Under the pieces are notes generated by a model. It had not been told where the DNA came from, ran no database searches, and was given only the letters and a program-made list of their open reading frames with translations. The translations under genes were made by a program, and so were the position numbers. This document shows positions 1 through 64,000 of a stretch of DNA of 64,000 bases, piece by piece. The stretch is from Candidatus Bathyarchaeia archaeon. GTDB lineage: Archaea; Thermoproteota; Bathyarchaeia; TCS64. The stretch lies in the NCBI GenBank assembly GCA_050014495.1, contig JBEKDF010000007.1, forward strand, positions 1-64,000, given 5' to 3'. The stretch's first letter is position 1; every line of letters starts with the position of its first letter.

Positions 1-202
1 CACTTACCCCCATTCCCCCACTACCTTCCCCCACCTTGCCCCCACCTTTTTCCCCATCCCCCACCATTTACCATACACCTCGTGTATGGGGTGTAGGGGT
101 GTACCATCCACCACATCCTAGGATAAACCTCCGCAGACTCCTAATCTATGGTGGGGGAAGTGAAGGAGGAATCCACTATGGTGGGGGATTCCTGGGTGGG
201 GG
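1..202. repeat. Inverted arrays of (G)GTGGGGGA-like repeats around a central hairpin
   Basis: About five CCCCCAC/CCCCAT units at 1-68 and three GTGGGGGA units at 151-203. Hairpin CCATACAC-ctc-GTGTATGG at 71-89. Confidence 0.7.
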
Positions 203-271
203 ATGGTTCCTCGCTTTCAAGGGTCCCCATCCACTCAGGTAAGGAGTCTTCCTTGTAGTTGCGCACGCGCA

Positions 272-440
272 ACACAACACCTGTCACACACTCTAATGGT
301 ACCAATCATAAATCAGACTTAATGGGTGCAGACACGCTAAGAACCACCTCAATCGTTGAAACAATTATAGTTTTATAAGCAATAAAACCCAGAGAGTAAT
401 GGTACCATTGTCAGAGAAGAGGCACCGCCTATACAGTTCA
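272..440 (+). repeat. Diverged direct repeat, copy 1 (copy 2 at ~1527-1693)
   Basis: ACCTGTCACACACTCTAATGGTACCAATCAT is identical in both copies. The right ends (AATGGTACCATT..GAGA.GAGGCACCGC.TATAC) are similar and the middles have diverged. Confidence 0.85.
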
Positions 441-1661
441 GCGCGCGCGAGCGACAGGTTCAAGTTCCACTTCCCACACCATCAAGGACTAATATTCAGT
501 ACTTTCATCTAACATTCTCATCAGAATAATAACCAGCCTCTAGAAGTAGGTTACGACCGTCACACCGACCACCCGCGACCGAATACCACGAAAACGGTTA
601 TTGGCGTCTTGTAGGGTCTGAAGAAGGGGGAGGCCTGTTGAGGCTCGAGGTCATCATATGTGCCTAATAACAATGGTACCATTCAACAACGCCGGTAAGT
701 TTCTCACAAACCAGCCCGCTAAAGTATAATGGAACCAATTAACCAACATACAATTATGGTACCATAATGGTTCACATCCCAAATTAAAACAACCGTCAAC
801 AGCCGCCAAGCCTTTTTGCCACCATCAAATGGATTAATGGCACCATTAATGTCACGGGCTCCTCGAGCCGGAAGGCCACACTGCAACGTGCGAAAGTAGT
901 CGCACGCTGCAGAATGGGGAGTGAGTAGGTGATCTTGAGGGTGACGTTGACTACTTAGAGATACTGCGAAGAGCCGCGGTAGCGTTGCCCAATAAATTCA
1001 CTGGTGGCTCCATGGATGGTGACCATGGTGATCATGATGTTGATGACCGTGATGAGTCTGTTAATGATCATGATGTCGGTGATAACGTTATTGCAGAGGG
1101 CGTACCGTCACCACAGGCTAGTACTACGGCAGCAAACCACACTTCATCACGGACAGTCATGAGCAGACATAAGCAGACACGGACGGACAGTAACAGACAC
1201 AAACAATCAACACACATGGAAGAGACACGGGAAGAGACACAGAAAGACACGGAAGAGCCATCAGATGAGACACGGACAGACACGGACAAGCCACAGAAGA
1301 AGCAAAAAGAAAATACACTGCCACCACCACTTGTGACCACGATAGTTCCGAAGAAGAAGGTCAGCATCTCTGAGAGGATGAAGTCTGGGGAGGTTACGCT
1401 TGAGGAGAAGCCGAGTGTAATACAGAAACCTTCCCCTATGATCTCGCACAACATGGTAGTCTCAACGAGACGTAATGGTACCAATAAAAATGGAGATAAG
1501 CCATCTTGGTAAACTCTCCCTGAAGAACACAAAACCTGTCACACACTCTAATGGTACCAATCATGAACCGACACCCTGAAACAAACACACGAAGACCCAT
1601 CCTCCCCGTTGAGGCGATAAGAGTCATATGCGCGGCAAACCATGAGAAAAATGGTACCATT
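295..1661. repeat. Cluster of nine AATGGTACCATT-type palindromes
   Basis: Copies at 295, 398, 672, 728, 753 (16-bp perfect), 833 (18-bp near-perfect), 1474, 1550 and 1650. Confidence 0.9.
985..1512 (+). CDS. Hypothetical low-complexity/disordered protein
   Basis: 175-aa ORF, D/H-rich then E/T/K-rich. The DNA contains GATCATGATGT and GACACGGA microrepeats. Confidence 0.35.
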   Translation: MPNKFTGGSMDGDHGDHDVDDRDESVNDHDVGDNVIAEGVPSPQASTTAANHTSSRTVMSRHKQTRTDSNRHKQSTHMEETREETQKDTEEPSDETRTDTDKPQKKQKENTLPPPLVTTIVPKKKVSISERMKSGEVTLEEKPSVIQKPSPMISHNMVVSTRRNGTNKNGDKPSW

Positions 1662-1693
1662 ATCTGAGAGGAGGCACCGCTTATACCCGTCAG
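1527..1693 (+). repeat. Diverged direct repeat, copy 2
   Basis: Matches 272-440 at both ends. Confidence 0.85.
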
Positions 1694-1980
1694 AGATCCC
1701 GGAGGTGATCCTTGGATTAAGGCTGCGACCAATTCAGCTGCTCGAGGAAAAGAATGACTCAGGGAGGGCCAAAATTACATTCCGCTGCATGCACCGGCTC
1801 TTAAAGGAAAATCTCGGTTGACCAAATATATTAAGTTCAATTGGGTTTCTGGCATATGTTGAGGACGCTGGCGAAGAAGATCTTCCAAAGCGTATTCCTG
1901 AGTGATGAAACCTCTCCCGATTTTTCGAACGCCTTCTGGTAAGCACGCGCTTCGTATTTACTATCTTACTCTCATTACAC

Positions 1981-2130
1981 TTAGATGAGACTTACCAGTC
2001 GACCGTATCCGAGGTTGAGCTGGGTCACCCCGCTATAGGAGTTGATGTACCCATTCTCCACCCTAACCCTCGCACCGACCTTCACCACCTCGAACTGCTT
2101 ATTCCACAACACCATAACTATCCTTCCCTC
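1981..2130 (-). pseudogene. 5'-truncated OB-fold single-stranded DNA-binding protein (SSB/RPA-like)
   Basis: Manual translation: GRIVMVLWNKQFEVVKVGARVRVENGYINSYSGVTQLNLGYGRLVSLI*. There is an in-frame stop just upstream. Confidence 0.75.
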
Positions 2131-2136
2131 GAGGGA

Positions 2137-2403
2137 ATGACTTTAGAGCAACTCCGCGTAGATCTCAAGGAGATAACTGAGACCGGAAACCCAGTTAATC
2201 TAATTTTGGCCATTAGAGCACCTACTTTGATCGTGGTTGGAGGGAAAGATGACGTGACTCCACCAGACCTTTATAAGATTCTCTACGATAAGGCGCACGA
2301 ACCAAAGAAGTGGGCATTGATAGAAGGAGCAGATCATGGCTTCTCAGAGCAAAGGACACTCCTGATCAGGGCTGTAATCGACTGGCTCAAGGTAACACTA
2401 TAG
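2137..2403 (+). pseudogene. C-terminal fragment of an alpha/beta hydrolase
   Basis: PTLIVVGGKDDVTP and IEGADHGF (catalytic Asp and His) are present. The N-terminal GxSxG half is missing. Confidence 0.7.
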
Positions 2404-2443
2404 GACCGATCTCTTTTTGAAGAGCCCCACCTCCGCTCATTAG

Positions 2444-3109
2444 ATGCCGATTCACAGGGGAAATCTTAGGAGCTTTCTATATCGTCTCCCCTCCCTCTAT
2501 TTCGGCCTATTCCTATTCGCCGCTGGGACTGTCACGAATCTCTATTCGGAGCTTGGGATGAATCCATGGGGGGTTTTCCACGTCGGTATTTCGGGAATTA
2601 GCGGCTTAACTCTAGGGCAGGTCACTCAGATTGTTGGACTTGTCGTCCTATTAGTTGGCTGGGGGCTCGGATTCCCGCCTGGATTCGGAACGGTGATGAA
2701 TATGTTCTTCATTGGCTGGTTCACGGACCGAATTATTGAGTGGAACCTTGTTCCACAGCCCACGGATCCGGTTGGAAAAGTGTTACTTCTCCTACTCAGC
2801 GTTGTTCTTGTGGGCATGGGCAGTCTCTTCTACATGAGGGTGCAGCTCGGCGCTGGTCCAAGAGATGGACTAATGGTCGGACTGGTTAAGCAGCTGAACA
2901 AACCCATCTGGCTCGTGAGGAGTTGTATTGAGATTACAGTGCTGATTCTCGGTTACTTCCTCGGTGGACCCGTTGGAATAGGTACTGTTGTTACAGCATT
3001 GAGCCTTGGCTACTCGGTCCAATATTCATTTAAGTTCGGGAAGTTCGATGGGAAATCTCACCAAATGAACCTCTGGGAACTCTACGGATATCTTTATGGA
3101 AAAGACTAG
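2444..3109 (+). CDS. YczE/YyaS/YitT family membrane protein
   Basis: LGMNPWGVF, LGAGPRDGLM and GGPVGIGT motifs; multiple TM helices. Confidence 0.85.
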   Translation: MPIHRGNLRSFLYRLPSLYFGLFLFAAGTVTNLYSELGMNPWGVFHVGISGISGLTLGQVTQIVGLVVLLVGWGLGFPPGFGTVMNMFFIGWFTDRIIEWNLVPQPTDPVGKVLLLLLSVVLVGMGSLFYMRVQLGAGPRDGLMVGLVKQLNKPIWLVRSCIEITVLILGYFLGGPVGIGTVVTALSLGYSVQYSFKFGKFDGKSHQMNLWELYGYLYGKD

Positions 3110-3172
3110 AAACATCGATTAGCTCCCGCTCAGGACCGTAGAGATAAATCAGCGACATGGATCTTCTCATCT

Positions 3173-3982
3173 ATGCCCCGAGTCACCCTCGTGTCTACTC
3201 ATAATGACTCCGCTGGATGGAGCATTCAGAGTCTCAGGGAAAATGCTTCCTTATTTAATGAGCTTTATAAAAGGTGTTTCGTCGTCGTGACGAAGGGGAC
3301 AAGCTCCTCTGTTATTGAAGCACTTGAGTCATCTGGTTGGATCCTGGTTCCTCCTCGAAGCACTGTAGGCGTAGAGTACATCGCCGACTCTAGACTCAGG
3401 GTCATTAGAGCCGGTGTCGAAGCAGGTGCTGACTTTGTTCATCTAGTTGACATGGATCGGGTCCTGCATTGGGCGTCACACTATCCTAAGGAACTCAGGA
3501 GTATTGTAGATAAAATCCCTGATTGGGATTTCACAATAATTGGAAGGACCCCCAGGGCTCTTCTTACCCACCCACGGAACCAGATTGAGACAGAAGCAAT
3601 TGCCAACAAGGTTTTCTCACTCATATATGGTAGGGACGTTGACATCACAGCTGCGTCACGTGGATTATCCAAGGCGGCGGTAGATGTTCTCGCAAGGAGC
3701 TCGCGGGGCAGGTTTTTTGACAATGACTCGGAGTGGCCGACCATAATATTCTGCAAGGGAGGGTTGACTATGGGTTACGTCGAAGCGGAGGGTCTAGAGT
3801 GGGAAACTCGCCTGAAGCGGGAGCAGATGATTCTTTCTGACGGCAAGATTGTGGATGTAAAGGAATACTATGAGAGAAACCCTGAGTCGTGGGTTTACAG
3901 GGTGATGCTCGCTCACAGAATAGCTAGGGCTACTCTTGAAACATATAGACAGATGGGGGGCAGTCACCGGACGGACTCATAG
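3173..3982 (+). CDS. Hypothetical protein (possible GT-A-like fold)
   Basis: 269-aa ORF with a DxD-like HLVDMDR. Confidence 0.6.
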   Translation: MPRVTLVSTHNDSAGWSIQSLRENASLFNELYKRCFVVVTKGTSSSVIEALESSGWILVPPRSTVGVEYIADSRLRVIRAGVEAGADFVHLVDMDRVLHWASHYPKELRSIVDKIPDWDFTIIGRTPRALLTHPRNQIETEAIANKVFSLIYGRDVDITAASRGLSKAAVDVLARSSRGRFFDNDSEWPTIIFCKGGLTMGYVEAEGLEWETRLKREQMILSDGKIVDVKEYYERNPESWVYRVMLAHRIARATLETYRQMGGSHRTDS

Positions 3983-5418
3983 ATACGTCCGGTCTCGGCT
4001 TCCCCATTTTTGACCCTTTCCCACATCTGCTTCGCTAGGAAGTCTGCCATCGGTGTTGGGTATTCATTTGTTATGCACCCTAGGCAGAGCTGATTCCTGG
4101 ACAGGCCGGTGCACCTCACGTAGTTCTCGATGTCGAGGTAGTTGATGCTGTCTGCGCCCACATCCTCAGCGATCTGCTCAGGGCTCATCCTTGCACCGAT
4201 TAGCTGACTGTAGGTCGCCATGTCTATGCCATAGAAGCATGGACCGATGATACGGGGATAGGTGATGAAGAGGTGTATCTCCTTCGCTCCTGCTTGCTTT
4301 AACCTCTTTACCGTACCCTTTGTAGTGTCGCCTCTTACTATACTGTCGTCAACGACTGCAAGGTTCTTATCCTTGATTAGGGGTTCGAGGATGTTCACCT
4401 TTCTGTAAATGACGCTTTTTCTGTCCTCAGCGTCAGTGATGAAGGCGCGTTGGGTGACGTAGCGGTGTCGTCTCGTAGCGCGTTCCCAAGGAATGCCGGC
4501 TGCTTCGTGGAAACCATAGGCAGCGTCATCCGCTGTCTCGGGAAGACTCACTACTATGTCGCATCTCTTTGCTTTCTCTGCGTAGACATGAGCAAGGGTT
4601 CGGCCAAAGTCGACGCGAGCCTGGTAGACGAATTTACCGTTCATTCTGCTGTCGGGGCGCATGAAATAAGCTGACTCGAAGGCGCAGAAGGCTCGTTTAC
4701 TGCTCTGTACGAGCTGTCGTTTAATGATCTCTCCCTCCTCGACGGACATGAACTCTCCCGGTCGGAACTCGTGGTCCCACTTTAGGCCGTTTATGTCGAG
4801 GCCGACACTCTCGGAGCTGAAGCAATGGATGCCGTCAGCCTTTCCATAGCAGAGTGGCTTCACTCCGATTGGATCCTTGAAGGCGAAGAGGGTCCCGTCG
4901 TCTACCATTCCCGTAACCGCGAAGCTTCCGTCTATCCCCTCCATGCAGGAGCGCGCCGCCTCTTCTATGCTCCCTGTCTCGTCTAGCTTCTTGACTAGTA
5001 GCAGAGCTAGGGCGTGGGTGTCCGAGTAGCTCCGGTCGACGCCGACGCGTTCTTGGAGTGAACGGACGTTGACAATGTTGCCATTGAAGCTTATTGCGAC
5101 ACTATGCTTCGTTCCCTTGACCGCGATGGGCATAGCATCCCTCTGTCTTGCGCCGAGGTCTAGGGCACCCGATGTGGCATATCTGACGTTTGCTATGCCT
5201 ACTGATCCTTTGAGATTTTTCACGTTGAAGCCATAACCCTGGTTTGGAGGGATGAGACCAAGCTGAGTATAGAGCTCAATGTTCCCATTCCAGGTGGCGA
5301 AGCCGTGGCTTTGATGTCCCCTATGATTCTGGGCAAGCATCCCCCAGTAGAGGATCGGAAAAACATCCCCGTTCTCTGATTGGGCGCCGAAGACGCCGCA
5401 CTTCTCAGATATGCTCAC
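3964..5418 (-). CDS. purF: Amidophosphoribosyltransferase
   Basis: N-terminal EKCGVFG, QNHRG, VRYATSG, PRPP motif VVDDSIVRGDT, and Fe-S cysteines (PCFYGID, LCLGC). Confidence 0.97.
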   Translation of the reverse strand: MSISEKCGVFGAQSENGDVFPILYWGMLAQNHRGHQSHGFATWNGNIELYTQLGLIPPNQGYGFNVKNLKGSVGIANVRYATSGALDLGARQRDAMPIAVKGTKHSVAISFNGNIVNVRSLQERVGVDRSYSDTHALALLLVKKLDETGSIEEAARSCMEGIDGSFAVTGMVDDGTLFAFKDPIGVKPLCYGKADGIHCFSSESVGLDINGLKWDHEFRPGEFMSVEEGEIIKRQLVQSSKRAFCAFESAYFMRPDSRMNGKFVYQARVDFGRTLAHVYAEKAKRCDIVVSLPETADDAAYGFHEAAGIPWERATRRHRYVTQRAFITDAEDRKSVIYRKVNILEPLIKDKNLAVVDDSIVRGDTTKGTVKRLKQAGAKEIHLFITYPRIIGPCFYGIDMATYSQLIGARMSPEQIAEDVGADSINYLDIENYVRCTGLSRNQLCLGCITNEYPTPMADFLAKQMWERVKNGEAETGRIYESVR

Positions 5419-6455
5419 TTTAGCTCCCTCATTACCTGAGCGATGTTCTTAAGGTTGTAGTCGCTGAGATTCTTCTCGCTGCTGAGAACCTCGTAGCTCG
5501 CGACACACCTCATTGAGACCTGTTTTACGACTGGAGCAGGGATTTCAGGTGCGGGACCGTCACCCATGTAGCCTACCTCACGTAGGTAGGCACGTAAGAA
5601 CTCCTTGTCCAAGCAATGAGCCTCCTGTGGCTTGCCAGGTTCGTAGAACTTCTCGGCCCAGAATCTTGCAGAGTCGTGGCTTGGGGGCTCATCAATCTGA
5701 ATGAGGCCACCGTCGAGTCGACCGAACTCTAGCTTGAAATCGGGAATAATGAAGCCGCGGCTTTTAGCGTGACTCTGATAGGCAGCGAAGAGCTTGAGGG
5801 TGGACTCTTCAAGTTCCATCCACTCATCCTTTGTGACGAGATTTTGCGCGATTGCATCTTTCCCACTTATCTCTAAGTCGTGGCCAGCTTCTGCTTTAGT
5901 AGTTGGTGTGAGTATGACTTCGGGGAGTTTATCCGCCATGTTGAGACCGTTAGGAAGCTTAACTCCGCTCACGGTTCTGGCCCCATCACGGTAGGAACGC
6001 CAAGCTGAACCATATAGGTAAGCGCGGCAGACGAACTCGATGTCTATTCTCTCCGCCTTCTTGACGCGCATCGTTCGCCCATCCTCGATCTTTATGAAGT
6101 GGTTTGGGATGATGTTCCGTGTCTTTTTGAACCAGAACTCGGAGAGACGGTTGATGCTCTCCCCCTTATGTGGAATGAGCGTGGGGAATACGACGTCGTA
6201 GGCGCTTATCCTGTCAGTTGTGACTATCAACATTTCCTTTCCAAGGTCATATACGTCCCTCACCTTTCCTCGGCGGGGTTCCACTCCTTTTACAGCGTCA
6301 CTGTATCTGACTACCTCAACCTTTCCTTCAGCGAGGGGATCATTGACTATGTGGGATTCCTTCAATTCATCCACTGCTCCGATCGGTTCTACAGCGTTGA
6401 TGGTTTTACCCGGGTTCCTGGGTATATCAACTTTCTTTTTACACGAACATGTCAA
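5415..6455 (-). CDS. purC: SAICAR synthase
   Basis: RGKVRDVY, TDRISAYD, TPTTKA, DFKLEFG, LDKEFLR. Confidence 0.96.
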   Translation of the reverse strand: MTCSCKKKVDIPRNPGKTINAVEPIGAVDELKESHIVNDPLAEGKVEVVRYSDAVKGVEPRRGKVRDVYDLGKEMLIVTTDRISAYDVVFPTLIPHKGESINRLSEFWFKKTRNIIPNHFIKIEDGRTMRVKKAERIDIEFVCRAYLYGSAWRSYRDGARTVSGVKLPNGLNMADKLPEVILTPTTKAEAGHDLEISGKDAIAQNLVTKDEWMELEESTLKLFAAYQSHAKSRGFIIPDFKLEFGRLDGGLIQIDEPPSHDSARFWAEKFYEPGKPQEAHCLDKEFLRAYLREVGYMGDGPAPEIPAPVVKQVSMRCVASYEVLSSEKNLSDYNLKNIAQVMRELK

Positions 6456-6536
6456 TTAACACGTTTAGTGCAATAGAATGGGTGAAGTCGATACTACGAA
6501 TAGACTTATACCAGCTCCACCGTATCTCTCTGCGAT

Positions 6537-7130
6537 TTGGTATCAAGCAGGCTTAAGAAGAAGTTCGAGGACATCGTTTTAGCCGGTGTTAAACCCCTAG
6601 CTAATGCGGGAGTCACACCGAACACAGTAACGATTTTAGGACTCATCATCTCCCTCGCCTCGGCCTGGAGCTACTACAGTTGGGCATTGTCACCATTGTT
6701 ATTACCAGCAGCTGCCCTGCTGATACTTCTCTCAGGGCTCTTTGATGCCTTAGATGGAATAATTGCGCGTACGAAGGACAAAGTCACCGCCTTTGGTGGA
6801 TTTCTCGACTCGGTTTCCGATAGATATGCTGACGCTGTGGTTCTAGCGGGAATAACACTGGGAGGTTTGTGCAATCCAATAGCGGGTCTAGCCGCCCTCA
6901 TAGGATCACTGATGGTTAGCTACACGCGTTCCAGGGCGGAGGCTGCAGGTGTCAGTATGGCGGGAGTTGGCCTCGCAGAGAGAGCTGAGAGGATGCTGAT
7001 CCTTGCTGCTGTTACTCTTATAGCAGTCTTCTGGATCGATGCGCTCAACTACGGGGTAATCCTACTTGCTGTGTTATCACACGCGACAGTAATACAGAGA
7101 GCCATGTATTTTAAGAAAAATGCGAAATAA
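6537..7130 (+). CDS. CDP-alcohol phosphatidyltransferase (archaetidylinositol phosphate synthase-like)
   Basis: TPNTVT, DALDGIIAR...GGFLDSVSDRYAD, SYTRSRAE, AERAER. The position next to rps26e is typical of TACK archaea. Confidence 0.92.
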   Translation: MVSSRLKKKFEDIVLAGVKPLANAGVTPNTVTILGLIISLASAWSYYSWALSPLLLPAAALLILLSGLFDALDGIIARTKDKVTAFGGFLDSVSDRYADAVVLAGITLGGLCNPIAGLAALIGSLMVSYTRSRAEAAGVSMAGVGLAERAERMLILAAVTLIAVFWIDALNYGVILLAVLSHATVIQRAMYFKKNAK

Positions 7131-7168
7131 TCCCTTAGAGGGATAATTGTAATAAAATTATTGATTGG

Positions 7169-7480
7169 CTACGCACTTGGTCCTGGCCTCGGTCTGCGAC
7201 GTCTAGGCACAAACTTGCGCTCTTCCTTCCCGCGCACCTTGACAACACCGCGATGGACGGCACAACTGATGCAATAGTACTTCGTGACCTTCGTACGCTG
7301 TATACTGGAGCCCTGATTCTGGAGCTCCTTCAGGAGCCGGGAGTCAACGAGGCTCGTGTACCTCGTCTGCCTCTTGGCCTTATCGCGGGGCACCTGAGCC
7401 CCACAGATGCTGCACTGCACCAACCCGGAGCTCCCTTTGTTACCCCCACTGTGGCCTCCGCTGCTCCTCTTCTTCGTCAA
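7169..7480 (-). CDS. rps26e: 30S ribosomal protein S26e
   Basis: MTKKRSSGG, VQCSICGAQVPRDKA, YCISCAVHRGVVKVR. Confidence 0.96.
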   Translation of the reverse strand: MTKKRSSGGHSGGNKGSSGLVQCSICGAQVPRDKAKRQTRYTSLVDSRLLKELQNQGSSIQRTKVTKYYCISCAVHRGVVKVRGKEERKFVPRRRRPRPGPSA

Positions 7481-7544
7481 AGATGAAACCTCAGCAGATT
7501 AGTGAGGCACCTTGTTATAAATACTACGGGTCTAGACTTGTTCA

Positions 7545-8153
7545 TTATAAAAGTGGTTTTATTGCATAGTATACAATCCTCGCCACAAGGTTGTATCCTT
7601 GGACGGTCAGGTGCGCACTATCATCGGAGTAGTTGGGTAATAGGTTTCCGTTCTCATTGGCGAAAGATGGGAACAAGTCAGCAAGTCTAGTCTTGTCTTC
7701 TGTGCATTTTATGCGTATTTGCTCGTTGAGCTCCATCATCGCACTACTAGTACGCATCATGGGCGTCAAAGTGCAAGCAACAGGCTCTGCGCCTGAAGCT
7801 CGACTTGCATGGTACAGTTTTAGTAGGGTCCCAATGATAGATTCTGGTTTCCGCCCGACCCCCAGATCGTTTACGCCTCCCCAGATTATGACAACGTCTG
7901 GCCTTTCGGATACGACATCTTGTTCTATTCGCTTCAGCATGCCTTCGGTTAAGTCCCCATTTATGCCTTTGTTAATGACGAAGGCTAGCCTGCCATTACC
8001 CGACTTAGCCAGTGTTGCCCTTAGCATGGATTCAAGTTGAGCGGGATAGGGTACCCTTGGGTCAATGGCGTATGGATCTCTGGAACGGTATCCGGCTGTG
8101 AGGCTATCACCTAGGGCGACTACGACGAAGTGACTCTCCACCGATGCCACCAC
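7545..8153 (-). CDS. SGNH/GDSL hydrolase
   Basis: GDSLT, NKGING, GGVND, DSAH blocks. Confidence 0.92.
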   Translation of the reverse strand: MVASVESHFVVVALGDSLTAGYRSRDPYAIDPRVPYPAQLESMLRATLAKSGNGRLAFVINKGINGDLTEGMLKRIEQDVVSERPDVVIIWGGVNDLGVGRKPESIIGTLLKLYHASRASGAEPVACTLTPMMRTSSAMMELNEQIRIKCTEDKTRLADLFPSFANENGNLLPNYSDDSAHLTVQGYNLVARIVYYAIKPLL

Positions 8154-8260
8154 GACTATTAACGTTGGCTTATGTTAATGAGATGGTCTACTAGACATCA
8201 AGCTGGGCATCTGAAAATGATTAATGGTTTAAGCTCTGGCAAGACTTTCTTAAGAATAGG

Positions 8261-9052
8261 ATGAAGAGGCAATACATCGTCTCTATTTTTGCATTTTTAG
8301 CGATTCTTGTAATTATAGCAACATATATTTTGCTCACCAATCCAGCTGGTTCAAACGTCCCTGTTTATGGTTACAGAATAATCAATACTTACCCCCATGC
8401 AATCAACGCCTTCACTGAAGGTCTAGTCTATGACAGTGGATTCCTCTATGAGAGTACTGGGCTCAATGGACAATCGAGCCTGAGACGTGTTGAGCTTCGC
8501 ACCGGCGCTGTGCTTCAAAGTGTTTCTATGCCACAGGAGTACTTCGGGGAGGGCATAACTATCGTTGGTAATAGGATATATCAGCTAACATATCAGAATG
8601 AAATCGGTTTCATCTACAATCGGACGAGCTTCGCCCTCATCGGGAACTTCACTTATCAGTCAACAGAGGGGTGGGGTCTCACATATGATGGGAGTAGGCT
8701 GATAATGAGTGATGGTTCCTCGACCCTCTACTTCTTAGATCCTAATACTCTCAGATACGTCGGGCAGGTAACAGTAACGGATGCCTCACCAATCTCCAAC
8801 CTAAACGAGCTTGAGTATATCAAAGGAAAAGTTTACGCAAATATTTTTGGGACGAATAAGATAGCCATAATCGACCTATCGACAGGTCACGTCGACTCAT
8901 GGATCGACCTTTCTGGATTACCAGGGCCAACCCATCCAGACATCAACAGTGTTCTGAATGGTATTGCCTATGATTCAACTGGGGATCGTCTTTTCGTCAC
9001 TGGTAAGATGTGGCCAAACCTCTATGAGATACAACTCGTCCCAACAGGGTAG
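8261..9052 (+). CDS. Glutaminyl-peptide cyclotransferase (plant/bacterial type)
   Basis: Signal anchor; FTEGL, ESTGL, FGEG, EGWGL, LNELE, VLNGIA, VTGKMWP. Confidence 0.93.
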   Translation: MKRQYIVSIFAFLAILVIIATYILLTNPAGSNVPVYGYRIINTYPHAINAFTEGLVYDSGFLYESTGLNGQSSLRRVELRTGAVLQSVSMPQEYFGEGITIVGNRIYQLTYQNEIGFIYNRTSFALIGNFTYQSTEGWGLTYDGSRLIMSDGSSTLYFLDPNTLRYVGQVTVTDASPISNLNELEYIKGKVYANIFGTNKIAIIDLSTGHVDSWIDLSGLPGPTHPDINSVLNGIAYDSTGDRLFVTGKMWPNLYEIQLVPTG

Positions 9053-9061
9053 CAGGTAGAC

Positions 9062-9511
9062 TCAGTTTAAGCTTCCAATGAGCCAGTGTAACTCCTTAAC
9101 ATAGTTAGGGTCAAGTTGATGTTCTTCTGCTCCTTCGACCATGAGCTCAACATAGCTTCTCGCTGGCGTGTAGGGTCCTGTCGGTTTGGCGCAGCGATAG
9201 AGGTCAGCGCTGTGCCACTTCTTATCCTCGGCGAGGACGAGATATGTTTCCCTTACATAGAGACCTTGGGGCACGCTCTCGACTATGTCGAGTTCTTCCA
9301 TCTCAGGTTGGTTTACCTCGTACAATACTCCATGCACCAATTCTCCAGGGGCGGGAATGATGCTGCTTATCCCTCCCTGTCTCTTTTGGCTGTAGAAGGG
9401 AAAGGTTATCCTGAAATTGGGTAGTTCTGCCTTCATCTGAAAGTTTGCTGTTGGGCAGTACTGGCGAAGAAACTTAGAGGATAAGTTGGATCCGTAGGCG
9501 AAATGGAGCAT
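9062..9511 (-). CDS. Gamma-glutamylcyclotransferase family protein
   Basis: FAYGSNL, VHGVLYE, LDIVE. Confidence 0.88.
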   Translation of the reverse strand: MLHFAYGSNLSSKFLRQYCPTANFQMKAELPNFRITFPFYSQKRQGGISSIIPAPGELVHGVLYEVNQPEMEELDIVESVPQGLYVRETYLVLAEDKKWHSADLYRCAKPTGPYTPARSYVELMVEGAEEHQLDPNYVKELHWLIGSLN

Positions 9512-9615
9512 GAATAGTATGCATCTCTATGCAATTTGAGGTTAACTCCCGGTCAACATCTCATAAGAAACTCGGGGTGATCTCATTCTTTTTAGTAATC
9601 ATTCCCAAAAAAAAG

Positions 9616-9711
9616 TTAGATTAGACTCATTGCCGCAGCATAAGCTCCAATTTGTGCATCTACGATGCTATCTCCAGATCCAATAATTACAATGTCGCCA
9701 TTCTCGGGTTG
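9616..9711 (-). pseudogene. C-terminal remnant resembling DUF4443
   Basis: QPENGDIVIIGSGDSIVDAQIGAYAAAMSLI*, beginning at the GCGCGCGC tract 9710-9720. Confidence 0.5.
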
Positions 9712-9905
9712 CGCGCGCGTTTTTCGGATCCGATGCAGGCCATCTACTTAACCTTCATTCCTCTCTACTATCCCTGGCCACCGATCATCCACACCGTCAC
9801 GAACACGATAATCTAAGCTGTTCTGGCCCCGCCGATTATTCAGGGTATAAGGAGGCTCCCGGAAACGTTGAATACTGGAGAGCTCAAGCAGAAACCGGTC
9901 CAGGC

Positions 9906-10307
9906 TTGATCGAGTACTACCCAGCACCGGATATTAAGATCCGAGTGGATGAGATTATCGAGACCCTACATTTTGACCACTGCAGGCCTAAGAACATCTA
10001 CTGCATCCGAAGCAGGGGGAGCCAGTCCAGAAGGACCATCGCCCGTATCCATGGGTTAGGGAGGATCTGGCAGCTCGCAATGGGCATAGAGGCCACTTAT
10101 ATAATCGAGGTGATCTCCGAGCAATTCGATTCCCTCAGTAGGGAGGGGCAGGATAAGGTTCTTGTCCATGAGCTCCTTCATATCCCGCACGGTTTCCAGG
10201 GGGGGTTCCGTCACCACAAGAATTTTGTAACCAGGGAGAACGTCGAAGTCTGGTTCAAGCGGCTTCAGGAGAAGCGTAGAGAAATTGGAATGCTGAGAAA
10301 GGGTTAA
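9906..10307 (+). CDS. Putative zinc metallopeptidase
   Basis: HELLH motif; conserved archaeal RSRGS..ARI.GL pattern. Confidence 0.8.
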   Translation: MIEYYPAPDIKIRVDEIIETLHFDHCRPKNIYCIRSRGSQSRRTIARIHGLGRIWQLAMGIEATYIIEVISEQFDSLSREGQDKVLVHELLHIPHGFQGGFRHHKNFVTRENVEVWFKRLQEKRREIGMLRKG

Positions 10308-10334
10308 GCGGAGCGCATCTATGGTGGTTCATGG

Positions 10335-10535
10335 ATGTTTCCAAGTCCTCAGATCATATCCGTCACAAGATCTTCCACGCTTAGGGAGCTCATGGAAGAG
10401 TTGGGGCCCGACGTCCTCTACGCCTATGATCGACGTGTGATAGTTGTGCTTGTAAATGGTGAGAGTAGGTGGCCTTCTTTGAGGTTGGTGTATGGGGATA
10501 GGGTGACGATTATGCCGATTGTCACTGGGGGTTAA
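10335..10535 (+). CDS. MoaD/ThiS/SAMP ubiquitin-like protein
   Basis: 66 aa with VLVNG...GDRVTIMPIVTGG and a C-terminal diglycine. Confidence 0.88.
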   Translation: MFPSPQIISVTRSSTLRELMEELGPDVLYAYDRRVIVVLVNGESRWPSLRLVYGDRVTIMPIVTGG

Positions 10536-10559
10536 TCGCTACGCGCACTTATAGAAATT

Positions 10560-10784
10560 TTAATTGTTCTTTGTCGCGATTAGAAACATATTCAAAATCT
10601 CAGGTTGATTTTTTAGTATATTTGTCATCATTTTTTTATTTTTTATTCTTGCGGCTAATTTTAGTTGCATAAAAGCTTCAGATAAATTATTTAGCTTTAC
10701 ATTGGTGTTCTTTTCGACTTCAGAAAAGACCCATTGTATATCAAATTTATTAGATTTCACATCCTCATCTACTTGTTTATACAT
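10560..10784 (-). CDS. Hypothetical protein or fragment in an AT-rich patch
   Basis: 74-aa ORF in visibly AT-rich DNA between two (GC)n tracts. Confidence 0.4.
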   Translation of the reverse strand: MYKQVDEDVKSNKFDIQWVFSEVEKNTNVKLNNLSEAFMQLKLAARIKNKKMMTNILKNQPEILNMFLIATKNN

Positions 10785-11122
10785 TTTATCTAGTTTTTAA
10801 TATTCGACTTCGTTCATTCTAGTATAGGTGTTTATTGCAAAAAGTATGTTTAATGCGCGCGCGCTCAAAAGCCATTCTCATATCGTTTCCATTCGTTACA
10901 TGTCATTATCACGCGTTTCCACACATTAACATGCCCCTCCCCACGGTGAGACTTTATCATGGCCAGGGTTTTCTCGCTGTATACTGGTTGATAGGGTGCT
11001 TGCTGTGGATGTGGTCCATGGTTGAGCTCAGGATCTAGCAATTGCGAATATTCAGTTGCTCATAGAATATCGAACGACGACTCTTTATTCTCTTACGAGA
11101 ATCATCAATCGAGGCTGAATAG

Positions 11123-12025
11123 TTGAAACCTAGCTGGCATGGGATGGTTCCCGCTTTGAGCACCGCGACCGACAACAGGGGCGAGTTCGATGAGGAGAGT
11201 CAGAGGAATCAGGTTAGGAAGAACATTGAGTGGGGAGTACACGGGCTTGCTCCGAGTATTATGGCTGGGGAATTCTACAAGTTCACGGATGAGGAGCGTG
11301 TCAGGTGCTACGAAGTTGTTATTGACGAAGCGAATGGAAAGGTACCAGTCATCGCTGGTGTCAGCCACAGTGGAACCGAGCCAGCGGTGAGGCTAGCCCT
11401 AAAGGCTAAGGATCTCGGAGCTGACGGGATCATAGTGATGGCTCCCTACTTTGGCAGGGGTGTGAAGCGGAGTGTCTTGCAGAGACACATTGGCACCGTA
11501 GCTCGTAGGTGCGACCTACCGATCATGATCCAGGATGCTGAGGATGTGGTTGGCACCCACATGTGCACGACCCTATATATGGACCTCGCAGATGAGTATA
11601 GTAACATTGTATCCGTCAAGGTGGAGGGCGCTAACACGCTTGAGAAGATCAGGGACATTAATCGCCTCATGGGGGACAGGCTCATTGTCTTCGGAGGCGA
11701 GGCTGCAAGGACAGTCTTCGAGGAAATAGAGCTTGGTGCAAAGGGAAACATCCCGGACGCTTGCCTTACTGATCTACTCGTCTCGGTCTACGAGAATATT
11801 CTCGCTAAGAGAATGAATGAGGCACGCAGCGTATTCACACGTTATAAGGTCTGGCTCGACTTTCTCAGTGCCAATAGTTATGCTGCTGCGGAGATTGAGA
11901 AGGAGACGTTGAGACTTCGGGGTGTTTTAAAGAGCTCCCACACTCGGGGGCCCAACCAGCCCCTCGGGGATGGTGAGAAGAGGAATCTGAGGGAGTTGCT
12001 TAAGAGTATACGCGTGACTGATTGA
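11123..12025 (+). CDS. Dihydrodipicolinate synthase family lyase (KDA-dehydratase-like)
   Basis: AGEF loop, GADGIIVMAPYF, IMIQDA and Schiff-base Lys in VKVE. Confidence 0.85.
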   Translation: MKPSWHGMVPALSTATDNRGEFDEESQRNQVRKNIEWGVHGLAPSIMAGEFYKFTDEERVRCYEVVIDEANGKVPVIAGVSHSGTEPAVRLALKAKDLGADGIIVMAPYFGRGVKRSVLQRHIGTVARRCDLPIMIQDAEDVVGTHMCTTLYMDLADEYSNIVSVKVEGANTLEKIRDINRLMGDRLIVFGGEAARTVFEEIELGAKGNIPDACLTDLLVSVYENILAKRMNEARSVFTRYKVWLDFLSANSYAAAEIEKETLRLRGVLKSSHTRGPNQPLGDGEKRNLRELLKSIRVTD

Positions 12026-12058
12026 ATTCAGCTACGGAAATGATCTCTTGGCTTTTCT

Positions 12059-12175
12059 CTAGTTACTTGCTCGGTAACTTGCTTCTATGTATACGAGACT
12101 CCTTGCGGCTACCTTTCTCTCGCCAACGATACCGAGGCCAAGGAGTCGTCTGACCAATCTCCATGTGCTTGTCTT
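12059..12175 (-). pseudogene. Winged-helix HTH remnant
   Basis: KTSTWRLVRRLLGLGIVGERKVAARSLVYIE, starting at tract 12176-12186. Confidence 0.55.
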
Positions 12176-12212
12176 TGCACGCGCGCTGAATATGTGCATA
12201 CTATGTGATCTG

Positions 12213-13286
12213 CTAATAGTAGTCTGAATAGGAGAAGTAGATCTTCTCAGGTCTCAAGCTGCTAATTGTGTCATAGAAGTAGTCATTGTAACCCCAGAAC
12301 ATCACACGGACCTCTGAAGCATATGGGGCGTTAAAGAAGCCTAGGGATTCAGCGATTTTCTGGTATAGATGACCCTGCATCGTTGTTAAGCTCATGCAGT
12401 CAACGTTGAGTGAATCGAGGAAGTTCACCGCTTCTTCAAATAAAGGAAGGACTACGTCGATGTTGTCTCTGAGGGAAAGTAAATCAAATATTGAGCCAGT
12501 CAAGTACCCGTCGTCATCATCCAATTCTAGAACGACGTATCCGATGACCTGATCTTTGGATAATGCGGTTTTGATTCTATATTTCACCCTGGGGTTCTGT
12601 GTAAACCGCCAGTTCATGTAGTCGCGGTTTCTCCTTAGAATATAGTTATAATCGTCCGTGATTCTATCCCACAATGTCTCGAATCTTTCATCAAATGTTT
12701 CCATATCGATGATTGTGCAGTTGGTCTTGGGTTCTTGGTTCCCTTTTTTGAAGTTGGTCAAAAGTTTTCTTGATGAATAATTTGCTCTAAGTAGAGATGC
12801 ATCATCAATCGAGTATTTCTCGATAAAGCGATCGATGTCCTTTACCCTGATCAAGTCAGAGAAGGGTGTCGGGAAGCTCACCTGCTCGTGGATCATTGCC
12901 TTCGTCAGGACGATTGGATTCCGAGTTATCCAGTAACAGAAATCGGCTTGAGCCTCCTTCTTTATCGCATCGGTGAAGTTTGTTATGGCCTTGTAAACCC
13001 CTTTTTTCCTATATTCAGGATTTGTAGCGTAATCGTCGTCGTAGTAAGAAGTGAGAACCCTGGTGCCCAGCTTGACCATCATCCTTATGCAGTGGGCTAC
13101 GCCAACGATCTCTTCTCCAGCGGTGGAAACAACTATTTGAGTTTCAAGAGGGGAGCGTCGGTACTTCCACCTCCAGTACTCCAATGGGTTTGGCAGTTCG
13201 TTCCAGGAATCAAAGGAGGATCGCAGTAGTTCGACTATCTCTTTGTCGTCGCCTTCATGGTATAGGCGCGTGGTAACTTCATCCAA
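12213..13286 (-). CDS. GNAT family N-acetyltransferase (tandem GNAT)
   Basis: YWRWKY, PEYRKKG, RNRDYMNWRF. Confidence 0.85.
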   Translation of the reverse strand: MDEVTTRLYHEGDDKEIVELLRSSFDSWNELPNPLEYWRWKYRRSPLETQIVVSTAGEEIVGVAHCIRMMVKLGTRVLTSYYDDDYATNPEYRKKGVYKAITNFTDAIKKEAQADFCYWITRNPIVLTKAMIHEQVSFPTPFSDLIRVKDIDRFIEKYSIDDASLLRANYSSRKLLTNFKKGNQEPKTNCTIIDMETFDERFETLWDRITDDYNYILRRNRDYMNWRFTQNPRVKYRIKTALSKDQVIGYVVLELDDDDGYLTGSIFDLLSLRDNIDVVLPLFEEAVNFLDSLNVDCMSLTTMQGHLYQKIAESLGFFNAPYASEVRVMFWGYNDYFYDTISSLRPEKIYFSYSDYY

Positions 13287-13354
13287 GCGCGTACATCATC
13301 CTTGTTTAATCACTTTGTTTTCTTAAATTGCTTTGTAATTGCGAGTACGCGCAC

Positions 13355-13434
13355 CGTAACATGAAGGTTGTACCCTTTCCCACCTGGGAATCGAAATCGA
13401 GGGAGCCTCCCTGAGCATCAACCGCCCTTCTACA
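13355..13434 (-). pseudogene. Histidine kinase HATPase_c C-terminal remnant
   Basis: CRRAVDAQGGSLDFDSQVGKGTTFMLR, flanked on both sides by RY tracts. Confidence 0.8.
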
Positions 13435-13558
13435 ATACACGCGCGCACCCGAGGATAATGTATGAAATAAGAACCCGTAAATAATATTATCAATTGAATC
13501 AAAATGCCTAAAAATGCGCACGATCACGCGTGCGTTTGACTATAGTTTGAGTTTTGGG

Positions 13559-13948
13559 CTAGTTTGTTACTCTGAGTGAGAGGCGTTCGGCCTGCTTGTT
13601 GTAGGCAGCCACGTCCCCGAGCCCGTATGGGAAGCCCATCACCATGCTGATTCGACCGTATACATGGTTCATGTCCTGTGCTGATAGCTGTAAGGATCCG
13701 GAAGGGTGACTGTGAATGGTACCCACTATGGAGAAGTCGATGGGGAGCATATGGATCGGGTAGCTGGCGGAGATGCTGTTGGTTGTAGCGAAGGGTGGGA
13801 AAAGATAATCGGTGATAGTGATCGAGTCCTTGTTAACCTTCCCCCTTAGCATTAGGATGGCCTCCTTCGGGTGTCTCTCCTTGGCGAACGTCAACATCTC
13901 AGCTAGGAGCTCACTCTCCACGAGAACCTCCATATCTGTAAGGATCAC
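13559..13948 (-). CDS. Mov34/MPN/JAB (JAMM) family protein
   Basis: HPKE and HSHPSG..S..D JAMM motif. Confidence 0.9.
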   Translation of the reverse strand: MILTDMEVLVESELLAEMLTFAKERHPKEAILMLRGKVNKDSITITDYLFPPFATTNSISASYPIHMLPIDFSIVGTIHSHPSGSLQLSAQDMNHVYGRISMVMGFPYGLGDVAAYNKQAERLSLRVTN

Positions 13949-14103
13949 TGCGACTGGGATAAGGCGAGTACCATAAAAACCCTCTGTAACCGAGTAAATC
14001 GATGATAATGTGAGTTACATCATTAGGCATTCCACATAAGAAATTTGGCCATAATCTAAAAAGTTTCAAGGAGTGATAGTTCACGAGAACAAGTGGTGAG
14101 ATA

Positions 14104-14613
14104 ATGGAAGCGATGGATGCAATACTCGGGAGACGTAGCATAAGGAAGTACTCGGAGGAGCCAGTGACCGATGGGCAAGTCAAGAGACTCCTCGAAGCAG
14201 CGATGGCGGCTCCTAGCGCTCACAACAGGCAGAGCTGGCACTTCATTGTTGTCCGGGATAAGGCCAAGTTGCTTGAGATACCAAAGTTCCACAGCTACTC
14301 AAAGATGCTTGAGCAGGCTGCTCTAGCCATCATCGTATGTGGAGATCTGGAGCTTGAGGGGGGTACAGGATTCTGGGTTCAGGACTGCTCCGCGGCGACT
14401 CAGAACATCCTCCTAGCTGCTAAGGCTACGGGTCTAGGTGCCGTCTGGTTGGGTGTCTATCCGAATGAGAACCTCGTGAAGGGGGTGAGGGATCTTCTCA
14501 GGATCCCTGAGAAGATCGTCCCACTATGCATCATCTCGGTGGGGCATCCCCTCGAGGAAAAGCCTCCGGGGAATCATTATAGGGACGACCGCGTTCATTT
14601 AAACGGGTGGTAG
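14104..14613 (+). CDS. Nitroreductase family protein
   Basis: RRSIRKY, APSAHNRQ, QNILLAA, GLGAVW. Confidence 0.93.
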   Translation: MEAMDAILGRRSIRKYSEEPVTDGQVKRLLEAAMAAPSAHNRQSWHFIVVRDKAKLLEIPKFHSYSKMLEQAALAIIVCGDLELEGGTGFWVQDCSAATQNILLAAKATGLGAVWLGVYPNENLVKGVRDLLRIPEKIVPLCIISVGHPLEEKPPGNHYRDDRVHLNGW

Positions 14614-14717
14614 ACCCCATTTTAGGGACTTGCTGGGTTCGTCGCACATTTTTTCTTCTCAAGGTCTAGGTATGCGCATCAATTCTTAAAAAGAGGTGGC
14701 GCTCCTCAAGACGGTGG

Positions 14718-14827
14718 GGGCCCGTGGCCAAGCCAGGATAAGGCGCCTAGCCGGTGCCGTAGCCCGACGCCGGCGCGCAGGCCTTCTAAGCCGGAGATCG
14801 TGGGTTCGAATCCCTCCGGGCCCGCCA
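14718..14827 (+). tRNA. tRNA-Arg(TCT) with a ~32-nt non-canonical intron (~14748-14779) in the anticodon stem; CCA encoded
   Basis: Acceptor stem GGGCCCG/CGGGCCC, T-loop TTCGAAT, and anticodon arm CCGGC-CT TCT AA-GCCGG after intron removal. A TATA-like TTAAAA lies at ~14686. Confidence 0.9.
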
Positions 14828-14875
14828 CCTAATTCAAATAGGTTTAAAAATTTCTTATTGCTAAGATCATCCGGT

Positions 14876-15439
14876 TTAGGTATTCAACTTCTTAGTGAGC
14901 CAGGCAAGCTTCCTGCCAAAGTTCCTGATGGTTCTTACCCCTTCTTCGTCCCGATTTACCTCGCCCTTCTCCCTGGCGATGGCCACGTTCCAGTATGTTG
15001 ATCCGGGCACGATCATACCGTGTATCATGAAGAAGAACATTAGTTGGGCGAAGGTGAAGTTCTTGCCAGCTCTCCTTGCGACTACTATAGGTCCCCCGAC
15101 CTTGTTCTCGAAGGGGTTCGTTTTCCCTCTTGAGACGTAGCACCTGCTGATGAGGCTCGTCATCAAAGGGGTCGCTGCACCGAACCATACCGGTGTGGAG
15201 AGGATGAAGCCGTCAGCTCTCAGCATCTCGTAATATATGGCCTGGAAGTCATCCTTTATGTGGCATTCTCCGGTTGTGCGGCAGGAGGAACAAGCGTCAC
15301 AGGAAGCTATCTTTTTTCCTGAAAGGGGGATTAGCTCCGTCTCTATTCCCTCGTTGGCGACCTCCTCGAGGGCAATCTTTGTGAGGGCTTCGGTGTTTCC
15401 ACCTCTCCTCGGGCTCCCGACTATTCCGAGTATCTTCAT
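14876..15439 (-). CDS. Iron-sulfur flavoprotein / NADPH-dependent FMN reductase family
   Basis: MKILGIVGSPRRGGNT, CDACSSC..C, TPVW. Start reassigned to 15439. Confidence 0.9.
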   Translation of the reverse strand: MKILGIVGSPRRGGNTEALTKIALEEVANEGIETELIPLSGKKIASCDACSSCRTTGECHIKDDFQAIYYEMLRADGFILSTPVWFGAATPLMTSLISRCYVSRGKTNPFENKVGGPIVVARRAGKNFTFAQLMFFFMIHGMIVPGSTYWNVAIAREKGEVNRDEEGVRTIRNFGRKLAWLTKKLNT

Positions 15440-15551
15440 CGCGTATATTTTACAGATTGAGCCTATAGGGGTTTGTTGTCGAAGTTCTGTTTGGCGCGGC
15501 TGTTTAAAATAGTCGATGCATCCCTTTGGGGAGTCAACCGAAGGTTGAGCA

Positions 15552-16853
15552 ATGACGGAGGGAGGTTCATCAACTAAGCACGAGTTCGGAATAGGACTTC
15601 TTAGGGGCAATCTCCTCTGGCTCGTTGTCTGCGGCTGCATCTGGCAGTTCACAACAAACATCCCAGTAACCTACCTACCCCTCTACATTCAGAAACTTGG
15701 GGGATCCCCCATAGACATAGGGTTTGTCAAGTCCGCAGCAGCGCTCGCGGGCCTTTTCCTCTATCCGATTGGCGGCTACATCGCCGATAAGCAGGGGAGG
15801 GTTCGACTCGTCAGCCTTGCCACCTTCATCTACGCCTTCAGCTTCATCCCATTCGCCTACGCCCCCAACTGGGAGACCCTCGCATTCGCCAGCTTCTTCC
15901 AGAGCCTCGTGCTCTTCTACGCCCCGATACTCACAGTTCTAATGGCTGACTCGATGCCCGCGGGGATGAGGGGGCAGGGCTTCGCACTCGCGATCACCAT
16001 CCCCGCCGCCCTGGGAGTCATCTCCCCCTTCATAGGAGGCTACCTAGTCGATAAGATGGGCATCATACCGGCCATGAATGCTATCTACCTCGGCGGCTTC
16101 GGGGCTGGCATCGTTGTCGCCTTCTTAAGACTCGCCACCCTCAAGGAAACCCTCGATCCGTCGCAGGTGCAGAAGATAAACTACAGGGACTTTTTCGGCT
16201 TCCTAAAGGATAGTTACGGGAGCTTCATAGACACACTCAAGTGGATGCCCCCCGAGGTTAGAGCCCTCGCGGTGCTGCAGGTTATGCAGATATTTTTCAT
16301 AGGGATTGCCTCTTCCTTCTGGGTCGTCTACGCGACTACAATCATAGGCGTAAGCGCCGTATTCTGGGGGCTAACATCAGCGCTTCAGGGGGGAGTCAAC
16401 ATGCTCTTCGCTTTGCCAGCTGGGAAACTGATGGATAGGATCGGCAGAAAGAAGCTGCTCATACCGATTCTAGCACTGGCACCTCTCTTTCCCATAGCCT
16501 TCCTTTTCATACATAACAGCAATGTTCTCTTAGCCTTCGTTGTATCAGTCGCTGTCGTGAATGCCTTCCTCTTACCCGGTTTCCAGTCACTACTCGCTGA
16601 CTACACTCCAAGGAACCGGAGGGGGCGCGTCATCTCCGCGGTTGGAAGCGGGGCCTTCGTCCTCGACATACAGGGCAATATATGGGGTGGAGGAATGCTA
16701 CTCTTCATTCCCCTCGCCATAGCCCAGATAATTGGAGGAGCACTATACGAGTTCGCACCAAGTTTGCCATTCATAATGACGGCCGTGGGCTTAATCCCAG
16801 TCGCCATCTACGCACGCTATAGAGTAAGTGATCCACGGAAGATCGAGGCTTAG
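15552..16853 (+). CDS. MFS transporter
   Basis: GYIADKQGR and GKLMDRIGRK motif A; 12-TM pattern. Confidence 0.92.
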   Translation: MTEGGSSTKHEFGIGLLRGNLLWLVVCGCIWQFTTNIPVTYLPLYIQKLGGSPIDIGFVKSAAALAGLFLYPIGGYIADKQGRVRLVSLATFIYAFSFIPFAYAPNWETLAFASFFQSLVLFYAPILTVLMADSMPAGMRGQGFALAITIPAALGVISPFIGGYLVDKMGIIPAMNAIYLGGFGAGIVVAFLRLATLKETLDPSQVQKINYRDFFGFLKDSYGSFIDTLKWMPPEVRALAVLQVMQIFFIGIASSFWVVYATTIIGVSAVFWGLTSALQGGVNMLFALPAGKLMDRIGRKKLLIPILALAPLFPIAFLFIHNSNVLLAFVVSVAVVNAFLLPGFQSLLADYTPRNRRGRVISAVGSGAFVLDIQGNIWGGGMLLFIPLAIAQIIGGALYEFAPSLPFIMTAVGLIPVAIYARYRVSDPRKIEA

Positions 16854-16874
16854 CCTTTGTTTCACAGTGATTGT

Positions 16875-17081
16875 TTATTCTTTTTCCAGCATCACGGATT
16901 TTGACTTAACCATCACCTTGACCTGGTCACCTACTTTTAGCTGAAGATCGTCAACTGACTCCTTGGTGATGACGGAGGTTATTACACTTGGTTTGATCTC
17001 CACCTTCACCATGGCCATTATCTTGTCCGTTTCGACCTTCAGGATCTTGCCCTCTATTAGGTTTCTAGCGCTTGTCTTCAT
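16875..17081 (-). CDS. TOBE/Mop molybdate-binding protein
   Basis: MKTSARN...SVITKESV...VKS..VM. Confidence 0.9.
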   Translation of the reverse strand: MKTSARNLIEGKILKVETDKIMAMVKVEIKPSVITSVITKESVDDLQLKVGDQVKVMVKSKSVMLEKE

Positions 17082-17234
17082 AATGGTCAGATTTTGCTGA
17101 GAATTGGTTGAATATGAATCATTTGGTGAATAATGGGATCTGGGGCCCCAAAATTCGAATGTGTGGCTATTTTGGGAAGACTCGAATAGGATTCTATTTT
17201 GGTTGTTGATTGACTTCTTAAAAGTGTTTTAATT

Positions 17235-17486
17235 GTGGTCTCGCGAACTAATTCCGAAAATCCAATGGCTGGTACGAAGAGGAGCGAGATACACCCCGGT
17301 GATGCGGTCGATGTGGTTCTTAAGAAGGATCAGGGGACGGGGAAACTCACGGGGGGAGTGGTTAAGGAGATTCTTACTGGAAGCCAGTTTCATCCACACG
17401 GGATTAAGGTACGCCTAGTTGACGGTAAGGTGGGGCGAGTCAAGTCCATCCATGCGAAGGGGAGCAAACCAAGCGAAGACCCTTAA
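17235..17486 (+). CDS. YwbE (DUF2196) family protein
   Basis: VLKKDQ.TGKLT.G.V..ILT...HPHGIKVRL..G.VGRV. The start may be 17265. Confidence 0.88.
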   Translation: MVSRTNSENPMAGTKRSEIHPGDAVDVVLKKDQGTGKLTGGVVKEILTGSQFHPHGIKVRLVDGKVGRVKSIHAKGSKPSEDP

Positions 17487-17530
17487 TCTTGTGTGCGAAT
17501 ATCGCGGGTTTATGGATGGAGTTAGTGGGT

Positions 17531-18043
17531 CTAGAACCTCAATTTGCCATAACCCTGGGTGATCTCATCCTTGTGCAGTTTAACGTAACTACAACTTGGA
17601 GTCGCGCCACATTTCCGGCATGCGATATCGTAGGTAGAGTTAAGAGTCCGACAATTGGTGCAAGTGTAGTGTTCAGTCTTCTCCGCATACCATTTTTCGT
17701 AGCCAACTTTCTTGATGCGCTCTTGGGATTCCCATAGTTCGATGCGGTGAGGCATCTCCTTTTGAAACGCCTTCAACTCCACGCAGGGATACTCAGGGCA
17801 TTCGCCGCAGAAGTTGATTCCTTTTTCAACGGAGCATTTCGTCATTTTACAATATTTTCTACAGAAAAAGGCACGTTTCTCAGATCGACAACCGTGGCAC
17901 TCCAATTCCTCCACGGGAAGTTGTAGGTGCATAGCCATCATTTTTAGCCTTTCAGGATCTTCTTTGGTTCCAATGAAAAAGGTGCACGCGAGACAAAATA
18001 ATCCGCAGACGGCAGCTAGCCTTTTGTCTGGAGTGATACTCAT
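17531..18043 (-). CDS. DUF3795 domain Cys-rich protein
   Basis: CGLFCLAC, CHGCRS, FCGECPEYPC and a C-terminal zinc ribbon. Confidence 0.85.
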   Translation of the reverse strand: MSITPDKRLAAVCGLFCLACTFFIGTKEDPERLKMMAMHLQLPVEELECHGCRSEKRAFFCRKYCKMTKCSVEKGINFCGECPEYPCVELKAFQKEMPHRIELWESQERIKKVGYEKWYAEKTEHYTCTNCRTLNSTYDIACRKCGATPSCSYVKLHKDEITQGYGKLRF

Positions 18044-18182
18044 TTTAATATTCGTATCTTTTGCATTCTTTTGTGATTTGTGGTATGAAACCAAGTTTTC
18101 ACAGCAGATGAGCACATGATTTGACACTTAATATGCCACTAGCGCAGGCGCAGGAAGTCCTAAATCTAGTAAACCATACACA

Positions 18183-19145
18183 TTGCCAGTGTCAAACTTG
18201 AGCCTAAACGAAGCAAAGACAGCTGAACTCTATCGCGTCATGATCCGGATCAGGACCTTCGAGAACGCCGTCAGGAGGCTGACGAAGGAGGGAAAGATAC
18301 CCGCGCGCTTTGGACTCTACACTGGACAGGAGGCCGTGGCAGCGGGCGTCTCCGCCCACCTCAGAAAGGGTGACCAGATCGGCAGCACCCACAGGGCACT
18401 CGGCCACCTCATAGCTAAGGGCTGCGACCTAGACAAGCTCATGGCTGAACTCATGGGAAAGGAGACGGGCTTCAACCACGGTAAAGCGGGCCCCTATCAC
18501 ACCTTCGATCCTAGCGTTGGCGCCCTCGGAGCGAACGGCGTCGTGGGCGGAAGCGTTCCGATGACCGCTGGCTATGCTCTCGCCGACCAGCTCAAGGGTA
18601 AGAGAAGCGTCGCGGTCTCCTACTTCGGGGAGGGTGGTAGTAACCAGGGTGGTGTCCAGGAGACGCTTAACCTCGCCGCATGCTGGCAGCTACCAATGGT
18701 CTTCGTCTGCGAGAACAGCAGCCCCGAGGTGCAACGGATGCTGGGCCACGAGATAGATTACCCACAGCTCAGCATTGATAAGGTCAGCCTCAGGGCGAAG
18801 AACTACGGAATGCCAGGTTCGACCCACACGGGCTGGGATGTCGCTGAGGTCTATAAGGCATCTGGGAAGGCGATTAGGCGCGCACGCGCCGGTAAAGGCC
18901 CCACCCTACTCGAGTTCAAGGTTCACCAGCTCGAGGGAAACCTGGAGGGACACCTTGAGGCGAACGAGAAGGAGAGGCAGTGGGACCCCATCGACCTCCT
19001 CAAGCAGAAGATACCTAAGAAGCTGGATGAGCAGATCAGGGCGCAGGAGGCGGCGAAGATCCAGGAAGCCATCAACTTTGGATTAAGGAGTCCAGAGCCA
19101 ACGCCAGAGCAGGCGTATACCTGCGTCTATGAGGAGGCTGACTGA
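18183..19145 (+). CDS. TPP-dependent 2-oxoacid/acetoin dehydrogenase E1 alpha (divergent)
   Basis: GQEA, STHR, ANGVVG, GEG...CEN, GKGPTLLE. Confidence 0.9.
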   Translation: MPVSNLSLNEAKTAELYRVMIRIRTFENAVRRLTKEGKIPARFGLYTGQEAVAAGVSAHLRKGDQIGSTHRALGHLIAKGCDLDKLMAELMGKETGFNHGKAGPYHTFDPSVGALGANGVVGGSVPMTAGYALADQLKGKRSVAVSYFGEGGSNQGGVQETLNLAACWQLPMVFVCENSSPEVQRMLGHEIDYPQLSIDKVSLRAKNYGMPGSTHTGWDVAEVYKASGKAIRRARAGKGPTLLEFKVHQLEGNLEGHLEANEKERQWDPIDLLKQKIPKKLDEQIRAQEAAKIQEAINFGLRSPEPTPEQAYTCVYEEAD

Positions 19146-19146
19146 G

Positions 19147-20118
19147 ATGCCAGCGCGTGAGATCACATTTGGCCAGGCTTTGAACGAGGCTCACCTAGCC
19201 GAGATGGAGCGCGACCCTAAAGTCATAGTATTTGGCGAGAATGTCTCCAGCCATTGGAGGGAAGCCACGAAGGGACTCAAGGAGAAGTTTGGTCGTGAGC
19301 GCGTCCGAGACGCGCCCATCACCGAGACCGCATTCATAGGAGCAGGCGTCGGCGCGGCCATAGCAGGTTACCGACCAGTCGTTGAGCTCATGCTTGTGGA
19401 CTTTGGCTTAGTCGCGATGGATCAGATTCTGAATCAGTTCGCTAAGAGCACCTACATGAGTGGTGGTGCTGTCAGCGTCCCGATGACTCTTCGCGTCCTT
19501 ACCGGTGCTGGAACTAGTAGCGGTGCGACGCATAGTGAGAGCCTCCACGGGCTCTTCGCCCATATGCCGGGGCTCAAAGTCGTAGTTCCGAGCAACCCCT
19601 ACGACGCTAAGGGTCTACTCATTAGCAGTATTCGTGACCCTAACCCGAAGATCTTCATGGAACACAGGCTGCTCTACCCGGTTAAGGGACAGGTCCCGAG
19701 TGAACCATACGAAGTACCCCTAGGTATCGCTAACCTAGTTCGTGAGGGAAAGGATGTCACGGTCGTCGCTACTAGTCTGATGGTGCAGGAGGCGATGAAG
19801 GCCGCCGATGAGCTCAAGGGTAAGATAAGTGTAGAGGTCATCGATCCTCGCACCCTCGTCCCACTTGATGTGGAGGCGATAGTGGGCTCCGTCAAGAAGA
19901 CTGGGCACCTAGTCGTAGTGGACGAGGACTATCTCCACTATGGTTTCAGTGGGGAGATCGTTGCCTTAGCAGCGGAGAATGCGTTGAAGAGCCTGGAGGC
20001 ACCGCCGATCCGTGTCGCGACTCCAAACATTCCGCTACCCTTTAACCCTAGGCTCGAGAAGGAGCTACTTCCCAGTAAGGAGAAGATCATCGCTGCGATT
20101 AAGCAAGTCAGAGATTAA
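19147..20118 (+). CDS. TPP-dependent dehydrogenase E1 beta
   Basis: RVRDAPITE, GYRPVVE, ATHSE, PGLKVV, EVIDPRTLVPLD. Confidence 0.93.
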   Translation: MPAREITFGQALNEAHLAEMERDPKVIVFGENVSSHWREATKGLKEKFGRERVRDAPITETAFIGAGVGAAIAGYRPVVELMLVDFGLVAMDQILNQFAKSTYMSGGAVSVPMTLRVLTGAGTSSGATHSESLHGLFAHMPGLKVVVPSNPYDAKGLLISSIRDPNPKIFMEHRLLYPVKGQVPSEPYEVPLGIANLVREGKDVTVVATSLMVQEAMKAADELKGKISVEVIDPRTLVPLDVEAIVGSVKKTGHLVVVDEDYLHYGFSGEIVALAAENALKSLEAPPIRVATPNIPLPFNPRLEKELLPSKEKIIAAIKQVRD

Positions 20119-20189
20119 CGTTCTCCATATTTTCTATCGTTGTGTAAAGGCTTAAAGTGGGGTAGCCCGCCTAATTCGAGGGAGTCCCG

Positions 20190-21023
20190 ATGGTTAAATG
20201 CGACAAGTGCGGCGTTGAAACATACATGCCCTTTAGGTGCAACTACTGTGGGGGCTACTTCTGCGAGCAGCACAGGCTTCCGGAGTTTCATGATTGCCAG
20301 GGCAAATACGACCAAACGAAGCCGAAAAATGCTGAAAAGAAGCCGGTTACCGTTCAGGTCGGGGATTACTCCACATCAGGTGGATTCTACAGTAACTACT
20401 CGAGTAGTCGAATCATACGCCCATACTGGTTTAGTAGGAAGGAGCTGCGAGACCTCGCCATCGGGCTGCTCGTTATCGTGACGCTGCCGTTCTTCAAGAT
20501 ATGGAGCTACTTTTCGGTTGATCCTGGCTTCGTTGTGGGTATCGTTAGCATCCTCGCTCTCGCCTTCATTCTCCACGAACTCGCTCACAAGTTCGCTGCG
20601 CAACGTTACGGAATGTGGGCCGAGTTTAGGCTAAGTACTTTAGGCCTTCTCTTCACATTCATATCATTCATACTGTTACAGACCTCGATTTTCCCAATAA
20701 TGATAGTCGCTCCAGGTGCTGTGATGATTGCAGGCCTCATGAATAAGAACGAGTATGGTAAGATCTCGATAGCTGGCCCTGGTACCAATATCGCCCAAGG
20801 GATCATCTATCTCATCATCTACCTCATCACACCCATGAGTCTAGTTGGGGGACTGGCTGGCTACGGCATCGAGATAAACGCATACCTAGCTCTCTTCAAC
20901 CTCATCCCCTTCGGAGTATTCGACGGGATGAAGATATTCAATTGGGATAAGAGGGTCTGGGTGGCAGCTATACTCGCGGCGGGTCTACTGCTACTCTTCG
21001 CCATGTTCACTTTTGGGTTCTAG
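20190..21023 (+). CDS. AN1-type zinc finger fused to M50 site-2 protease
   Basis: C..C...PF.C.YC...FC..HRLPE.H.C; HELAH; AGP; FNLIPF..FDG. Confidence 0.88.
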   Translation: MVKCDKCGVETYMPFRCNYCGGYFCEQHRLPEFHDCQGKYDQTKPKNAEKKPVTVQVGDYSTSGGFYSNYSSSRIIRPYWFSRKELRDLAIGLLVIVTLPFFKIWSYFSVDPGFVVGIVSILALAFILHELAHKFAAQRYGMWAEFRLSTLGLLFTFISFILLQTSIFPIMIVAPGAVMIAGLMNKNEYGKISIAGPGTNIAQGIIYLIIYLITPMSLVGGLAGYGIEINAYLALFNLIPFGVFDGMKIFNWDKRVWVAAILAAGLLLLFAMFTFGF

Positions 21024-21062
21024 GGTCCCGCTTATCTACCAGTTACGCATATCCCTCCCCGT

Positions 21063-21953
21063 ATGATCGTCATACCCGGTCCCTCTTCCCTCGGACTAGG
21101 ATGGAGGATCGCGGAGTTGCTAGGAGTTGAGCCCCAACCCGTAGAGCACCGCGTCTTCCCCGACGGGGAGAGTTACATAAGGTTGACAAAACCTGTCTCG
21201 GGTGAGAGGGTCGTTATTGTGCAGACGACAGCCCCTAACCCTGACTCGAAGCTGATGCAGCTCTTCCTGATGGCTAGGACGGCGAAGGATTTTGGGGCAA
21301 GTAACATTGTAGCTGTGGTCCCCTACCTCGCCTACGCTCGTCAAGATAAGAGGTTCCTAGAGTTCGAGGCGCTGAGCCTAGACATCATAGTTAGCCTGCT
21401 AGATGCCGCGGGTGTATCTGACCTTATCGTCGTGAATGTTCACAACGAGGGTTCGATTCGCTCCATCGAGGAAAAACACGGGGTCAAGATCCATAACCTA
21501 TCCGCGGTCCCGTTGATCTCGGAGTATCTGAAGAGGGAGGGCTTCGATGGTGCACTCAGTCTCTCCCCCGACAAGGGAGCCATATACATCGTGGAAACCG
21601 CCTCCAAGATACTCGGTGGAGGATACAATTTCTTTGAGAAGACCCGCGACAGGAAAACAGGTGAGATCAAGATGGAGGCCAAGGCCCTCAATATTAGGGG
21701 TCGCAGAGCCGTGGTTTTCGACGATATGATAAGCAGTGGTGGGACTATGGCGAAGGCTGTGGAGGCCCTCAAGGCTCAGGGTGCCGAGAGGGTGGCAGCG
21801 GCCTGCACGCATGTGCTCTATATGCCTGGCGCTGAGGAGAAGATCAGGAAGGCCGGCGCCGATCCCATCCTTGCAACAGATTCGATTGAGACATCCTTCA
21901 GTAAAGTGAGTTTAGCGAGTCTCATCGCTGACAAGCTAAGGGAGTTTAAGTAG
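21063..21953 (+). CDS. prs: Ribose-phosphate pyrophosphokinase
   Basis: FPDGE, PYLAYARQD, SPDKG, DDMISSGGT. Confidence 0.96.
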   Translation: MIVIPGPSSLGLGWRIAELLGVEPQPVEHRVFPDGESYIRLTKPVSGERVVIVQTTAPNPDSKLMQLFLMARTAKDFGASNIVAVVPYLAYARQDKRFLEFEALSLDIIVSLLDAAGVSDLIVVNVHNEGSIRSIEEKHGVKIHNLSAVPLISEYLKREGFDGALSLSPDKGAIYIVETASKILGGGYNFFEKTRDRKTGEIKMEAKALNIRGRRAVVFDDMISSGGTMAKAVEALKAQGAERVAAACTHVLYMPGAEEKIRKAGADPILATDSIETSFSKVSLASLIADKLREFK

Positions 21954-22050
21954 ATCTCTAATTCTGATATGCGCTAATTATTTGCAAAGACGAAGACCAA
22001 GATCAATCAAGTATCGCTTATTAAAATTAGTTCTTTGCTAGGTTCATAAA

Positions 22051-22335
22051 TTAGACTGGGTCGTCGTCTTCTGGTCCTTTATTCTCTAGGGGGTTGACCG
22101 GGGTTTGCTGGTCGGGTTCGAGGGTTTTCATGTCCTCCTCGACCTCTGCCTCGGGTGTGAGTTTGGGTTTTCGGATGAAGACGAGGATCTCTCCGTTGAT
22201 CGGTTGGGTTTTCCACTCTAGGTCGTCATTGTTGTGGAGGTCGAGTAGTTCGACGATTGAGTCGGGGATCGTGGTTCTCAACGAGTTGCTCGCTGGATTC
22301 GACTTGAAGACCTTTGTAGTCTTAACCATATTCAT
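22051..22335 (-). CDS. AbrB/MazE/SpoVT-like DNA-binding protein
   Basis: SLRTTIP..IVELL.L...D.LEW pattern. Confidence 0.75.
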   Translation of the reverse strand: MNMVKTTKVFKSNPASNSLRTTIPDSIVELLDLHNNDDLEWKTQPINGEILVFIRKPKLTPEAEVEEDMKTLEPDQQTPVNPLENKGPEDDDPV

Positions 22336-22449
22336 TTTTCACTGCAGTTTAAGTTTCATCACGTCTTATAAAACTAGTCTAGAAATAATCCTATGGAGGG
22401 CTCACTAATCGCTTGTGTGTGCTATTCGTCAGCTCGTTAGGTTAATAAT

Positions 22450-25008
22450 CTAAATCTCATTCCTGCTGAAAAAAATGTGCTTAACCACCTCAACCATGAG
22501 GAAATAGACAATCAGGATCCCGAAGATTAACCCTAAGAACCATAGTGGTGGCTGGACGAACTCAAACAAGGGGCCGACCGGTGAGTAAACAATGACTAGA
22601 GTCATTAAACCCATGATGGCTGAGGCCACCAGCAGGAGGCGACTTGGCTTTGACTCGTAGAACCTTCTCCGGGTCCTGATCGAGAAGGTGACGAGGATCT
22701 CTGAGAGGACAGACTCAATGAACCAACCGGTCCGGAAGAGCTCCTGGCTCGCTTGCAGCCAGTAGACCAATGAGAATATTGTGATGAAGTCGAAGATGGA
22801 GCTAATGAGGCCGAAGAACACGGCGAATCTCGCTATCTTCCCTATGTCCCACTTCTTAGGAGATCTCAGGCTCTCCTGATCGAGGCTGTCGGTCGAAATC
22901 GCGAGCAGTGGGACATCGGACACCAGGTTTGTCAGAAGTATCTGGGAGGGTAAGAGTGGTATGAATGGGAGGACCAGAGACACGATGGCGAGGGTAAACA
23001 TGTTGCCCAGGTTCGCGCTTGTCGTGTTCATGATGTATTTGACCATGTTGCCGAAGGCCTTTCTCCCCTCGACAACACCATCGGAAATAACGCTCAAGCT
23101 CTTCTCAAGCAGAATTATTGATGCGGCTTCCTTGGCGACTTGAACACCCGACTCTACAGATATGCCCGCATCCGCTGCTTTCAAGGCCGGGGCGTCGTTC
23201 ACACCGTCGCCGAGAAATCCAACAGTGTGGCCGTTCTTCTTCAGTGAGCTTACGATCAGGTATTTTTGGTCCGGGGTGACTCGCCCGAAGACATTACTCT
23301 TCTCTAAAGCATGGCTCACATCACTCTCCTGCATTTTCGCGATGTCCATGCCCGTGAGCACTTTTTCTCCGACGTCGACTCCCAGTTTATTGCAGACGTC
23401 CGCAGTTACAACCTGATCGTCGCCACTAAGAATCTTCAGCCCTATTTCTAGTGACTTCAGTTGCTCGATGGCTTTGGAGGCGTCCTCCTTTATCGGATCG
23501 GATAGTACAATTAACCCAATGAGTGTCAGATTCGATTCGTCTGCCGGTGAATAATCCGGTTTACGCTCGATTTCCTTACCACCTAACGCTATCAGCCTGG
23601 TGCCGACCTGCCTATACTTGTCAATTTGCTGGTTTAGCTCTTTATTCGGTTGCGTCAAAGGTCTGGCTTCTGTTAAAGTACCGATGGTTGTTGATACATC
23701 GAGGATCGACTCAGGCGCGCCTTTCGAGATGAGGAACCTGCGGCCACCGGTCTCAACAACGACGCTTACTCTTCGTCTATTGAAGGCGAAGGAGATCTCC
23801 TTAATGTGTTCAAACGAGTTGAGAATGGCTTCGTCGAATCCCTTGCCTCTGGCATAGTTCCACATCGCGACGTCAATTGGGTTTCCGAGTATCCTGTCTC
23901 CTTCGACAACTGCTGGGCTACTTAAGAGTGCATACTTGATTAGGTCTGGGTCAGCGTTACCGTCAGGGTTGACGATTTCCTGAACCTTGATCTCATTTTG
24001 GGTTAGAGTGCCAGTCTTATCGGTGCAGAGAATATCGATATTACCAATATCTTCTATTGCTTCGAGTTTTTTGACAACTACCTTCTTTTTTGATAGTCGA
24101 AGCGCCCCATTCGACAATCCAACAGTGATAACTACGGGTAGGGCTTCCGGGATTATTCCCACGGCTAGCGCCAATGAGAAGATGAGGGACTCTAGGATCC
24201 CGCGACCCAGTATCGAGTTAACGATGAATATGAAAAACGTTAAAATTATGATCAGTTTGATGAGGAAGTTACCGAAGCTAGCTAGGCTTTTCTGAAAAGC
24301 GGTCATAGGAGGAGACGCAGAGAGACTTGAGGCTACTTTACCAAAGTACGTCCTTTTTCCTGTGGCGACGACTAATCCGTCCCCCGAGCCGTTTGATACG
24401 ATTGAGCCCATCAAGGCGATGTTCGATAATTGGTGTGGGAGTGGATTGTCGAGTTCAATCGGTGCAGTGTTCTTGGTGATTCCTGCGGATTCGCCTGTGA
24501 GTGCGGACTCATCGGTCTGGAGGTCGTCTACATCAAGTAACCTGATGTCAGCTGGAACGACGTCACCTATTGCAAGGTATAGAAAGTCTCCGGGTACCAG
24601 TTTGCTTGCATCAACTGCGACCTTCTTTCCGCTCCTAACTGCTATGGTTGTGTAGGAGAGTATCTTTCTGAGTTCGTCGACGGCTCGGTCTGCTCGGTAT
24701 TCTAGATAGAACCCCAGGGCAGTGTTCACAGACATTATTGCAATTATGATTATTGCTTCGGTAAAGTCTCCCAGGAAGGCTGCCAGAACTGATGCGAATA
24801 CTAGAACGTAGACTAAGGGGTTCGTGAGCTGGGAGACGAAGATGTTGAATGCAGTTTTGTGCCCCGCATGGGGAATCTCGTTTGCCCCAAATTCCTTGAG
24901 CCTACGAACGGCCTCAGCTTCGTCGAGTCCGGAGGGTGAGGAGTTTAACTCTGTTAGTAGCTCCTCTTTCCGTAACTTCCAGTAGCTGATTTCCTTCGCT
25001 TCGGACAA
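22450..25008 (-). CDS. mgtA: Magnesium-translocating P-type ATPase
   Basis: LTGES, PEALP, DKTGTLT, KGAPE, GDGVND, and MgtA-type TGWFIES. Confidence 0.9.
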   Translation of the reverse strand: MSEAKEISYWKLRKEELLTELNSSPSGLDEAEAVRRLKEFGANEIPHAGHKTAFNIFVSQLTNPLVYVLVFASVLAAFLGDFTEAIIIIAIMSVNTALGFYLEYRADRAVDELRKILSYTTIAVRSGKKVAVDASKLVPGDFLYLAIGDVVPADIRLLDVDDLQTDESALTGESAGITKNTAPIELDNPLPHQLSNIALMGSIVSNGSGDGLVVATGKRTYFGKVASSLSASPPMTAFQKSLASFGNFLIKLIIILTFFIFIVNSILGRGILESLIFSLALAVGIIPEALPVVITVGLSNGALRLSKKKVVVKKLEAIEDIGNIDILCTDKTGTLTQNEIKVQEIVNPDGNADPDLIKYALLSSPAVVEGDRILGNPIDVAMWNYARGKGFDEAILNSFEHIKEISFAFNRRRVSVVVETGGRRFLISKGAPESILDVSTTIGTLTEARPLTQPNKELNQQIDKYRQVGTRLIALGGKEIERKPDYSPADESNLTLIGLIVLSDPIKEDASKAIEQLKSLEIGLKILSGDDQVVTADVCNKLGVDVGEKVLTGMDIAKMQESDVSHALEKSNVFGRVTPDQKYLIVSSLKKNGHTVGFLGDGVNDAPALKAADAGISVESGVQVAKEAASIILLEKSLSVISDGVVEGRKAFGNMVKYIMNTTSANLGNMFTLAIVSLVLPFIPLLPSQILLTNLVSDVPLLAISTDSLDQESLRSPKKWDIGKIARFAVFFGLISSIFDFITIFSLVYWLQASQELFRTGWFIESVLSEILVTFSIRTRRRFYESKPSRLLLVASAIMGLMTLVIVYSPVGPLFEFVQPPLWFLGLIFGILIVYFLMVEVVKHIFFSRNEI

Positions 25009-25263
25009 TAGTATTCAAAAGTTTTTACCTACTTGAAATAGGTTTGGCTATGCTTAGCCATTTGATGGGCTTCTTTCGTCTTAAAACATTGGTTTTCCAT
25101 CATGTTTCATGAACTTGGCATATTGCGTATATGCAATCATGTCGTCGTGGCACGCGCAACGACTATTAAAAATCTGAGCACGCTTCAAGCGAGAACCCTC
25201 CCGGAGACGAGAGAAATGTTTGCACGCGAATATTTATCCAAACTGGACCACGTGATTATATAA

Positions 25264-26412
25264 ATGCCCCCTGTCTCTCACGAATTTCAGATATTTGTCA
25301 AACCCACAGGCTCCATCTGCAACCTCAACTGTCAGTACTGCTACTACATAGACAAAGAGCACCTCTACCCAACAGGCGAGACATTTCGAATGCCCATCGA
25401 CGTCCTGGAGAACTACATCGCCCAACACATCGAAGCCTATCCCGGGGAAGTCATCAATTTCTCATGGCACGGAGGCGAGCCAACCATCCTCGGGTTAAAC
25501 TACTTCCGAAAAATAGTTGAACTACAGCGAAAACACAACCCACAAAAAAGAAGAATCAAGAACGGCATCCAGACAAACGGCACCCTTCTCGACGAGGAGT
25601 GGTGCCACTTCCTCTCGGAACAGGGGTTCTATGTCGGGCTCAGCCTAGACGGCCCCCAGAAGACCCACGACCTGTACCGCTTGACCAAGGATAACAAACC
25701 CACCTACAATGAAGCAATCAGAGGCTATAATCTTCTACAGAAGCATCGTGTCGACACAGAGATCCTATGCGTTGTGAACGCATATAATGCAAAGTTACCC
25801 CTAGAAATATACCGATTCTTCAAACAATTAAACGCCCAGTACATCACCTTCCTGCCACTAGTCGAGCCACAGCCTGACACCCTGAGCGGCGTCAGCAACA
25901 TCAGTGTATCAGCCGAGGCTTGGGGGCGATTCCTCTGCACAATCTTCGACGAGTGGATTGAAGACGATATTGGGAAGGTTAAGGTGCAGATATTCGAAGA
26001 GGCACTTAGGACGGCGTTCAAACAAGAGCACTCGCTCTGCATCTTCAGGCCAACCTGCGGAGAAGTCCCCATCCTCGAACACAACGGCGACTTTTACTCA
26101 TGCGACCACTTCGTCGACGCCGATCATCTCCTAGGGAACCTGGAGGAGACCTCATTAGCTAAGCTACTCGAGGACCCGAAACTGGCGACGTTCGGGAAGG
26201 CCAAGCTGCTGAACCTGCCACGTTACTGCAAAGAATGCCTAGTCAGGGACATGTGCAACGGAGAGTGCCCCAAGAACCGAATAATATCGACACCTGATGG
26301 AGAACCGGGGCTGAACTACCTGTGTGATGGCTATAAACGGTTCTTCACTCACTGCAAGCCCTTCGTCTCAGAGGTTGCTGCACTGTGGAATCAACAAAAG
26401 AATACGCAATGA
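25264..26412 (+). CDS. Anaerobic sulfatase maturase (radical SAM/SPASM)
   Basis: KP....CNLNCQYCYY, WHGGEP, YSCDH, C..C....C.GECPKNR, NYLC.GY. Confidence 0.93.
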   Translation: MPPVSHEFQIFVKPTGSICNLNCQYCYYIDKEHLYPTGETFRMPIDVLENYIAQHIEAYPGEVINFSWHGGEPTILGLNYFRKIVELQRKHNPQKRRIKNGIQTNGTLLDEEWCHFLSEQGFYVGLSLDGPQKTHDLYRLTKDNKPTYNEAIRGYNLLQKHRVDTEILCVVNAYNAKLPLEIYRFFKQLNAQYITFLPLVEPQPDTLSGVSNISVSAEAWGRFLCTIFDEWIEDDIGKVKVQIFEEALRTAFKQEHSLCIFRPTCGEVPILEHNGDFYSCDHFVDADHLLGNLEETSLAKLLEDPKLATFGKAKLLNLPRYCKECLVRDMCNGECPKNRIISTPDGEPGLNYLCDGYKRFFTHCKPFVSEVAALWNQQKNTQ

Positions 26413-26433
26413 TATAGTGGACTAAACATCTGC

Positions 26434-27150
26434 TTAGGTTTTTAGCCTCTCGTTGAAGAAGTCGATTGTCCGCTTCCACGCCAACTTGGAGGCAGCCTCG
26501 TTGTACCGGGGAGGGCTTGTGTCGTTGAAGAAGCCGTGCTTGGCACCTTTGTACATGTAAATCTTGTAGTCTACACCCGCCTTCTTTAGCGCCGCCTCGA
26601 AGGCGGGTATTCCAGCGTTTATCCGTTCGTCGTCCTCAGCGTAGTGTATGAGCATCGGTGCCTTGATCTTGGGGACATCTTCGGGTGAGGGTTGCATGCC
26701 ATAGAAGGGAACCGCGGCCTGCACGTCTGCGTTGACAGCAACCTGGTTCGTTAACCCTCCTCCCCAGCAAAAGCCTGTGACCCCCACCTTGCCAGTCGAC
26801 AGGGGACGCGTCTTCAAGTACTTCACCGCCGCAACGAAGTTCTTGATAGTCTTCTGGCTGTCGAGCTTCTGCATCATCGACCTAGCCTCATCATCGTTAC
26901 CGGGACTTCCCCCCACCGGAGATAATGCATCTGGGGCAATCGCCATAAAGCCCTCCAGAGCGATGCGCCTCGCAACATCCTCGATATGTGAGTTAAGCCC
27001 AAAAACTTCGTGTATGACGACCACACCTGGTACTTTACTAGATCCTTTGGGTCTAGTTAAATGTGCAAGAACGTCACCCGTCTCTCCAGGGTACTTTATG
27101 TTCTCAACCTCCAGGCGCGGGTCCTTCTCAGAAACCTTTGCACACATCAA
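26434..27150 (-). CDS. Dienelactone hydrolase family protein
   Basis: IHEVFGL, GFCWGG, D.RIN, HGF.ND. Confidence 0.92.
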   Translation of the reverse strand: MMCAKVSEKDPRLEVENIKYPGETGDVLAHLTRPKGSSKVPGVVVIHEVFGLNSHIEDVARRIALEGFMAIAPDALSPVGGSPGNDDEARSMMQKLDSQKTIKNFVAAVKYLKTRPLSTGKVGVTGFCWGGGLTNQVAVNADVQAAVPFYGMQPSPEDVPKIKAPMLIHYAEDDERINAGIPAFEAALKKAGVDYKIYMYKGAKHGFFNDTSPPRYNEAASKLAWKRTIDFFNERLKT

Positions 27151-27394
27151 TAACTCCTCCTGGATTTAGTTAGCTGAAACATTATATTAATTACCATGCA
27201 AATAAGCTCCTAAATTGATGGTTTCCTAATGCACGCACGAGCATAATTGCAGTGGAAGTGTAATACGCGATGATCAGGAGGGTTCAGCAGATGATGAGAA
27301 GACTCTAGATGCGACGGTTCCAGCTGCCACATGTCTCATAAGGTTAGTAAAATATAGTCATGCGGTATCACAGTAAATCGGATGTAGGTGGAGC

Positions 27395-27550
27395 ACGGTT
27401 AATAGGTACGATTTTGAGTATTGGTCCAGCCTAGACTCAGGTTACGTAACCCTCACGATCGAGGCAGAGTCCGAGGCAGACGCCATCAAGGAGTTTAGGG
27501 CTAGACACCCGCATAAAAAATATAGGTTGATCTATCCACAGGACGAGTAA
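27395..27550 (+). CDS. Small hypothetical protein or remnant (~51 aa)
   Basis: Manual translation VNRYDFEYWSSLDSGYVTLTIEAESEADAIKEFRARHPHKKYRLIYPQDE*. GGTGG lies upstream but the start codon reads ACG. The stop abuts a GCGCACGCG tract. Confidence 0.4.
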   Translation, partial: TVNRYDFEYWSSLDSGYVTLTIEAESEADAIKEFRARHPHKKYRLIYPQDE

Positions 27551-27559
27551 GCGCACGCG

Positions 27560-27664
27560 GGTATCAATCTCTGGGAAGAGCTTCTTGGGAAGATTGATTA
27601 CATGAATTCTTATCCCGTCATCTGTCCAGAGGAGGTTGCCTACGTCGATGACGAGGGTCCTCAT
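27560..27664 (-). pseudogene. Hydrogenase maturation protease (HyaD/HycI) N-terminal remnant
   Basis: MRTLVIDVGNLLWTDDGIRIHVI, cut at tract 27551-27559. Confidence 0.75.
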
Positions 27665-27772
27665 GGGCTAGTCTCTCGCGAATCTCTTCAAAAGAGTGTG
27701 ATAGCGTGCGCGAATCCGACCAGTCACTTAAGAGCCTTTTTGTTAAGAAAATTTGACACATTCTTCATTCAT

Positions 27773-28059
27773 TTAATAGGGCCATGCAGCGAAGCCGCCA
27801 TCTAAGAACTTCACATACTTGAATCCGGCGCCACCCAACATCCTCTCAGCATCGTATGCGCGTACAGCCGTTTTACAGAGTACCACAATCTCCTTTCTTG
27901 GCAACTCTTCGAGTCTAGATCTCAGTTCGTCGATAGGGATACACACGACCTGGCGATCACAAAATGGGAGTACTTTAACCTCCTCTCTCGATCTCACGTC
28001 CAGGATGACGAAGTCCTCACTCTCCGCCATTTTCTTCATGAGCTCAGCAGCAGGCATGC
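27773..28059 (-). pseudogene. Rhodanese domain remnant (probably the C-terminus of a CoA-disulfide reductase-rhodanese fusion)
   Basis: ILDVRS..E, IPIDELR, C.T.VRAY, LDGG..AWPY. No plausible start; it begins at tract 28060-28072. Confidence 0.65.
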
Positions 28060-28088
28060 CGTGCGCGCGCGCCTTGAATTCGCGTGTG

Positions 28089-28793
28089 CTACCAGATTCC
28101 CGGTAGCAGACGATAACATACGTGCTTAACATACTCTTTATAACCCATTAGCTCTTCCTGTAACATCCTATCCTCCAGGCTCGTGCGTGCGATCATTAGA
28201 ATTAAGCTGACGACCATCGGGGCCAACGCCAAAATCGAGCCCAGCATCAGAGGCTGGGCAAAGAGGTATATGATCGACCCAAGATAACCCGGGTGTCGCA
28301 CATAACGGTATGGTCCACCCATGGCTACGGTGTGACTTTCCCCTTGAATGTGGGCGATATGGGAGAAGAACTTGTTACTTGCCATCGCCCAGACGTAAAG
28401 AGCATAGCCAATTATGTAAGAGACTATGGCGGTTACTTGGATGAGTAGCGGGACCTTTGCGGACCATTCGAAGCGCATATCCAAGCCGGCCACAAGGATA
28501 GACACAAATACAAATATTCCCATCGGAGCCATTATCGCGAGGTCCCATTTTTTAGCTAATTTAGTGCTTTCCCAGCGTTTCTCGATCTCCGGAGGGCTGA
28601 GAATCAGCATGGCGAACAGGTTGAATACAAAGTTAATTATGAGGAATGCCCAGGCTATCGTCCAATCCAAGCTACCCGATGATACGAAAAGAATCATGAC
28701 CATAATAATATACGGTAAAATTTCCGTCACGAAACCCCTAAGACGTATCTTGGCATCAACCTTTCTTACATTAGTTAGCCTATTCTCAGCCAT
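28089..28793 (-). CDS. Isoprenylcysteine carboxyl methyltransferase family protein
   Basis: GPYRYVRHPGY, EDRML..EL.GY.EY, RLLPGIW. Confidence 0.9.
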   Translation of the reverse strand: MAENRLTNVRKVDAKIRLRGFVTEILPYIIMVMILFVSSGSLDWTIAWAFLIINFVFNLFAMLILSPPEIEKRWESTKLAKKWDLAIMAPMGIFVFVSILVAGLDMRFEWSAKVPLLIQVTAIVSYIIGYALYVWAMASNKFFSHIAHIQGESHTVAMGGPYRYVRHPGYLGSIIYLFAQPLMLGSILALAPMVVSLILMIARTSLEDRMLQEELMGYKEYVKHVCYRLLPGIW

Positions 28794-28867
28794 ACTTTAT
28801 CACCTAAGACGCTACTAAGCCCCCTTCTTACCTTTGTATGCGGCTGCGTGCGCACGTGTGGATGAGT

Positions 28868-30121
28868 TTATTTTCTGTGTAGAAGTCGGGTGACTCCCAC
28901 GGCCATGACCAACGCCACGGGTATGAATATAGCAGTGAGCAAAGTTGACTCATTCTCAGCTAAAGCCTCAAAGATAATTCTAACCATCTCAGTTATGTAG
29001 ACGGCCAAAATGAAGATCTCCACTTTGTGGAAAATCTCCTGCAGGCCAACGAGTCTAACAAGCTGCTCCTTTGAGGCCTTCTGCTCCTCCAATGTGAGTT
29101 TCTGTTGCTGTATACTGAGATAAGTCCTGACGCTATCCATGACTGTTCCGAGTCGAGCCTTCAACGCCTCGCTCCTCACTAGGTAGTTCTCATAAATCTT
29201 AGGCATCCTGCTGTACGCGATGGCCTCGCCCTCGATGCACATGGGCTCCCCGTTGAAACTTAGCTCATTCAGCCTCCGGAACACGCCCTCGATCCTGGAT
29301 ATGATCGACCGCGCCTCAATTAGGTTCCCGCGCATAGCCGAGATCATGGCTGAGAGACTCGCCTCTCTCTCCATGATATATCCCAGCCAGGACTCGAGGG
29401 TCTCAAGCCCCACTGGCTCTGGCTTCATGAGGTCCCATAGATATGTTTCGGTCCTCTCACTGATTTCAACCTCTCCCGGCTTAAGGGCTGAGAAGAAGCT
29501 GTTTGAGCTCCAATAGAGCCGGGAAAGCTGAGCGGAATGAATCGCGACTGTTCTTATGTCCTCCATAGTCTCATTAAAGCGCTGAAGTACCACGTCCCGG
29601 GAGGGTTTGATGAGTGAGACGAAGTAGTACTTGTTGAATTGATCAGCATCATCCCTCGACTCGAGTATCGAGAATAGGCATCCTCCGACGACGCCTACAC
29701 CGATCCTGGGTCTCGATAATTGCCTTGAATAGACCTCGATTAAGGCTAAGGATTGTGCCTCATCGACTACTTCGGGTGCGAATATGACGAAGGTTGTGAA
29801 TACTGGGGATGAAAGGGTCACCAGGGGATCGAATTCTTCGAAGAGACGCGTCCCCGTGATTACTGCCTCACCAACTGTACCAGCGTCATACCTTGATGTT
29901 AACGTCAATAATGTGAAATTTTCAATTGCTTCGACTTGATATCTGAATCGCCCCCCGTTTAGCTGAAACTCTAAGGCATCTCCAACTCTCACTGCGTCTA
30001 CATGCTTCGCCCTTACAGCATTTTGAACCTGCTTAATGAATGCGTCTTTATCAAAGCTCTGGGCTACCTGCATCCTGATGAGTCTGGTCTCCCTACTTTT
30101 CCTCGAGGTGCCCAGGGTCAT
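28868..30121 (-). CDS. Hypothetical membrane protein (coiled coil plus two C-terminal TMs)
   Basis: 417-aa ORF with CorA-like topology but no GMN motif. Confidence 0.7.
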   Translation of the reverse strand: MTLGTSRKSRETRLIRMQVAQSFDKDAFIKQVQNAVRAKHVDAVRVGDALEFQLNGGRFRYQVEAIENFTLLTLTSRYDAGTVGEAVITGTRLFEEFDPLVTLSSPVFTTFVIFAPEVVDEAQSLALIEVYSRQLSRPRIGVGVVGGCLFSILESRDDADQFNKYYFVSLIKPSRDVVLQRFNETMEDIRTVAIHSAQLSRLYWSSNSFFSALKPGEVEISERTETYLWDLMKPEPVGLETLESWLGYIMEREASLSAMISAMRGNLIEARSIISRIEGVFRRLNELSFNGEPMCIEGEAIAYSRMPKIYENYLVRSEALKARLGTVMDSVRTYLSIQQQKLTLEEQKASKEQLVRLVGLQEIFHKVEIFILAVYITEMVRIIFEALAENESTLLTAIFIPVALVMAVGVTRLLHRK

Positions 30122-30125
30122 CGGT

Positions 30126-30542
30126 CTACACCTTGAAGTTGTAGAGACACATTGGATCCCCTCTACTCTTCGCTAACAGCAACCTAACCTTCATATCCGG
30201 CACGATGAGTGAGGCCATTCCATGGAACATTGGTAGGACGTAGTTGTCGTCCAGCCACTCCCATGGGATGTTAAGGGTTAGGGCAGCGCGCATGATGGGG
30301 CAGAACCCCTTGCATTGCATGGTTATGGTGTCTCCCTCGACCCTCGCGTTAGGTTCGCCCTGTACCATCCTCTGAAACTCGTTCAGGATGGATGACAACG
30401 CCTCAAGGTTTTTCTCGTGGATGCCCTGCTTCTCCAACATTGACTGCCCCATCTCCCGACCGAGTTGATAAGCGCAATTCTTCGCAGCCTCCTTATTCTC
30501 CTTGAATTGCTCATAGAATATCTTCGGTTCGATGAAGCTCAA
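30126..30542 (-). CDS. Hypothetical V4R-like small-ligand-binding protein
   Basis: FCPIMR and SRGDPMC; paralogous to 35828-36247. Confidence 0.7.
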   Translation of the reverse strand: MSFIEPKIFYEQFKENKEAAKNCAYQLGREMGQSMLEKQGIHEKNLEALSSILNEFQRMVQGEPNARVEGDTITMQCKGFCPIMRAALTLNIPWEWLDDNYVLPMFHGMASLIVPDMKVRLLLAKSRGDPMCLYNFKV

Positions 30543-30969
30543 TCGTCCACCACCTGATTGAGTAAATTCTACAAAGTATTTATTGTGTTTGAATCAACCT
30601 TTCCCTCTGACACGTAATCGTAAATGAGATGCGATTAATTCCTCTCTAAGTGAAATGCAGCCATTTTTCGGATCGCTATAAGATGTGAGCAGAAGTGATC
30701 TCCGTTAGTGTGGGAGGTCTGAACACTAATTTTAATTTTCGACCTCACGCGCGCGTAGTAAAAGTAGGTAGAGAGGTTTGAGTTTGGGGGCGCAGCATAC
30801 GCATGCATGCGCGCGCATTAATGTCGAATTAATTGAGACTAAACTAACTGAGTTGGAAAAAGAGGTTGATGAACTTAGGAGAATCATAGTGTTATCGCGA
30901 CTGAAATGTAATTCAATAAAATCTGAGAAAGAAAAATTATACGAAAATAAATAAAGGTTTGTAATATTT

Positions 30970-31068
30970 CCTAGGTATTCTCGGCATCCAACTCTGAGAC
31001 TTGCCTCTGAGCCACTTCGAATAGAAGAACCTCCTCATTGATCAGTGTCTCATGAGTCTGATGTTCGC
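30970..31068 (-). pseudogene. Possible Cas1-like C-terminal remnant (frameshifted)
   Basis: QTHETLINEEVLLF / KWLRGKSQSWMPRIP resembles, from memory, the tail of archaeal solo Cas1-like proteins. Confidence 0.4.
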
Positions 31069-31114
31069 TGTACGCGCGCAAACCGATTTAAGGCCCAAGG
31101 CGCAAATTTATTGA

Positions 31115-32368
31115 ATGATCGATGTAAACGGAACATCCTATAAAGACAACTTGGACGAACCGGTGGTCATCGTATGCGTCGACGGCGGATCCCCGGATTA
31201 TATAGATAAAGCGATGAAGGAAGGATATGCACCAACATTCAAGAGATTCAAGGATGAGGGATTCTATTCTACCGCCAAGTCGATTATTCCAAGCACCACA
31301 AACCCAAACAATATTGGCATCATAACGGGGGCTCTACCAGACGTCAACGGTGTACCAAGCAACTGGATATATGATAGGAAAAGCGGTGTAGAAAGATCCC
31401 TTGAGTCACCCCGAGACCTGAGATGCAAAACGATCCTACAGGTATTCCACGAGAATGGCATCAGAGTCGCCTCAGTGACCACCAAGGATAAACTGAGACT
31501 CATGCTCGGCGAAGGATGGTATGGAATCAACATCTCAGCGGAGCTCGCCCATGGCAATGGTAAAATCGGATCGATCAAGGAAACCATAAAGAATGCTATG
31601 GATGCAAACAAAGGTAACATCACGGAAAAAACAGATCCATGGATGTACACTGAGGAGCCCTCCCACTACGCCTTAGAGCTCGCTATAGCAATAATGGAGT
31701 CAATAGGGCCATATACCCCTGATTTTCTCTACGTTTCACTCACAGATTATATTCCTCACAGATATGCCCCAGGCTCCAGTATGGCCAACTCATACTTCAA
31801 GAGAATCGATAATTACCTCGGTACCTTGGATAGGCTGGGCTGCGTCATTGGGATAACTGCAGACCATGGCATGAATGACAAGTATAATGCGGATGGTAGT
31901 CCTCATGCCATATGGTTGGATGAGATTCTTGATAGGTCTGGAGTAAACAGACACTGGACGATCTTACCCATCACCGACAAATATGGTGCTCACCATGGCT
32001 CGCTGGGTGGAGTGGCCTGGGTATACCTAGACGAGGTGCAAAAAGCCATGGAGATACTATCGGAGATAGACGGCGTGGAAAAGATCATGGGTAGAGAGGA
32101 AGCCTCAAAAACATACAGTCTACCCGCGGAACTGATCGGTGACATAGTCGTTTTTGGAGATGAGAGAACCGTGTTTGGCACGGAGCAAAGAAGGCATAGC
32201 TCAGTGCCCATTTACCTGAGATCTCATGGGAGCCTCCACGAACAGGATGTACCATTTATTATAAACAAACCTCTAAATGAAAAATATAATAAGAGAACAA
32301 TTCACGGCATAAGGAATTTCCAGATCTGCGACTACGCGATTAACGGAACTGACACTAATTTAAACTAA
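31115..32368 (+). CDS. phnA: Phosphonoacetate hydrolase (alkaline phosphatase superfamily)
   Basis: VCVDG, PSTTNPNN, TDYIPHRYAPG, TADHGM, HHGSLG, LRSHG. Confidence 0.85.
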   Translation: MIDVNGTSYKDNLDEPVVIVCVDGGSPDYIDKAMKEGYAPTFKRFKDEGFYSTAKSIIPSTTNPNNIGIITGALPDVNGVPSNWIYDRKSGVERSLESPRDLRCKTILQVFHENGIRVASVTTKDKLRLMLGEGWYGINISAELAHGNGKIGSIKETIKNAMDANKGNITEKTDPWMYTEEPSHYALELAIAIMESIGPYTPDFLYVSLTDYIPHRYAPGSSMANSYFKRIDNYLGTLDRLGCVIGITADHGMNDKYNADGSPHAIWLDEILDRSGVNRHWTILPITDKYGAHHGSLGGVAWVYLDEVQKAMEILSEIDGVEKIMGREEASKTYSLPAELIGDIVVFGDERTVFGTEQRRHSSVPIYLRSHGSLHEQDVPFIINKPLNEKYNKRTIHGIRNFQICDYAINGTDTNLN

Positions 32369-32529
32369 ATTATACATCAAAGGGCGGGACCAATTTGAGA
32401 GCTGAACAGGTGACGGACCAAGCGTAAGGAAAAGACCAATGTTCGCTGATGCGTCAACGGAGTGTGTATGGTGATAAGACTATGGCGCGCGCACACAAAT
32501 TAATAATGGCAATTTTTGACTCGTTTGTG

Positions 32530-33828
32530 CTACTTCCTGTGGAGTTTCTCTGCTGCAATGAACGTAAGCCCATGCTGTGTGAGCATCTTCGCTGTTTGGT
32601 TTAGAGCTGCGTGTTTATCGAGGTAGTTTACGAGATACTTGGGCATCAGGCCCTTCTCCATGATATCCTTCTTTGGCGTAAAGTAGTTGAGTATGTCTGA
32701 GGAATGTTCACGCTTTTTCTCGGTTTCAGGTAAACCGCCCTCATGTTTGGCGCTTATATTCTTTACATGGCCAGCCAAGGCAACAAGTTCGGTTTGCCGA
32801 TTGTATGGTTGCCTGACTATGCTTCTATAGGCCTCCGTTACGTGGTGCTCGATGCGGACGATGTCTTCAAAGCCCCAGGGCTTACGTATCTGTGCGGTGA
32901 GTTCAATCGTCTCGTTATTCACGCTGTTTGATAGGTTGAAGCCGATGAGCGGGGTAGAACCATCGGATCTACTGAAGAGCTTCGCAGTCATCAGTGTCCA
33001 CAATACGGAGTATGGGTTATCGATGCCTAGGAAGACGGAGATCTTGAACTCTATGTCTACTCCGAGCTTGTGCAGGAAATAACCCAGGAGCACACTGCCC
33101 ATGTTTGTGTTCAGAGCCTGTTTAATGCCGTACATCGTGTAGTAGTGGAGGTATTCATCCACCCACTTCAAAGCAAGGTCGTTTGGCATCCCTATGCCAC
33201 CGAAGTAGCCAGTGATCGTCTCAGGTCCCCCAAGGTGCCTGTTTAACGGGGTGCCGTCGGGTCCGGGGATCATGCCCTTGGTATCTAGGGTCTCCACGAA
33301 CGAGGCGCCGATGATCTGCATCGCTGCCTGTGTAGCGATGATGTCGTCGTCTTCCACCTGCTCCTTCATCGAGCGTACGCGTATGTATCGACTTGGCATG
33401 AGGTCCTGGTCGACTATGGATTTTTTCGCCTCCTCGATGAGCCATGGGAAGAAGTTTAATGCGCTGATTTCGAGCGTGACGGCGAAGGACTCGTCGAATT
33501 TCATCGACTCCGATTTTTCTCCTAAGATCCTCCGGCGGTAATCGGGGATGCTGACGAACGCGTTTTTATCGCGTTGTTTACTCAACCATTGTAGGTCCTT
33601 CAAAAAAGGCGAGTTCTTTTTTTCAAGCATGGAGAGGAGATTGTCTAGTTCCCCCGCCTTACGTGCTTTCTTGTTTATCTCTTCGACTCCGCCATATTTG
33701 TCTACGATTTTTAACAGATCATTTATGAGGGAATTATCCTCTTGAAGTAAGAAATCGTTAATTTGTTTAAGGTTTTCTTCGTTTATCCGCAATTTCTTTC
33801 GATCTTCCGCTCGATCTTTTGTCTTCAT
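32530..33828 (-). CDS. Conserved hypothetical protein
   Basis: 432-aa ORF with conserved-looking motifs (ETLDTKG, HLGGPETITGYFGG, AKHEGG). Confidence 0.8.
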   Translation of the reverse strand: MKTKDRAEDRKKLRINEENLKQINDFLLQEDNSLINDLLKIVDKYGGVEEINKKARKAGELDNLLSMLEKKNSPFLKDLQWLSKQRDKNAFVSIPDYRRRILGEKSESMKFDESFAVTLEISALNFFPWLIEEAKKSIVDQDLMPSRYIRVRSMKEQVEDDDIIATQAAMQIIGASFVETLDTKGMIPGPDGTPLNRHLGGPETITGYFGGIGMPNDLALKWVDEYLHYYTMYGIKQALNTNMGSVLLGYFLHKLGVDIEFKISVFLGIDNPYSVLWTLMTAKLFSRSDGSTPLIGFNLSNSVNNETIELTAQIRKPWGFEDIVRIEHHVTEAYRSIVRQPYNRQTELVALAGHVKNISAKHEGGLPETEKKREHSSDILNYFTPKKDIMEKGLMPKYLVNYLDKHAALNQTAKMLTQHGLTFIAAEKLHRK

Positions 33829-33912
33829 CTTTATCTAAAATACTCTACATCATAACCGCATAAGACTTTTTTTATTCGCGCGTGCTTTTGTTCAAGCCGT
33901 GCTACTAAACGG

Positions 33913-34587
33913 CTATGACGCCTCGATCACTTCCTCTAATCTAGCTATCGTGAGGTTGGTCAGAAAATTGATCCTCTCAACATCGAGATAGCTCTCTATA
34001 TTTTCATCGTAGAATATCCTTGCATCTACGGGGAACTCAGCATCGGCTGATGACAGGACGAATGTCAAAGGGATGAGAGGTAAAGTGTTAATCTTAAAGG
34101 CGTAGTCGCCGTAGGGAAAGTCGACCCCTAAGCCACCTAGGAATTTGGCGGCTTCCCTAAGCCTCGTGTCACCGCCTGCATATAGAGTCAGAAGTTTCTC
34201 ACGGGCTCCTATATTTGAGAAGTCTCCGAATCTCGCGCCTCTTAGGTTTCTATAGGCGATGAGTCTACCAGTCAACTCGACGCTCTGGGCCCCAGCATAT
34301 CCAACAAGGATGTAATATGCGGTCCTAATCATGAAGCCTTGATGAGGGTCACTTGCATCGAGTTCCCTACTCTTGAGTAGATCAAGCAATTTTCCGTTGT
34401 TCAAGTTGACTCTGATATTTAAGAAATCAAGGTGTTCCCCTTCGGGGAATCCCAGTTTCCCTGCGAGAGTACGTATTTGGTCTCGAACATTGATCCAGCT
34501 CCAGTTGCCAAGCTCTGACATTGAGGACAACTCAATCAGATTCCAGATAAGCATTCTGAAGCATTTGGCGTATTGGGTGAAGCCCAT
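33913..34587 (-). CDS. DUF3786 domain protein
   Basis: P.IPL..V....D.EFP..A.I.YD. The true start is probably ~34521. Confidence 0.8.
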   Translation of the reverse strand: MGFTQYAKCFRMLIWNLIELSSMSELGNWSWINVRDQIRTLAGKLGFPEGEHLDFLNIRVNLNNGKLLDLLKSRELDASDPHQGFMIRTAYYILVGYAGAQSVELTGRLIAYRNLRGARFGDFSNIGAREKLLTLYAGGDTRLREAAKFLGGLGVDFPYGDYAFKINTLPLIPLTFVLSSADAEFPVDARIFYDENIESYLDVERINFLTNLTIARLEEVIEAS

Positions 34588-34673
34588 TTTGTGGTATCGA
34601 CTCTAGAGAGCGCGCATGTTTGCGTCAAATATCATGACTAAAGTCCTATTAAGAAGGAACGGAAAAATTGCCC

Positions 34674-34823
34674 ATGAAACCACACACAGATCCTAAGCCT
34701 GGCCTCTGCCTCTTCGCGTGGCGGTGCCTCAAGTACAGGCCTAACGCGGCGGCGTGCAATCGTGAAGGTGGGGGAGTCTTCTGCGGAGAATGGAGGAGAT
34801 TCAACGGCGCACGCTCACATTAA
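34674..34823 (+). CDS. Small Cys-rich protein (49 aa)
   Basis: MKPHTDPKPGLCLFAWRCLKYRPNAAACNREGGGVFCGEWRRFNGARSH (manual translation). Confidence 0.45.
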   Translation: MKPHTDPKPGLCLFAWRCLKYRPNAAACNREGGGVFCGEWRRFNGARSH

Positions 34824-35032
34824 ATGCCTCAGGTTCAATGGTCAGGTAGTATCTTGCATGCACGAACATAGTGTTAAGCAGGAAGTTTAGCACGTCTAAC
34901 TCCACGCGTTAGAGTTTCTTCAGCAGGGTGATGAGTGCATCAGTGATTAGGTAGCGTCCCATGTTTGTGCTTCACCCGCGAGCGAGATTAAAGAGGTATA
35001 TACTTGAATGCATCAGGGAAAACTGAACAGAG

Positions 35033-35464
35033 ATGACGTTGGAATTTGTATTAGATTTCCAGAGGTGGGGTGGCGGTGAGCCGACTGCTGTCGGTGAAGG
35101 CTACAGCTGCACATACAAGGGAAGGTACTACTCAGTACTGTTCACCCGCGCCGGGATGTTTAGGGGCAACCACATACACCCTCATAGACAACACACCCTG
35201 CTTATGGAGGGAAGAGGAAAATACGTCTTCAGGGAGAAGGATGGTACCGAGTCTGTGCACCGCCTCTCGGTTGGCAGTATACTCGATGTTGAGGCCGGGA
35301 TCCCCCACATATTTCTCCCGGAGAGTGATTGCCTTACGGTAGAATGGTGGGAGGGCCCATTCGTGGCTGAAGAGTATGACTTCCCAAACTATACGGCTAA
35401 GATCAAGAAGAAGATGGAGGAGTTCGACAGGATACACGCTGAACTCAAGAAATCAAAGAAATAG
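35033..35464 (+). CDS. Cupin domain protein
   Basis: RGNHIHPH and GIPHIF. Confidence 0.82.
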   Translation: MTLEFVLDFQRWGGGEPTAVGEGYSCTYKGRYYSVLFTRAGMFRGNHIHPHRQHTLLMEGRGKYVFREKDGTESVHRLSVGSILDVEAGIPHIFLPESDCLTVEWWEGPFVAEEYDFPNYTAKIKKKMEEFDRIHAELKKSKK

Positions 35465-35600
35465 TCTGCGCGTGCAATATCTTCGTTTTTTTGGGGAATC
35501 ACTGCTAGTCATGTGGCTTCTATACAAAGGAGGCAAAAGTTAAAACATGAGATTACCCGAGCATCTCTCTCATCAATTTATCCGAAGGTGAATTAAATGA

Positions 35601-35789
35601 GTGAATCCAAAAAAAGTTGGACCAGAACTCATTGTGTTACAGCAAGAGGTTCAGAAATTAGTTCCATTCTGTCTATCCGACAATGTAATCGCATTGAATC
35701 TGATGAGGGCCAGAGGAACGATTAAAGGAAAACGCACCGAGGATAGATCTTGGATCAGGTGGATCGAAGACAAGGAAGAAAGCAAATGA
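35601..35789 (+). CDS. Hypothetical protein
   Basis: 62-aa ORF preceded by AGGTGA. Confidence 0.35.
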   Translation: MNPKKVGPELIVLQQEVQKLVPFCLSDNVIALNLMRARGTIKGKRTEDRSWIRWIEDKEESK

Positions 35790-35827
35790 AAACTCACGCG
35801 AATTTATCCGTGTATAATGTAACTCGA

Positions 35828-36247
35828 TTACTCAACTTCGAAGACATGTGTACAGAGTTGGTCGCCTCTAGCACGAGATGTCTGAACACTCATCTTGATG
35901 CCTGGCCTCACAGTTGACACAATTCCCTCCATCCAAGGCCATGCATAATTGGCGTCGAGCCAAGTCCACGGCAGGTTAAACGTTAAAGCACTACGCATTA
36001 TTACGCAGAAACCCCTATCTCTCTTAACAACTCTGCCATCCTCGACCATCGCAGATTGCTCACTCCTTACTGTACTCATTGCAGCGTTAAGGATTTCAGC
36101 GACTGCCTCGAGGCCATCCCCTTTGATATTAAATTTTTGTTTTAATATTTGACCCGTCTCGCGTCCAATCTGGAAAGCTGCTCTCTTAGCTGCCTCTGGG
36201 TCACCTTGAAATCGCTCATAGAACTCCTTGGGAGTGGGCCAACTCAT
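35828..36247 (-). CDS. Hypothetical V4R-like protein, paralogue of 30126-30542
   Basis: PKEFYE.F....EAAK..A.Q.GRE.GQ; FCVIMRSAL..NLPW.WLD.NY; RARGD..C. Confidence 0.75.
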   Translation of the reverse strand: MSWPTPKEFYERFQGDPEAAKRAAFQIGRETGQILKQKFNIKGDGLEAVAEILNAAMSTVRSEQSAMVEDGRVVKRDRGFCVIMRSALTFNLPWTWLDANYAWPWMEGIVSTVRPGIKMSVQTSRARGDQLCTHVFEVE

Positions 36248-36448
36248 TTTTTACACAAATATTAGGTAGACCAGGAGGTTTATAATAGGTTTCATGGACA
36301 TCGCGCGCATGTACTCAGTTCATATTCAAATCGTTTGTGTTTGTTCGTCTGTTTTTGTCGCGCGCGCATATTTTCATTATATAATAGCCTGAGAATAAAA
36401 AACATAGATAATTTCAAATATACTTAAAGTGGTTTTCAAGGATTCGAA

Positions 36449-37672
36449 TTGGGTAGTGTTTCAGCGGATGTAAAGCGATACCGCTGGGTGGTTCTAGGGG
36501 TCACCTGGCTCACATACATGAGCGTCTACCTAATCAGAAACGCAGTGCCACCACTGTCGACCTTCATCGTATCTGATCTGAACCTCACTCGTTTCGACAT
36601 AGGGTTACTCGCCTCAGCAGTAGCAGTGGGCTACCTAGTCGCACAGATACCTGCAGGTTGGCTCGTAGACGACTGGGGCGTCAGAAAAATGATTCTACTG
36701 GGGACCGCCTTTGCGGGGGCGCTCGTCCTAGGTATGTACTTCGTGAACAACTACCCGACGGCGTACGTACTCCTCATAGTGGCGGGCTTCGGCTGCGGCG
36801 CATTCCCCACGGTGTCAACAAAGGCTCTGCTGACCTGGTTCCCCCCCAAGGAGCGAGGCACTACAATAGGAATTAACCAGACTGCCGTGAATGTTGGGGG
36901 GATAATCACAGCCGCGACCCTCCCCACAGTCGCGATACTATATGGGTGGCGCATCGGCTTCGTCGCAATTGGCGTTGTAACGATCCTAATCGCCATAATT
37001 GCGTACACCCTCTATCGTGATGCACCAAGCACCCTCGTGGACGTTGAACCCTCTAAGCCGAGGTCTAGGCCAAGTATAAAAGACTCAATCAAGCTTATGC
37101 TAGACCGTAATATCCTCCTCATCAGCATCTCGTGTATAGGACTCATGATGGTTCAGTTCGCCATGACGACCTATCTCATCATATACCTAACTGAGATCGT
37201 TGGCATCTCAGTGACCCTTGCAGGTGGCTTCCTCGCTATCGTGAATGCTGGCGGTGCCGTCGGTAAGCCCTTACTTGGTGCCATGAGTGATCGGCTCTTC
37301 GGTGGGAGCAGGAAGAAGCCTCTGCTGTTGGCGGCGGTGATGTCGTTCGGTTTATCAATTTTGATGCAGTTCATAGCAGCAAGTACACCCTACATCGTGC
37401 TCTCGGTGATCTTCGCATTGTTCGGGTTCTCCGCCCTCGGGTGGGGTGGGCTGAACTTTGTCCTGGTCTCCGAATATGCGGGGAGGGAGAATGCGGGTCT
37501 GGCGGTTGGCTACTCTAACATGATTGGGCTCATCGGGAACATTATTGGTCCTCCCATCTTTGGTTTAATTATCGACGCTACTGGTTCTTACTCGTGGGGA
37601 TGGTGGTTCCTGACGGCTTCCGCATTGTTTTCGGTGGTTGGGTTTGCCTTTGTCCGTGAGGGGGGCAGGTAG
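36449..37672 (+). CDS. MFS transporter
   Basis: GWLVDDWGVR, WFPPKERG, GAMSDRLFG. Confidence 0.92.
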   Translation: MGSVSADVKRYRWVVLGVTWLTYMSVYLIRNAVPPLSTFIVSDLNLTRFDIGLLASAVAVGYLVAQIPAGWLVDDWGVRKMILLGTAFAGALVLGMYFVNNYPTAYVLLIVAGFGCGAFPTVSTKALLTWFPPKERGTTIGINQTAVNVGGIITAATLPTVAILYGWRIGFVAIGVVTILIAIIAYTLYRDAPSTLVDVEPSKPRSRPSIKDSIKLMLDRNILLISISCIGLMMVQFAMTTYLIIYLTEIVGISVTLAGGFLAIVNAGGAVGKPLLGAMSDRLFGGSRKKPLLLAAVMSFGLSILMQFIAASTPYIVLSVIFALFGFSALGWGGLNFVLVSEYAGRENAGLAVGYSNMIGLIGNIIGPPIFGLIIDATGSYSWGWWFLTASALFSVVGFAFVREGGR

Positions 37673-37757
37673 GTTAAGGAGTCAGCTCTACATTTTGAGA
37701 GATGTGTATAACGTTAACTCACCGAGGTAAAGAATGCGGGCGACTCGTGATCGGATC

Positions 37758-38531
37758 TCAGGGAACTGATTGGAGGTAGATCGAGCTTCCATAGATTGTC
37801 CCTATTGGACCTTCCTCGATCTCCAGATGAGGAGGCGTGGAGTCGAATGGAGGCGGGTTGGTGCCGGGAGCATAGGCGGAGGACGATATAACCAACTTGA
37901 TGACGAGGGTTCCACCCGTTCTCAGGATCCCCGACGTTACATTTTGAGTGACTGTGAATCCCTTGGGCACCGCAGTTACCCTGACAGATATAGGCAGAGA
38001 CGCATCGTACGATGGCCGAGCTGCGAACAACAGGATCACTTCACTAGCTTGACCCTGCTTGACCACGACAGGGAAATACGGATCATTAGCATATGCAGGG
38101 ACCGTGGTGATGGAGAAATCTGGCCCAGGAGCGGGTCCCTCCGAGCCTTCCTGGGCTAGCATCAGTTCACCAGTTGTGGCGTCCACAATGTAGCTGCCAA
38201 AGGTGTAGTTGGATAGGTAATCTATGAACCAGTATGGTTTTATGTCTCCAACTTGGGAGGTGGAGACGTAGATTCGACTGTGTGACCCCGATGTTATTAG
38301 GTAGTTAACCCAGTTTATCGGCATGTACCGAAGCTCAACACTTTGAAGCCATTTGTCCTTGATGATGGTTTTCTCAGGGTCCACCTTGGCGCTCGTTTTA
38401 ACGACGTTTATCGCCTGCTCTCGCGTCAATATGAGATCGGCGGGTACATTCTGTAATAAGATCATAAATCCAGTGAAGGCTAGAAGACAGGAGATTAACG
38501 CTGTTAAAGCGGTCCTTGAGCCAGGTGACAT
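37758..38531 (-). CDS. Hypothetical secreted/membrane-anchored protein
   Basis: N-terminal TM, PepSY-like YIVDATTGE and an Ig-like C-terminus. Confidence 0.7.
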   Translation of the reverse strand: MSPGSRTALTALISCLLAFTGFMILLQNVPADLILTREQAINVVKTSAKVDPEKTIIKDKWLQSVELRYMPINWVNYLITSGSHSRIYVSTSQVGDIKPYWFIDYLSNYTFGSYIVDATTGELMLAQEGSEGPAPGPDFSITTVPAYANDPYFPVVVKQGQASEVILLFAARPSYDASLPISVRVTAVPKGFTVTQNVTSGILRTGGTLVIKLVISSSAYAPGTNPPPFDSTPPHLEIEEGPIGTIYGSSIYLQSVP

Positions 38532-38678
38532 TATTACATCCTCTTCGATTCTAAAGACTTAATACTAATCATTAGAGCAGGAATATTTTTTCTAGATTTC
38601 ATCTTTTCCAGATCCCTTCCATGGAAACATTACCCGAAGACAATCCTTTTTATCCCTCCACAGTCGACCTATTTCGAG

Positions 38679-39020
38679 TTGATCAGCTCAAAGATCAGGA
38701 TCAAGGTCCAGTCCGTCAAGTCGGTGAAGGACATGGAGGGGAGGGAGTGCTTCCAGATCGACTTCGTGGAGGTCAGGCAGCGCCCACCGATGATGATGAT
38801 GACTAACCCCGATGTCCCCGAGGAGATAGGGCAGATGGTTATGCAGGTCACTAAGAGCTTCCAGAGCGTAATGCCCGGCATGGGGAAGGACTATGAGCAG
38901 ATGAAGCTCACACTTGTCCTGACTGGGGAGGAGCTCGAGAGCTTCCGTCTCAAGCCCTACCCGAATATTCTCTATGAGTTAACGATAACCGATGGTTCTC
39001 TTAGCTTCGCTGAGGAGTAA
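38679..39020 (+). CDS. Arcadin-1 homologue
   Basis: 113 aa; V.S...V.D..G....IDFVE....P, helix, KLTL.LT.EE.E.F...YEL.I.DG pattern matches Pyrobaculum arcadin-1 as recalled. Confidence 0.7.
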   Translation: MISSKIRIKVQSVKSVKDMEGRECFQIDFVEVRQRPPMMMMTNPDVPEEIGQMVMQVTKSFQSVMPGMGKDYEQMKLTLVLTGEELESFRLKPYPNILYELTITDGSLSFAEE

Positions 39021-39072
39021 CTGGGGAACGGGTTAAATTTAGCCCCGCTCGATTCTCATCAAGTGATTCAGC

Positions 39073-39414
39073 TTGTCCTTGGATGACCTACAGTATGTTG
39101 ACTGGGACAGTCGGGTTATGAAGTCTGAGAAGCCGGTCATAGTTGAGTTCTGGCACCAGTCATGCCCCACCTGCAAGAAGATTGAACCCGTTGTGCAGGG
39201 GCTTCCACAGAAGCTGGGTGACAGGGCGAAGCTGCTCCGATTCAACGTCATGGAGAACAGGGAGGCGCGTCGCTTCGCCATAGACAAGGGGGTCATTGGG
39301 ACACCCACTTTCAAGATCTACTGCAAGGGAATCGAAAAGGAGGAGGTCGTTGGTCTGGAGACCACCGCGAACCTCCTCGAGACCATCGAGAACATCATCA
39401 AGGACTGCCAATGA
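39073..39414 (+). CDS. Thioredoxin
   Basis: PVIVEFW..CPTC and GTPTF. Confidence 0.92.
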   Translation: MSLDDLQYVDWDSRVMKSEKPVIVEFWHQSCPTCKKIEPVVQGLPQKLGDRAKLLRFNVMENREARRFAIDKGVIGTPTFKIYCKGIEKEEVVGLETTANLLETIENIIKDCQ

Positions 39415-39427
39415 GGCTATACCTCAC

Positions 39428-40345
39428 TTGTACGATGTAATAATTTTGGGCTCGGGGCCAAGCGGCTTAACAGCCGCCATATACGCAGCTCGAGCTAAAC
39501 TAAAAACGCTCGTTTTAATCGGTCCAATGGTTGGAGGCCAAATAGCTCTGACCCACCAGGTCGACAACTACCCTGGATTCCCCGATGGACTCACAGGACC
39601 TGAGCTGACGGATAGATTCAAGGCCCACGCGGAGAAGTTTGGGGCAGAGTTCCTCGACGCCGAGGCAACTGGAGTCGATTTCGGTTCCTCGCCATACAAG
39701 GTGTGGGTCGGCGAGAAGCTCCTCGAAGCGAGTTCGATCATTTTAGCGACTGGGATGACTCATAAGAGACTTGGGGTCCCTGGGGAAGACCGTCTATTCG
39801 GCAGGGGGGTCTTCGTCTGCGCGACCTGCGACGCGTTGCTATACGAGGATAAGAAGGCTGTTGTAGTCGGTGGAGGCGACTCCGCTGTTCAGGAGGCGAT
39901 AGATCTGGCGAAGTTCGCGTCTGAGGTGACAATCGTCCACAGGAGAGATGAGCTTCGGGCTTGCAGATGCCTCGTCGACAAGGCGGTGAGTGAGCCAAAG
40001 ATAAAGTTCCTCTACAGCACAGTTGTTGAGGAGATCATTGGGGAGAAACGTGTACAACAGGTGAAGCTCAGGGACCTCAAGACGGGGGCGATTAGCGTCA
40101 TAGCCTCGGATGGCGTCCTCCTAGCCATTGGATGGGACCCTAATACCGGGATATATAGAGGACAGTTGGATATGGATGAGTCTGGGTACCTCGAGACATT
40201 CGGGGTCAAAACCAAGAAGCCGGGCGTATTCGTCGCTGGGGATCTCATGGATAAGGACTACCGTCAGGTGGTGACGAGTTGCGGCAGTGGCTGCGCTGCA
40301 GCCCTCGAAGCTTCTCACTGGCTCGAGGTTCAGCATAATCTTTGA
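39428..40345 (+). CDS. trxB: Thioredoxin reductase
   Basis: GSGPSG, NYPGF, CATCD, GGGDSA, HRRD, AGD. Start inferred at TTG 39428. Confidence 0.94.
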   Translation: MYDVIILGSGPSGLTAAIYAARAKLKTLVLIGPMVGGQIALTHQVDNYPGFPDGLTGPELTDRFKAHAEKFGAEFLDAEATGVDFGSSPYKVWVGEKLLEASSIILATGMTHKRLGVPGEDRLFGRGVFVCATCDALLYEDKKAVVVGGGDSAVQEAIDLAKFASEVTIVHRRDELRACRCLVDKAVSEPKIKFLYSTVVEEIIGEKRVQQVKLRDLKTGAISVIASDGVLLAIGWDPNTGIYRGQLDMDESGYLETFGVKTKKPGVFVAGDLMDKDYRQVVTSCGSGCAAALEASHWLEVQHNL

Positions 40346-40383
40346 GGTGTTTAGTTCATGGTGCCCATCCTGAGCCAACGGAG

Positions 40384-41298
40384 TTGGCAGAGTTGAAGGT
40401 TGTCTTCCTCGGGACAAGCGGGAGCATGCCATCGCCCGAGAGGAATTCGTCGTGTGTCGCCGTGAAGATTGGGAGGGGTGTCATCCTTCTAGACTGCGGA
40501 GAGGGGAGCCAGCGTCAGATGGTCGTCGCACACTTAGGCTTCAGCAGGGTTAAGCAGATATTCATAACTCACCTCCATGGCGACCACGTCCTTGGGGTCC
40601 CCGGCCTGCTTCAGTCGATGAATCTCCAGAGGAGGGAGGAGCACCTCGACATATATGGCCCCAGGGGGACCTACGCCTTCCTGCAGGGGTTCTCCGATAC
40701 TCTTGGTGGCCCCGCTTTTCCAATAACCGTCCATGAGATAGTTGAACCCGGGGTAGTGCACGAGGGGCATTCCTATAGTGTTGAGGCCTGCAGGGGTGAT
40801 CATAGACTCGAGTCTTGGGTCTACTCCATAATTGAGAAACCGAGGCCTGGCAAGTTTCACCCGGAGAAGGCTCAGACTCTCGGTGTTCCTAAGGGGGGAC
40901 TCTGGAAGCGGCTCCAGGACGGGGAGGACGTCGAGGTTGCTGGGAAGATCATTAAGTCGCTGGATGTGGCCGATGCTCCCCGATATGGGAGGGTCATAGT
41001 ATACACCGGGGATACGAGGCCGAGTGAGGAGGTTGTGAGGCTTGCCTCTGGTGCGGATCTGTTGATACATGAGGCCACGTTCGCTGATGACTTGGTTGAG
41101 CGTGCTAAGCTGGATGGGCACTCGACGCCTAGCCAAGCTGCGGGCGTCGCATCGAGGGCGGGGGTAAAGAGACTGATTCTGACGCACATCAGTAGCCGAT
41201 ACGGAGACGTCGCTCCTCTGCTTGAGGCGGCGGTGAAGGTATTCCCAGAGACCACTGTGGCGAGCGACTTCCTTGAGGTTGATGTACCCCGCGCATAA
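40384..41298 (+). CDS. rnz: Ribonuclease Z
   Basis: FLGTS, DCGEG, THLHGDH, exosite, GDTRP, HEATF, HST, THIS.RY. Confidence 0.95.
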   Translation: MAELKVVFLGTSGSMPSPERNSSCVAVKIGRGVILLDCGEGSQRQMVVAHLGFSRVKQIFITHLHGDHVLGVPGLLQSMNLQRREEHLDIYGPRGTYAFLQGFSDTLGGPAFPITVHEIVEPGVVHEGHSYSVEACRGDHRLESWVYSIIEKPRPGKFHPEKAQTLGVPKGGLWKRLQDGEDVEVAGKIIKSLDVADAPRYGRVIVYTGDTRPSEEVVRLASGADLLIHEATFADDLVERAKLDGHSTPSQAAGVASRAGVKRLILTHISSRYGDVAPLLEAAVKVFPETTVASDFLEVDVPRA

Positions 41299-41343
41299 CC
41301 CTTTTATTTGTTCCTTCCTTCGGAAACTCGAAGGTTAGTTCTC

Positions 41344-42519
41344 ATGACGCAGCTTAGGGAGGGCATTCACTGGGTTGGTGCCGTGGATTGGAGTGCGCGT
41401 AACTTCCATGGTTACATCATGCATAGGGGGACCACATACAATTCCTACCTCGTCGTCGATGATAAGGTGGCGCTCATCGACTTCGTGAAGGCTCCATTCG
41501 CTGAGGAGCAGGTGTTGAGGGTCAGTGAGGTCATCGACCCTAAGAAGGTGAACTACATCGTGGCGAATCACGCTGAGCCGGATCACTCGGGGAGCATCAG
41601 GAGGCTCTTGGAGGCTTGCCCGAATGCGGAGCTCGTGGCGACTGAGCGCTGCATCAACATCCTTAGGAAGTATTATGGGGAGGACATCAAGGCGACGCCC
41701 ATCGAGAAACTACCGACCATCAAGCTAGGGCGGAGGAGCCTTGCATTCGTGCCCGTCCCGATGGCTCACTGGCCCGACTCTATGGTCAGCTACATGCCTG
41801 AGGAGAAGCTTCTCTTTAGCAACGATGCCTTCGGGCAGCACCTCGCCTCAAGCGGTCGCTTCGACGACGAGGTCGATGAGGCGGAGCTCATGCAGGAGGC
41901 AACTCTCTATTATGCTAACATCCTGATGCCCCTCTGGAGGAGCGTCTCTCAGGCCCTCAAGAAGCTTGAGGGCGTGAAGATTGAGATGATTGCTCCGAGC
42001 CACGGTGTGGTCTGGAGGAAGGATCCCGGGAAGATTCTGAGCACATATCAAAGGTGGGTCTCGGGGGCGAGTAAGAAACGGGCTGTAGTAGTCTATGATA
42101 CGATGTGGGGAAGTACACAGGTCCTCGCGAGGGCGATAGCTGATGGTGTAGCATCGAAGGGGGTGGAGGTTAGGGTTCATTGCCTTGGGGCAAGCGTGAA
42201 TAGTGACGTCATCGCGGACATCCTCGAGGCGAAGGCCATTGTAGTTGGCTCCCCGACGCTAAACAATTACGTCTTCCCAACCGTCGCATCTTTCCTCGCC
42301 TACATGCGTGGGTTGAAACCGGCTAACAAGATCGGGGCAGCCTTCGGGAGTTACGGGTGGGCTGGTGGTGCGAAGAAGGTTGTGGAGACCGAGATGCAGG
42401 CGACTGGGATCCAGATGGTTGAGAGTGGCATAGACTTCATCTTCAGGCCGAATGGAGATGAGACAAAGCGTGCGTATGCCTTCGGTCAGGTTATTGGTGA
42501 TAAGATCTTAGGGAGTTGA
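41344..42519 (+). CDS. fprA: FprA-type flavodiiron protein
   Basis: GTTYNSY, HAEPDHSG, HWPDS, DAFGQH, flavodoxin domain FGSYGW. Confidence 0.94.
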   Translation: MTQLREGIHWVGAVDWSARNFHGYIMHRGTTYNSYLVVDDKVALIDFVKAPFAEEQVLRVSEVIDPKKVNYIVANHAEPDHSGSIRRLLEACPNAELVATERCINILRKYYGEDIKATPIEKLPTIKLGRRSLAFVPVPMAHWPDSMVSYMPEEKLLFSNDAFGQHLASSGRFDDEVDEAELMQEATLYYANILMPLWRSVSQALKKLEGVKIEMIAPSHGVVWRKDPGKILSTYQRWVSGASKKRAVVVYDTMWGSTQVLARAIADGVASKGVEVRVHCLGASVNSDVIADILEAKAIVVGSPTLNNYVFPTVASFLAYMRGLKPANKIGAAFGSYGWAGGAKKVVETEMQATGIQMVESGIDFIFRPNGDETKRAYAFGQVIGDKILGS

Positions 42520-43445
42520 TTACAAAGATGTCATACTGTGAGAAGTGCGGCAAAAAGCTAGAGGAAGACGCACGTTACTGCTCCTACTGTGGAGCCCCAA
42601 CAGGTGAAGCCCCGCTTCCCGAACAGGTAGCAACAGGGGAAGCTCAGCCTCCCGAACAGCTCCCAATCGTAGAGGCGCCCAAGCCATCTAAAAGCACACG
42701 AATCGCACTCGTACTGATTTTTCTGATCGCCATCGCCGCGGGCACGTTCATTGTATATCAATATCGCCCACATATGTTTACACCTCAACCAACTCAGACA
42801 GTGATGGGTGTAGATTGGTCGGGGTACTCAGTTGCCTCGTCACTAAAGAACCCTCAAGCCATAGTGACGGGGGTTTCGGGATCATGGGTTGTCCCAAGCC
42901 TCACAGTCACCCCCGGGTCCTCGTACTCAGCATCATGGATCGGTATAGGTGGCCAATTCGATCAATCACTCATCCAGACAGGAACTGAATACGACGTTAC
43001 AAACGGCAAGGCAGCCTACTCCACATGGTTTGAGTTATTGCCAGCTAATCCGGTATATCTCACAATGAGCGTCTCACCGGGAGACACGATGACGGCCTCA
43101 ATAAAACTCCAGGACGCACCAACTAGTACATGGTCGATCAGTCTCCAGGATACCACGAATGGGCAATCCTATCAGACAAGTGTACAGTACATCTCCTCGA
43201 TGAATAGTGCGGAATGGATAGTTGAGCGGCCATCAATTGGAAGACGCATAGGCCAGCTATCCGACTTCGGATCGGTTACATTTACGAACTGTAATGTGAT
43301 TATCGGAAGTAAGACAGGCAGCTTACTCGATTTTCCTTCGAGCGATTTCATCATGAATGGTCGCCAGAACAATCCACTCGTGACCGTCTCGACACCATCT
43401 ACTGATGGGTCATCTTTCACCGTCACCTTCGATGCAGCAAGCTGA
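42516..43445 (+). CDS. Zinc-ribbon/TM/G1 glutamic endopeptidase
   Basis: CEKCG...CSYCG, TM helix, WSGY, WIGIGG, LIQTG, SAEWIVE. Confidence 0.88.
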   Translation: MITKMSYCEKCGKKLEEDARYCSYCGAPTGEAPLPEQVATGEAQPPEQLPIVEAPKPSKSTRIALVLIFLIAIAAGTFIVYQYRPHMFTPQPTQTVMGVDWSGYSVASSLKNPQAIVTGVSGSWVVPSLTVTPGSSYSASWIGIGGQFDQSLIQTGTEYDVTNGKAAYSTWFELLPANPVYLTMSVSPGDTMTASIKLQDAPTSTWSISLQDTTNGQSYQTSVQYISSMNSAEWIVERPSIGRRIGQLSDFGSVTFTNCNVIIGSKTGSLLDFPSSDFIMNGRQNNPLVTVSTPSTDGSSFTVTFDAAS

Positions 43446-43530
43446 CTCTAGTATTCACTCGAGTACCAGTATATTGTTTAGGTCATTTTGGTCTGTGAGT
43501 GCGAGTGCTGAACCTTTTATGCGGTGCATG

Positions 43531-43944
43531 TCAAGTTTGGTCGGATTCAAAAAGTTCTATTAACTCTCCGTCAGGGCCCCTGAAGAATGCGATACGGATC
43601 TGCATCGGTGGATCACTGGATAATGTGACATCTCTGGGCTCAACAGTGACTTCAGCTCCTGCATTTCTCGCAAGTTCGATAGCTGATTTACAGTCATCTA
43701 CCCTCAAAGCTAGATGACGAAAAACACCCTCCGTGTATGATTGAATGGAGTCTCTTTGAGAGATTTCGAAGTAGTTTCCATCACCCGTATCCATGAGGAG
43801 GGTCCTTTTTGGTTCCTTACCCCATGAGAATCGTTCTGTAAAGCCAAGTCTCTCGTAGAACTTTCTTGATTTATCCAATTCCTTTACACTCAGGGAGGCG
43901 TGATGAAAACCACAACCCTTGATCTTTCTATTTATGCCAGACAT
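43531..43944 (-). CDS. VOC/glyoxalase family protein
   Basis: HHASL, HLALRVDD, FFRGPDGELIEL. Confidence 0.92.
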   Translation of the reverse strand: MSGINRKIKGCGFHHASLSVKELDKSRKFYERLGFTERFSWGKEPKRTLLMDTGDGNYFEISQRDSIQSYTEGVFRHLALRVDDCKSAIELARNAGAEVTVEPRDVTLSSDPPMQIRIAFFRGPDGELIELFESDQT

Positions 43945-44001
43945 CTACTCTCTTCAATGATATTCGTGGAATTATTAAAAATATGCATACATGTTACGCG
44001 C

Positions 44002-44097
44002 GCACACCTCGGGATCACTTGCGAATGCGTGTACTCCTTCATAGTCTTCAAGAGTAAACTCTCTGAGCGTGAGCCGGCTTGTTTGAATTTGCACCAT
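44002..44097 (-). pseudogene. RimJ/RimL GNAT N-terminal remnant
   Basis: MVQIQTSRLTLREFTLEDYEGVHAFASDPEVC, then cut at tract 43995-44007. Confidence 0.8.
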
Positions 44098-44230
44098 CTA
44101 AGGTCTCCGATTCAGGTTAAGGCAGTGATTTTAAATGTATTTCACGCTTGTGTAGGATTTATTTTATTCACACTCAGTGTTTGTGATTACTACAAACAAC
44201 ACAAATTCCTGAAAAGCAATAACTCTAGCA

Positions 44231-45079
44231 ATGATACTTATCACTGGCGGCGCAGGGCGTTTAGGATTTGAGGTTGTAAAACTGCTTGTTGCACAAGGTG
44301 AAAAAGTTCGAGTATTTGATCTTCCCAACATCAACTGGTCACACCTTGAGGCACTAAGCAGTGTAACTACATTCAAGGGTGACATAACCAACTCTGATCA
44401 TGTTCATCACGCATGCGAGGGTGCTAGGGGGGTCATACATTTGGCAGCCCTTATGCCGCCTAGAAGCGAAGCCGATGAAAGTCTTACGCATATGGTAAAT
44501 GTAGTCGGCACCATTAACCTGCTTAAAAATATTGAGAAGGGGACTCCGGTAGTATTCTCCTCCTCAATCTCCGTTTATGGTGTAACCCCAGGGGAAAGGA
44601 AGCCAATCGATGAACTTCATAGTCTTACTCCCCATGATAGCTATTCGAAAACGAAGATCCTCGGGGAAAAGATCGTCTCTAAATCTGGTAATCCGTATAC
44701 GATTTTGAGAATATCACCAATAGCGGTTGCGGACCTAGTGGAGCTACCAAGCATCATACCCTATAGGGCGGATCAGAGAGTGGAGTTCATCTTTGTAGAG
44801 GACGCTGCTCGAGCAATAGTTGGAGCCTTACAGCTGGTTGGTGAGAAGGAGACCTTCAATGTGGCTGGGGGGGATTCCTGGCAGATGCTTGGACATCAAT
44901 ATATAGAGGGTTTCTATGAAGCGCTTGGAGTGGAAGTTGACCCCAAATATTCCGAAGAATTCACGGCGGTTCACTGGTATGATACTAGTAAAGGCAGACG
45001 CATCAAATACCAAAGCACATCGTTTGAATTGTTTGAGGAAAGATTGAAGGCAATAGGGGATGAATACGGGTTAAGGTGA
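44231..45079 (+). CDS. NAD-dependent epimerase/dehydratase
   Basis: TGGAGRLG, HLAA, SSISVYG, YSKTK. Confidence 0.92.
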   Translation: MILITGGAGRLGFEVVKLLVAQGEKVRVFDLPNINWSHLEALSSVTTFKGDITNSDHVHHACEGARGVIHLAALMPPRSEADESLTHMVNVVGTINLLKNIEKGTPVVFSSSISVYGVTPGERKPIDELHSLTPHDSYSKTKILGEKIVSKSGNPYTILRISPIAVADLVELPSIIPYRADQRVEFIFVEDAARAIVGALQLVGEKETFNVAGGDSWQMLGHQYIEGFYEALGVEVDPKYSEEFTAVHWYDTSKGRRIKYQSTSFELFEERLKAIGDEYGLR

Positions 45080-45083
45080 TGCC

Positions 45084-45401
45084 ATGAGCGCGAGGCTTCC
45101 AGTGATTAAGGAGAAGTTAGCGAGCATAAGATCCAAACTCAATGTTGACTACACTACGGGTTACCGGCTTCGACTCGATAAGGTATCGAATATCGTTGTG
45201 GAAAACGAGTCGAAGATTTGGCTAAGGACAAGGGTAGGTGAGCCTATGTTGAAGGAACTTCAGGATTCGATCGAGAAAGCGTACGATATTCTCGACGGCG
45301 AGGGAGTGCCAGTGGGATTTGAGATGTTGCTAAGGGATATTGAAGCGAAGGCATCAAAGATAGACGAGGAGAGCCGTCGACGCGACATGGTTGTAACGTA
45401 G
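45084..45401 (+). CDS. Hypothetical protein
   Basis: 105-aa ORF with a GGTGA RBS, likely co-transcribed with the epimerase. Confidence 0.7.
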   Translation: MSARLPVIKEKLASIRSKLNVDYTTGYRLRLDKVSNIVVENESKIWLRTRVGEPMLKELQDSIEKAYDILDGEGVPVGFEMLLRDIEAKASKIDEESRRRDMVVT

Positions 45402-45626
45402 CTGAGAGCGAAATCATGCTCGGTTTCGAGCAGATAGTAGGTCCGACTGGCTTGACGCGTGCGTACAGTGGCGAAGCTAACAACATACTTCGAATCAATA
45501 ATGACACGCTTCTAGATTCTCCCTCGGCCCATTTTTTTATCATTCGAGTGAGGTTCCAGTTTTTACTTAGTTGTGTTTTAAATATCATTGAAGCCGACTC
45601 ATAATCGATGCTTCTGGTGGCTAAAG

Positions 45627-46964
45627 ATGAAAAGTAAAGTTTACTTCATGGATGACCGCTACAAGGGGCTGTCATCAAGTATCCCCGCGAAGGCGATGCA
45701 GTTGTTCGACCACGCAGGTCTCGGGGATTGCTTCAAACCCGGGGAGTCGGTGGCGATAAAGTGTCACATGGGGGAGTGGTTCAACACTGGATACCTTCGA
45801 CCCATACTGATCAGGGTGATCGTTGACAAGGTGAAGGAGCTTGGTGGCAGACCTTTCGTAACCGACACAACGACAGCACCATACTACTTTTATGGAGCCC
45901 GTTGCACAGCCGACCTCTACCTCGAGACCGCCGCACGTAACGGGTTCACTGCTGAGACGATGGGGTGCCCAATTGTGATAAGCGATGGTATGTATGGGAC
46001 AGACGATGTCAAGATCGATTTACCCGATGGTCTGCTACTTAAGGAGGGGTATCTCGCTAGGGGGATCGCGGACGCAGACTCCGTCATAGTGGTTAGCCAC
46101 TTCAAGGGTCACGGAAACGGCGTTTATGGAGGCAGCATTAAGAATGTTGCGATAGGATGCAGTTCGAAGAGGGGCAAGTTCAACATCCACCTGTGTACAC
46201 ACCAGTCTGTGGGTTGGAACAAGTGGAGTTTTAACGGGGAGAACTGCATTGGTGAGGAATGCCCGAGTCATGTTGTATGTGATAACCTGTGCCCGGTAGG
46301 CGCACTCAAGATTGAGAAGGATAGGGCGGTCTACGATGGATCCAAGTGTATCGGATGCTTTGGCCACCAGAGGCCATTTTTCAGATGTGATCTTTGGGGT
46401 AGGGAAAAGTACGCAGATTGGAGCAACTGGTTCCTGGTAGCGATGGCCGATGCAGCTGCCGGATATCTACGTCACATTGGGAGGGATAGCGTCGGTTACC
46501 TCACCTACGCTCTCGATTTAACCCCAGCTTGTGACTGTGTCCCAGGCACTGATAGGGTGGTTTTACCAAACCTCGGGGTCTTCGCCTCTCGGGATATGGT
46601 GGCGATCGATGTTGCGGCTCTTGATATGTCAGTACAGGCACGTGGAATCCCTGGCTCGGTCGCTGAGGAGAAGGGTGTGATGGAGCCCGGTCAGGAGAAG
46701 TTCACGGTAATAAACGGGATGAGTCAGTGGATTACTCCGAACGCATGCAGCTTACTTGGCGTCGGCTCGAAGGACTATGAGCTGGTTGTGCCTCCCACTT
46801 CCGATGACGAGTCAGCCTTCAGTCACCCCCTTCTCAAGCCTGAACACCCTTCAGGTCGATGGCTAGGCGAGGCCATGACCCGCTTCGGGGGATGGACCCC
46901 TTCGGGGGGTTTCAAATACAATGATGTCTTGAAGGTATCCATTGAGGAGCTCAGTAAGAGGTAA
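45627..46964 (+). CDS. DUF362 domain Fe-S protein
   Basis: K.HMGE, HFKGH, GGSIKN..IGC, ferredoxin Cys, CDC, D.VAID. Confidence 0.9.
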   Translation: MKSKVYFMDDRYKGLSSSIPAKAMQLFDHAGLGDCFKPGESVAIKCHMGEWFNTGYLRPILIRVIVDKVKELGGRPFVTDTTTAPYYFYGARCTADLYLETAARNGFTAETMGCPIVISDGMYGTDDVKIDLPDGLLLKEGYLARGIADADSVIVVSHFKGHGNGVYGGSIKNVAIGCSSKRGKFNIHLCTHQSVGWNKWSFNGENCIGEECPSHVVCDNLCPVGALKIEKDRAVYDGSKCIGCFGHQRPFFRCDLWGREKYADWSNWFLVAMADAAAGYLRHIGRDSVGYLTYALDLTPACDCVPGTDRVVLPNLGVFASRDMVAIDVAALDMSVQARGIPGSVAEEKGVMEPGQEKFTVINGMSQWITPNACSLLGVGSKDYELVVPPTSDDESAFSHPLLKPEHPSGRWLGEAMTRFGGWTPSGGFKYNDVLKVSIEELSKR

Positions 46965-47029
46965 TTTGTTGAGACTTAGTGGGCAAAAATTAATAATTAA
47001 GGTGTTATCCATTTTAGAAATGATTTAGG

Positions 47030-48679
47030 TTAAAAGTTTGCACGCCTGAGAACCTTTCCACCCAGAGCTCCGCTGTGTTTATTCTCGTCTACGACCACTG
47101 CCCCATTGACCAGAACCTTGCTGATCCCACTCGGGTAAGCCCTCGGCTTCTGCCAGGTGGAGTTGTCCCTGATCTTATCCAGGCTCCATACCATTATGTC
47201 AGCCCACATCCCCGGCCTGATGAGGCCCCTATCCATGAGTCGCATTCTCTGAGCTGGTAAACCAGTACACTTCCTCACGGCTTCCTCTAATCCGAGGGCG
47301 TGCTTCTCAGCCACCCATTTGTTGAAGAAGTAGGGGAACTGTCCGAAGGCTCTCGTGGTCTCCTCACCAACAGGTAAATCGGAGAGGGGGCCCTCGAGGG
47401 AGTTGTTGGATGAATCTATGGCTATTGAGCTGAGGGGATGTAGTAGGCTGAACTCCGTGTCCCAGAGGCTCGTTATCCCGACTGCACCCCAAACCCGGTT
47501 GAGCCCATCCCCCTCCGCCGCCAATATGTCGATCAAGGTATCGAATGGATCCTTCCTGGCGAGTTTACCTATCTCTCTCATATTCAATCCGTTGTACTGT
47601 GGGCTCTTCTCGCAGTGTGCTAGCAGGACTCTATCCCAGGAGTCGAAGAGCCCACGCTTCGCAGCCAGTATCGGGCCATACTGTCTGTTATGCAGGTCGG
47701 TTCTCAGATACTCAACCACCTCTGGGTTCCTAAGCATCTCGGCGGTGATTATCTTCCCCTTTAGAGTGTATCTCGACCCCGAGGTAATTGGGTCGATCAT
47801 TTGGCAGCCGCACCATCCTACGCCTTCCTCATCCATCGTCCAGGGGACTTGGTTGATGCCTATGTCGACTCCCCTATGTCTTGCAGCCACGACCATGTCC
47901 ACGATGAGTTTGGTTTTGCCATCTGATGGGAACCTAGCGCCCCAGTGCACCCCCTCCACCGAGGCCCCTGACCTCTCGCCGATCTCAATTGCCTCACGAG
48001 CCGCGGCCTCCACCTGCTCATCCCTGCTCCGGATGTGTGTGACGTAGAATCCCCCTTTCTCAGCTACGACTTTGCTTAGCTCGATGAGGTCTCTAGTGGT
48101 GGTCATTGTCTGAGGGGGGTACTCTAGGCCCGAGGATAGTCCCAGGCTTCCCTCCCTCATGGATTGCTCGAGGATGACTCCCATAGCTTTGACCTCCTTT
48201 CTGCTGGGTGGTCTATCCCATGCGTCGTAGCCCATGGTCATGATCAGAAGGTTTGTGAGTCCTGTGCAGGTCGCGACGTTGATGGCGACGCCGTTCCTCT
48301 CAATTTTATCGAGGTAATCCGTCATCGACAGCCAATCGATCTTTACATTCATCATCTCCACGTAGCCTTTGAGGGCCTCCTCGTTTAGTGGTGCCGCGGA
48401 CATGCCGCAGTTGCCGTTGAGGATGGTTGTTATTCCCTGGCGGATGAAGCTGTCAACCCTGGGGTTTTCGAGTATGGAGTAATCACTGTGGCTGTGAATG
48501 TCAACTATGCCAGGGGAGATTATGAGGCCCTTGGCGTCTATCACCTCATCGGCATCATCTGTGCCGACTCTACCGACATGAGCTATCTTACCTGACTTTA
48601 TCCCCACGTCCCCGTGGAACCATGGGGAACCGGTGCCGTCAACTATGCGCCCATTCTTAATCACGACTTCGTAGTTCAT
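47030..48679 (-). CDS. D-aminoacylase (amidohydrolase family)
   Basis: IVDGTG.P, PGIVDIHSHSD, GNCG, THIR, RGLIRPG..AD. Confidence 0.9.
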   Translation of the reverse strand: MNYEVVIKNGRIVDGTGSPWFHGDVGIKSGKIAHVGRVGTDDADEVIDAKGLIISPGIVDIHSHSDYSILENPRVDSFIRQGITTILNGNCGMSAAPLNEEALKGYVEMMNVKIDWLSMTDYLDKIERNGVAINVATCTGLTNLLIMTMGYDAWDRPPSRKEVKAMGVILEQSMREGSLGLSSGLEYPPQTMTTTRDLIELSKVVAEKGGFYVTHIRSRDEQVEAAAREAIEIGERSGASVEGVHWGARFPSDGKTKLIVDMVVAARHRGVDIGINQVPWTMDEEGVGWCGCQMIDPITSGSRYTLKGKIITAEMLRNPEVVEYLRTDLHNRQYGPILAAKRGLFDSWDRVLLAHCEKSPQYNGLNMREIGKLARKDPFDTLIDILAAEGDGLNRVWGAVGITSLWDTEFSLLHPLSSIAIDSSNNSLEGPLSDLPVGEETTRAFGQFPYFFNKWVAEKHALGLEEAVRKCTGLPAQRMRLMDRGLIRPGMWADIMVWSLDKIRDNSTWQKPRAYPSGISKVLVNGAVVVDENKHSGALGGKVLRRANF

Positions 48680-48783
48680 GGCCTCGTCACCGAGAATAGG
48701 GTGAGAAACTCTCTTAATATTTGGCATACTTCAATGCTTGTGCGATCCAATCTAGTTAGAAAATTTGCTTCAATCAAGCGATT

Positions 48784-49206
48784 TCAATCTAGTATCGGTC
48801 TCTGATTACTGAAAACAATATTGACTCCGTAGTCTCGACCAGCCACATTAATTGAGAAACTATACAACTCCCCCATTGAGCTTCCAGTCTCTGGCTTCAT
48901 GTCGTAACTGGCTCTCTGCGAGAGGAAGAACACGAGCAACCTAGCCTCGAATGGATCAATACTCATCGACTTGAAAGGCATGATCCCGGGGTTCGAATCG
49001 ATATAGTCAATATAGGCCTTAACCGTCGGATATTTGGCGAGTTCTTCATGAGTTATGGGTATTACATACTCGGGGTTTGTTACATAGAGGTCTGAGCCGA
49101 ATACCCATGCCTTGGTCTCCGTGTAATTCGTGTATGCGGTGAGGGAAACAATCGCTAGAAGGATTAGACCAGTCATAAGCGCCATTTTTGTTGGGAATAC
49201 TGCCAC
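48784..49206 (-). CDS. Hypothetical membrane-anchored protein
   Basis: N-terminal hydrophobic helix; 140 aa. Confidence 0.6.
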   Translation of the reverse strand: MAVFPTKMALMTGLILLAIVSLTAYTNYTETKAWVFGSDLYVTNPEYVIPITHEELAKYPTVKAYIDYIDSNPGIMPFKSMSIDPFEARLLVFFLSQRASYDMKPETGSSMGELYSFSINVAGRDYGVNIVFSNQRPILD

Positions 49207-49316
49207 AGTTATCGATGAGAGAGTAACTTGGAATGATATAATTCTAAAGATTAGAACACCAAGAAAGCGGATTCACGCGCGAATGCTGGTAGCAATGCAT
49301 CCGCGACTAATGGACT

Positions 49317-50123
49317 CTAAGAGGTTACATTACTCGCCATAGCCAATTCGGGGAGGCCACTCGACACCATCGGCCCACCCCTCCTCACGAACAGGATACC
49401 CGGAGGCACAACGTCCCTCAGAACGCTCAGGAACACTCCCACACTCCTCGAGGACACGGCATCCATGGTGACAACGATCGTCCCATTCTTGGAGATCCCA
49501 ACCTGCCACGCCTTCACTCCTCTGAGGGAAAGATCTGGATAAGCATCATCTATGGCCCTCGTCCAGTTCTCAAGCTCATGACTAGACGCGGGCCACCTCG
49601 ATATCATGCCAAACGTGTTCGGTGCCAGAGGCAAGTCAGCCACGTTGGGGGATCCACCCCACAGGTCGAGGTGACTCGTATGGACGATGGGTTGAATCAC
49701 CGTTACTGACCCAATTATGTCGTTGCAGCTTATCTCAAATGTACCAACCTTAGGCACCGGGAACGTCATCGTTAGGAGATCGATGTTTCCTCCCGATGAG
49801 ATTGTGATGTTGCTGTTAGGGTAAGCGTAATCGAAGATGACGGTGTGGTTTCGGAGTCGTACTCCCCGATGTAGTGTCCAGTGTAGCTGACTAGGTTTGG
49901 TGGAGTTAGGGTGACTGGTTGCTGTGTAGGGTTAGTATAGGTGAGAGTGGCGTTGATTGTCTCTCCGACGTAGTATCTGAGATGGTCGGGTATTATCCTG
50001 AATGATGGTTCTGGTGCTTGGCTGGGTTGAATTTCATGTCGTGCGTTTGTGGTGGCTGCGGCGAAGAATAGCGAAGCGAGTATTATCGATGATCGTGACT
50101 GGCATTGTGCTATTCTGGGGCAT
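49317..50123 (-). pseudogene. Frameshifted secreted protein
   Basis: ORF 49317-49769 continues upstream through two frameshifts into a signal-peptide and Ig-like segment (YYVGETINATLTYTNPTQQPVTL). Confidence 0.55.
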
Positions 50124-50441
50124 TATTGATTAGTTGTTGAAGGTGAGTATCTAATACTAGAGTTTAGAACAGGTCGAGTGTTGTGACTCACGCCTGTTGA
50201 ATTTGTATCTGAGATAATGATTGTTTGACTGAATCTTTTATTGAAAAGCAATATGGACTCAGGTGCGTGAATATATTTGTACGTTTCTTGTATCTGCCGG
50301 AGCGTTTCATACTAGGGGCCTAGGGGGAGTTGGAGGGGCTAACCCATTACCAATCAGGAATAATGTGAGAAACTGGATTCTAAGTGCGCGCGCGGCGTGC
50401 ACTCGGTTAAGACTTATAGGTCATCCCGCGACCCAGCAATT

Positions 50442-50735
50442 ATGCCCTCCGCTAGGGAACGACTCATTATAACCACATCCCTAGCGTGGGTAGTGTCCCT
50501 CGTCACGTCGATTTATTACATGTCTTTGTTCTTCGCATACATCGATGGTGCAAAGGTGATGCTGGGTTTCAACGGGGCGCTCTCAATTCTCGTATGGGGA
50601 CTAGTTTCCAGAGGCAACAAGGATGAGGGGGATAGGGTACTCAGAAATCTATCCGCGCTTCATATTGTAACGGGGATAGTTTTGATATTTCTTTCTCTGA
50701 CCCTCGTCAATTCAGTCACATCAGTGGTGGTTTAA
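50442..50735 (+). CDS. Small membrane protein
   Basis: Three TM segments; bounded by RY tracts at 50384 and 50745. Confidence 0.55.
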   Translation: MPSARERLIITTSLAWVVSLVTSIYYMSLFFAYIDGAKVMLGFNGALSILVWGLVSRGNKDEGDRVLRNLSALHIVTGIVLIFLSLTLVNSVTSVVV

Positions 50736-50754
50736 TGATGGATTCGTGCGCGCA

Positions 50755-50920
50755 AGCGTTTTTATGGACCTACAGAGGTCGATGCTAACAAATGTTCAAA
50801 ATGAGGGCATGTGTTGAAGTCTGTCCAATAGGCTGTTTAGACAATCAGACATTCCTAAGAATCGAAGCCCGAGCAAAGAACTGCATCAGCTGTGGAGCAT
50901 GTTTGAAAGCTTACCCTGAA
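50755..50920 (+). pseudogene. Degraded 2x[4Fe-4S] ferredoxin domain remnant
   Basis: VDANKCSK*/ACVEVCP...CISCGACLKAYP. Confidence 0.75.
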
Positions 50921-50928
50921 GCGCGCGC

Positions 50929-51118
50929 TTTAGGTGTCGTGATGTTTTTAGCGATAGCTCTCTATGCCTTGGCTATGGGGAACTCTTTCTTCTATTTGGG
51001 CATAGGCGTAGGTGGAATGGAGCGTTTTATAATCTACCCTAATATGCTCTAGATGCTTGGCTTTGATGCTTACCTGATTGGAGATTCCAGCGAAACTGCC
51101 ACAGCAAGCAAAGCATAG
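50929..51118 (+). pseudogene. DUF998 C-terminal remnant
   Basis: LGIGVGGMERFIIYPNML*(W)MLGFDAYL. Confidence 0.7.
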
Positions 51119-51181
51119 AATCGAGCACACTTGATCATTAACATGGGATAATTGTGCGAGAGTCTCTAAATTATAGGTATA

Positions 51182-51673
51182 TCAGAGCTTTGATATTATC
51201 TTCGCAGCTTCAGCATCCACTTGGCTTTCTGAGAGAGGCTCTGCACCGTTTGCCAGAGATGAGCCCTTCAGGTAAACCACTTCTGTATTACTCCCCCCCT
51301 TGGCTTCGACCATCTTCGTGAGCTTCTCAGCCGCTTTCAGGTTCTCGTCACCGGCTCCAACTAGGCCCAGCAGGACACGTTTCCCATTTAGGTTCACTTT
51401 TTTTAGAAAACTATTCATCGCCGGGGTAGGGTTCCCAGCCCATATCGGACTCAGTAGTACTATCGCGTCGAAGCCATCAAGCGCGTAGTTAGGATTCTTT
51501 AGTTTGGAAGACCAGCTTAGCATGGCGGATAAAGCTAGAGACATCATGCCTTTGCCGGTTCTGCTGTTCGAATCGATGAGTTCTCTCTCAGTGGCGTTGG
51601 TGGCTTTTATTATGGCTTTGGCTATTCTCGCTGTGGTGCCTCGGTTACTGTAATAGATTACTAATGTTCTCAT
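51182..51673 (-). CDS. Flavodoxin
   Basis: YYSNRGTT and SPIWAG. Confidence 0.88.
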   Translation of the reverse strand: MRTLVIYYSNRGTTARIAKAIIKATNATERELIDSNSRTGKGMMSLALSAMLSWSSKLKNPNYALDGFDAIVLLSPIWAGNPTPAMNSFLKKVNLNGKRVLLGLVGAGDENLKAAEKLTKMVEAKGGSNTEVVYLKGSSLANGAEPLSESQVDAEAAKIISKL

Positions 51674-51861
51674 ATCTGTTTTATTTTTGTTGTATAGTTG
51701 AAAAGGGTTGGCTTTTCAATAGTCATAAAGTTGTTTTGAAATCATCGTAGCGCGCACCTGTTACTCAAAATCTTAACACAAAGTTGCTTTGGCGTAAGCC
51801 TCATCTTACTTGCAATAATCTTATCCTCAGCTTCATTCAATACTAACTAGGTCGATGAGTC

Positions 51862-52296
51862 TTGGTTGAGGGAAAGAGATACGAATACAGACTAGAGCAG
51901 AACAAAGACGTTGTTAAACGTTATTGGGACGGCAAATGGAACAAACGGCAACCCAGCACCCTAGACGAACTCCAGACGCCTGATTTGGTCTACCATAGCC
52001 CGACACTGAATATGAAGGGTATCGAGGAGTATAAGCGGGTATATGGCAGCTACCTGGCAGCCCTTCAGGATACAGAGGTAGCGATCGAGGATATTATCGC
52101 CGAGGACGATAAGGTCATGACTCGAACGAGGCTGAGTGGTGTCCATGGGGGTGAATTTGAGGGCATCCCTCCTTCTGGGAATAGGTTCTCATGCGTTTCT
52201 TACACCGTATTCCGCCTCACCCACGGTAAGATTGCCGAGGAATGGGAGTTGTTTGACAAGTATACGTTTATGTGGCAATTAGGTGTTATCAAATAG
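51862..52296 (+). CDS. SnoaL-like ester cyclase
   Basis: IAEDDKV, G.H.GEF.GIPPSG, GKIAEEW. Confidence 0.9.
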   Translation: MVEGKRYEYRLEQNKDVVKRYWDGKWNKRQPSTLDELQTPDLVYHSPTLNMKGIEEYKRVYGSYLAALQDTEVAIEDIIAEDDKVMTRTRLSGVHGGEFEGIPPSGNRFSCVSYTVFRLTHGKIAEEWELFDKYTFMWQLGVIK

Positions 52297-52383
52297 CCAG
52301 TTGGTGCTATTGGATATCAATTTGCGTCCCGCGCGTTGAGGGATAGGTGTGTACTCATGTGCGCGCGCTTCTGGATTGTGGTC

Positions 52384-53100
52384 TTATGGACTTTTTTCCT
52401 CTTTATGAGTAATCTTGCGCCTAGAGTCCTCACCTGGCTTGACTAATTCTTTGACAAGGTCATACAGTCTACTATAGATGTGGCAGTTCTTTGAGTGGAA
52501 GATTAGCTTGCCAGTTGTGTAATCGGTCCCGGCTCGGGTGTTTATCTCGTTGACGAGTGCCTCATTGAACAACTGAATCCCCGCAACATTAGCTGGGAGA
52601 CCCGCGTAAGCATCCCATGATCTGAAGTAGCAGGTAAGATGCATCTTATTGTCAATTATCTCCGTGTCCATCAACGTTAGACATGGTGGCTCGTGCTGCA
52701 TGCCAGCTAGAGTCTTGTTTATATCCTGTGGCAACCTGATGACCATCGTAAGCTGCCTGTCATTGGGCTCCTCAACGTATCTGCTGATGAGGAGTTCCAG
52801 TTGGTCAACTGGCTCCCTTAGCCTGCTGCCATAAGTGTATGTTTCCCCCTCCTCCTTGACGCCCGCCCAGAGATACTGCAGCGCATATGAGTTGATGTAC
52901 TTCATGTCGCATGGAGCTTTTTCAGCGACGAGTGGCCTACTCTCCGGGTTGGTGATTTCTATGCTTAGATTCAGCTTCTTGGTCTCGGTGATCTCCGAGC
53001 CATAGCCTACTTGGAATACGTCCCCGCTGCTCCAGATCTCATATAGTGTCCTATACCATGCGTCTGGTATGTCATAGGCTCTTATGTTGGCATATCTCAA
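52384..53100 (-). CDS. thyA: Thymidylate synthase (archaeal ThyA-like)
   Basis: YTYGSRL, PPCL, FRSWD, PAN, HIY. Confidence 0.88.
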   Translation of the reverse strand: MRYANIRAYDIPDAWYRTLYEIWSSGDVFQVGYGSEITETKKLNLSIEITNPESRPLVAEKAPCDMKYINSYALQYLWAGVKEEGETYTYGSRLREPVDQLELLISRYVEEPNDRQLTMVIRLPQDINKTLAGMQHEPPCLTLMDTEIIDNKMHLTCYFRSWDAYAGLPANVAGIQLFNEALVNEINTRAGTDYTTGKLIFHSKNCHIYSRLYDLVKELVKPGEDSRRKITHKEEKSP

Positions 53101-53317
53101 GTCTACTTCCCCGGGTGTTTCACTTGAGAATCATGAACTAGGGGGTATTACACATTTATGGTCCGCATTCGTGGGGCTAATTGAGGCCTGTCTGCGCTTA
53201 CGAAGTTTGCGCGCGTACACACAAATTTATCAAAAATGTTAATCATCGTATATTTTACCAGACCACAATCATTATTTTTGCGATAGTCATGTTCCTGAAA
53301 TAAAAATCCTTTTTTAA

Positions 53318-54150
53318 CTAGAAGCACAGGCGCGCCTCGATAATTATAGATTGAGGGATCCTCATGTGCTTTCTCAGAGCTGGATATTTTGAAAGACCTT
53401 CCTGACTCGGTTTGGGCTCAACCAGCTTCGAGACCACAAAGCCAGAATCCGATAACGCAGCAAAATAATCAGTTAAGGTCCTGTGGAAAGATGTCGTCTT
53501 AAAGGGTTTAACTAGTCTTCATGTTCCAGGACAGTTCACACCTGCCGGGGTTGGAAGTAGGCTGTTATCTCCAGATGCAGAGCGTTTTCACCCTGTGTAC
53601 CCTCGGTTCCCTCCGCGTACACCCAGTGAACCAGCGGTTCCCTGTCTAGGCACTCTCCTCCCTCAAAGCGGGGATGAGTGATGCAGAAGATGAAGTACCT
53701 CCCGCTTTTCAAGACCTTGGCGACTTCAGCGACGGCTTCGCGGTAATATTCGATGCCCATCAGAGCCATGAAGCAGGTGACTACATCGAACTTGTCGCCT
53801 GCAAATTTACCGAGATCCATCGCATCCGAGACGTGGTACTCGATTCCCAGCTTTTCTACCGTCTCCATCTGTTTCGCAAGCTCTATCATCTTCGGTGATA
53901 AGTCCACGCCAACTACTTTGGCACCCATTCTGGTGAGTATCCTAGCGTAGGATCCTTCGCCGCATGCTAGGTCTAGGACCCTTTTACCCTTCACATCGCC
54001 GACTACGGTAAAGAAGCCAGGTTTATTCATCTCCTCCCTAAAGTAATCTTTGCCTTCTCGGACGAAGTTCGCCCAAGATGCAGAGGCAGCGCTCCACTCC
54101 TCGGATATTTCGGAGCCGGTCATATTTATTCTGAGATTGGACGCCTTCAA
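53318..54150 (-). pseudogene. Class I SAM methyltransferase, frameshifted near the 3' end
   Basis: VLDLACGEG and FCITHP. The C-terminal FHRTLTDYF..L...GF....LVEP lies in another frame at 53318-53520. Confidence 0.8.
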
Positions 54151-54596
54151 CGATATTAATGACTTCCCACAACCCTAACTCCTGAAATGCGCGTAACTTC
54201 TCAAAACCTAGGCATCTCATGATAGGAGTCTGTCGAATGAACGTATACTCGACAGTCTTATCTTGAGCCCCAACCGCTCATCATTAACTTGCTTGCCTAA
54301 TTGTTTATCAATCACCTCAATAATAAATTGGACACTAGTGCCTAATCGGGTATTGCAGCGGTGTTCAACCACACTGGTTACAATTCACCACCGTCCAGTA
54401 TCTGCGTAAAAGCTGTGACCACTAGTAAGTTGAGGCTGAGTGTTTTTACACCCGTGTACACAAGATTATCGCACATGCACACTAACTACTCTTGTTCACT
54501 GTTGAGTCTCAGGTGGAAGTGAGGATAAGTTATGTCGGTGCGTGCTCATGGGTTGGATAAAAGTTAAATCATCATCGGATTGAGGTATAATCGGTT

Positions 54597-55070
54597 GTGT
54601 TAATGTCATTCAAACTAAAAGATTTGCAGGACATAGCTGAATCCAAGGGGAGGGAATATTATATGGAGAAAAAGTATGACTGTCTACCATCAACTCTTTT
54701 GGCGATCAACGATGCATTGAAGGATGTAGATAATGTAAACTACGCTGAGCCAGTCGTGCTTAAGGCAGCGAGTCCACTCCGTGCAGGGTTTGGGGTATGG
54801 GAGGGCCCTTGCGGCGTGGTGACCGCGGGCGCCATAGCCATCGGGCTTAAGTTTAGTACCTCGGATGTAAACGATCATGCCAATATTAATAATGCCTCGA
54901 AAAAGTCAGCTGAGTGGCTGAGGTGGTTCAAATACGAAAAGTTTGGGTCATATAATTGCTTCGACATAAGACCGACGCCACCGGATAGGGAGAAGTGCGC
55001 AAATGTTGTCACTCAGTCAGCGAGAAAGCTTGTCGATATTTTGACTGAAGGAAACACGAAGGTCACATGA
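54597..55070 (+). CDS. C-GCAxxG-C-C family redox-active protein
   Basis: YDC..S, G.G....PCGVVTAG, FGS.NC, C...V. Confidence 0.85.
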   Translation: MLMSFKLKDLQDIAESKGREYYMEKKYDCLPSTLLAINDALKDVDNVNYAEPVVLKAASPLRAGFGVWEGPCGVVTAGAIAIGLKFSTSDVNDHANINNASKKSAEWLRWFKYEKFGSYNCFDIRPTPPDREKCANVVTQSARKLVDILTEGNTKVT

Positions 55071-55175
55071 TAAGTCACATGTAGATGCGACGGTTGAGTA
55101 TCAGCCCTCTTACACAAGGTTCTGGAGAGTGTATCAACACTCATATTCCTGATATCATAAGCTGAGTTACTATAA

Positions 55176-55954
55176 GTGGAGACTATAAAACAAACGCAAC
55201 TGCGTTAATCGCGTGCGTCATCACCATCATAGGATTCCTCCTGCTCTCTTCATCAATTAATATAAAGAACACCGAGACGCCAACTAGCGCATTAACTTCC
55301 TCCCTAACATTACTCGGAGCCGGGGCGCACTGGGCCGCAAACGGTGGCAACCATGCACTATAGGTGAACTGGATCGACTACTCCATAGCCCATCCCGGAT
55401 ACCCAGCTGAATTTAATCCGCCACCAAACGCGACTAAAATAGTCTCCTCTGTGATAAGCGCGTTGAATGATAACAACCTGATTGTGGACCGCTCATCGGA
55501 GATACCCAGCGACCTCTCTAAATACAGCGTCGTGGTCATCGACTGTTACTGGGCGGGTAACCCGTCTGATTCACAAATATTGAGCGATTATATCCTCAAG
55601 GGTGGAGGTGTTGTGTTGATCAGTGGAACACCGCCATACTTTGTTATACATAATAAGACGTTACACCCTCTGCAGAACGACTTATCTACGATAGAGGACT
55701 GGCTGGGTGCATCCTCTTACTACAACGTTGAGGGGCGAGTGCTGATTTCAGTCAACAACCCACTTTGCACTTCTCTTCACTTCAACCAGACGGTCTTCAT
55801 GGGGCCGTGGTCTCAGTCCGCATTATTTGATTTACAGCCAGGTGCGATACCTGTGGCGGTCTGGACGGAGGGAGGAGTATTTGCCTATACCTATGAACAT
55901 GGGAGTGGGCGAGTGTACTACCAAGCATCCCACGACTTTGAATTAAATCCTTAA
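55176..55954 (+). pseudogene. Secreted protein (class I GATase-like fold), interrupted
   Basis: The signal-peptide segment is in frame with ORF 55364 but separated from it by TAG at 55361-55363, and there is a further frameshift near the start. YI..GGGVV and G.GRVYY. Confidence 0.55.
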
Positions 55955-55977
55955 CTCAGACTATAGGAGGGCCCGCC

Positions 55978-56568
55978 CTAAATTATCAAGTGGTGGAGGT
56001 AGAAGCCCATCTGCAGCCAAGTCATGATGCAGCTGAGTACAGCTCCCACAACGACCTGCATGATGGTGTGAGCCTTTAGTTCGACCCTCGCCCATGCGAC
56101 CGGTATGATGACTAAAAGGAGGGGTAGCATAACCACACCAAGTTGGTAGACGAGAGCTGTGAATGGTCCTGCTACTCCGCTAGCGTGTATACTGATCTTC
56201 CACTTGAGGGTGATGACCATCAACACCAGGCCGTTCACGAAGTAACACGCCATGAGGGCTGTAACGACCTGTGGGGCGGAGACTAGGATCAGGCTGATGG
56301 TTCCAAGGAGGTAGAATAATGTGGTCCAGATGAAGGGGATGAAGCGTGTGTCCCTGTCGTGGGCGTAGAAGTCTTGGATTATATCGAGTTTGAGGAGGCC
56401 ATAGACCATTGCTAGAGGAAGTATGCATCCGAAGACGCTTGTGATGAGGATTAGGAGCGGGGCTTGGCTGAGGCCGTTTAGAAGGATAAGGGGTATGAAT
56501 GTTATGAGGGTAATTAGGGGTGCGTTTAGGGCGGCTGAGAGACGTGTAGCGAGCTTATTTTTATCCAA
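55978..56568 (-). CDS. PAP2-like membrane protein
   Basis: WKISIH and WARVELKAHT..QV..G. Confidence 0.82.
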   Translation of the reverse strand: MDKNKLATRLSAALNAPLITLITFIPLILLNGLSQAPLLILITSVFGCILPLAMVYGLLKLDIIQDFYAHDRDTRFIPFIWTTLFYLLGTISLILVSAPQVVTALMACYFVNGLVLMVITLKWKISIHASGVAGPFTALVYQLGVVMLPLLLVIIPVAWARVELKAHTIMQVVVGAVLSCIMTWLQMGFYLHHLII

Positions 56569-56610
56569 GTAATTAGCCCTCAGCCGGTGCTTTGTTTATT
56601 CCCGACGTCT

Positions 56611-56748
56611 CTACTTCTTAACGTTTTTCTTTTGCAGCGTCTCGCAGCAGCAGACTAGGGTCTTTTCTCCGCCTTTTCCGACCATTAGGTCGCAGTCTTC
56701 TCCCTTCGGAAGTCCACACATCGGGCATTTTATGGCTTTCTCATTCAT
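56611..56748 (-). CDS. Small CPxCG Cys-rich protein (45 aa)
   Basis: MNEKAIKCPMCGLPKGEDCDLMVGKGGEKTLVCCCETLQKKNVKK. Its start overlaps the iscU stop (ATGA). Confidence 0.7.
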   Translation of the reverse strand: MNEKAIKCPMCGLPKGEDCDLMVGKGGEKTLVCCCETLQKKNVKK

Positions 56749-57125
56749 TTCTTCTTCATCTCCTGCTTCTTCTTGTAGTCCTTTATTGCCTCATGTAGGG
56801 CGTCTGAGGCGAGGTTACTGCAGTGCATCTTCACCGGTGGTAGGCCGTCTAAGGCGTCGGCGACACTCTGGCGTGTGATCTTATCGGCCTCGTCTACGGT
56901 TTTGCCCATGGCGAGCTCGGTCGTCATGCTGCTTGTGGCTATGGCAGCGCCGCAGCCGTAGGTCTTGAATTTGATGTCTGCTATCTTCCCGTCTTTGACC
57001 TTGATGTACATGGTCATCATGTCTCCGCAGACGGGGTTGCCGACGGTGCCTACGCCGTCGGCGTCGTTTATCTCCCCGACGTTGTGGGGGTTCCTGAAGT
57101 GTTCCATGACCTTGTCGCTGTACAT
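56745..57125 (-). CDS. iscU: Fe-S scaffold NifU/IscU
   Basis: YS.KV.EHF.NP.NVG, NPVCGD, GCGAAIA, LPPVKMHCS. Confidence 0.96.
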   Translation of the reverse strand: MYSDKVMEHFRNPHNVGEINDADGVGTVGNPVCGDMMTMYIKVKDGKIADIKFKTYGCGAAIATSSMTTELAMGKTVDEADKITRQSVADALDGLPPVKMHCSNLASDALHEAIKDYKKKQEMKKK

Positions 57126-57126
57126 T

Positions 57127-58293
57127 CTACTTTAGCTCCTGTGGGGTTATGCTCGACATTGCTCGTAGTCGCTTCACGATCCCCGGTAGGACTTGTATGA
57201 CATAGTCTATTTCGTCCTTATTATTGGCTTTCCCGAGGCTGAATACGAGGCTGCCGTGGGCGTCCTCTGGTTTGAGGCCAGTTGCAAGTAGGCAGGCGCT
57301 TGGTTCTAGGGTCTTGGCGGCGCATGCGGAACCCGTATTGCATTGGACGCCGACGTCGTCTAGGCTTAGGGTTAGTGCCTCGCCTTCGATGTAGCTGAAG
57401 CGGACGTTGGCGTTGTTGGGTGTACGGTTTGTTGGGTGGCCATTGAGGTGGGCCTCGGGGACGGTTGTTGTTAGGCCCATGATGAGGTGGTCGCGGAGCT
57501 CGGTTAGGCGCTTCGCCTCCTCGGGGAGTTCTTGTTTTGCGAGTTCCGCGGCTTTCCCGAAGCCGACTATGCCGGGAGTGTTCTCTGTGCCGCTGCGCAT
57601 TCCCTGCTCCTGGCCTCCGCCGATGATAACGGGGCGTGGGCGTATGGTCTTCTTGACGTAGAGGGCCCCGACGCCTTTGGGGCCGTTTATGTCGTTGCTG
57701 CTCAGGGTCATGAGGTCCACGTCTAGTTGTTTGACGTCTAGTGGGATCTTGCCTAGAGCGGCGGTGGCATCGGTGTGGAAATAGGCACCTCTGGCGTGGG
57801 CGATTGCCGCTGCCTCCTTTATTGGTTCGATGGTGCCTATTTCGCCGTTTGCGGCCATAACTGATACTATGACGGTTTTGTCGGTTGTGAGTTCGTTGAG
57901 TTTCTCGAGGGAGATGACGCCGTATTTGTCGACTGGGGCCTGCTCGTACTCCCAGCCTACCCTTGTGAGGTCCTTGCAGATGTTTACGGTGCTTATGTGT
58001 TCGACGGCGCTTGAGACGATTCTGTTGCCCTTGTTCTTGTAGCGGTTCGCGGTGCCTATTATTGCGAGGTTTGTGGCCTCGGTTGCGCTGGCGGTGAAGG
58101 TTATCTCGATTGGGTCAGCGTTTATGAGGGCGGCTACCTGTTCGCGTGCCTTGTTGATCGCCCTGAGGGCCTTAAAGCCCTCGCTGTGGAAGCTGCTGGG
58201 GTTCCCTACGTGTTCTGCGAAGTATGGTAGCATCTCTTGCAGGACTCTTGGGTCTACGGGTGCTCCCGAGCCGTTGTCGAGGTAGGCCTTCAT
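57127..58293 (-). CDS. iscS: Cysteine desulfurase
   Basis: YLDN, GNPSS, SAVEH, HTDA, GPKG, RSGTEN, TGSAC. The PLP-lysine motif reads SSND. Confidence 0.88.
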   Translation of the reverse strand: MKAYLDNGSGAPVDPRVLQEMLPYFAEHVGNPSSFHSEGFKALRAINKAREQVAALINADPIEITFTASATEATNLAIIGTANRYKNKGNRIVSSAVEHISTVNICKDLTRVGWEYEQAPVDKYGVISLEKLNELTTDKTVIVSVMAANGEIGTIEPIKEAAAIAHARGAYFHTDATAALGKIPLDVKQLDVDLMTLSSNDINGPKGVGALYVKKTIRPRPVIIGGGQEQGMRSGTENTPGIVGFGKAAELAKQELPEEAKRLTELRDHLIMGLTTTVPEAHLNGHPTNRTPNNANVRFSYIEGEALTLSLDDVGVQCNTGSACAAKTLEPSACLLATGLKPEDAHGSLVFSLGKANNKDEIDYVIQVLPGIVKRLRAMSSITPQELK

Positions 58294-58377
58294 GTGTTTC
58301 GCCTTTTGTTTGATTGGGGATTGGTGGATTAAAAGGGTTCAGAATTGGCGTATGCAATCCGTCTCGTCGCGCATGCG

Positions 58378-58484
58378 ACTTCCTAGCTCGTGTAGGGTAA
58401 GGCGTGGTGAAGCTGATGCCTTTCCCCTTCTCGGTCTTAAAGGTGATCTCGCCCCCGTGGGCGTCTACGATCCCTTTGCAGAGG
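58378..58484 (-). pseudogene. Histidine kinase HATPase_c C-terminal remnant
   Basis: CKGIVDAHGGEITFKTEKGKGISFT, between RY tracts 58368-58377 and 58485-58493. Confidence 0.8.
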
Positions 58485-58752
58485 ATGCGCGTAGATTCAC
58501 TTACATATCCTACGTTTTCGGAACACTTTCCACTCAACCATACACGATCAGTAGTTCACGTGTCTGGTATTGAACTGCTTTCCAAGACTGCACGCGCGCG
58601 ATGTTGAGGCAGTTATCAGAAGGAATGCCAGACTCAGGCTGAGGAGACCGTTCCCCATTGTTAACTAATTTGTATACCGCTTTTTCAGATTTGTGTTTAG
58701 GTAAATGAAAGTTGTCGAGATTGAGGATAAGTGCCACAATAGATGTAATAGC

Positions 58753-59814
58753 TTAGGTAGCTTGGGGACTCCACTCGGGAACCCTCCAGGGAAGATCCTT
58801 CCCCTGCAGGTAGGCTTTGATCGGCTCCTTGTACGCGAAGAGGGCAACGGAGCCCCCTGTGTGGAGGAAGAGAACGTTCTCGCTATCATCGAACTTCCTT
58901 CGCTTCACCAAGTCGATCATGGTCGCCGCCGCAGGAGCAGTGTAGACGGGATCGATGAAGATGCCCTCTGTCTCCGCGAATGTCTTAACGGCGTCGATCT
59001 TTTCCTTCGAGATGAAGCCATAGCCGCCTCCCCCGAAGTCGTTATAGACCTTCAGGTCCTCGTCGGTGATGTTCGCCTCGAGGCTCAGAACACTCCTGGC
59101 CTCCTCTATGATTAGTTTCGCCTTCGCCATATGCTCCTCTGCGGGGCTGGAGTCGTCAGCAACGCTGATGATCTTTATTCCACTATTCAGGGCCTTCGCG
59201 CCTAACACTAAACCCGCCTGGGTGCCACCGGAACCGGTGCAGTGGACCAGGTAGTCGAAGTGGACTCCCATCTGCTGGGACTGGTTCATGATCTCAAGCA
59301 CAGCGTTGATGTAACCCACGGCACCGAGGATCACCGAGCCCCCGACGGGCATGTAGTAGGGCTTGTGACCCTCCCTCCTGAGACGCTCTAACTGCTCGTC
59401 GACGACTGCCCTCAAGTTCTCCGGACGGGCCACATAGATCTCAGCCCCCAGTAGTTTGTGGAGGAGGTGATTGCCATCCCACTCGGGAGGCTCCCAGCCA
59501 TCTCTGGGGCCATTCTTGACGAGGACTATTCCTACTCCGAGCTTCTTACAGGCGGCTGCAGTCTGGGTACACCAGTTGCTTTGGAATCCCGCGTTGGTCA
59601 CCACATAGTCGCAGCCATTTGCCAGTACATCCCCCATCAGGTACTCGAGCTTCCTAGCCTTGTTCCCACCAAAGGCGAGGCCCGTTAAGTCATCTCTCTT
59701 CACCCAGATTTTAGGGCCCCCCAGCTTTTTAGTTAGATTCGGGAGTTCCTGTATGGGTGTCGGGAGGTTGGCGAGCCTCGCACGGTGTAGAGATTCGAGT
59801 TTCATATTAGTCAA
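58753..59814 (-). CDS. D-cysteine desulfhydrase / ACC deaminase family
   Basis: PTPI, KRDD, GGNKARKLEY, QSN, GSGGTQAG, DPVYT, FLHTGG. Confidence 0.92.
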   Translation of the reverse strand: MTNMKLESLHRARLANLPTPIQELPNLTKKLGGPKIWVKRDDLTGLAFGGNKARKLEYLMGDVLANGCDYVVTNAGFQSNWCTQTAAACKKLGVGIVLVKNGPRDGWEPPEWDGNHLLHKLLGAEIYVARPENLRAVVDEQLERLRREGHKPYYMPVGGSVILGAVGYINAVLEIMNQSQQMGVHFDYLVHCTGSGGTQAGLVLGAKALNSGIKIISVADDSSPAEEHMAKAKLIIEEARSVLSLEANITDEDLKVYNDFGGGGYGFISKEKIDAVKTFAETEGIFIDPVYTAPAAATMIDLVKRRKFDDSENVLFLHTGGSVALFAYKEPIKAYLQGKDLPWRVPEWSPQAT

Positions 59815-59891
59815 GAAGAGTCTATTCTAAGGATGTATAACACCTTTCGCGCATAAGATGAAGTCGAAGTGCGTGTGAGTCACGATCGCGT

Positions 59892-60686
59892 TTAAGCAGC
59901 TATGTGCATCTTCTCGTCGCGGTTGATCTCAAGTAGCTTTTGAGCATTCCCCTGATTAACCGAGATCTCGAGGTACCCCCCACCGGCAACGAGGGCTAAA
60001 AGCTCCCCAACCTGGACCGCGGAGAAGCTTCTGACATATGGCACTCTGAACATCTTAGTCCCAATAGTTAGGGTAATCTTCGAACCTGAAGTGATCCTGA
60101 GTTCACCGAGTTCATCATATGTGACATTAGTGACGAGGTTTCCGAAGCCGTCGACGTGGATGATCGAGGCCTCTAAGCCTCCATCCACATGTATCGGAGG
60201 TGAATAGGTAGGGATCCTCACATATTCATTCGTCTCAGGGCCGAAGCTTCTCGGCTGCTCCCCCCGAGATAAGAGTGCTGCGATGGGCCCGAAAGTGTCC
60301 CTACCATCGAAGACATCTGAGACCCTCTCAGGGAGAAGGCCCCTATCTGTGATCCTGTATACCTTCTTCACGCCGAGCCTCTCAGCTGCGGGCGCCAGAA
60401 GGCCATTATCGGGGCCCACCAAGTACCCCCTAGAGGTTTCGAATATGAGGCTCGACCGCTTACCCCCGACGCCGGGGTCCACTACAGCCACATGAATAGT
60501 GCCATCGGGGAAGTAGTTCACGCTACGGGCTAGATGGAAAGCTCCCTCGCGAACATCGTAGCTGTCAACAGAGTGACTAATGTCAACCAGCGTTACATCG
60601 GGGTTTATCCTTAGTATGGCTCCCTTCATTTCGGCCACATAGGAGTCTCTTAGGCCATAATCGGTGAGGAGTGTGATGACGCGCAT
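59892..60686 (-). CDS. SAM hydroxide adenosyltransferase (fluorinase/chlorinase, DUF62) family
   Basis: LLTDYG, VVDPGVG, GPDNG, F.GRD.F, D.FGN, LEISVN.G. Confidence 0.92.
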   Translation of the reverse strand: MRVITLLTDYGLRDSYVAEMKGAILRINPDVTLVDISHSVDSYDVREGAFHLARSVNYFPDGTIHVAVVDPGVGGKRSSLIFETSRGYLVGPDNGLLAPAAERLGVKKVYRITDRGLLPERVSDVFDGRDTFGPIAALLSRGEQPRSFGPETNEYVRIPTYSPPIHVDGGLEASIIHVDGFGNLVTNVTYDELGELRITSGSKITLTIGTKMFRVPYVRSFSAVQVGELLALVAGGGYLEISVNQGNAQKLLEINRDEKMHIAA

Positions 60687-60820
60687 GTCATTATCATCCG
60701 CTGAGGTCTCATAAATCTTGCATAGTTGAGTCGATGCCTTGGCGCATCGCACGTGCAAATTGTAACGAGAGATGAACCTTCTTATTCATATTCAGGCGGA
60801 GACGCACGCGCACGAACTTT

Positions 60821-61957
60821 CTACTTACTTAGAGGATAACTACCATACTTTCTTGCAGCATCAAACATAGCGAGAATATTCTCGGGTGGAACCTCTGGCT
60901 GAATATTATGTACGGCGCCTAGGATGTAACCTCCGGCTGGGGCTAGATCCTCTACCCTCCTCTTTACCTCGTCTCTAACGTCGTCTACTGTTCCAAAAGG
61001 CATCACCCTCTGAGTGTCGACACCTCCCAGGAATGATATTCTATCGCCAAAGTCATTTTTGAGTCTCTTTGTATCCATATCTGCCGCTGAGACTTGAACC
61101 GGAGTCAAAATGTCGACACCCATCTCTATGAGGTCGTTTATGAAGGGAACAACTGAGCCGCAGGAATGATAGCAGAGTTTTACATCTGCCTTGCTCTTGA
61201 TGAACTGATACAGCTTACGATGCCTAGGCTTAATCAAACTTCGATAGATTGAGGGTCTGATCGCTGGGCCCCTTTGCTCAGCCAAATCATCGCCTACGAA
61301 GACTATTTGGATGTATTGACCCACTGAGTCGAGAAATCTGTCGAAGAAGGCCATGTGAAACTCGAGGATCTTATCCATTAACTTTTCAGCGAATGTCGGA
61401 TTACGATAGAGGTCGAAGGTGAATTTTGGGTAGGACCTAAGGTACCATGATTGTTCGTAGATGGACCCTGCGAGTGACGTAGCCAGGGCGTAATCAGTTT
61501 CCTCATACAGCTTCTTCGCCTCCTTTTCTAGGCCTTCAAACCTCCCAGCGTCCGTAGGGTCTGGCCATTGGTAGTTTTCCAGGTCTTCGAGGTTTGCCTC
61601 TCGTAGAGGATGGTTGACCATATCGTACCAGTATCCTCCGGGCGGTCTCCTCGATCTGATTCCCCATTCGTCTCTGAATGAATCATCGGAGTATTCGATT
61701 GGTCTCGAGTTTTTCGGAGCCTTTGCGTAGATGAATCGAAAATCAACCCCAAGCTTCCTCAGCAAGTGCTCGTCGGGTTCAACGATTTGTTGAACTCGGT
61801 CAACTAATCGTGGGGATGTGTCGATGGTGCCTAGGTACCTGCAGAGTTTATCGTAGGCGAGCTTTGAGATCCCCGCGTGGTTTCCGCACATAATCACTGG
61901 GACTCTATCCGCCTCGCGGTGGTCGAGAACTTTTAAAACTCTCTCTCTTGAGTTCAT
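60821..61957 (-). CDS. Uroporphyrinogen decarboxylase family (MtaA/CmuA-like methyltransferase)
   Basis: MNSRERV, DEWG, GDD, HSCG, GGVDTQ, HNIQ. Confidence 0.88.
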   Translation of the reverse strand: MNSRERVLKVLDHREADRVPVIMCGNHAGISKLAYDKLCRYLGTIDTSPRLVDRVQQIVEPDEHLLRKLGVDFRFIYAKAPKNSRPIEYSDDSFRDEWGIRSRRPPGGYWYDMVNHPLREANLEDLENYQWPDPTDAGRFEGLEKEAKKLYEETDYALATSLAGSIYEQSWYLRSYPKFTFDLYRNPTFAEKLMDKILEFHMAFFDRFLDSVGQYIQIVFVGDDLAEQRGPAIRPSIYRSLIKPRHRKLYQFIKSKADVKLCYHSCGSVVPFINDLIEMGVDILTPVQVSAADMDTKRLKNDFGDRISFLGGVDTQRVMPFGTVDDVRDEVKRRVEDLAPAGGYILGAVHNIQPEVPPENILAMFDAARKYGSYPLSK

Positions 61958-62235
61958 AAGGCACCGCTCACACAGATTCTAGGTTGTTCAAAGTAGTGGT
62001 TCGTAACTATTTGAGATAAGATCCAGATCGCGCACGGGGTTAAGAATGCTAGGTATGAACTTGGTTTTCCAAGAATGTAATATACGCGACATGGTGAGTT
62101 CCGTATAGGTTCCATATACTTATCCAACCAAACCCAAAATTTTCACCGCTTACTAAACCAATTCCCACTCTAATACCCCCAATGCGCGCGCGCACGCGGA
62201 GTTCTTAATAACAATCTCATGTAAATACCTAAGAT

Positions 62236-62406
62236 ATGACCCCTCATCCAGCTACAATGTGTGATTTTAAGAAGAGAATGCTCGCAGAGAACCTTGATCT
62301 CTTTAAGTCCATCGTGTCTGAGCCGAAATACTATTGCATCAAGTGTGGCAGGGTTGCCAATAACGATAAGTGGCTCTGCAAGCCAGCTCTGTTGAAGAGT
62401 GAATAG
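62236..62406 (+). CDS. Small zinc-binding protein (56 aa)
   Basis: MTPHPATMCDFKK...IVSEPKYYCIKCGRVANNDKWLCKP (manual translation). Confidence 0.7.
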   Translation: MTPHPATMCDFKKRMLAENLDLFKSIVSEPKYYCIKCGRVANNDKWLCKPALLKSE

Positions 62407-62540
62407 CTCTGAGGCACAGAGCGCGATCCTTAGAATTGTTAAGAGCGCGTGGCTTAGTGAACCGCACTTCGATGAGGTTAGCGTTGATTGTCACGCGTAA
62501 TTTAAATAAAGACTGAGTGATAATATTTTTTTGACAATTT

Positions 62541-62792
62541 ATGGGTGATAAAATAAATATTATTTCGGATTATAAAGACGCTGAAATAGAATGTAAAAGA
62601 TGGTTTGAGGATAAATTCCCGAAAGCTGATTACATTATCTTTAACAGGGTTGGGATGGAAAATAATGTTTGGAACCTAGAAGGGGAAGTTTCGGTTCCTC
62701 ATGGATTCGGTAGCGAAAAAAAGGGATTTTATGTTAAAATAACCTCAGATGGAGATATAGTAAGTTATGAGATAATTACTGTGAAAAAATAA
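62541..62792 (+). CDS. Hypothetical protein in an AT-rich patch
   Basis: 83-aa ORF between CACGCGTA (62492) and CGCGTA (62810). Confidence 0.6.
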   Translation: MGDKINIISDYKDAEIECKRWFEDKFPKADYIIFNRVGMENNVWNLEGEVSVPHGFGSEKKGFYVKITSDGDIVSYEIITVKK

Positions 62793-62988
62793 TGTGCTCG
62801 TATTAAGCTCGCGTAACCCAAATTACTTAATCTGCCAGATATCTCGAAGTACTCGGCTATCCTCGGATTGTCCCGAGGATCCGAGGCGACAGGCTGATCC
62901 CATAGATACCCTATCTAAGTCGTATTTGGCAATCGAATATTGTCGCCGAGTCATATTATTTGGTGTGCGCGCGCATTTTTATTTTCTA

Positions 62989-63453
62989 TCATTTATGGCT
63001 GGTTATTATGAGATTGTTTACATTGAAACCTTTGGACTTTACAGATTCTATTAATTGGGAATATAGCTTGTCATCCATTTTCGGTGTTCTGCATAATATC
63101 CAAAGATACTTGCGGTTTGGCGTGCCTACAACGGAATAATCATAGTCCTTACCCAGATTGATAATCCAATAATCACCATAGAACGGCCAGAAGAAGGTTA
63201 CTTTAAGTTTCGCTCCAGAGTCCTTGTCAACCACTTTTGCCTTGCCCTTTGCCTGTTTCGCCTTGCCATCTTTTATGCATTCGTTGAGCACAGATATGCT
63301 GCCATCTTCAGATAAAGCATAAGTTGCCGTCGTATCATCGCAACCTTCTTGAAATCTGGCTGGAAGGTGTGCAATCTCATACCATTTGCCTAGATATTTT
63401 TTCAGATCTACGTGCGGCACGACTTCAAGCGTTTTGTATTCCCCTTTTGTCAA
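62989..63453 (-). CDS. Lipocalin (Blc family)
   Basis: KYLGKWYEIA, KLKVTFFWPF.GDYW, YLWIL.R. Confidence 0.93.
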   Translation of the reverse strand: MTKGEYKTLEVVPHVDLKKYLGKWYEIAHLPARFQEGCDDTTATYALSEDGSISVLNECIKDGKAKQAKGKAKVVDKDSGAKLKVTFFWPFYGDYWIINLGKDYDYSVVGTPNRKYLWILCRTPKMDDKLYSQLIESVKSKGFNVNNLIITSHK

Positions 63454-63519
63454 GATAAATCACGCAGCATCAAAGTAAGGCATCAATGTATGGCTTTCGG
63501 TGAACATGTGCGCTTGAGC

Positions 63520-64000
63520 TCAGTATAGTAGCTTGCCATCCTCAACATACTTCTTACCGTCGATGTAGAGAGTCGGCTTAAAGGATACGACATCGATATG
63601 GAGCTTCGCGATGGTGCCTGGCTCGGAGCGGCCGCCAGAGTCTCCCCAGGCGGTGTGAACGGTCCCCTCCGACATCTTTACCTCGTGGTATGGAGGGACG
63701 GTAGCAGGGATGTTCGGGGCGCCTAGAGCTGAGACGCCTTTGCGGGTGAGTGGGTTGAGGCCCACCGCAAGTTCACACATCTTGTAGATGTTCGGGTCGT
63801 CGAGGGACCCGAGAATCTTCCAGAACATCTCGCCCAACTCTCCCTCCGACTTTACGAGCACACCGTCCTTAACTGTGAACCTCGCCCTCTTTCCGGGTAG
63901 CACATCGCTGCAGACTCCTATCCAATCTACATTTATGACACCGTTGGCATCGCCGAAAAAGCCGGTGGACATGCACTCACACTGGCTCCAGCCAGCTTTT
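63520..64000 (-). CDS. Aminopeptidase M29/leucyl-aminopeptidase-like protein, partial (runs off the window)
   Basis: ELAVGLNP, GTVH.A.G, LHID.V...PTL.IDG. Confidence 0.75.
   Translation of the reverse strand, partial: KAGWSQCECMSTGFFGDANGVINVDWIGVCSDVLPGKRARFTVKDGVLVKSEGELGEMFWKILGSLDDPNIYKMCELAVGLNPLTRKGVSALGAPNIPATVPPYHEVKMSEGTVHTAWGDSGGRSEPGTIAKLHIDVVSFKPTLYIDGKKYVEDGKLLY

What the first reader, a model, noticed from the sequence alone, without database searches (positions are those of the whole stretch)
260..63513. (GC)n alternating purine-pyrimidine scars mark gene-fragment junctions: candidate undescribed end-joining or DNA-capture system
Seen: by eye, about 27 tracts with a GCGCGC/CGCGCG core lie in spacers or remnant DNA. 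Examples are 441, 9710, 10853, 12176, 13435, 28060, 30746, 30795 (24 nt), 31069, 32485, 36302, 36359, 43995, 50384, 50745, 50921, 52356, 53208, 58589, 62182 and 62963. Only about 5 lie in the much larger intact coding fraction. Spacers within housekeeping operons (purF-rps26e, trx-fprA) lack them. About ten recognisable remnants start or stop at a tract. Established: (GC)n and other RY repeats are self-complementary and Z-DNA prone. Inference: a repair or acquisition pathway could either add alternating RY tails to DNA ends (universal self-annealing sticky ends) or use such tracts as break/microhomology sites. Either would splice short gene pieces and accessory genes into the chromosome. Remnants carry later stops and frameshifts, which argues for old biological events rather than assembly error.
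Basis: partly seen in the sequence, partly recalled or inferred. Interest (0 to 1): 0.92.

Follow-up and report, generated by a model that had tools for sequence, protein, structure and literature searches.

The report
GC-repeat filler seals archaeal DNA breaks
Short GCGCGC runs mark places where DNA was lost or reshuffled in this peat archaeon and many relatives, are mostly missing from the parent sequences, and are likely written by an undescribed break-repair route that needs neither transposons nor the known end-joining genes.

Summary
The window (a Bathyarchaeia genome) has 33 (GC)n runs of 6 bp or more; 28 lie outside genes (null 3.3). Genome-wide, 413 runs of 8 or more are intergenic and 32 are in strong genes. 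Homology to parent sequences stops at the runs (120 of 199 sides with a homologue), and eight deletions of 26-455 bp are sealed by runs of which 5-9 bases come from neither parent. Independent metagenome contigs cross the junctions, and another strain shows a new run at a new break. The pattern is abundant in 49 of 251 class genomes. An IS5/IS1182-like element always abuts such runs, but was not found in 26 of those 49, including a single-contig genome, so it is likely a lodger. Ku/LigD, PolX, reverse transcriptase and tyrosine recombinase do not track the runs. Best reading: host end joining that writes self-complementary GC filler; the replicative primase is the leading, untested candidate. 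Pre-existing Z-DNA break sites are not supported; capture of foreign DNA is only inferred. The scan noted this before on other DNA, with split verdicts (transposon scar versus filler); the tests here favour filler.

The parts
441..449 (.). 9-bp GC run at a mapped breakpoint: DNA to its left is a paralogue piece whose intact copies continue without a run
   Evidence: 75% over 165 bp to C7:1692; copies also on C16, C3
276..440 (.). gene remnant ending at the 441 run (start approximate)
9711..9719 (.). 9-bp GC run; a protein remnant starts 2 nt after it
9721..9864 (+). remnant matching residues 148-195 of a 205-aa protein of G021
   Evidence: 56% identity
10855..10864 (.). 10-bp GC run, intergenic, no parent found
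12180..12186 (.). 7-bp GC run between a DHDPS-family gene and a GNAT gene
13440..13446 (.). 7-bp GC run at a mapped breakpoint; remnant 13348-13482 overlaps it at protein level
   Evidence: 78% to C54
27776..28084 (-). rhodanese-type piece matching only residues 456-559 of a 561-aa protein; match begins 12 nt from the 28063 run
28063..28072 (.). 10-bp GC run; run X14 diverges inside it (28067); run X12 joins 27202 to it through a new GC run plus 19 other bases
   Evidence: tables 5, 5c, 7
30748..30755 (.). 8-bp GC run, intergenic
30809..30816 (.). 8-bp GC run inside the 24-nt RY stretch from 30795; mapped breakpoint on its right side
   Evidence: 83% to C1:148640
31073..31079 (.). 7-bp GC run, mapped breakpoint on its left; 2 bases shorter in run X14
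   Evidence: table 4
32485..32492 (.). 8-bp GC run between two convergent accessory genes; abuts one copy of an unrelated repeat core
33877..33882 (.). 6-bp CG run; homology blocks in four congeners (G011, G009, G016, G013) end at 33876-33877
34610..34615 (.). 6-bp GC run 22 nt upstream of a DUF3786 gene
36302..36308 (.). 7-bp GC run; homology to G002 ends at 36301 and the parent has no run
36359..36367 (.). 9-bp GC run, 50 bp from the previous one
43997..44003 (.). 7-bp GC run, mapped breakpoint (84% to C53); run X14 diverges 4 nt after it
   Evidence: table 7
50386..50394 (.). 9-bp GC run in a gene-poor stretch
50921..50928 (.). 8-bp GC run; remnant 50939-51088 (residues 135-184 of a 191-aa protein) starts 11 nt after it
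51750..51755 (.). 6-bp GC run at a mapped breakpoint (82% over 60 bp to C4)
52361..52368 (.). 8-bp GC run 15 nt past the stop of a thymidylate-synthase-family gene
53209..53215 (.). [quoted passage not shown]
58593..58600 (.). 8-bp CG run, intergenic
62184..62193 (.). 10-bp GC run, intergenic
62967..62974 (.). 8-bp GC run 14 nt past the stop of a lipocalin gene

Best explanation
The GC runs sit at junctions where DNA was deleted or reshuffled and are mostly absent from both parents, so they are likely filler written by a host end-joining route that would give any two broken ends self-complementary GC tails to anneal. Shown: breakpoint position, non-templated origin of 5-9 bases at eight two-sided deletions, frequent use of one native G or C as the first base, a length peak at 8-10 in G000 and 8-9 in G021, accumulation in dispensable DNA, spread over eight families of the class. 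Inferred: 3' ends are extended with alternating G and C (or copied from a short free GC oligonucleotide), two tails pair through 2 or more bases, gaps are filled and ligated; old runs decay by transitions and by 2-base slips. Enzyme untested: the replicative primase PriSL is my leading candidate (about 40% given this route), because PriS is the one primase/polymerase-type gene I searched that was found in every run-rich genome tested, and the Saccharolobus enzyme does terminal transfer and anneals ends through two GC pairs. The IS5/IS1182-like element likely uses the runs as harmless landing sites.
For: Breakpoints: 120 of 199 run sides with a homologue are homology ends with no run in the parent; 40 are IS ends, 24 had no reliable register, 9 share the run on one side, 6 continue (most of the ~1,290 sides have no homologue in my data). 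Identity to parent is 0.88-0.94 at -20..-11, 0.58 at the first run base, 0.21-0.33 at the next seven (90 junctions; 0.58 vs 0.41 expected without phasing, p=0.001). Eight deletions of 26-455 bp with both flanks in one parent carry runs with 5-9 unexplained bases; cleanest is G021:646684, parents 98% alike, 175 bp lost, 7 of 9 bases new. Run X12 has a new GC run at window 27202, where the window has none. 39 of 164 remnant ends lie at runs. Same pattern in single-contig G021 of another genus and in 49 of 251 class genomes (15 loci from five of them inspected, runs mostly between genes or beside remnants). PriS found in 10 of 10 genomes searched. PMC12019639 and PMC3333859 (abstracts and passages read) report PriSL terminal transfer, annealing through 2-4 GC pairs, and C insertions at repaired breaks.
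Against: No enzyme is identified. PriS is also in run-poor G024 and G001 and its alignment shows no feature that separates run-rich from run-poor genomes by eye. The Saccharolobus insertions are single bases, not repeats, and that enzyme is poor at adding several nucleotides. 119 of 164 remnant ends are far from a perfect run. Most parents are only 75-90% alike, so single junctions can be misread. The sharp fall after 10 bp in G000 (111 ten-mers, 12 longer) is not general: G103 has 86 eleven-mer matches. The IS clade is enriched in run-rich genomes (23 of 49 vs 36 of 202, p=5e-5) and may have been lost or unassembled elsewhere. Class counts are not corrected for GC content.
Confidence: 0.66

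Rival explanations
1. The runs are target duplications and excision scars of an IS5/IS1182-like family and its MITEs, which cut, delete and move DNA from GC sites.
For: All 89 pattern-matched ends (the pattern itself required GCGC) and the ends found without that requirement abut a GC run in one register; elements with different terminal repeats, down to about 37-45% transposase identity, do the same; IS presence is associated with run-rich genomes. Two earlier scan notes chose this reading.
Against: Not found in 26 of 49 run-rich genomes; no DDE_Tnp_1 match at all in single-contig G103 (144 W(GC)4W sites) and G138, or in G015 and G190. Duplication makes no new GC: eight deletions inside run-free parents carry 5-9 new bases, four of them inside IS remnants themselves. 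Flank pairs (10+8, 8+10, 6+6, 9+4) fit no single duplication length, and none of 13 full copies had both flanks contiguous in a run-free parent, though few flanks had any homologue. IS ends are all G-first while other junctions are 73 G-first to 47 C-first.
Confidence: 0.12
2. The filler is not made de novo but copied from existing runs elsewhere, or from a free GC oligonucleotide, by template switching during microhomology-mediated joining; the system snowballs without a GC-specific enzyme.
For: Would explain a length limit set by the donors, the one-base overlap with the parent, a few extra unexplained bases before some runs and the 19 foreign bases between two runs in X12.
Against: Flanks next to non-IS runs are nearly all unique (few families outside IS ends among 2,251 flanks; no enriched 6-mer after correction), so donor flanks are not carried along; the X12 filler has no match within 2 mismatches in the DNA held; it does not say why only GC seeds, nor why G-first/C-first ratios differ by lineage (144:7 in G103, 3:20 in G007).
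Confidence: 0.14
3. The runs are pre-existing Z-DNA or hairpin-prone sites, or protein-binding or recombination sites, at which DNA breaks or recombines.
For: (GC)n is the classic Z-DNA former (recalled); 9 sides share the run with a homologue whose other side differs and X14 diverges inside a run, so existing runs are sometimes reused as crossover points.
Against: Parents lack the run at 120 of 135 classifiable non-IS sides; no flanking consensus, no fixed distance or orientation to starts or stops; G021 has no tyrosine recombinase match; runs decay freely between homologues.
Confidence: 0.05
4. The junctions are assembly or amplification chimeras.
For: The genome is a 92-contig MAG with 7.5% contamination; only contigs, not raw reads, could be laid.
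Against: Contigs of run X5, not marked as a possible source, cross six window runs (28063, 30748, 30809, 31073, 33877, 34610) and 36302 with 0-1 differences; decayed copies of the same run occur in different species; the pattern recurs across the class.
Confidence: 0.01

Closest known systems
Primase-mediated microhomology end joining in Saccharolobus (PriSL; PMC12019639, PMC3333859; abstracts and passages read)
   Same: Archaeal, Ku-independent joining; terminal transfer before annealing; annealing through as few as two GC pairs; C insertions in G/C contexts at repaired breaks.
   Different: Reported insertions are mostly 1-2 bases, not 6-10-bp alternating runs; no genome-wide scar of this kind appeared in the passages I read; enzyme link untested here.
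Ku/LigD non-homologous end joining of bacteria and Methanocella (operon present in G000, C3:64206-67463)
   Same: Joins unrelated ends with deletions and non-templated additions by a primase-type polymerase.
   Different: Ku and LigD polymerase not found in run-rich, single-contig G021; additions are short and not a fixed repeat (recalled).
N-nucleotide and filler addition by TdT, Pol mu, Pol theta (recalled)
   Same: Non-templated or switch-templated bases at junctions create the pairing used to join ends.
   Different: Those fillers are variable; here it is one self-complementary repeat. PolX is not found in run-rich G161 and G190 and is present in run-free order-mates.
IS5/IS1182-family insertion sequences (DDE_Tnp_1 plus DUF772)
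   Same: A 1.1-1.7-kb element family with terminal inverted repeats sits in the runs in a fixed register.
   Different: Accounts for about 60 run sides in G000 of ~1,290; not found in over half of the run-rich genomes; cannot supply new GC bases by duplication.
DRT3 protein-templated alternating poly(GT/AC) synthesis (PMC13174585, PMC13314766; search listing and abstract starts only)
   Same: Precedent that a polymerase can write an alternating dinucleotide without a nucleic-acid template.
   Different: Antiphage reverse transcriptases with a free product; no RVT_1 match in 5 of 5 genomes searched here.

Membership tests
Ku/LigD NHEJ | Ku and LigD polymerase present wherever the scar is made | tested here: not met
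   present in G000 and G016; not found in run-rich single-contig G021; G103, G110, G161 gave only one PF01896 match, PriS
Ku/LigD NHEJ | junctions with deletion, little microhomology and non-templated bases | tested here: met
Primase-mediated MMEJ (PriSL) | PriS present in all genomes with the scar | tested here: met
   10 of 10 genomes searched; also in run-poor genomes, so not discriminating; PriL seen only as neighbour in G021/G000
Primase-mediated MMEJ (PriSL) | joins through 2-4 native GC pairs with 1-2-base insertions | tested here: not met
   native overlap is mostly 0-1 base per side and the insert is 5-9 bases
Primase-mediated MMEJ (PriSL) | purified enzyme tails and bridges ends | not testable with these tools
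   needs biochemistry
PolX/TdT-type filler | PolX co-occurs with the scar | tested here: not met
   not found in G161, G190 or G039; present in 6 of 6 genomes of family f4, whose four genomes have no W(GC)4W site
IS5/IS1182 target duplication or footprint | transposase with terminal inverted repeats flanked by the run | tested here: met
IS5/IS1182 target duplication or footprint | element present wherever runs are abundant | tested here: not met
   23 of 49 run-rich genomes; none in single-contig G103 and G138; MAG incompleteness is a caveat
IS5/IS1182 target duplication or footprint | run derivable from the parent target by duplication | tested here: not met
   eight deletions in run-free parents with 5-9 new bases
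IS5/IS1182 target duplication or footprint | one constant duplication length | tested here: inconclusive
   flank pairs need 4-8 bp; no empty site found
Integron or Xer-type cassette system | conserved, oriented recombination site and a tyrosine recombinase | tested here: not met
   no flank consensus, no orientation to genes, no Phage_integrase match in G021
Reverse-transcriptase-written DNA (DRT, retron, telomerase-like) | a reverse transcriptase gene | tested here: not met
   RVT_1 0 of 5 genomes; very divergent enzymes could be missed
Cas1/casposon or Z-DNA-binding systems | Cas1 or Z-alpha domain co-occurring with the scar | not tested
   no profile search run; only a crude motif scan

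The most novel reading that the evidence does not exclude
Bathyarchaeia have a dedicated, template-free GC-writing end-joining activity that gives every broken end the same universal sticky tail, so any two pieces of DNA can be spliced; it drives deletion, gene shuffling and capture of foreign genes across the class, leaves a countable scar at each event, and has created a niche that an IS family, and an IS110 on top of it, have colonised.
Probability: 0.35. Interest if true: 0.92.

Novelty: new variant of a known kind. Interest (0 to 1): 0.77.

Why it matters
How archaea without Ku join broken DNA is largely open. Here a whole class appears to sign its joins with one fixed, self-complementary repeat, several hundred times per genome. 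That gives a direct read-out of end joining in uncultured cells, a precise biochemical prediction (alternating G/C tailing) for a short list of enzymes, and a way to map deletion and gene-shuffling events in one of the most abundant sediment and peat lineages. A polymerase that writes universal sticky ends would also be of use as a reagent. I found no description in print in five searches of the held library; subscription papers are not covered.

Tried and rejected
Ku/LigD, PolX (53, 82), a second ATP-dependent ligase beside a FEN1 paralogue (54, 55, 66; found in 33 of 41 genomes, run-free ones included), extra primase-like genes C20:26047 and C53:7058 (no homologue in G021), reverse transcriptase (30), tyrosine recombinase (62) and NurA (not found in G116) were rejected as markers of the pattern. 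G001 and G010 are poor negatives: their sampled DNA is 32-36% GC. A motif scan and a by-eye pass over part of 252 of the 1,201 proteins shared by G000 and G021 gave no further polymerase candidate; a full subtraction against a run-free genome could not be done, so an accessory enzyme is not excluded. A universal cap at 10 bp, which would have fitted primase primer counting (recalled), was rejected by G103. Promoter or terminator roles: no fixed spacing or orientation. A link to the separate repeat-and-cassette system was rejected: it is missing from G021 and its array contigs hold no runs. One two-sided row (C3:76677, coding, parent gap 9) was dropped from the nine flagged deletions, and 29 of the 38 two-sided rows are same-register (coding chance or inherited runs). 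No RNA holder listed. A second laying of runs on 44001-64000 did not complete, so strain breakpoints there are unknown. ARAGORN found no tRNA; Rfam did. No supplements were read; those of PMC12019639 may list junction sequences that bear on the primase link.
Full report
Setting. The window is G000:C7:1-64000 of a 3.11-Mb, 92-contig genome. Its best holders are peat metagenomes, and relatives of its IS element lie almost only in records titled Bathyarchaeia, which places the lineage. No gene caller was on hand, so I wrote a hexamer-score caller (3,152 genes, 81% coding); coding/non-coding labels rest on it.

The observation. The window holds 33 alternating G/C runs of 6 bp or more. 28 lie outside called genes, which make up 22.6% of the window, and 5 inside; one of the 28 is in a tRNA. 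A first-order null gives 3.3 runs of 6 or more (max 9 in 300) and 0.2 of 8 or more, against 28 and 14. Genome-wide the maximal runs number 186, 192, 144 and 111 at 7, 8, 9 and 10 bp and only 12 above that. Of runs of 8 or more, 413 are intergenic, 32 in strong genes and 14 in weak calls; intergenic GCGCGCGC is 450 against 2.2 expected. There is no flanking consensus beyond a lean to T before G-first runs, no enriched 6-mer nearby once IS ends are removed, and no fixed distance or orientation to genes; spacers under 50 bp almost never hold one (7 of 1,090).

The runs are junctions. Homology blocks between the window and congeners end at runs (33877 in four genomes, 36302 in G002). Of about 1,290 run sides in G000, 199 had a homologue reaching the run: 120 are breakpoints whose parent has no run, 40 are IS ends, 24 had no reliable register, 9 share the run on one side and 6 continue. 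In a stricter set of 90 junctions, identity to the parent is about 0.9 far from the run, 0.71-0.88 over the last ten bases, 0.58 at the first run base and at chance level after it. So one native G or C is often the first base (p=0.001 against 0.41) and the rest is new; a minority carry a few more unexplained bases before the run. Of 38 runs with both flanks in one parent, 29 are in the same register (coding chance or inherited, often decayed, runs), one coding case was dropped, and eight are deletions of 26-455 bp sealed by runs with 5-9 bases from neither side; G021:646684 has parents 98% alike. At protein level 39 of 164 truncated ends lie within 15 nt of a run (null 6.0), while 119 lie over 60 nt away, so not every truncation bears a visible scar. 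69 neighbouring pairs of runs in G000 lie within 120 bp; in one IS remnant such close runs are successive deletions of one element.

Not an artefact. Contigs of run X5 cross seven window runs with 0-1 differences. Run X12 joins 27202 to the 28063 run through a new GC run and 19 other bases, skipping 860; the window has no run at 27203. Run X14 diverges inside the 28063 run and 4 nt after the 43997 run, and has the 31073 run two bases shorter. These are contigs, not raw reads, and cover 27000-46999 only.

Spread. Single-contig G021, another genus at 58% GC, shows the same intergenic excess peaking at 8-9 bp. Of 251 class genomes, 49 in eight families have 20 or more W(GC)4W plus W(CG)4W sites (not corrected for GC). 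Fifteen loci from five of them, 36-57% GC, show runs mostly between genes or beside remnants. Phase and length differ by lineage: G-first to C-first is 144:7 in G103 and 3:20 in G007, and G103 has many runs above 10 bp, so the fall after 10 is not general.

The IS. About 60 ends of an IS5/IS1182-like family (DDE_Tnp_1 plus DUF772) and its MITE-like derivatives abut runs in G000, always with G next to the element; diverged subfamilies do the same. This is the strongest rival, and IS presence is associated with run-rich genomes (23 of 49 vs 36 of 202). But the profile finds nothing in 26 of the 49, and single-contig G103 and G138 have no DDE_Tnp_1 match. Duplication cannot supply the new bases at deletions in run-free parents, flank pairs fit no single duplication length, and no copy was seen splitting a run-free parent (weak test). 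I read the IS as a lodger.

The enzyme. G000 has a Ku-LigD operon, but G021 has neither gene. PolX, a second ligase, extra primase-like genes, reverse transcriptase, tyrosine recombinase and NurA do not track the runs. PriS was found in all ten genomes searched but also in run-poor ones, with no evident distinguishing feature. PMC12019639 (abstract, outline and passages) reports that Saccharolobus PriSL repairs breaks by microhomology joining, with terminal transfer, annealing through 2-4 GC pairs and C insertions; PMC3333859 (passages) reports template jumping but weak multi-base tailing. That makes PriSL the best lead and no more. A full subtraction against a run-free genome was not possible, so an accessory enzyme stays open.

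Mechanism. Shown: position at breakpoints, non-templated origin, one-base phasing, decay by transitions and slips, class-wide spread, independence from the genes above. Inferred: G/C tailing of 3' ends or copying of a short GC oligonucleotide, annealing of self-complementary tails, fill-in and ligation. Capture of foreign genes is plausible, since gene blocks change neighbours at runs, but no donor was identified.

Comparison and verdict. It works like end joining with filler; it fails the membership tests for Ku/LigD, PolX filler, IS footprint and cassette recombination, and differs from reported primase-mediated joining in insert length and form. Five searches found no description. Earlier scan notes report the same pattern on other pieces of this genome and in other genomes, split between transposon scar and filler; they are not independent support, and my own tests favour filler. 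New variant of a known kind; interest 0.77.

Noticed in passing
G000 C74, C72, C75, C84-C86, C90-C92; one core copy at window 32472-32483 (- strand): A separate repeat with core ATAG[CT]CTTATCC and a conserved right arm (about 110-165 copies) lies ~25 nt upstream of the start of each gene in head-to-tail arrays of ~550-bp paralogous genes with an N-terminal membrane anchor; variant sites have GGGTTT or GT-repeat arms on either side. Array contigs hold no GC runs; G021 has one hit. Looks like a non-attC cassette system; recombinase not identified.
   Followed up: partly
G000:C17:57467-58774, C48:5783-7090; L026: An IS110-family element sits in three cases exactly between the GC run and the terminal repeat of the IS5-like element, consistent with a CT core: an element targeting another element's end.
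   Followed up: partly
G000:C79:7080-7543 and C34:18636-19053: Short elements with the IS5-like terminal repeats but no transposase, carrying other DNA.
   Followed up: partly
G000:C3:64206-67463: Ku, LigD ligase-phosphoesterase and stand-alone LigD polymerase genes together; the polymerase is found in 14 of 17 congeners, which is unusual for archaea (recalled).
   Followed up: partly
G000:C22:11691-14298; G021:1778318-1780934: A FEN1-family gene next to a second ATP-dependent DNA ligase; G000 has two FEN1 paralogues.
   Followed up: partly
G000:C20:26047-27366 and C53:7058-7864: Two extra PriS-like genes, one beside an integrase-like gene; no homologue in G021.
   Followed up: partly
window 14716-14826: tRNA (Rfam 14753-14824) missed by ARAGORN; the 5' part looks displaced upstream, possibly by an intron in an unusual position. 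Its 6-bp GC run is not a scar.
   Followed up: no
window 985-2403: Gene-poor stretch with a low-complexity frame and two remnants of one gene family starting at 2127-2128 in opposite directions, with no GC run nearby.
   Followed up: no
G000:C7:64936-64953, just past the window: The longest run of the genome, 18 bp.
   Followed up: no
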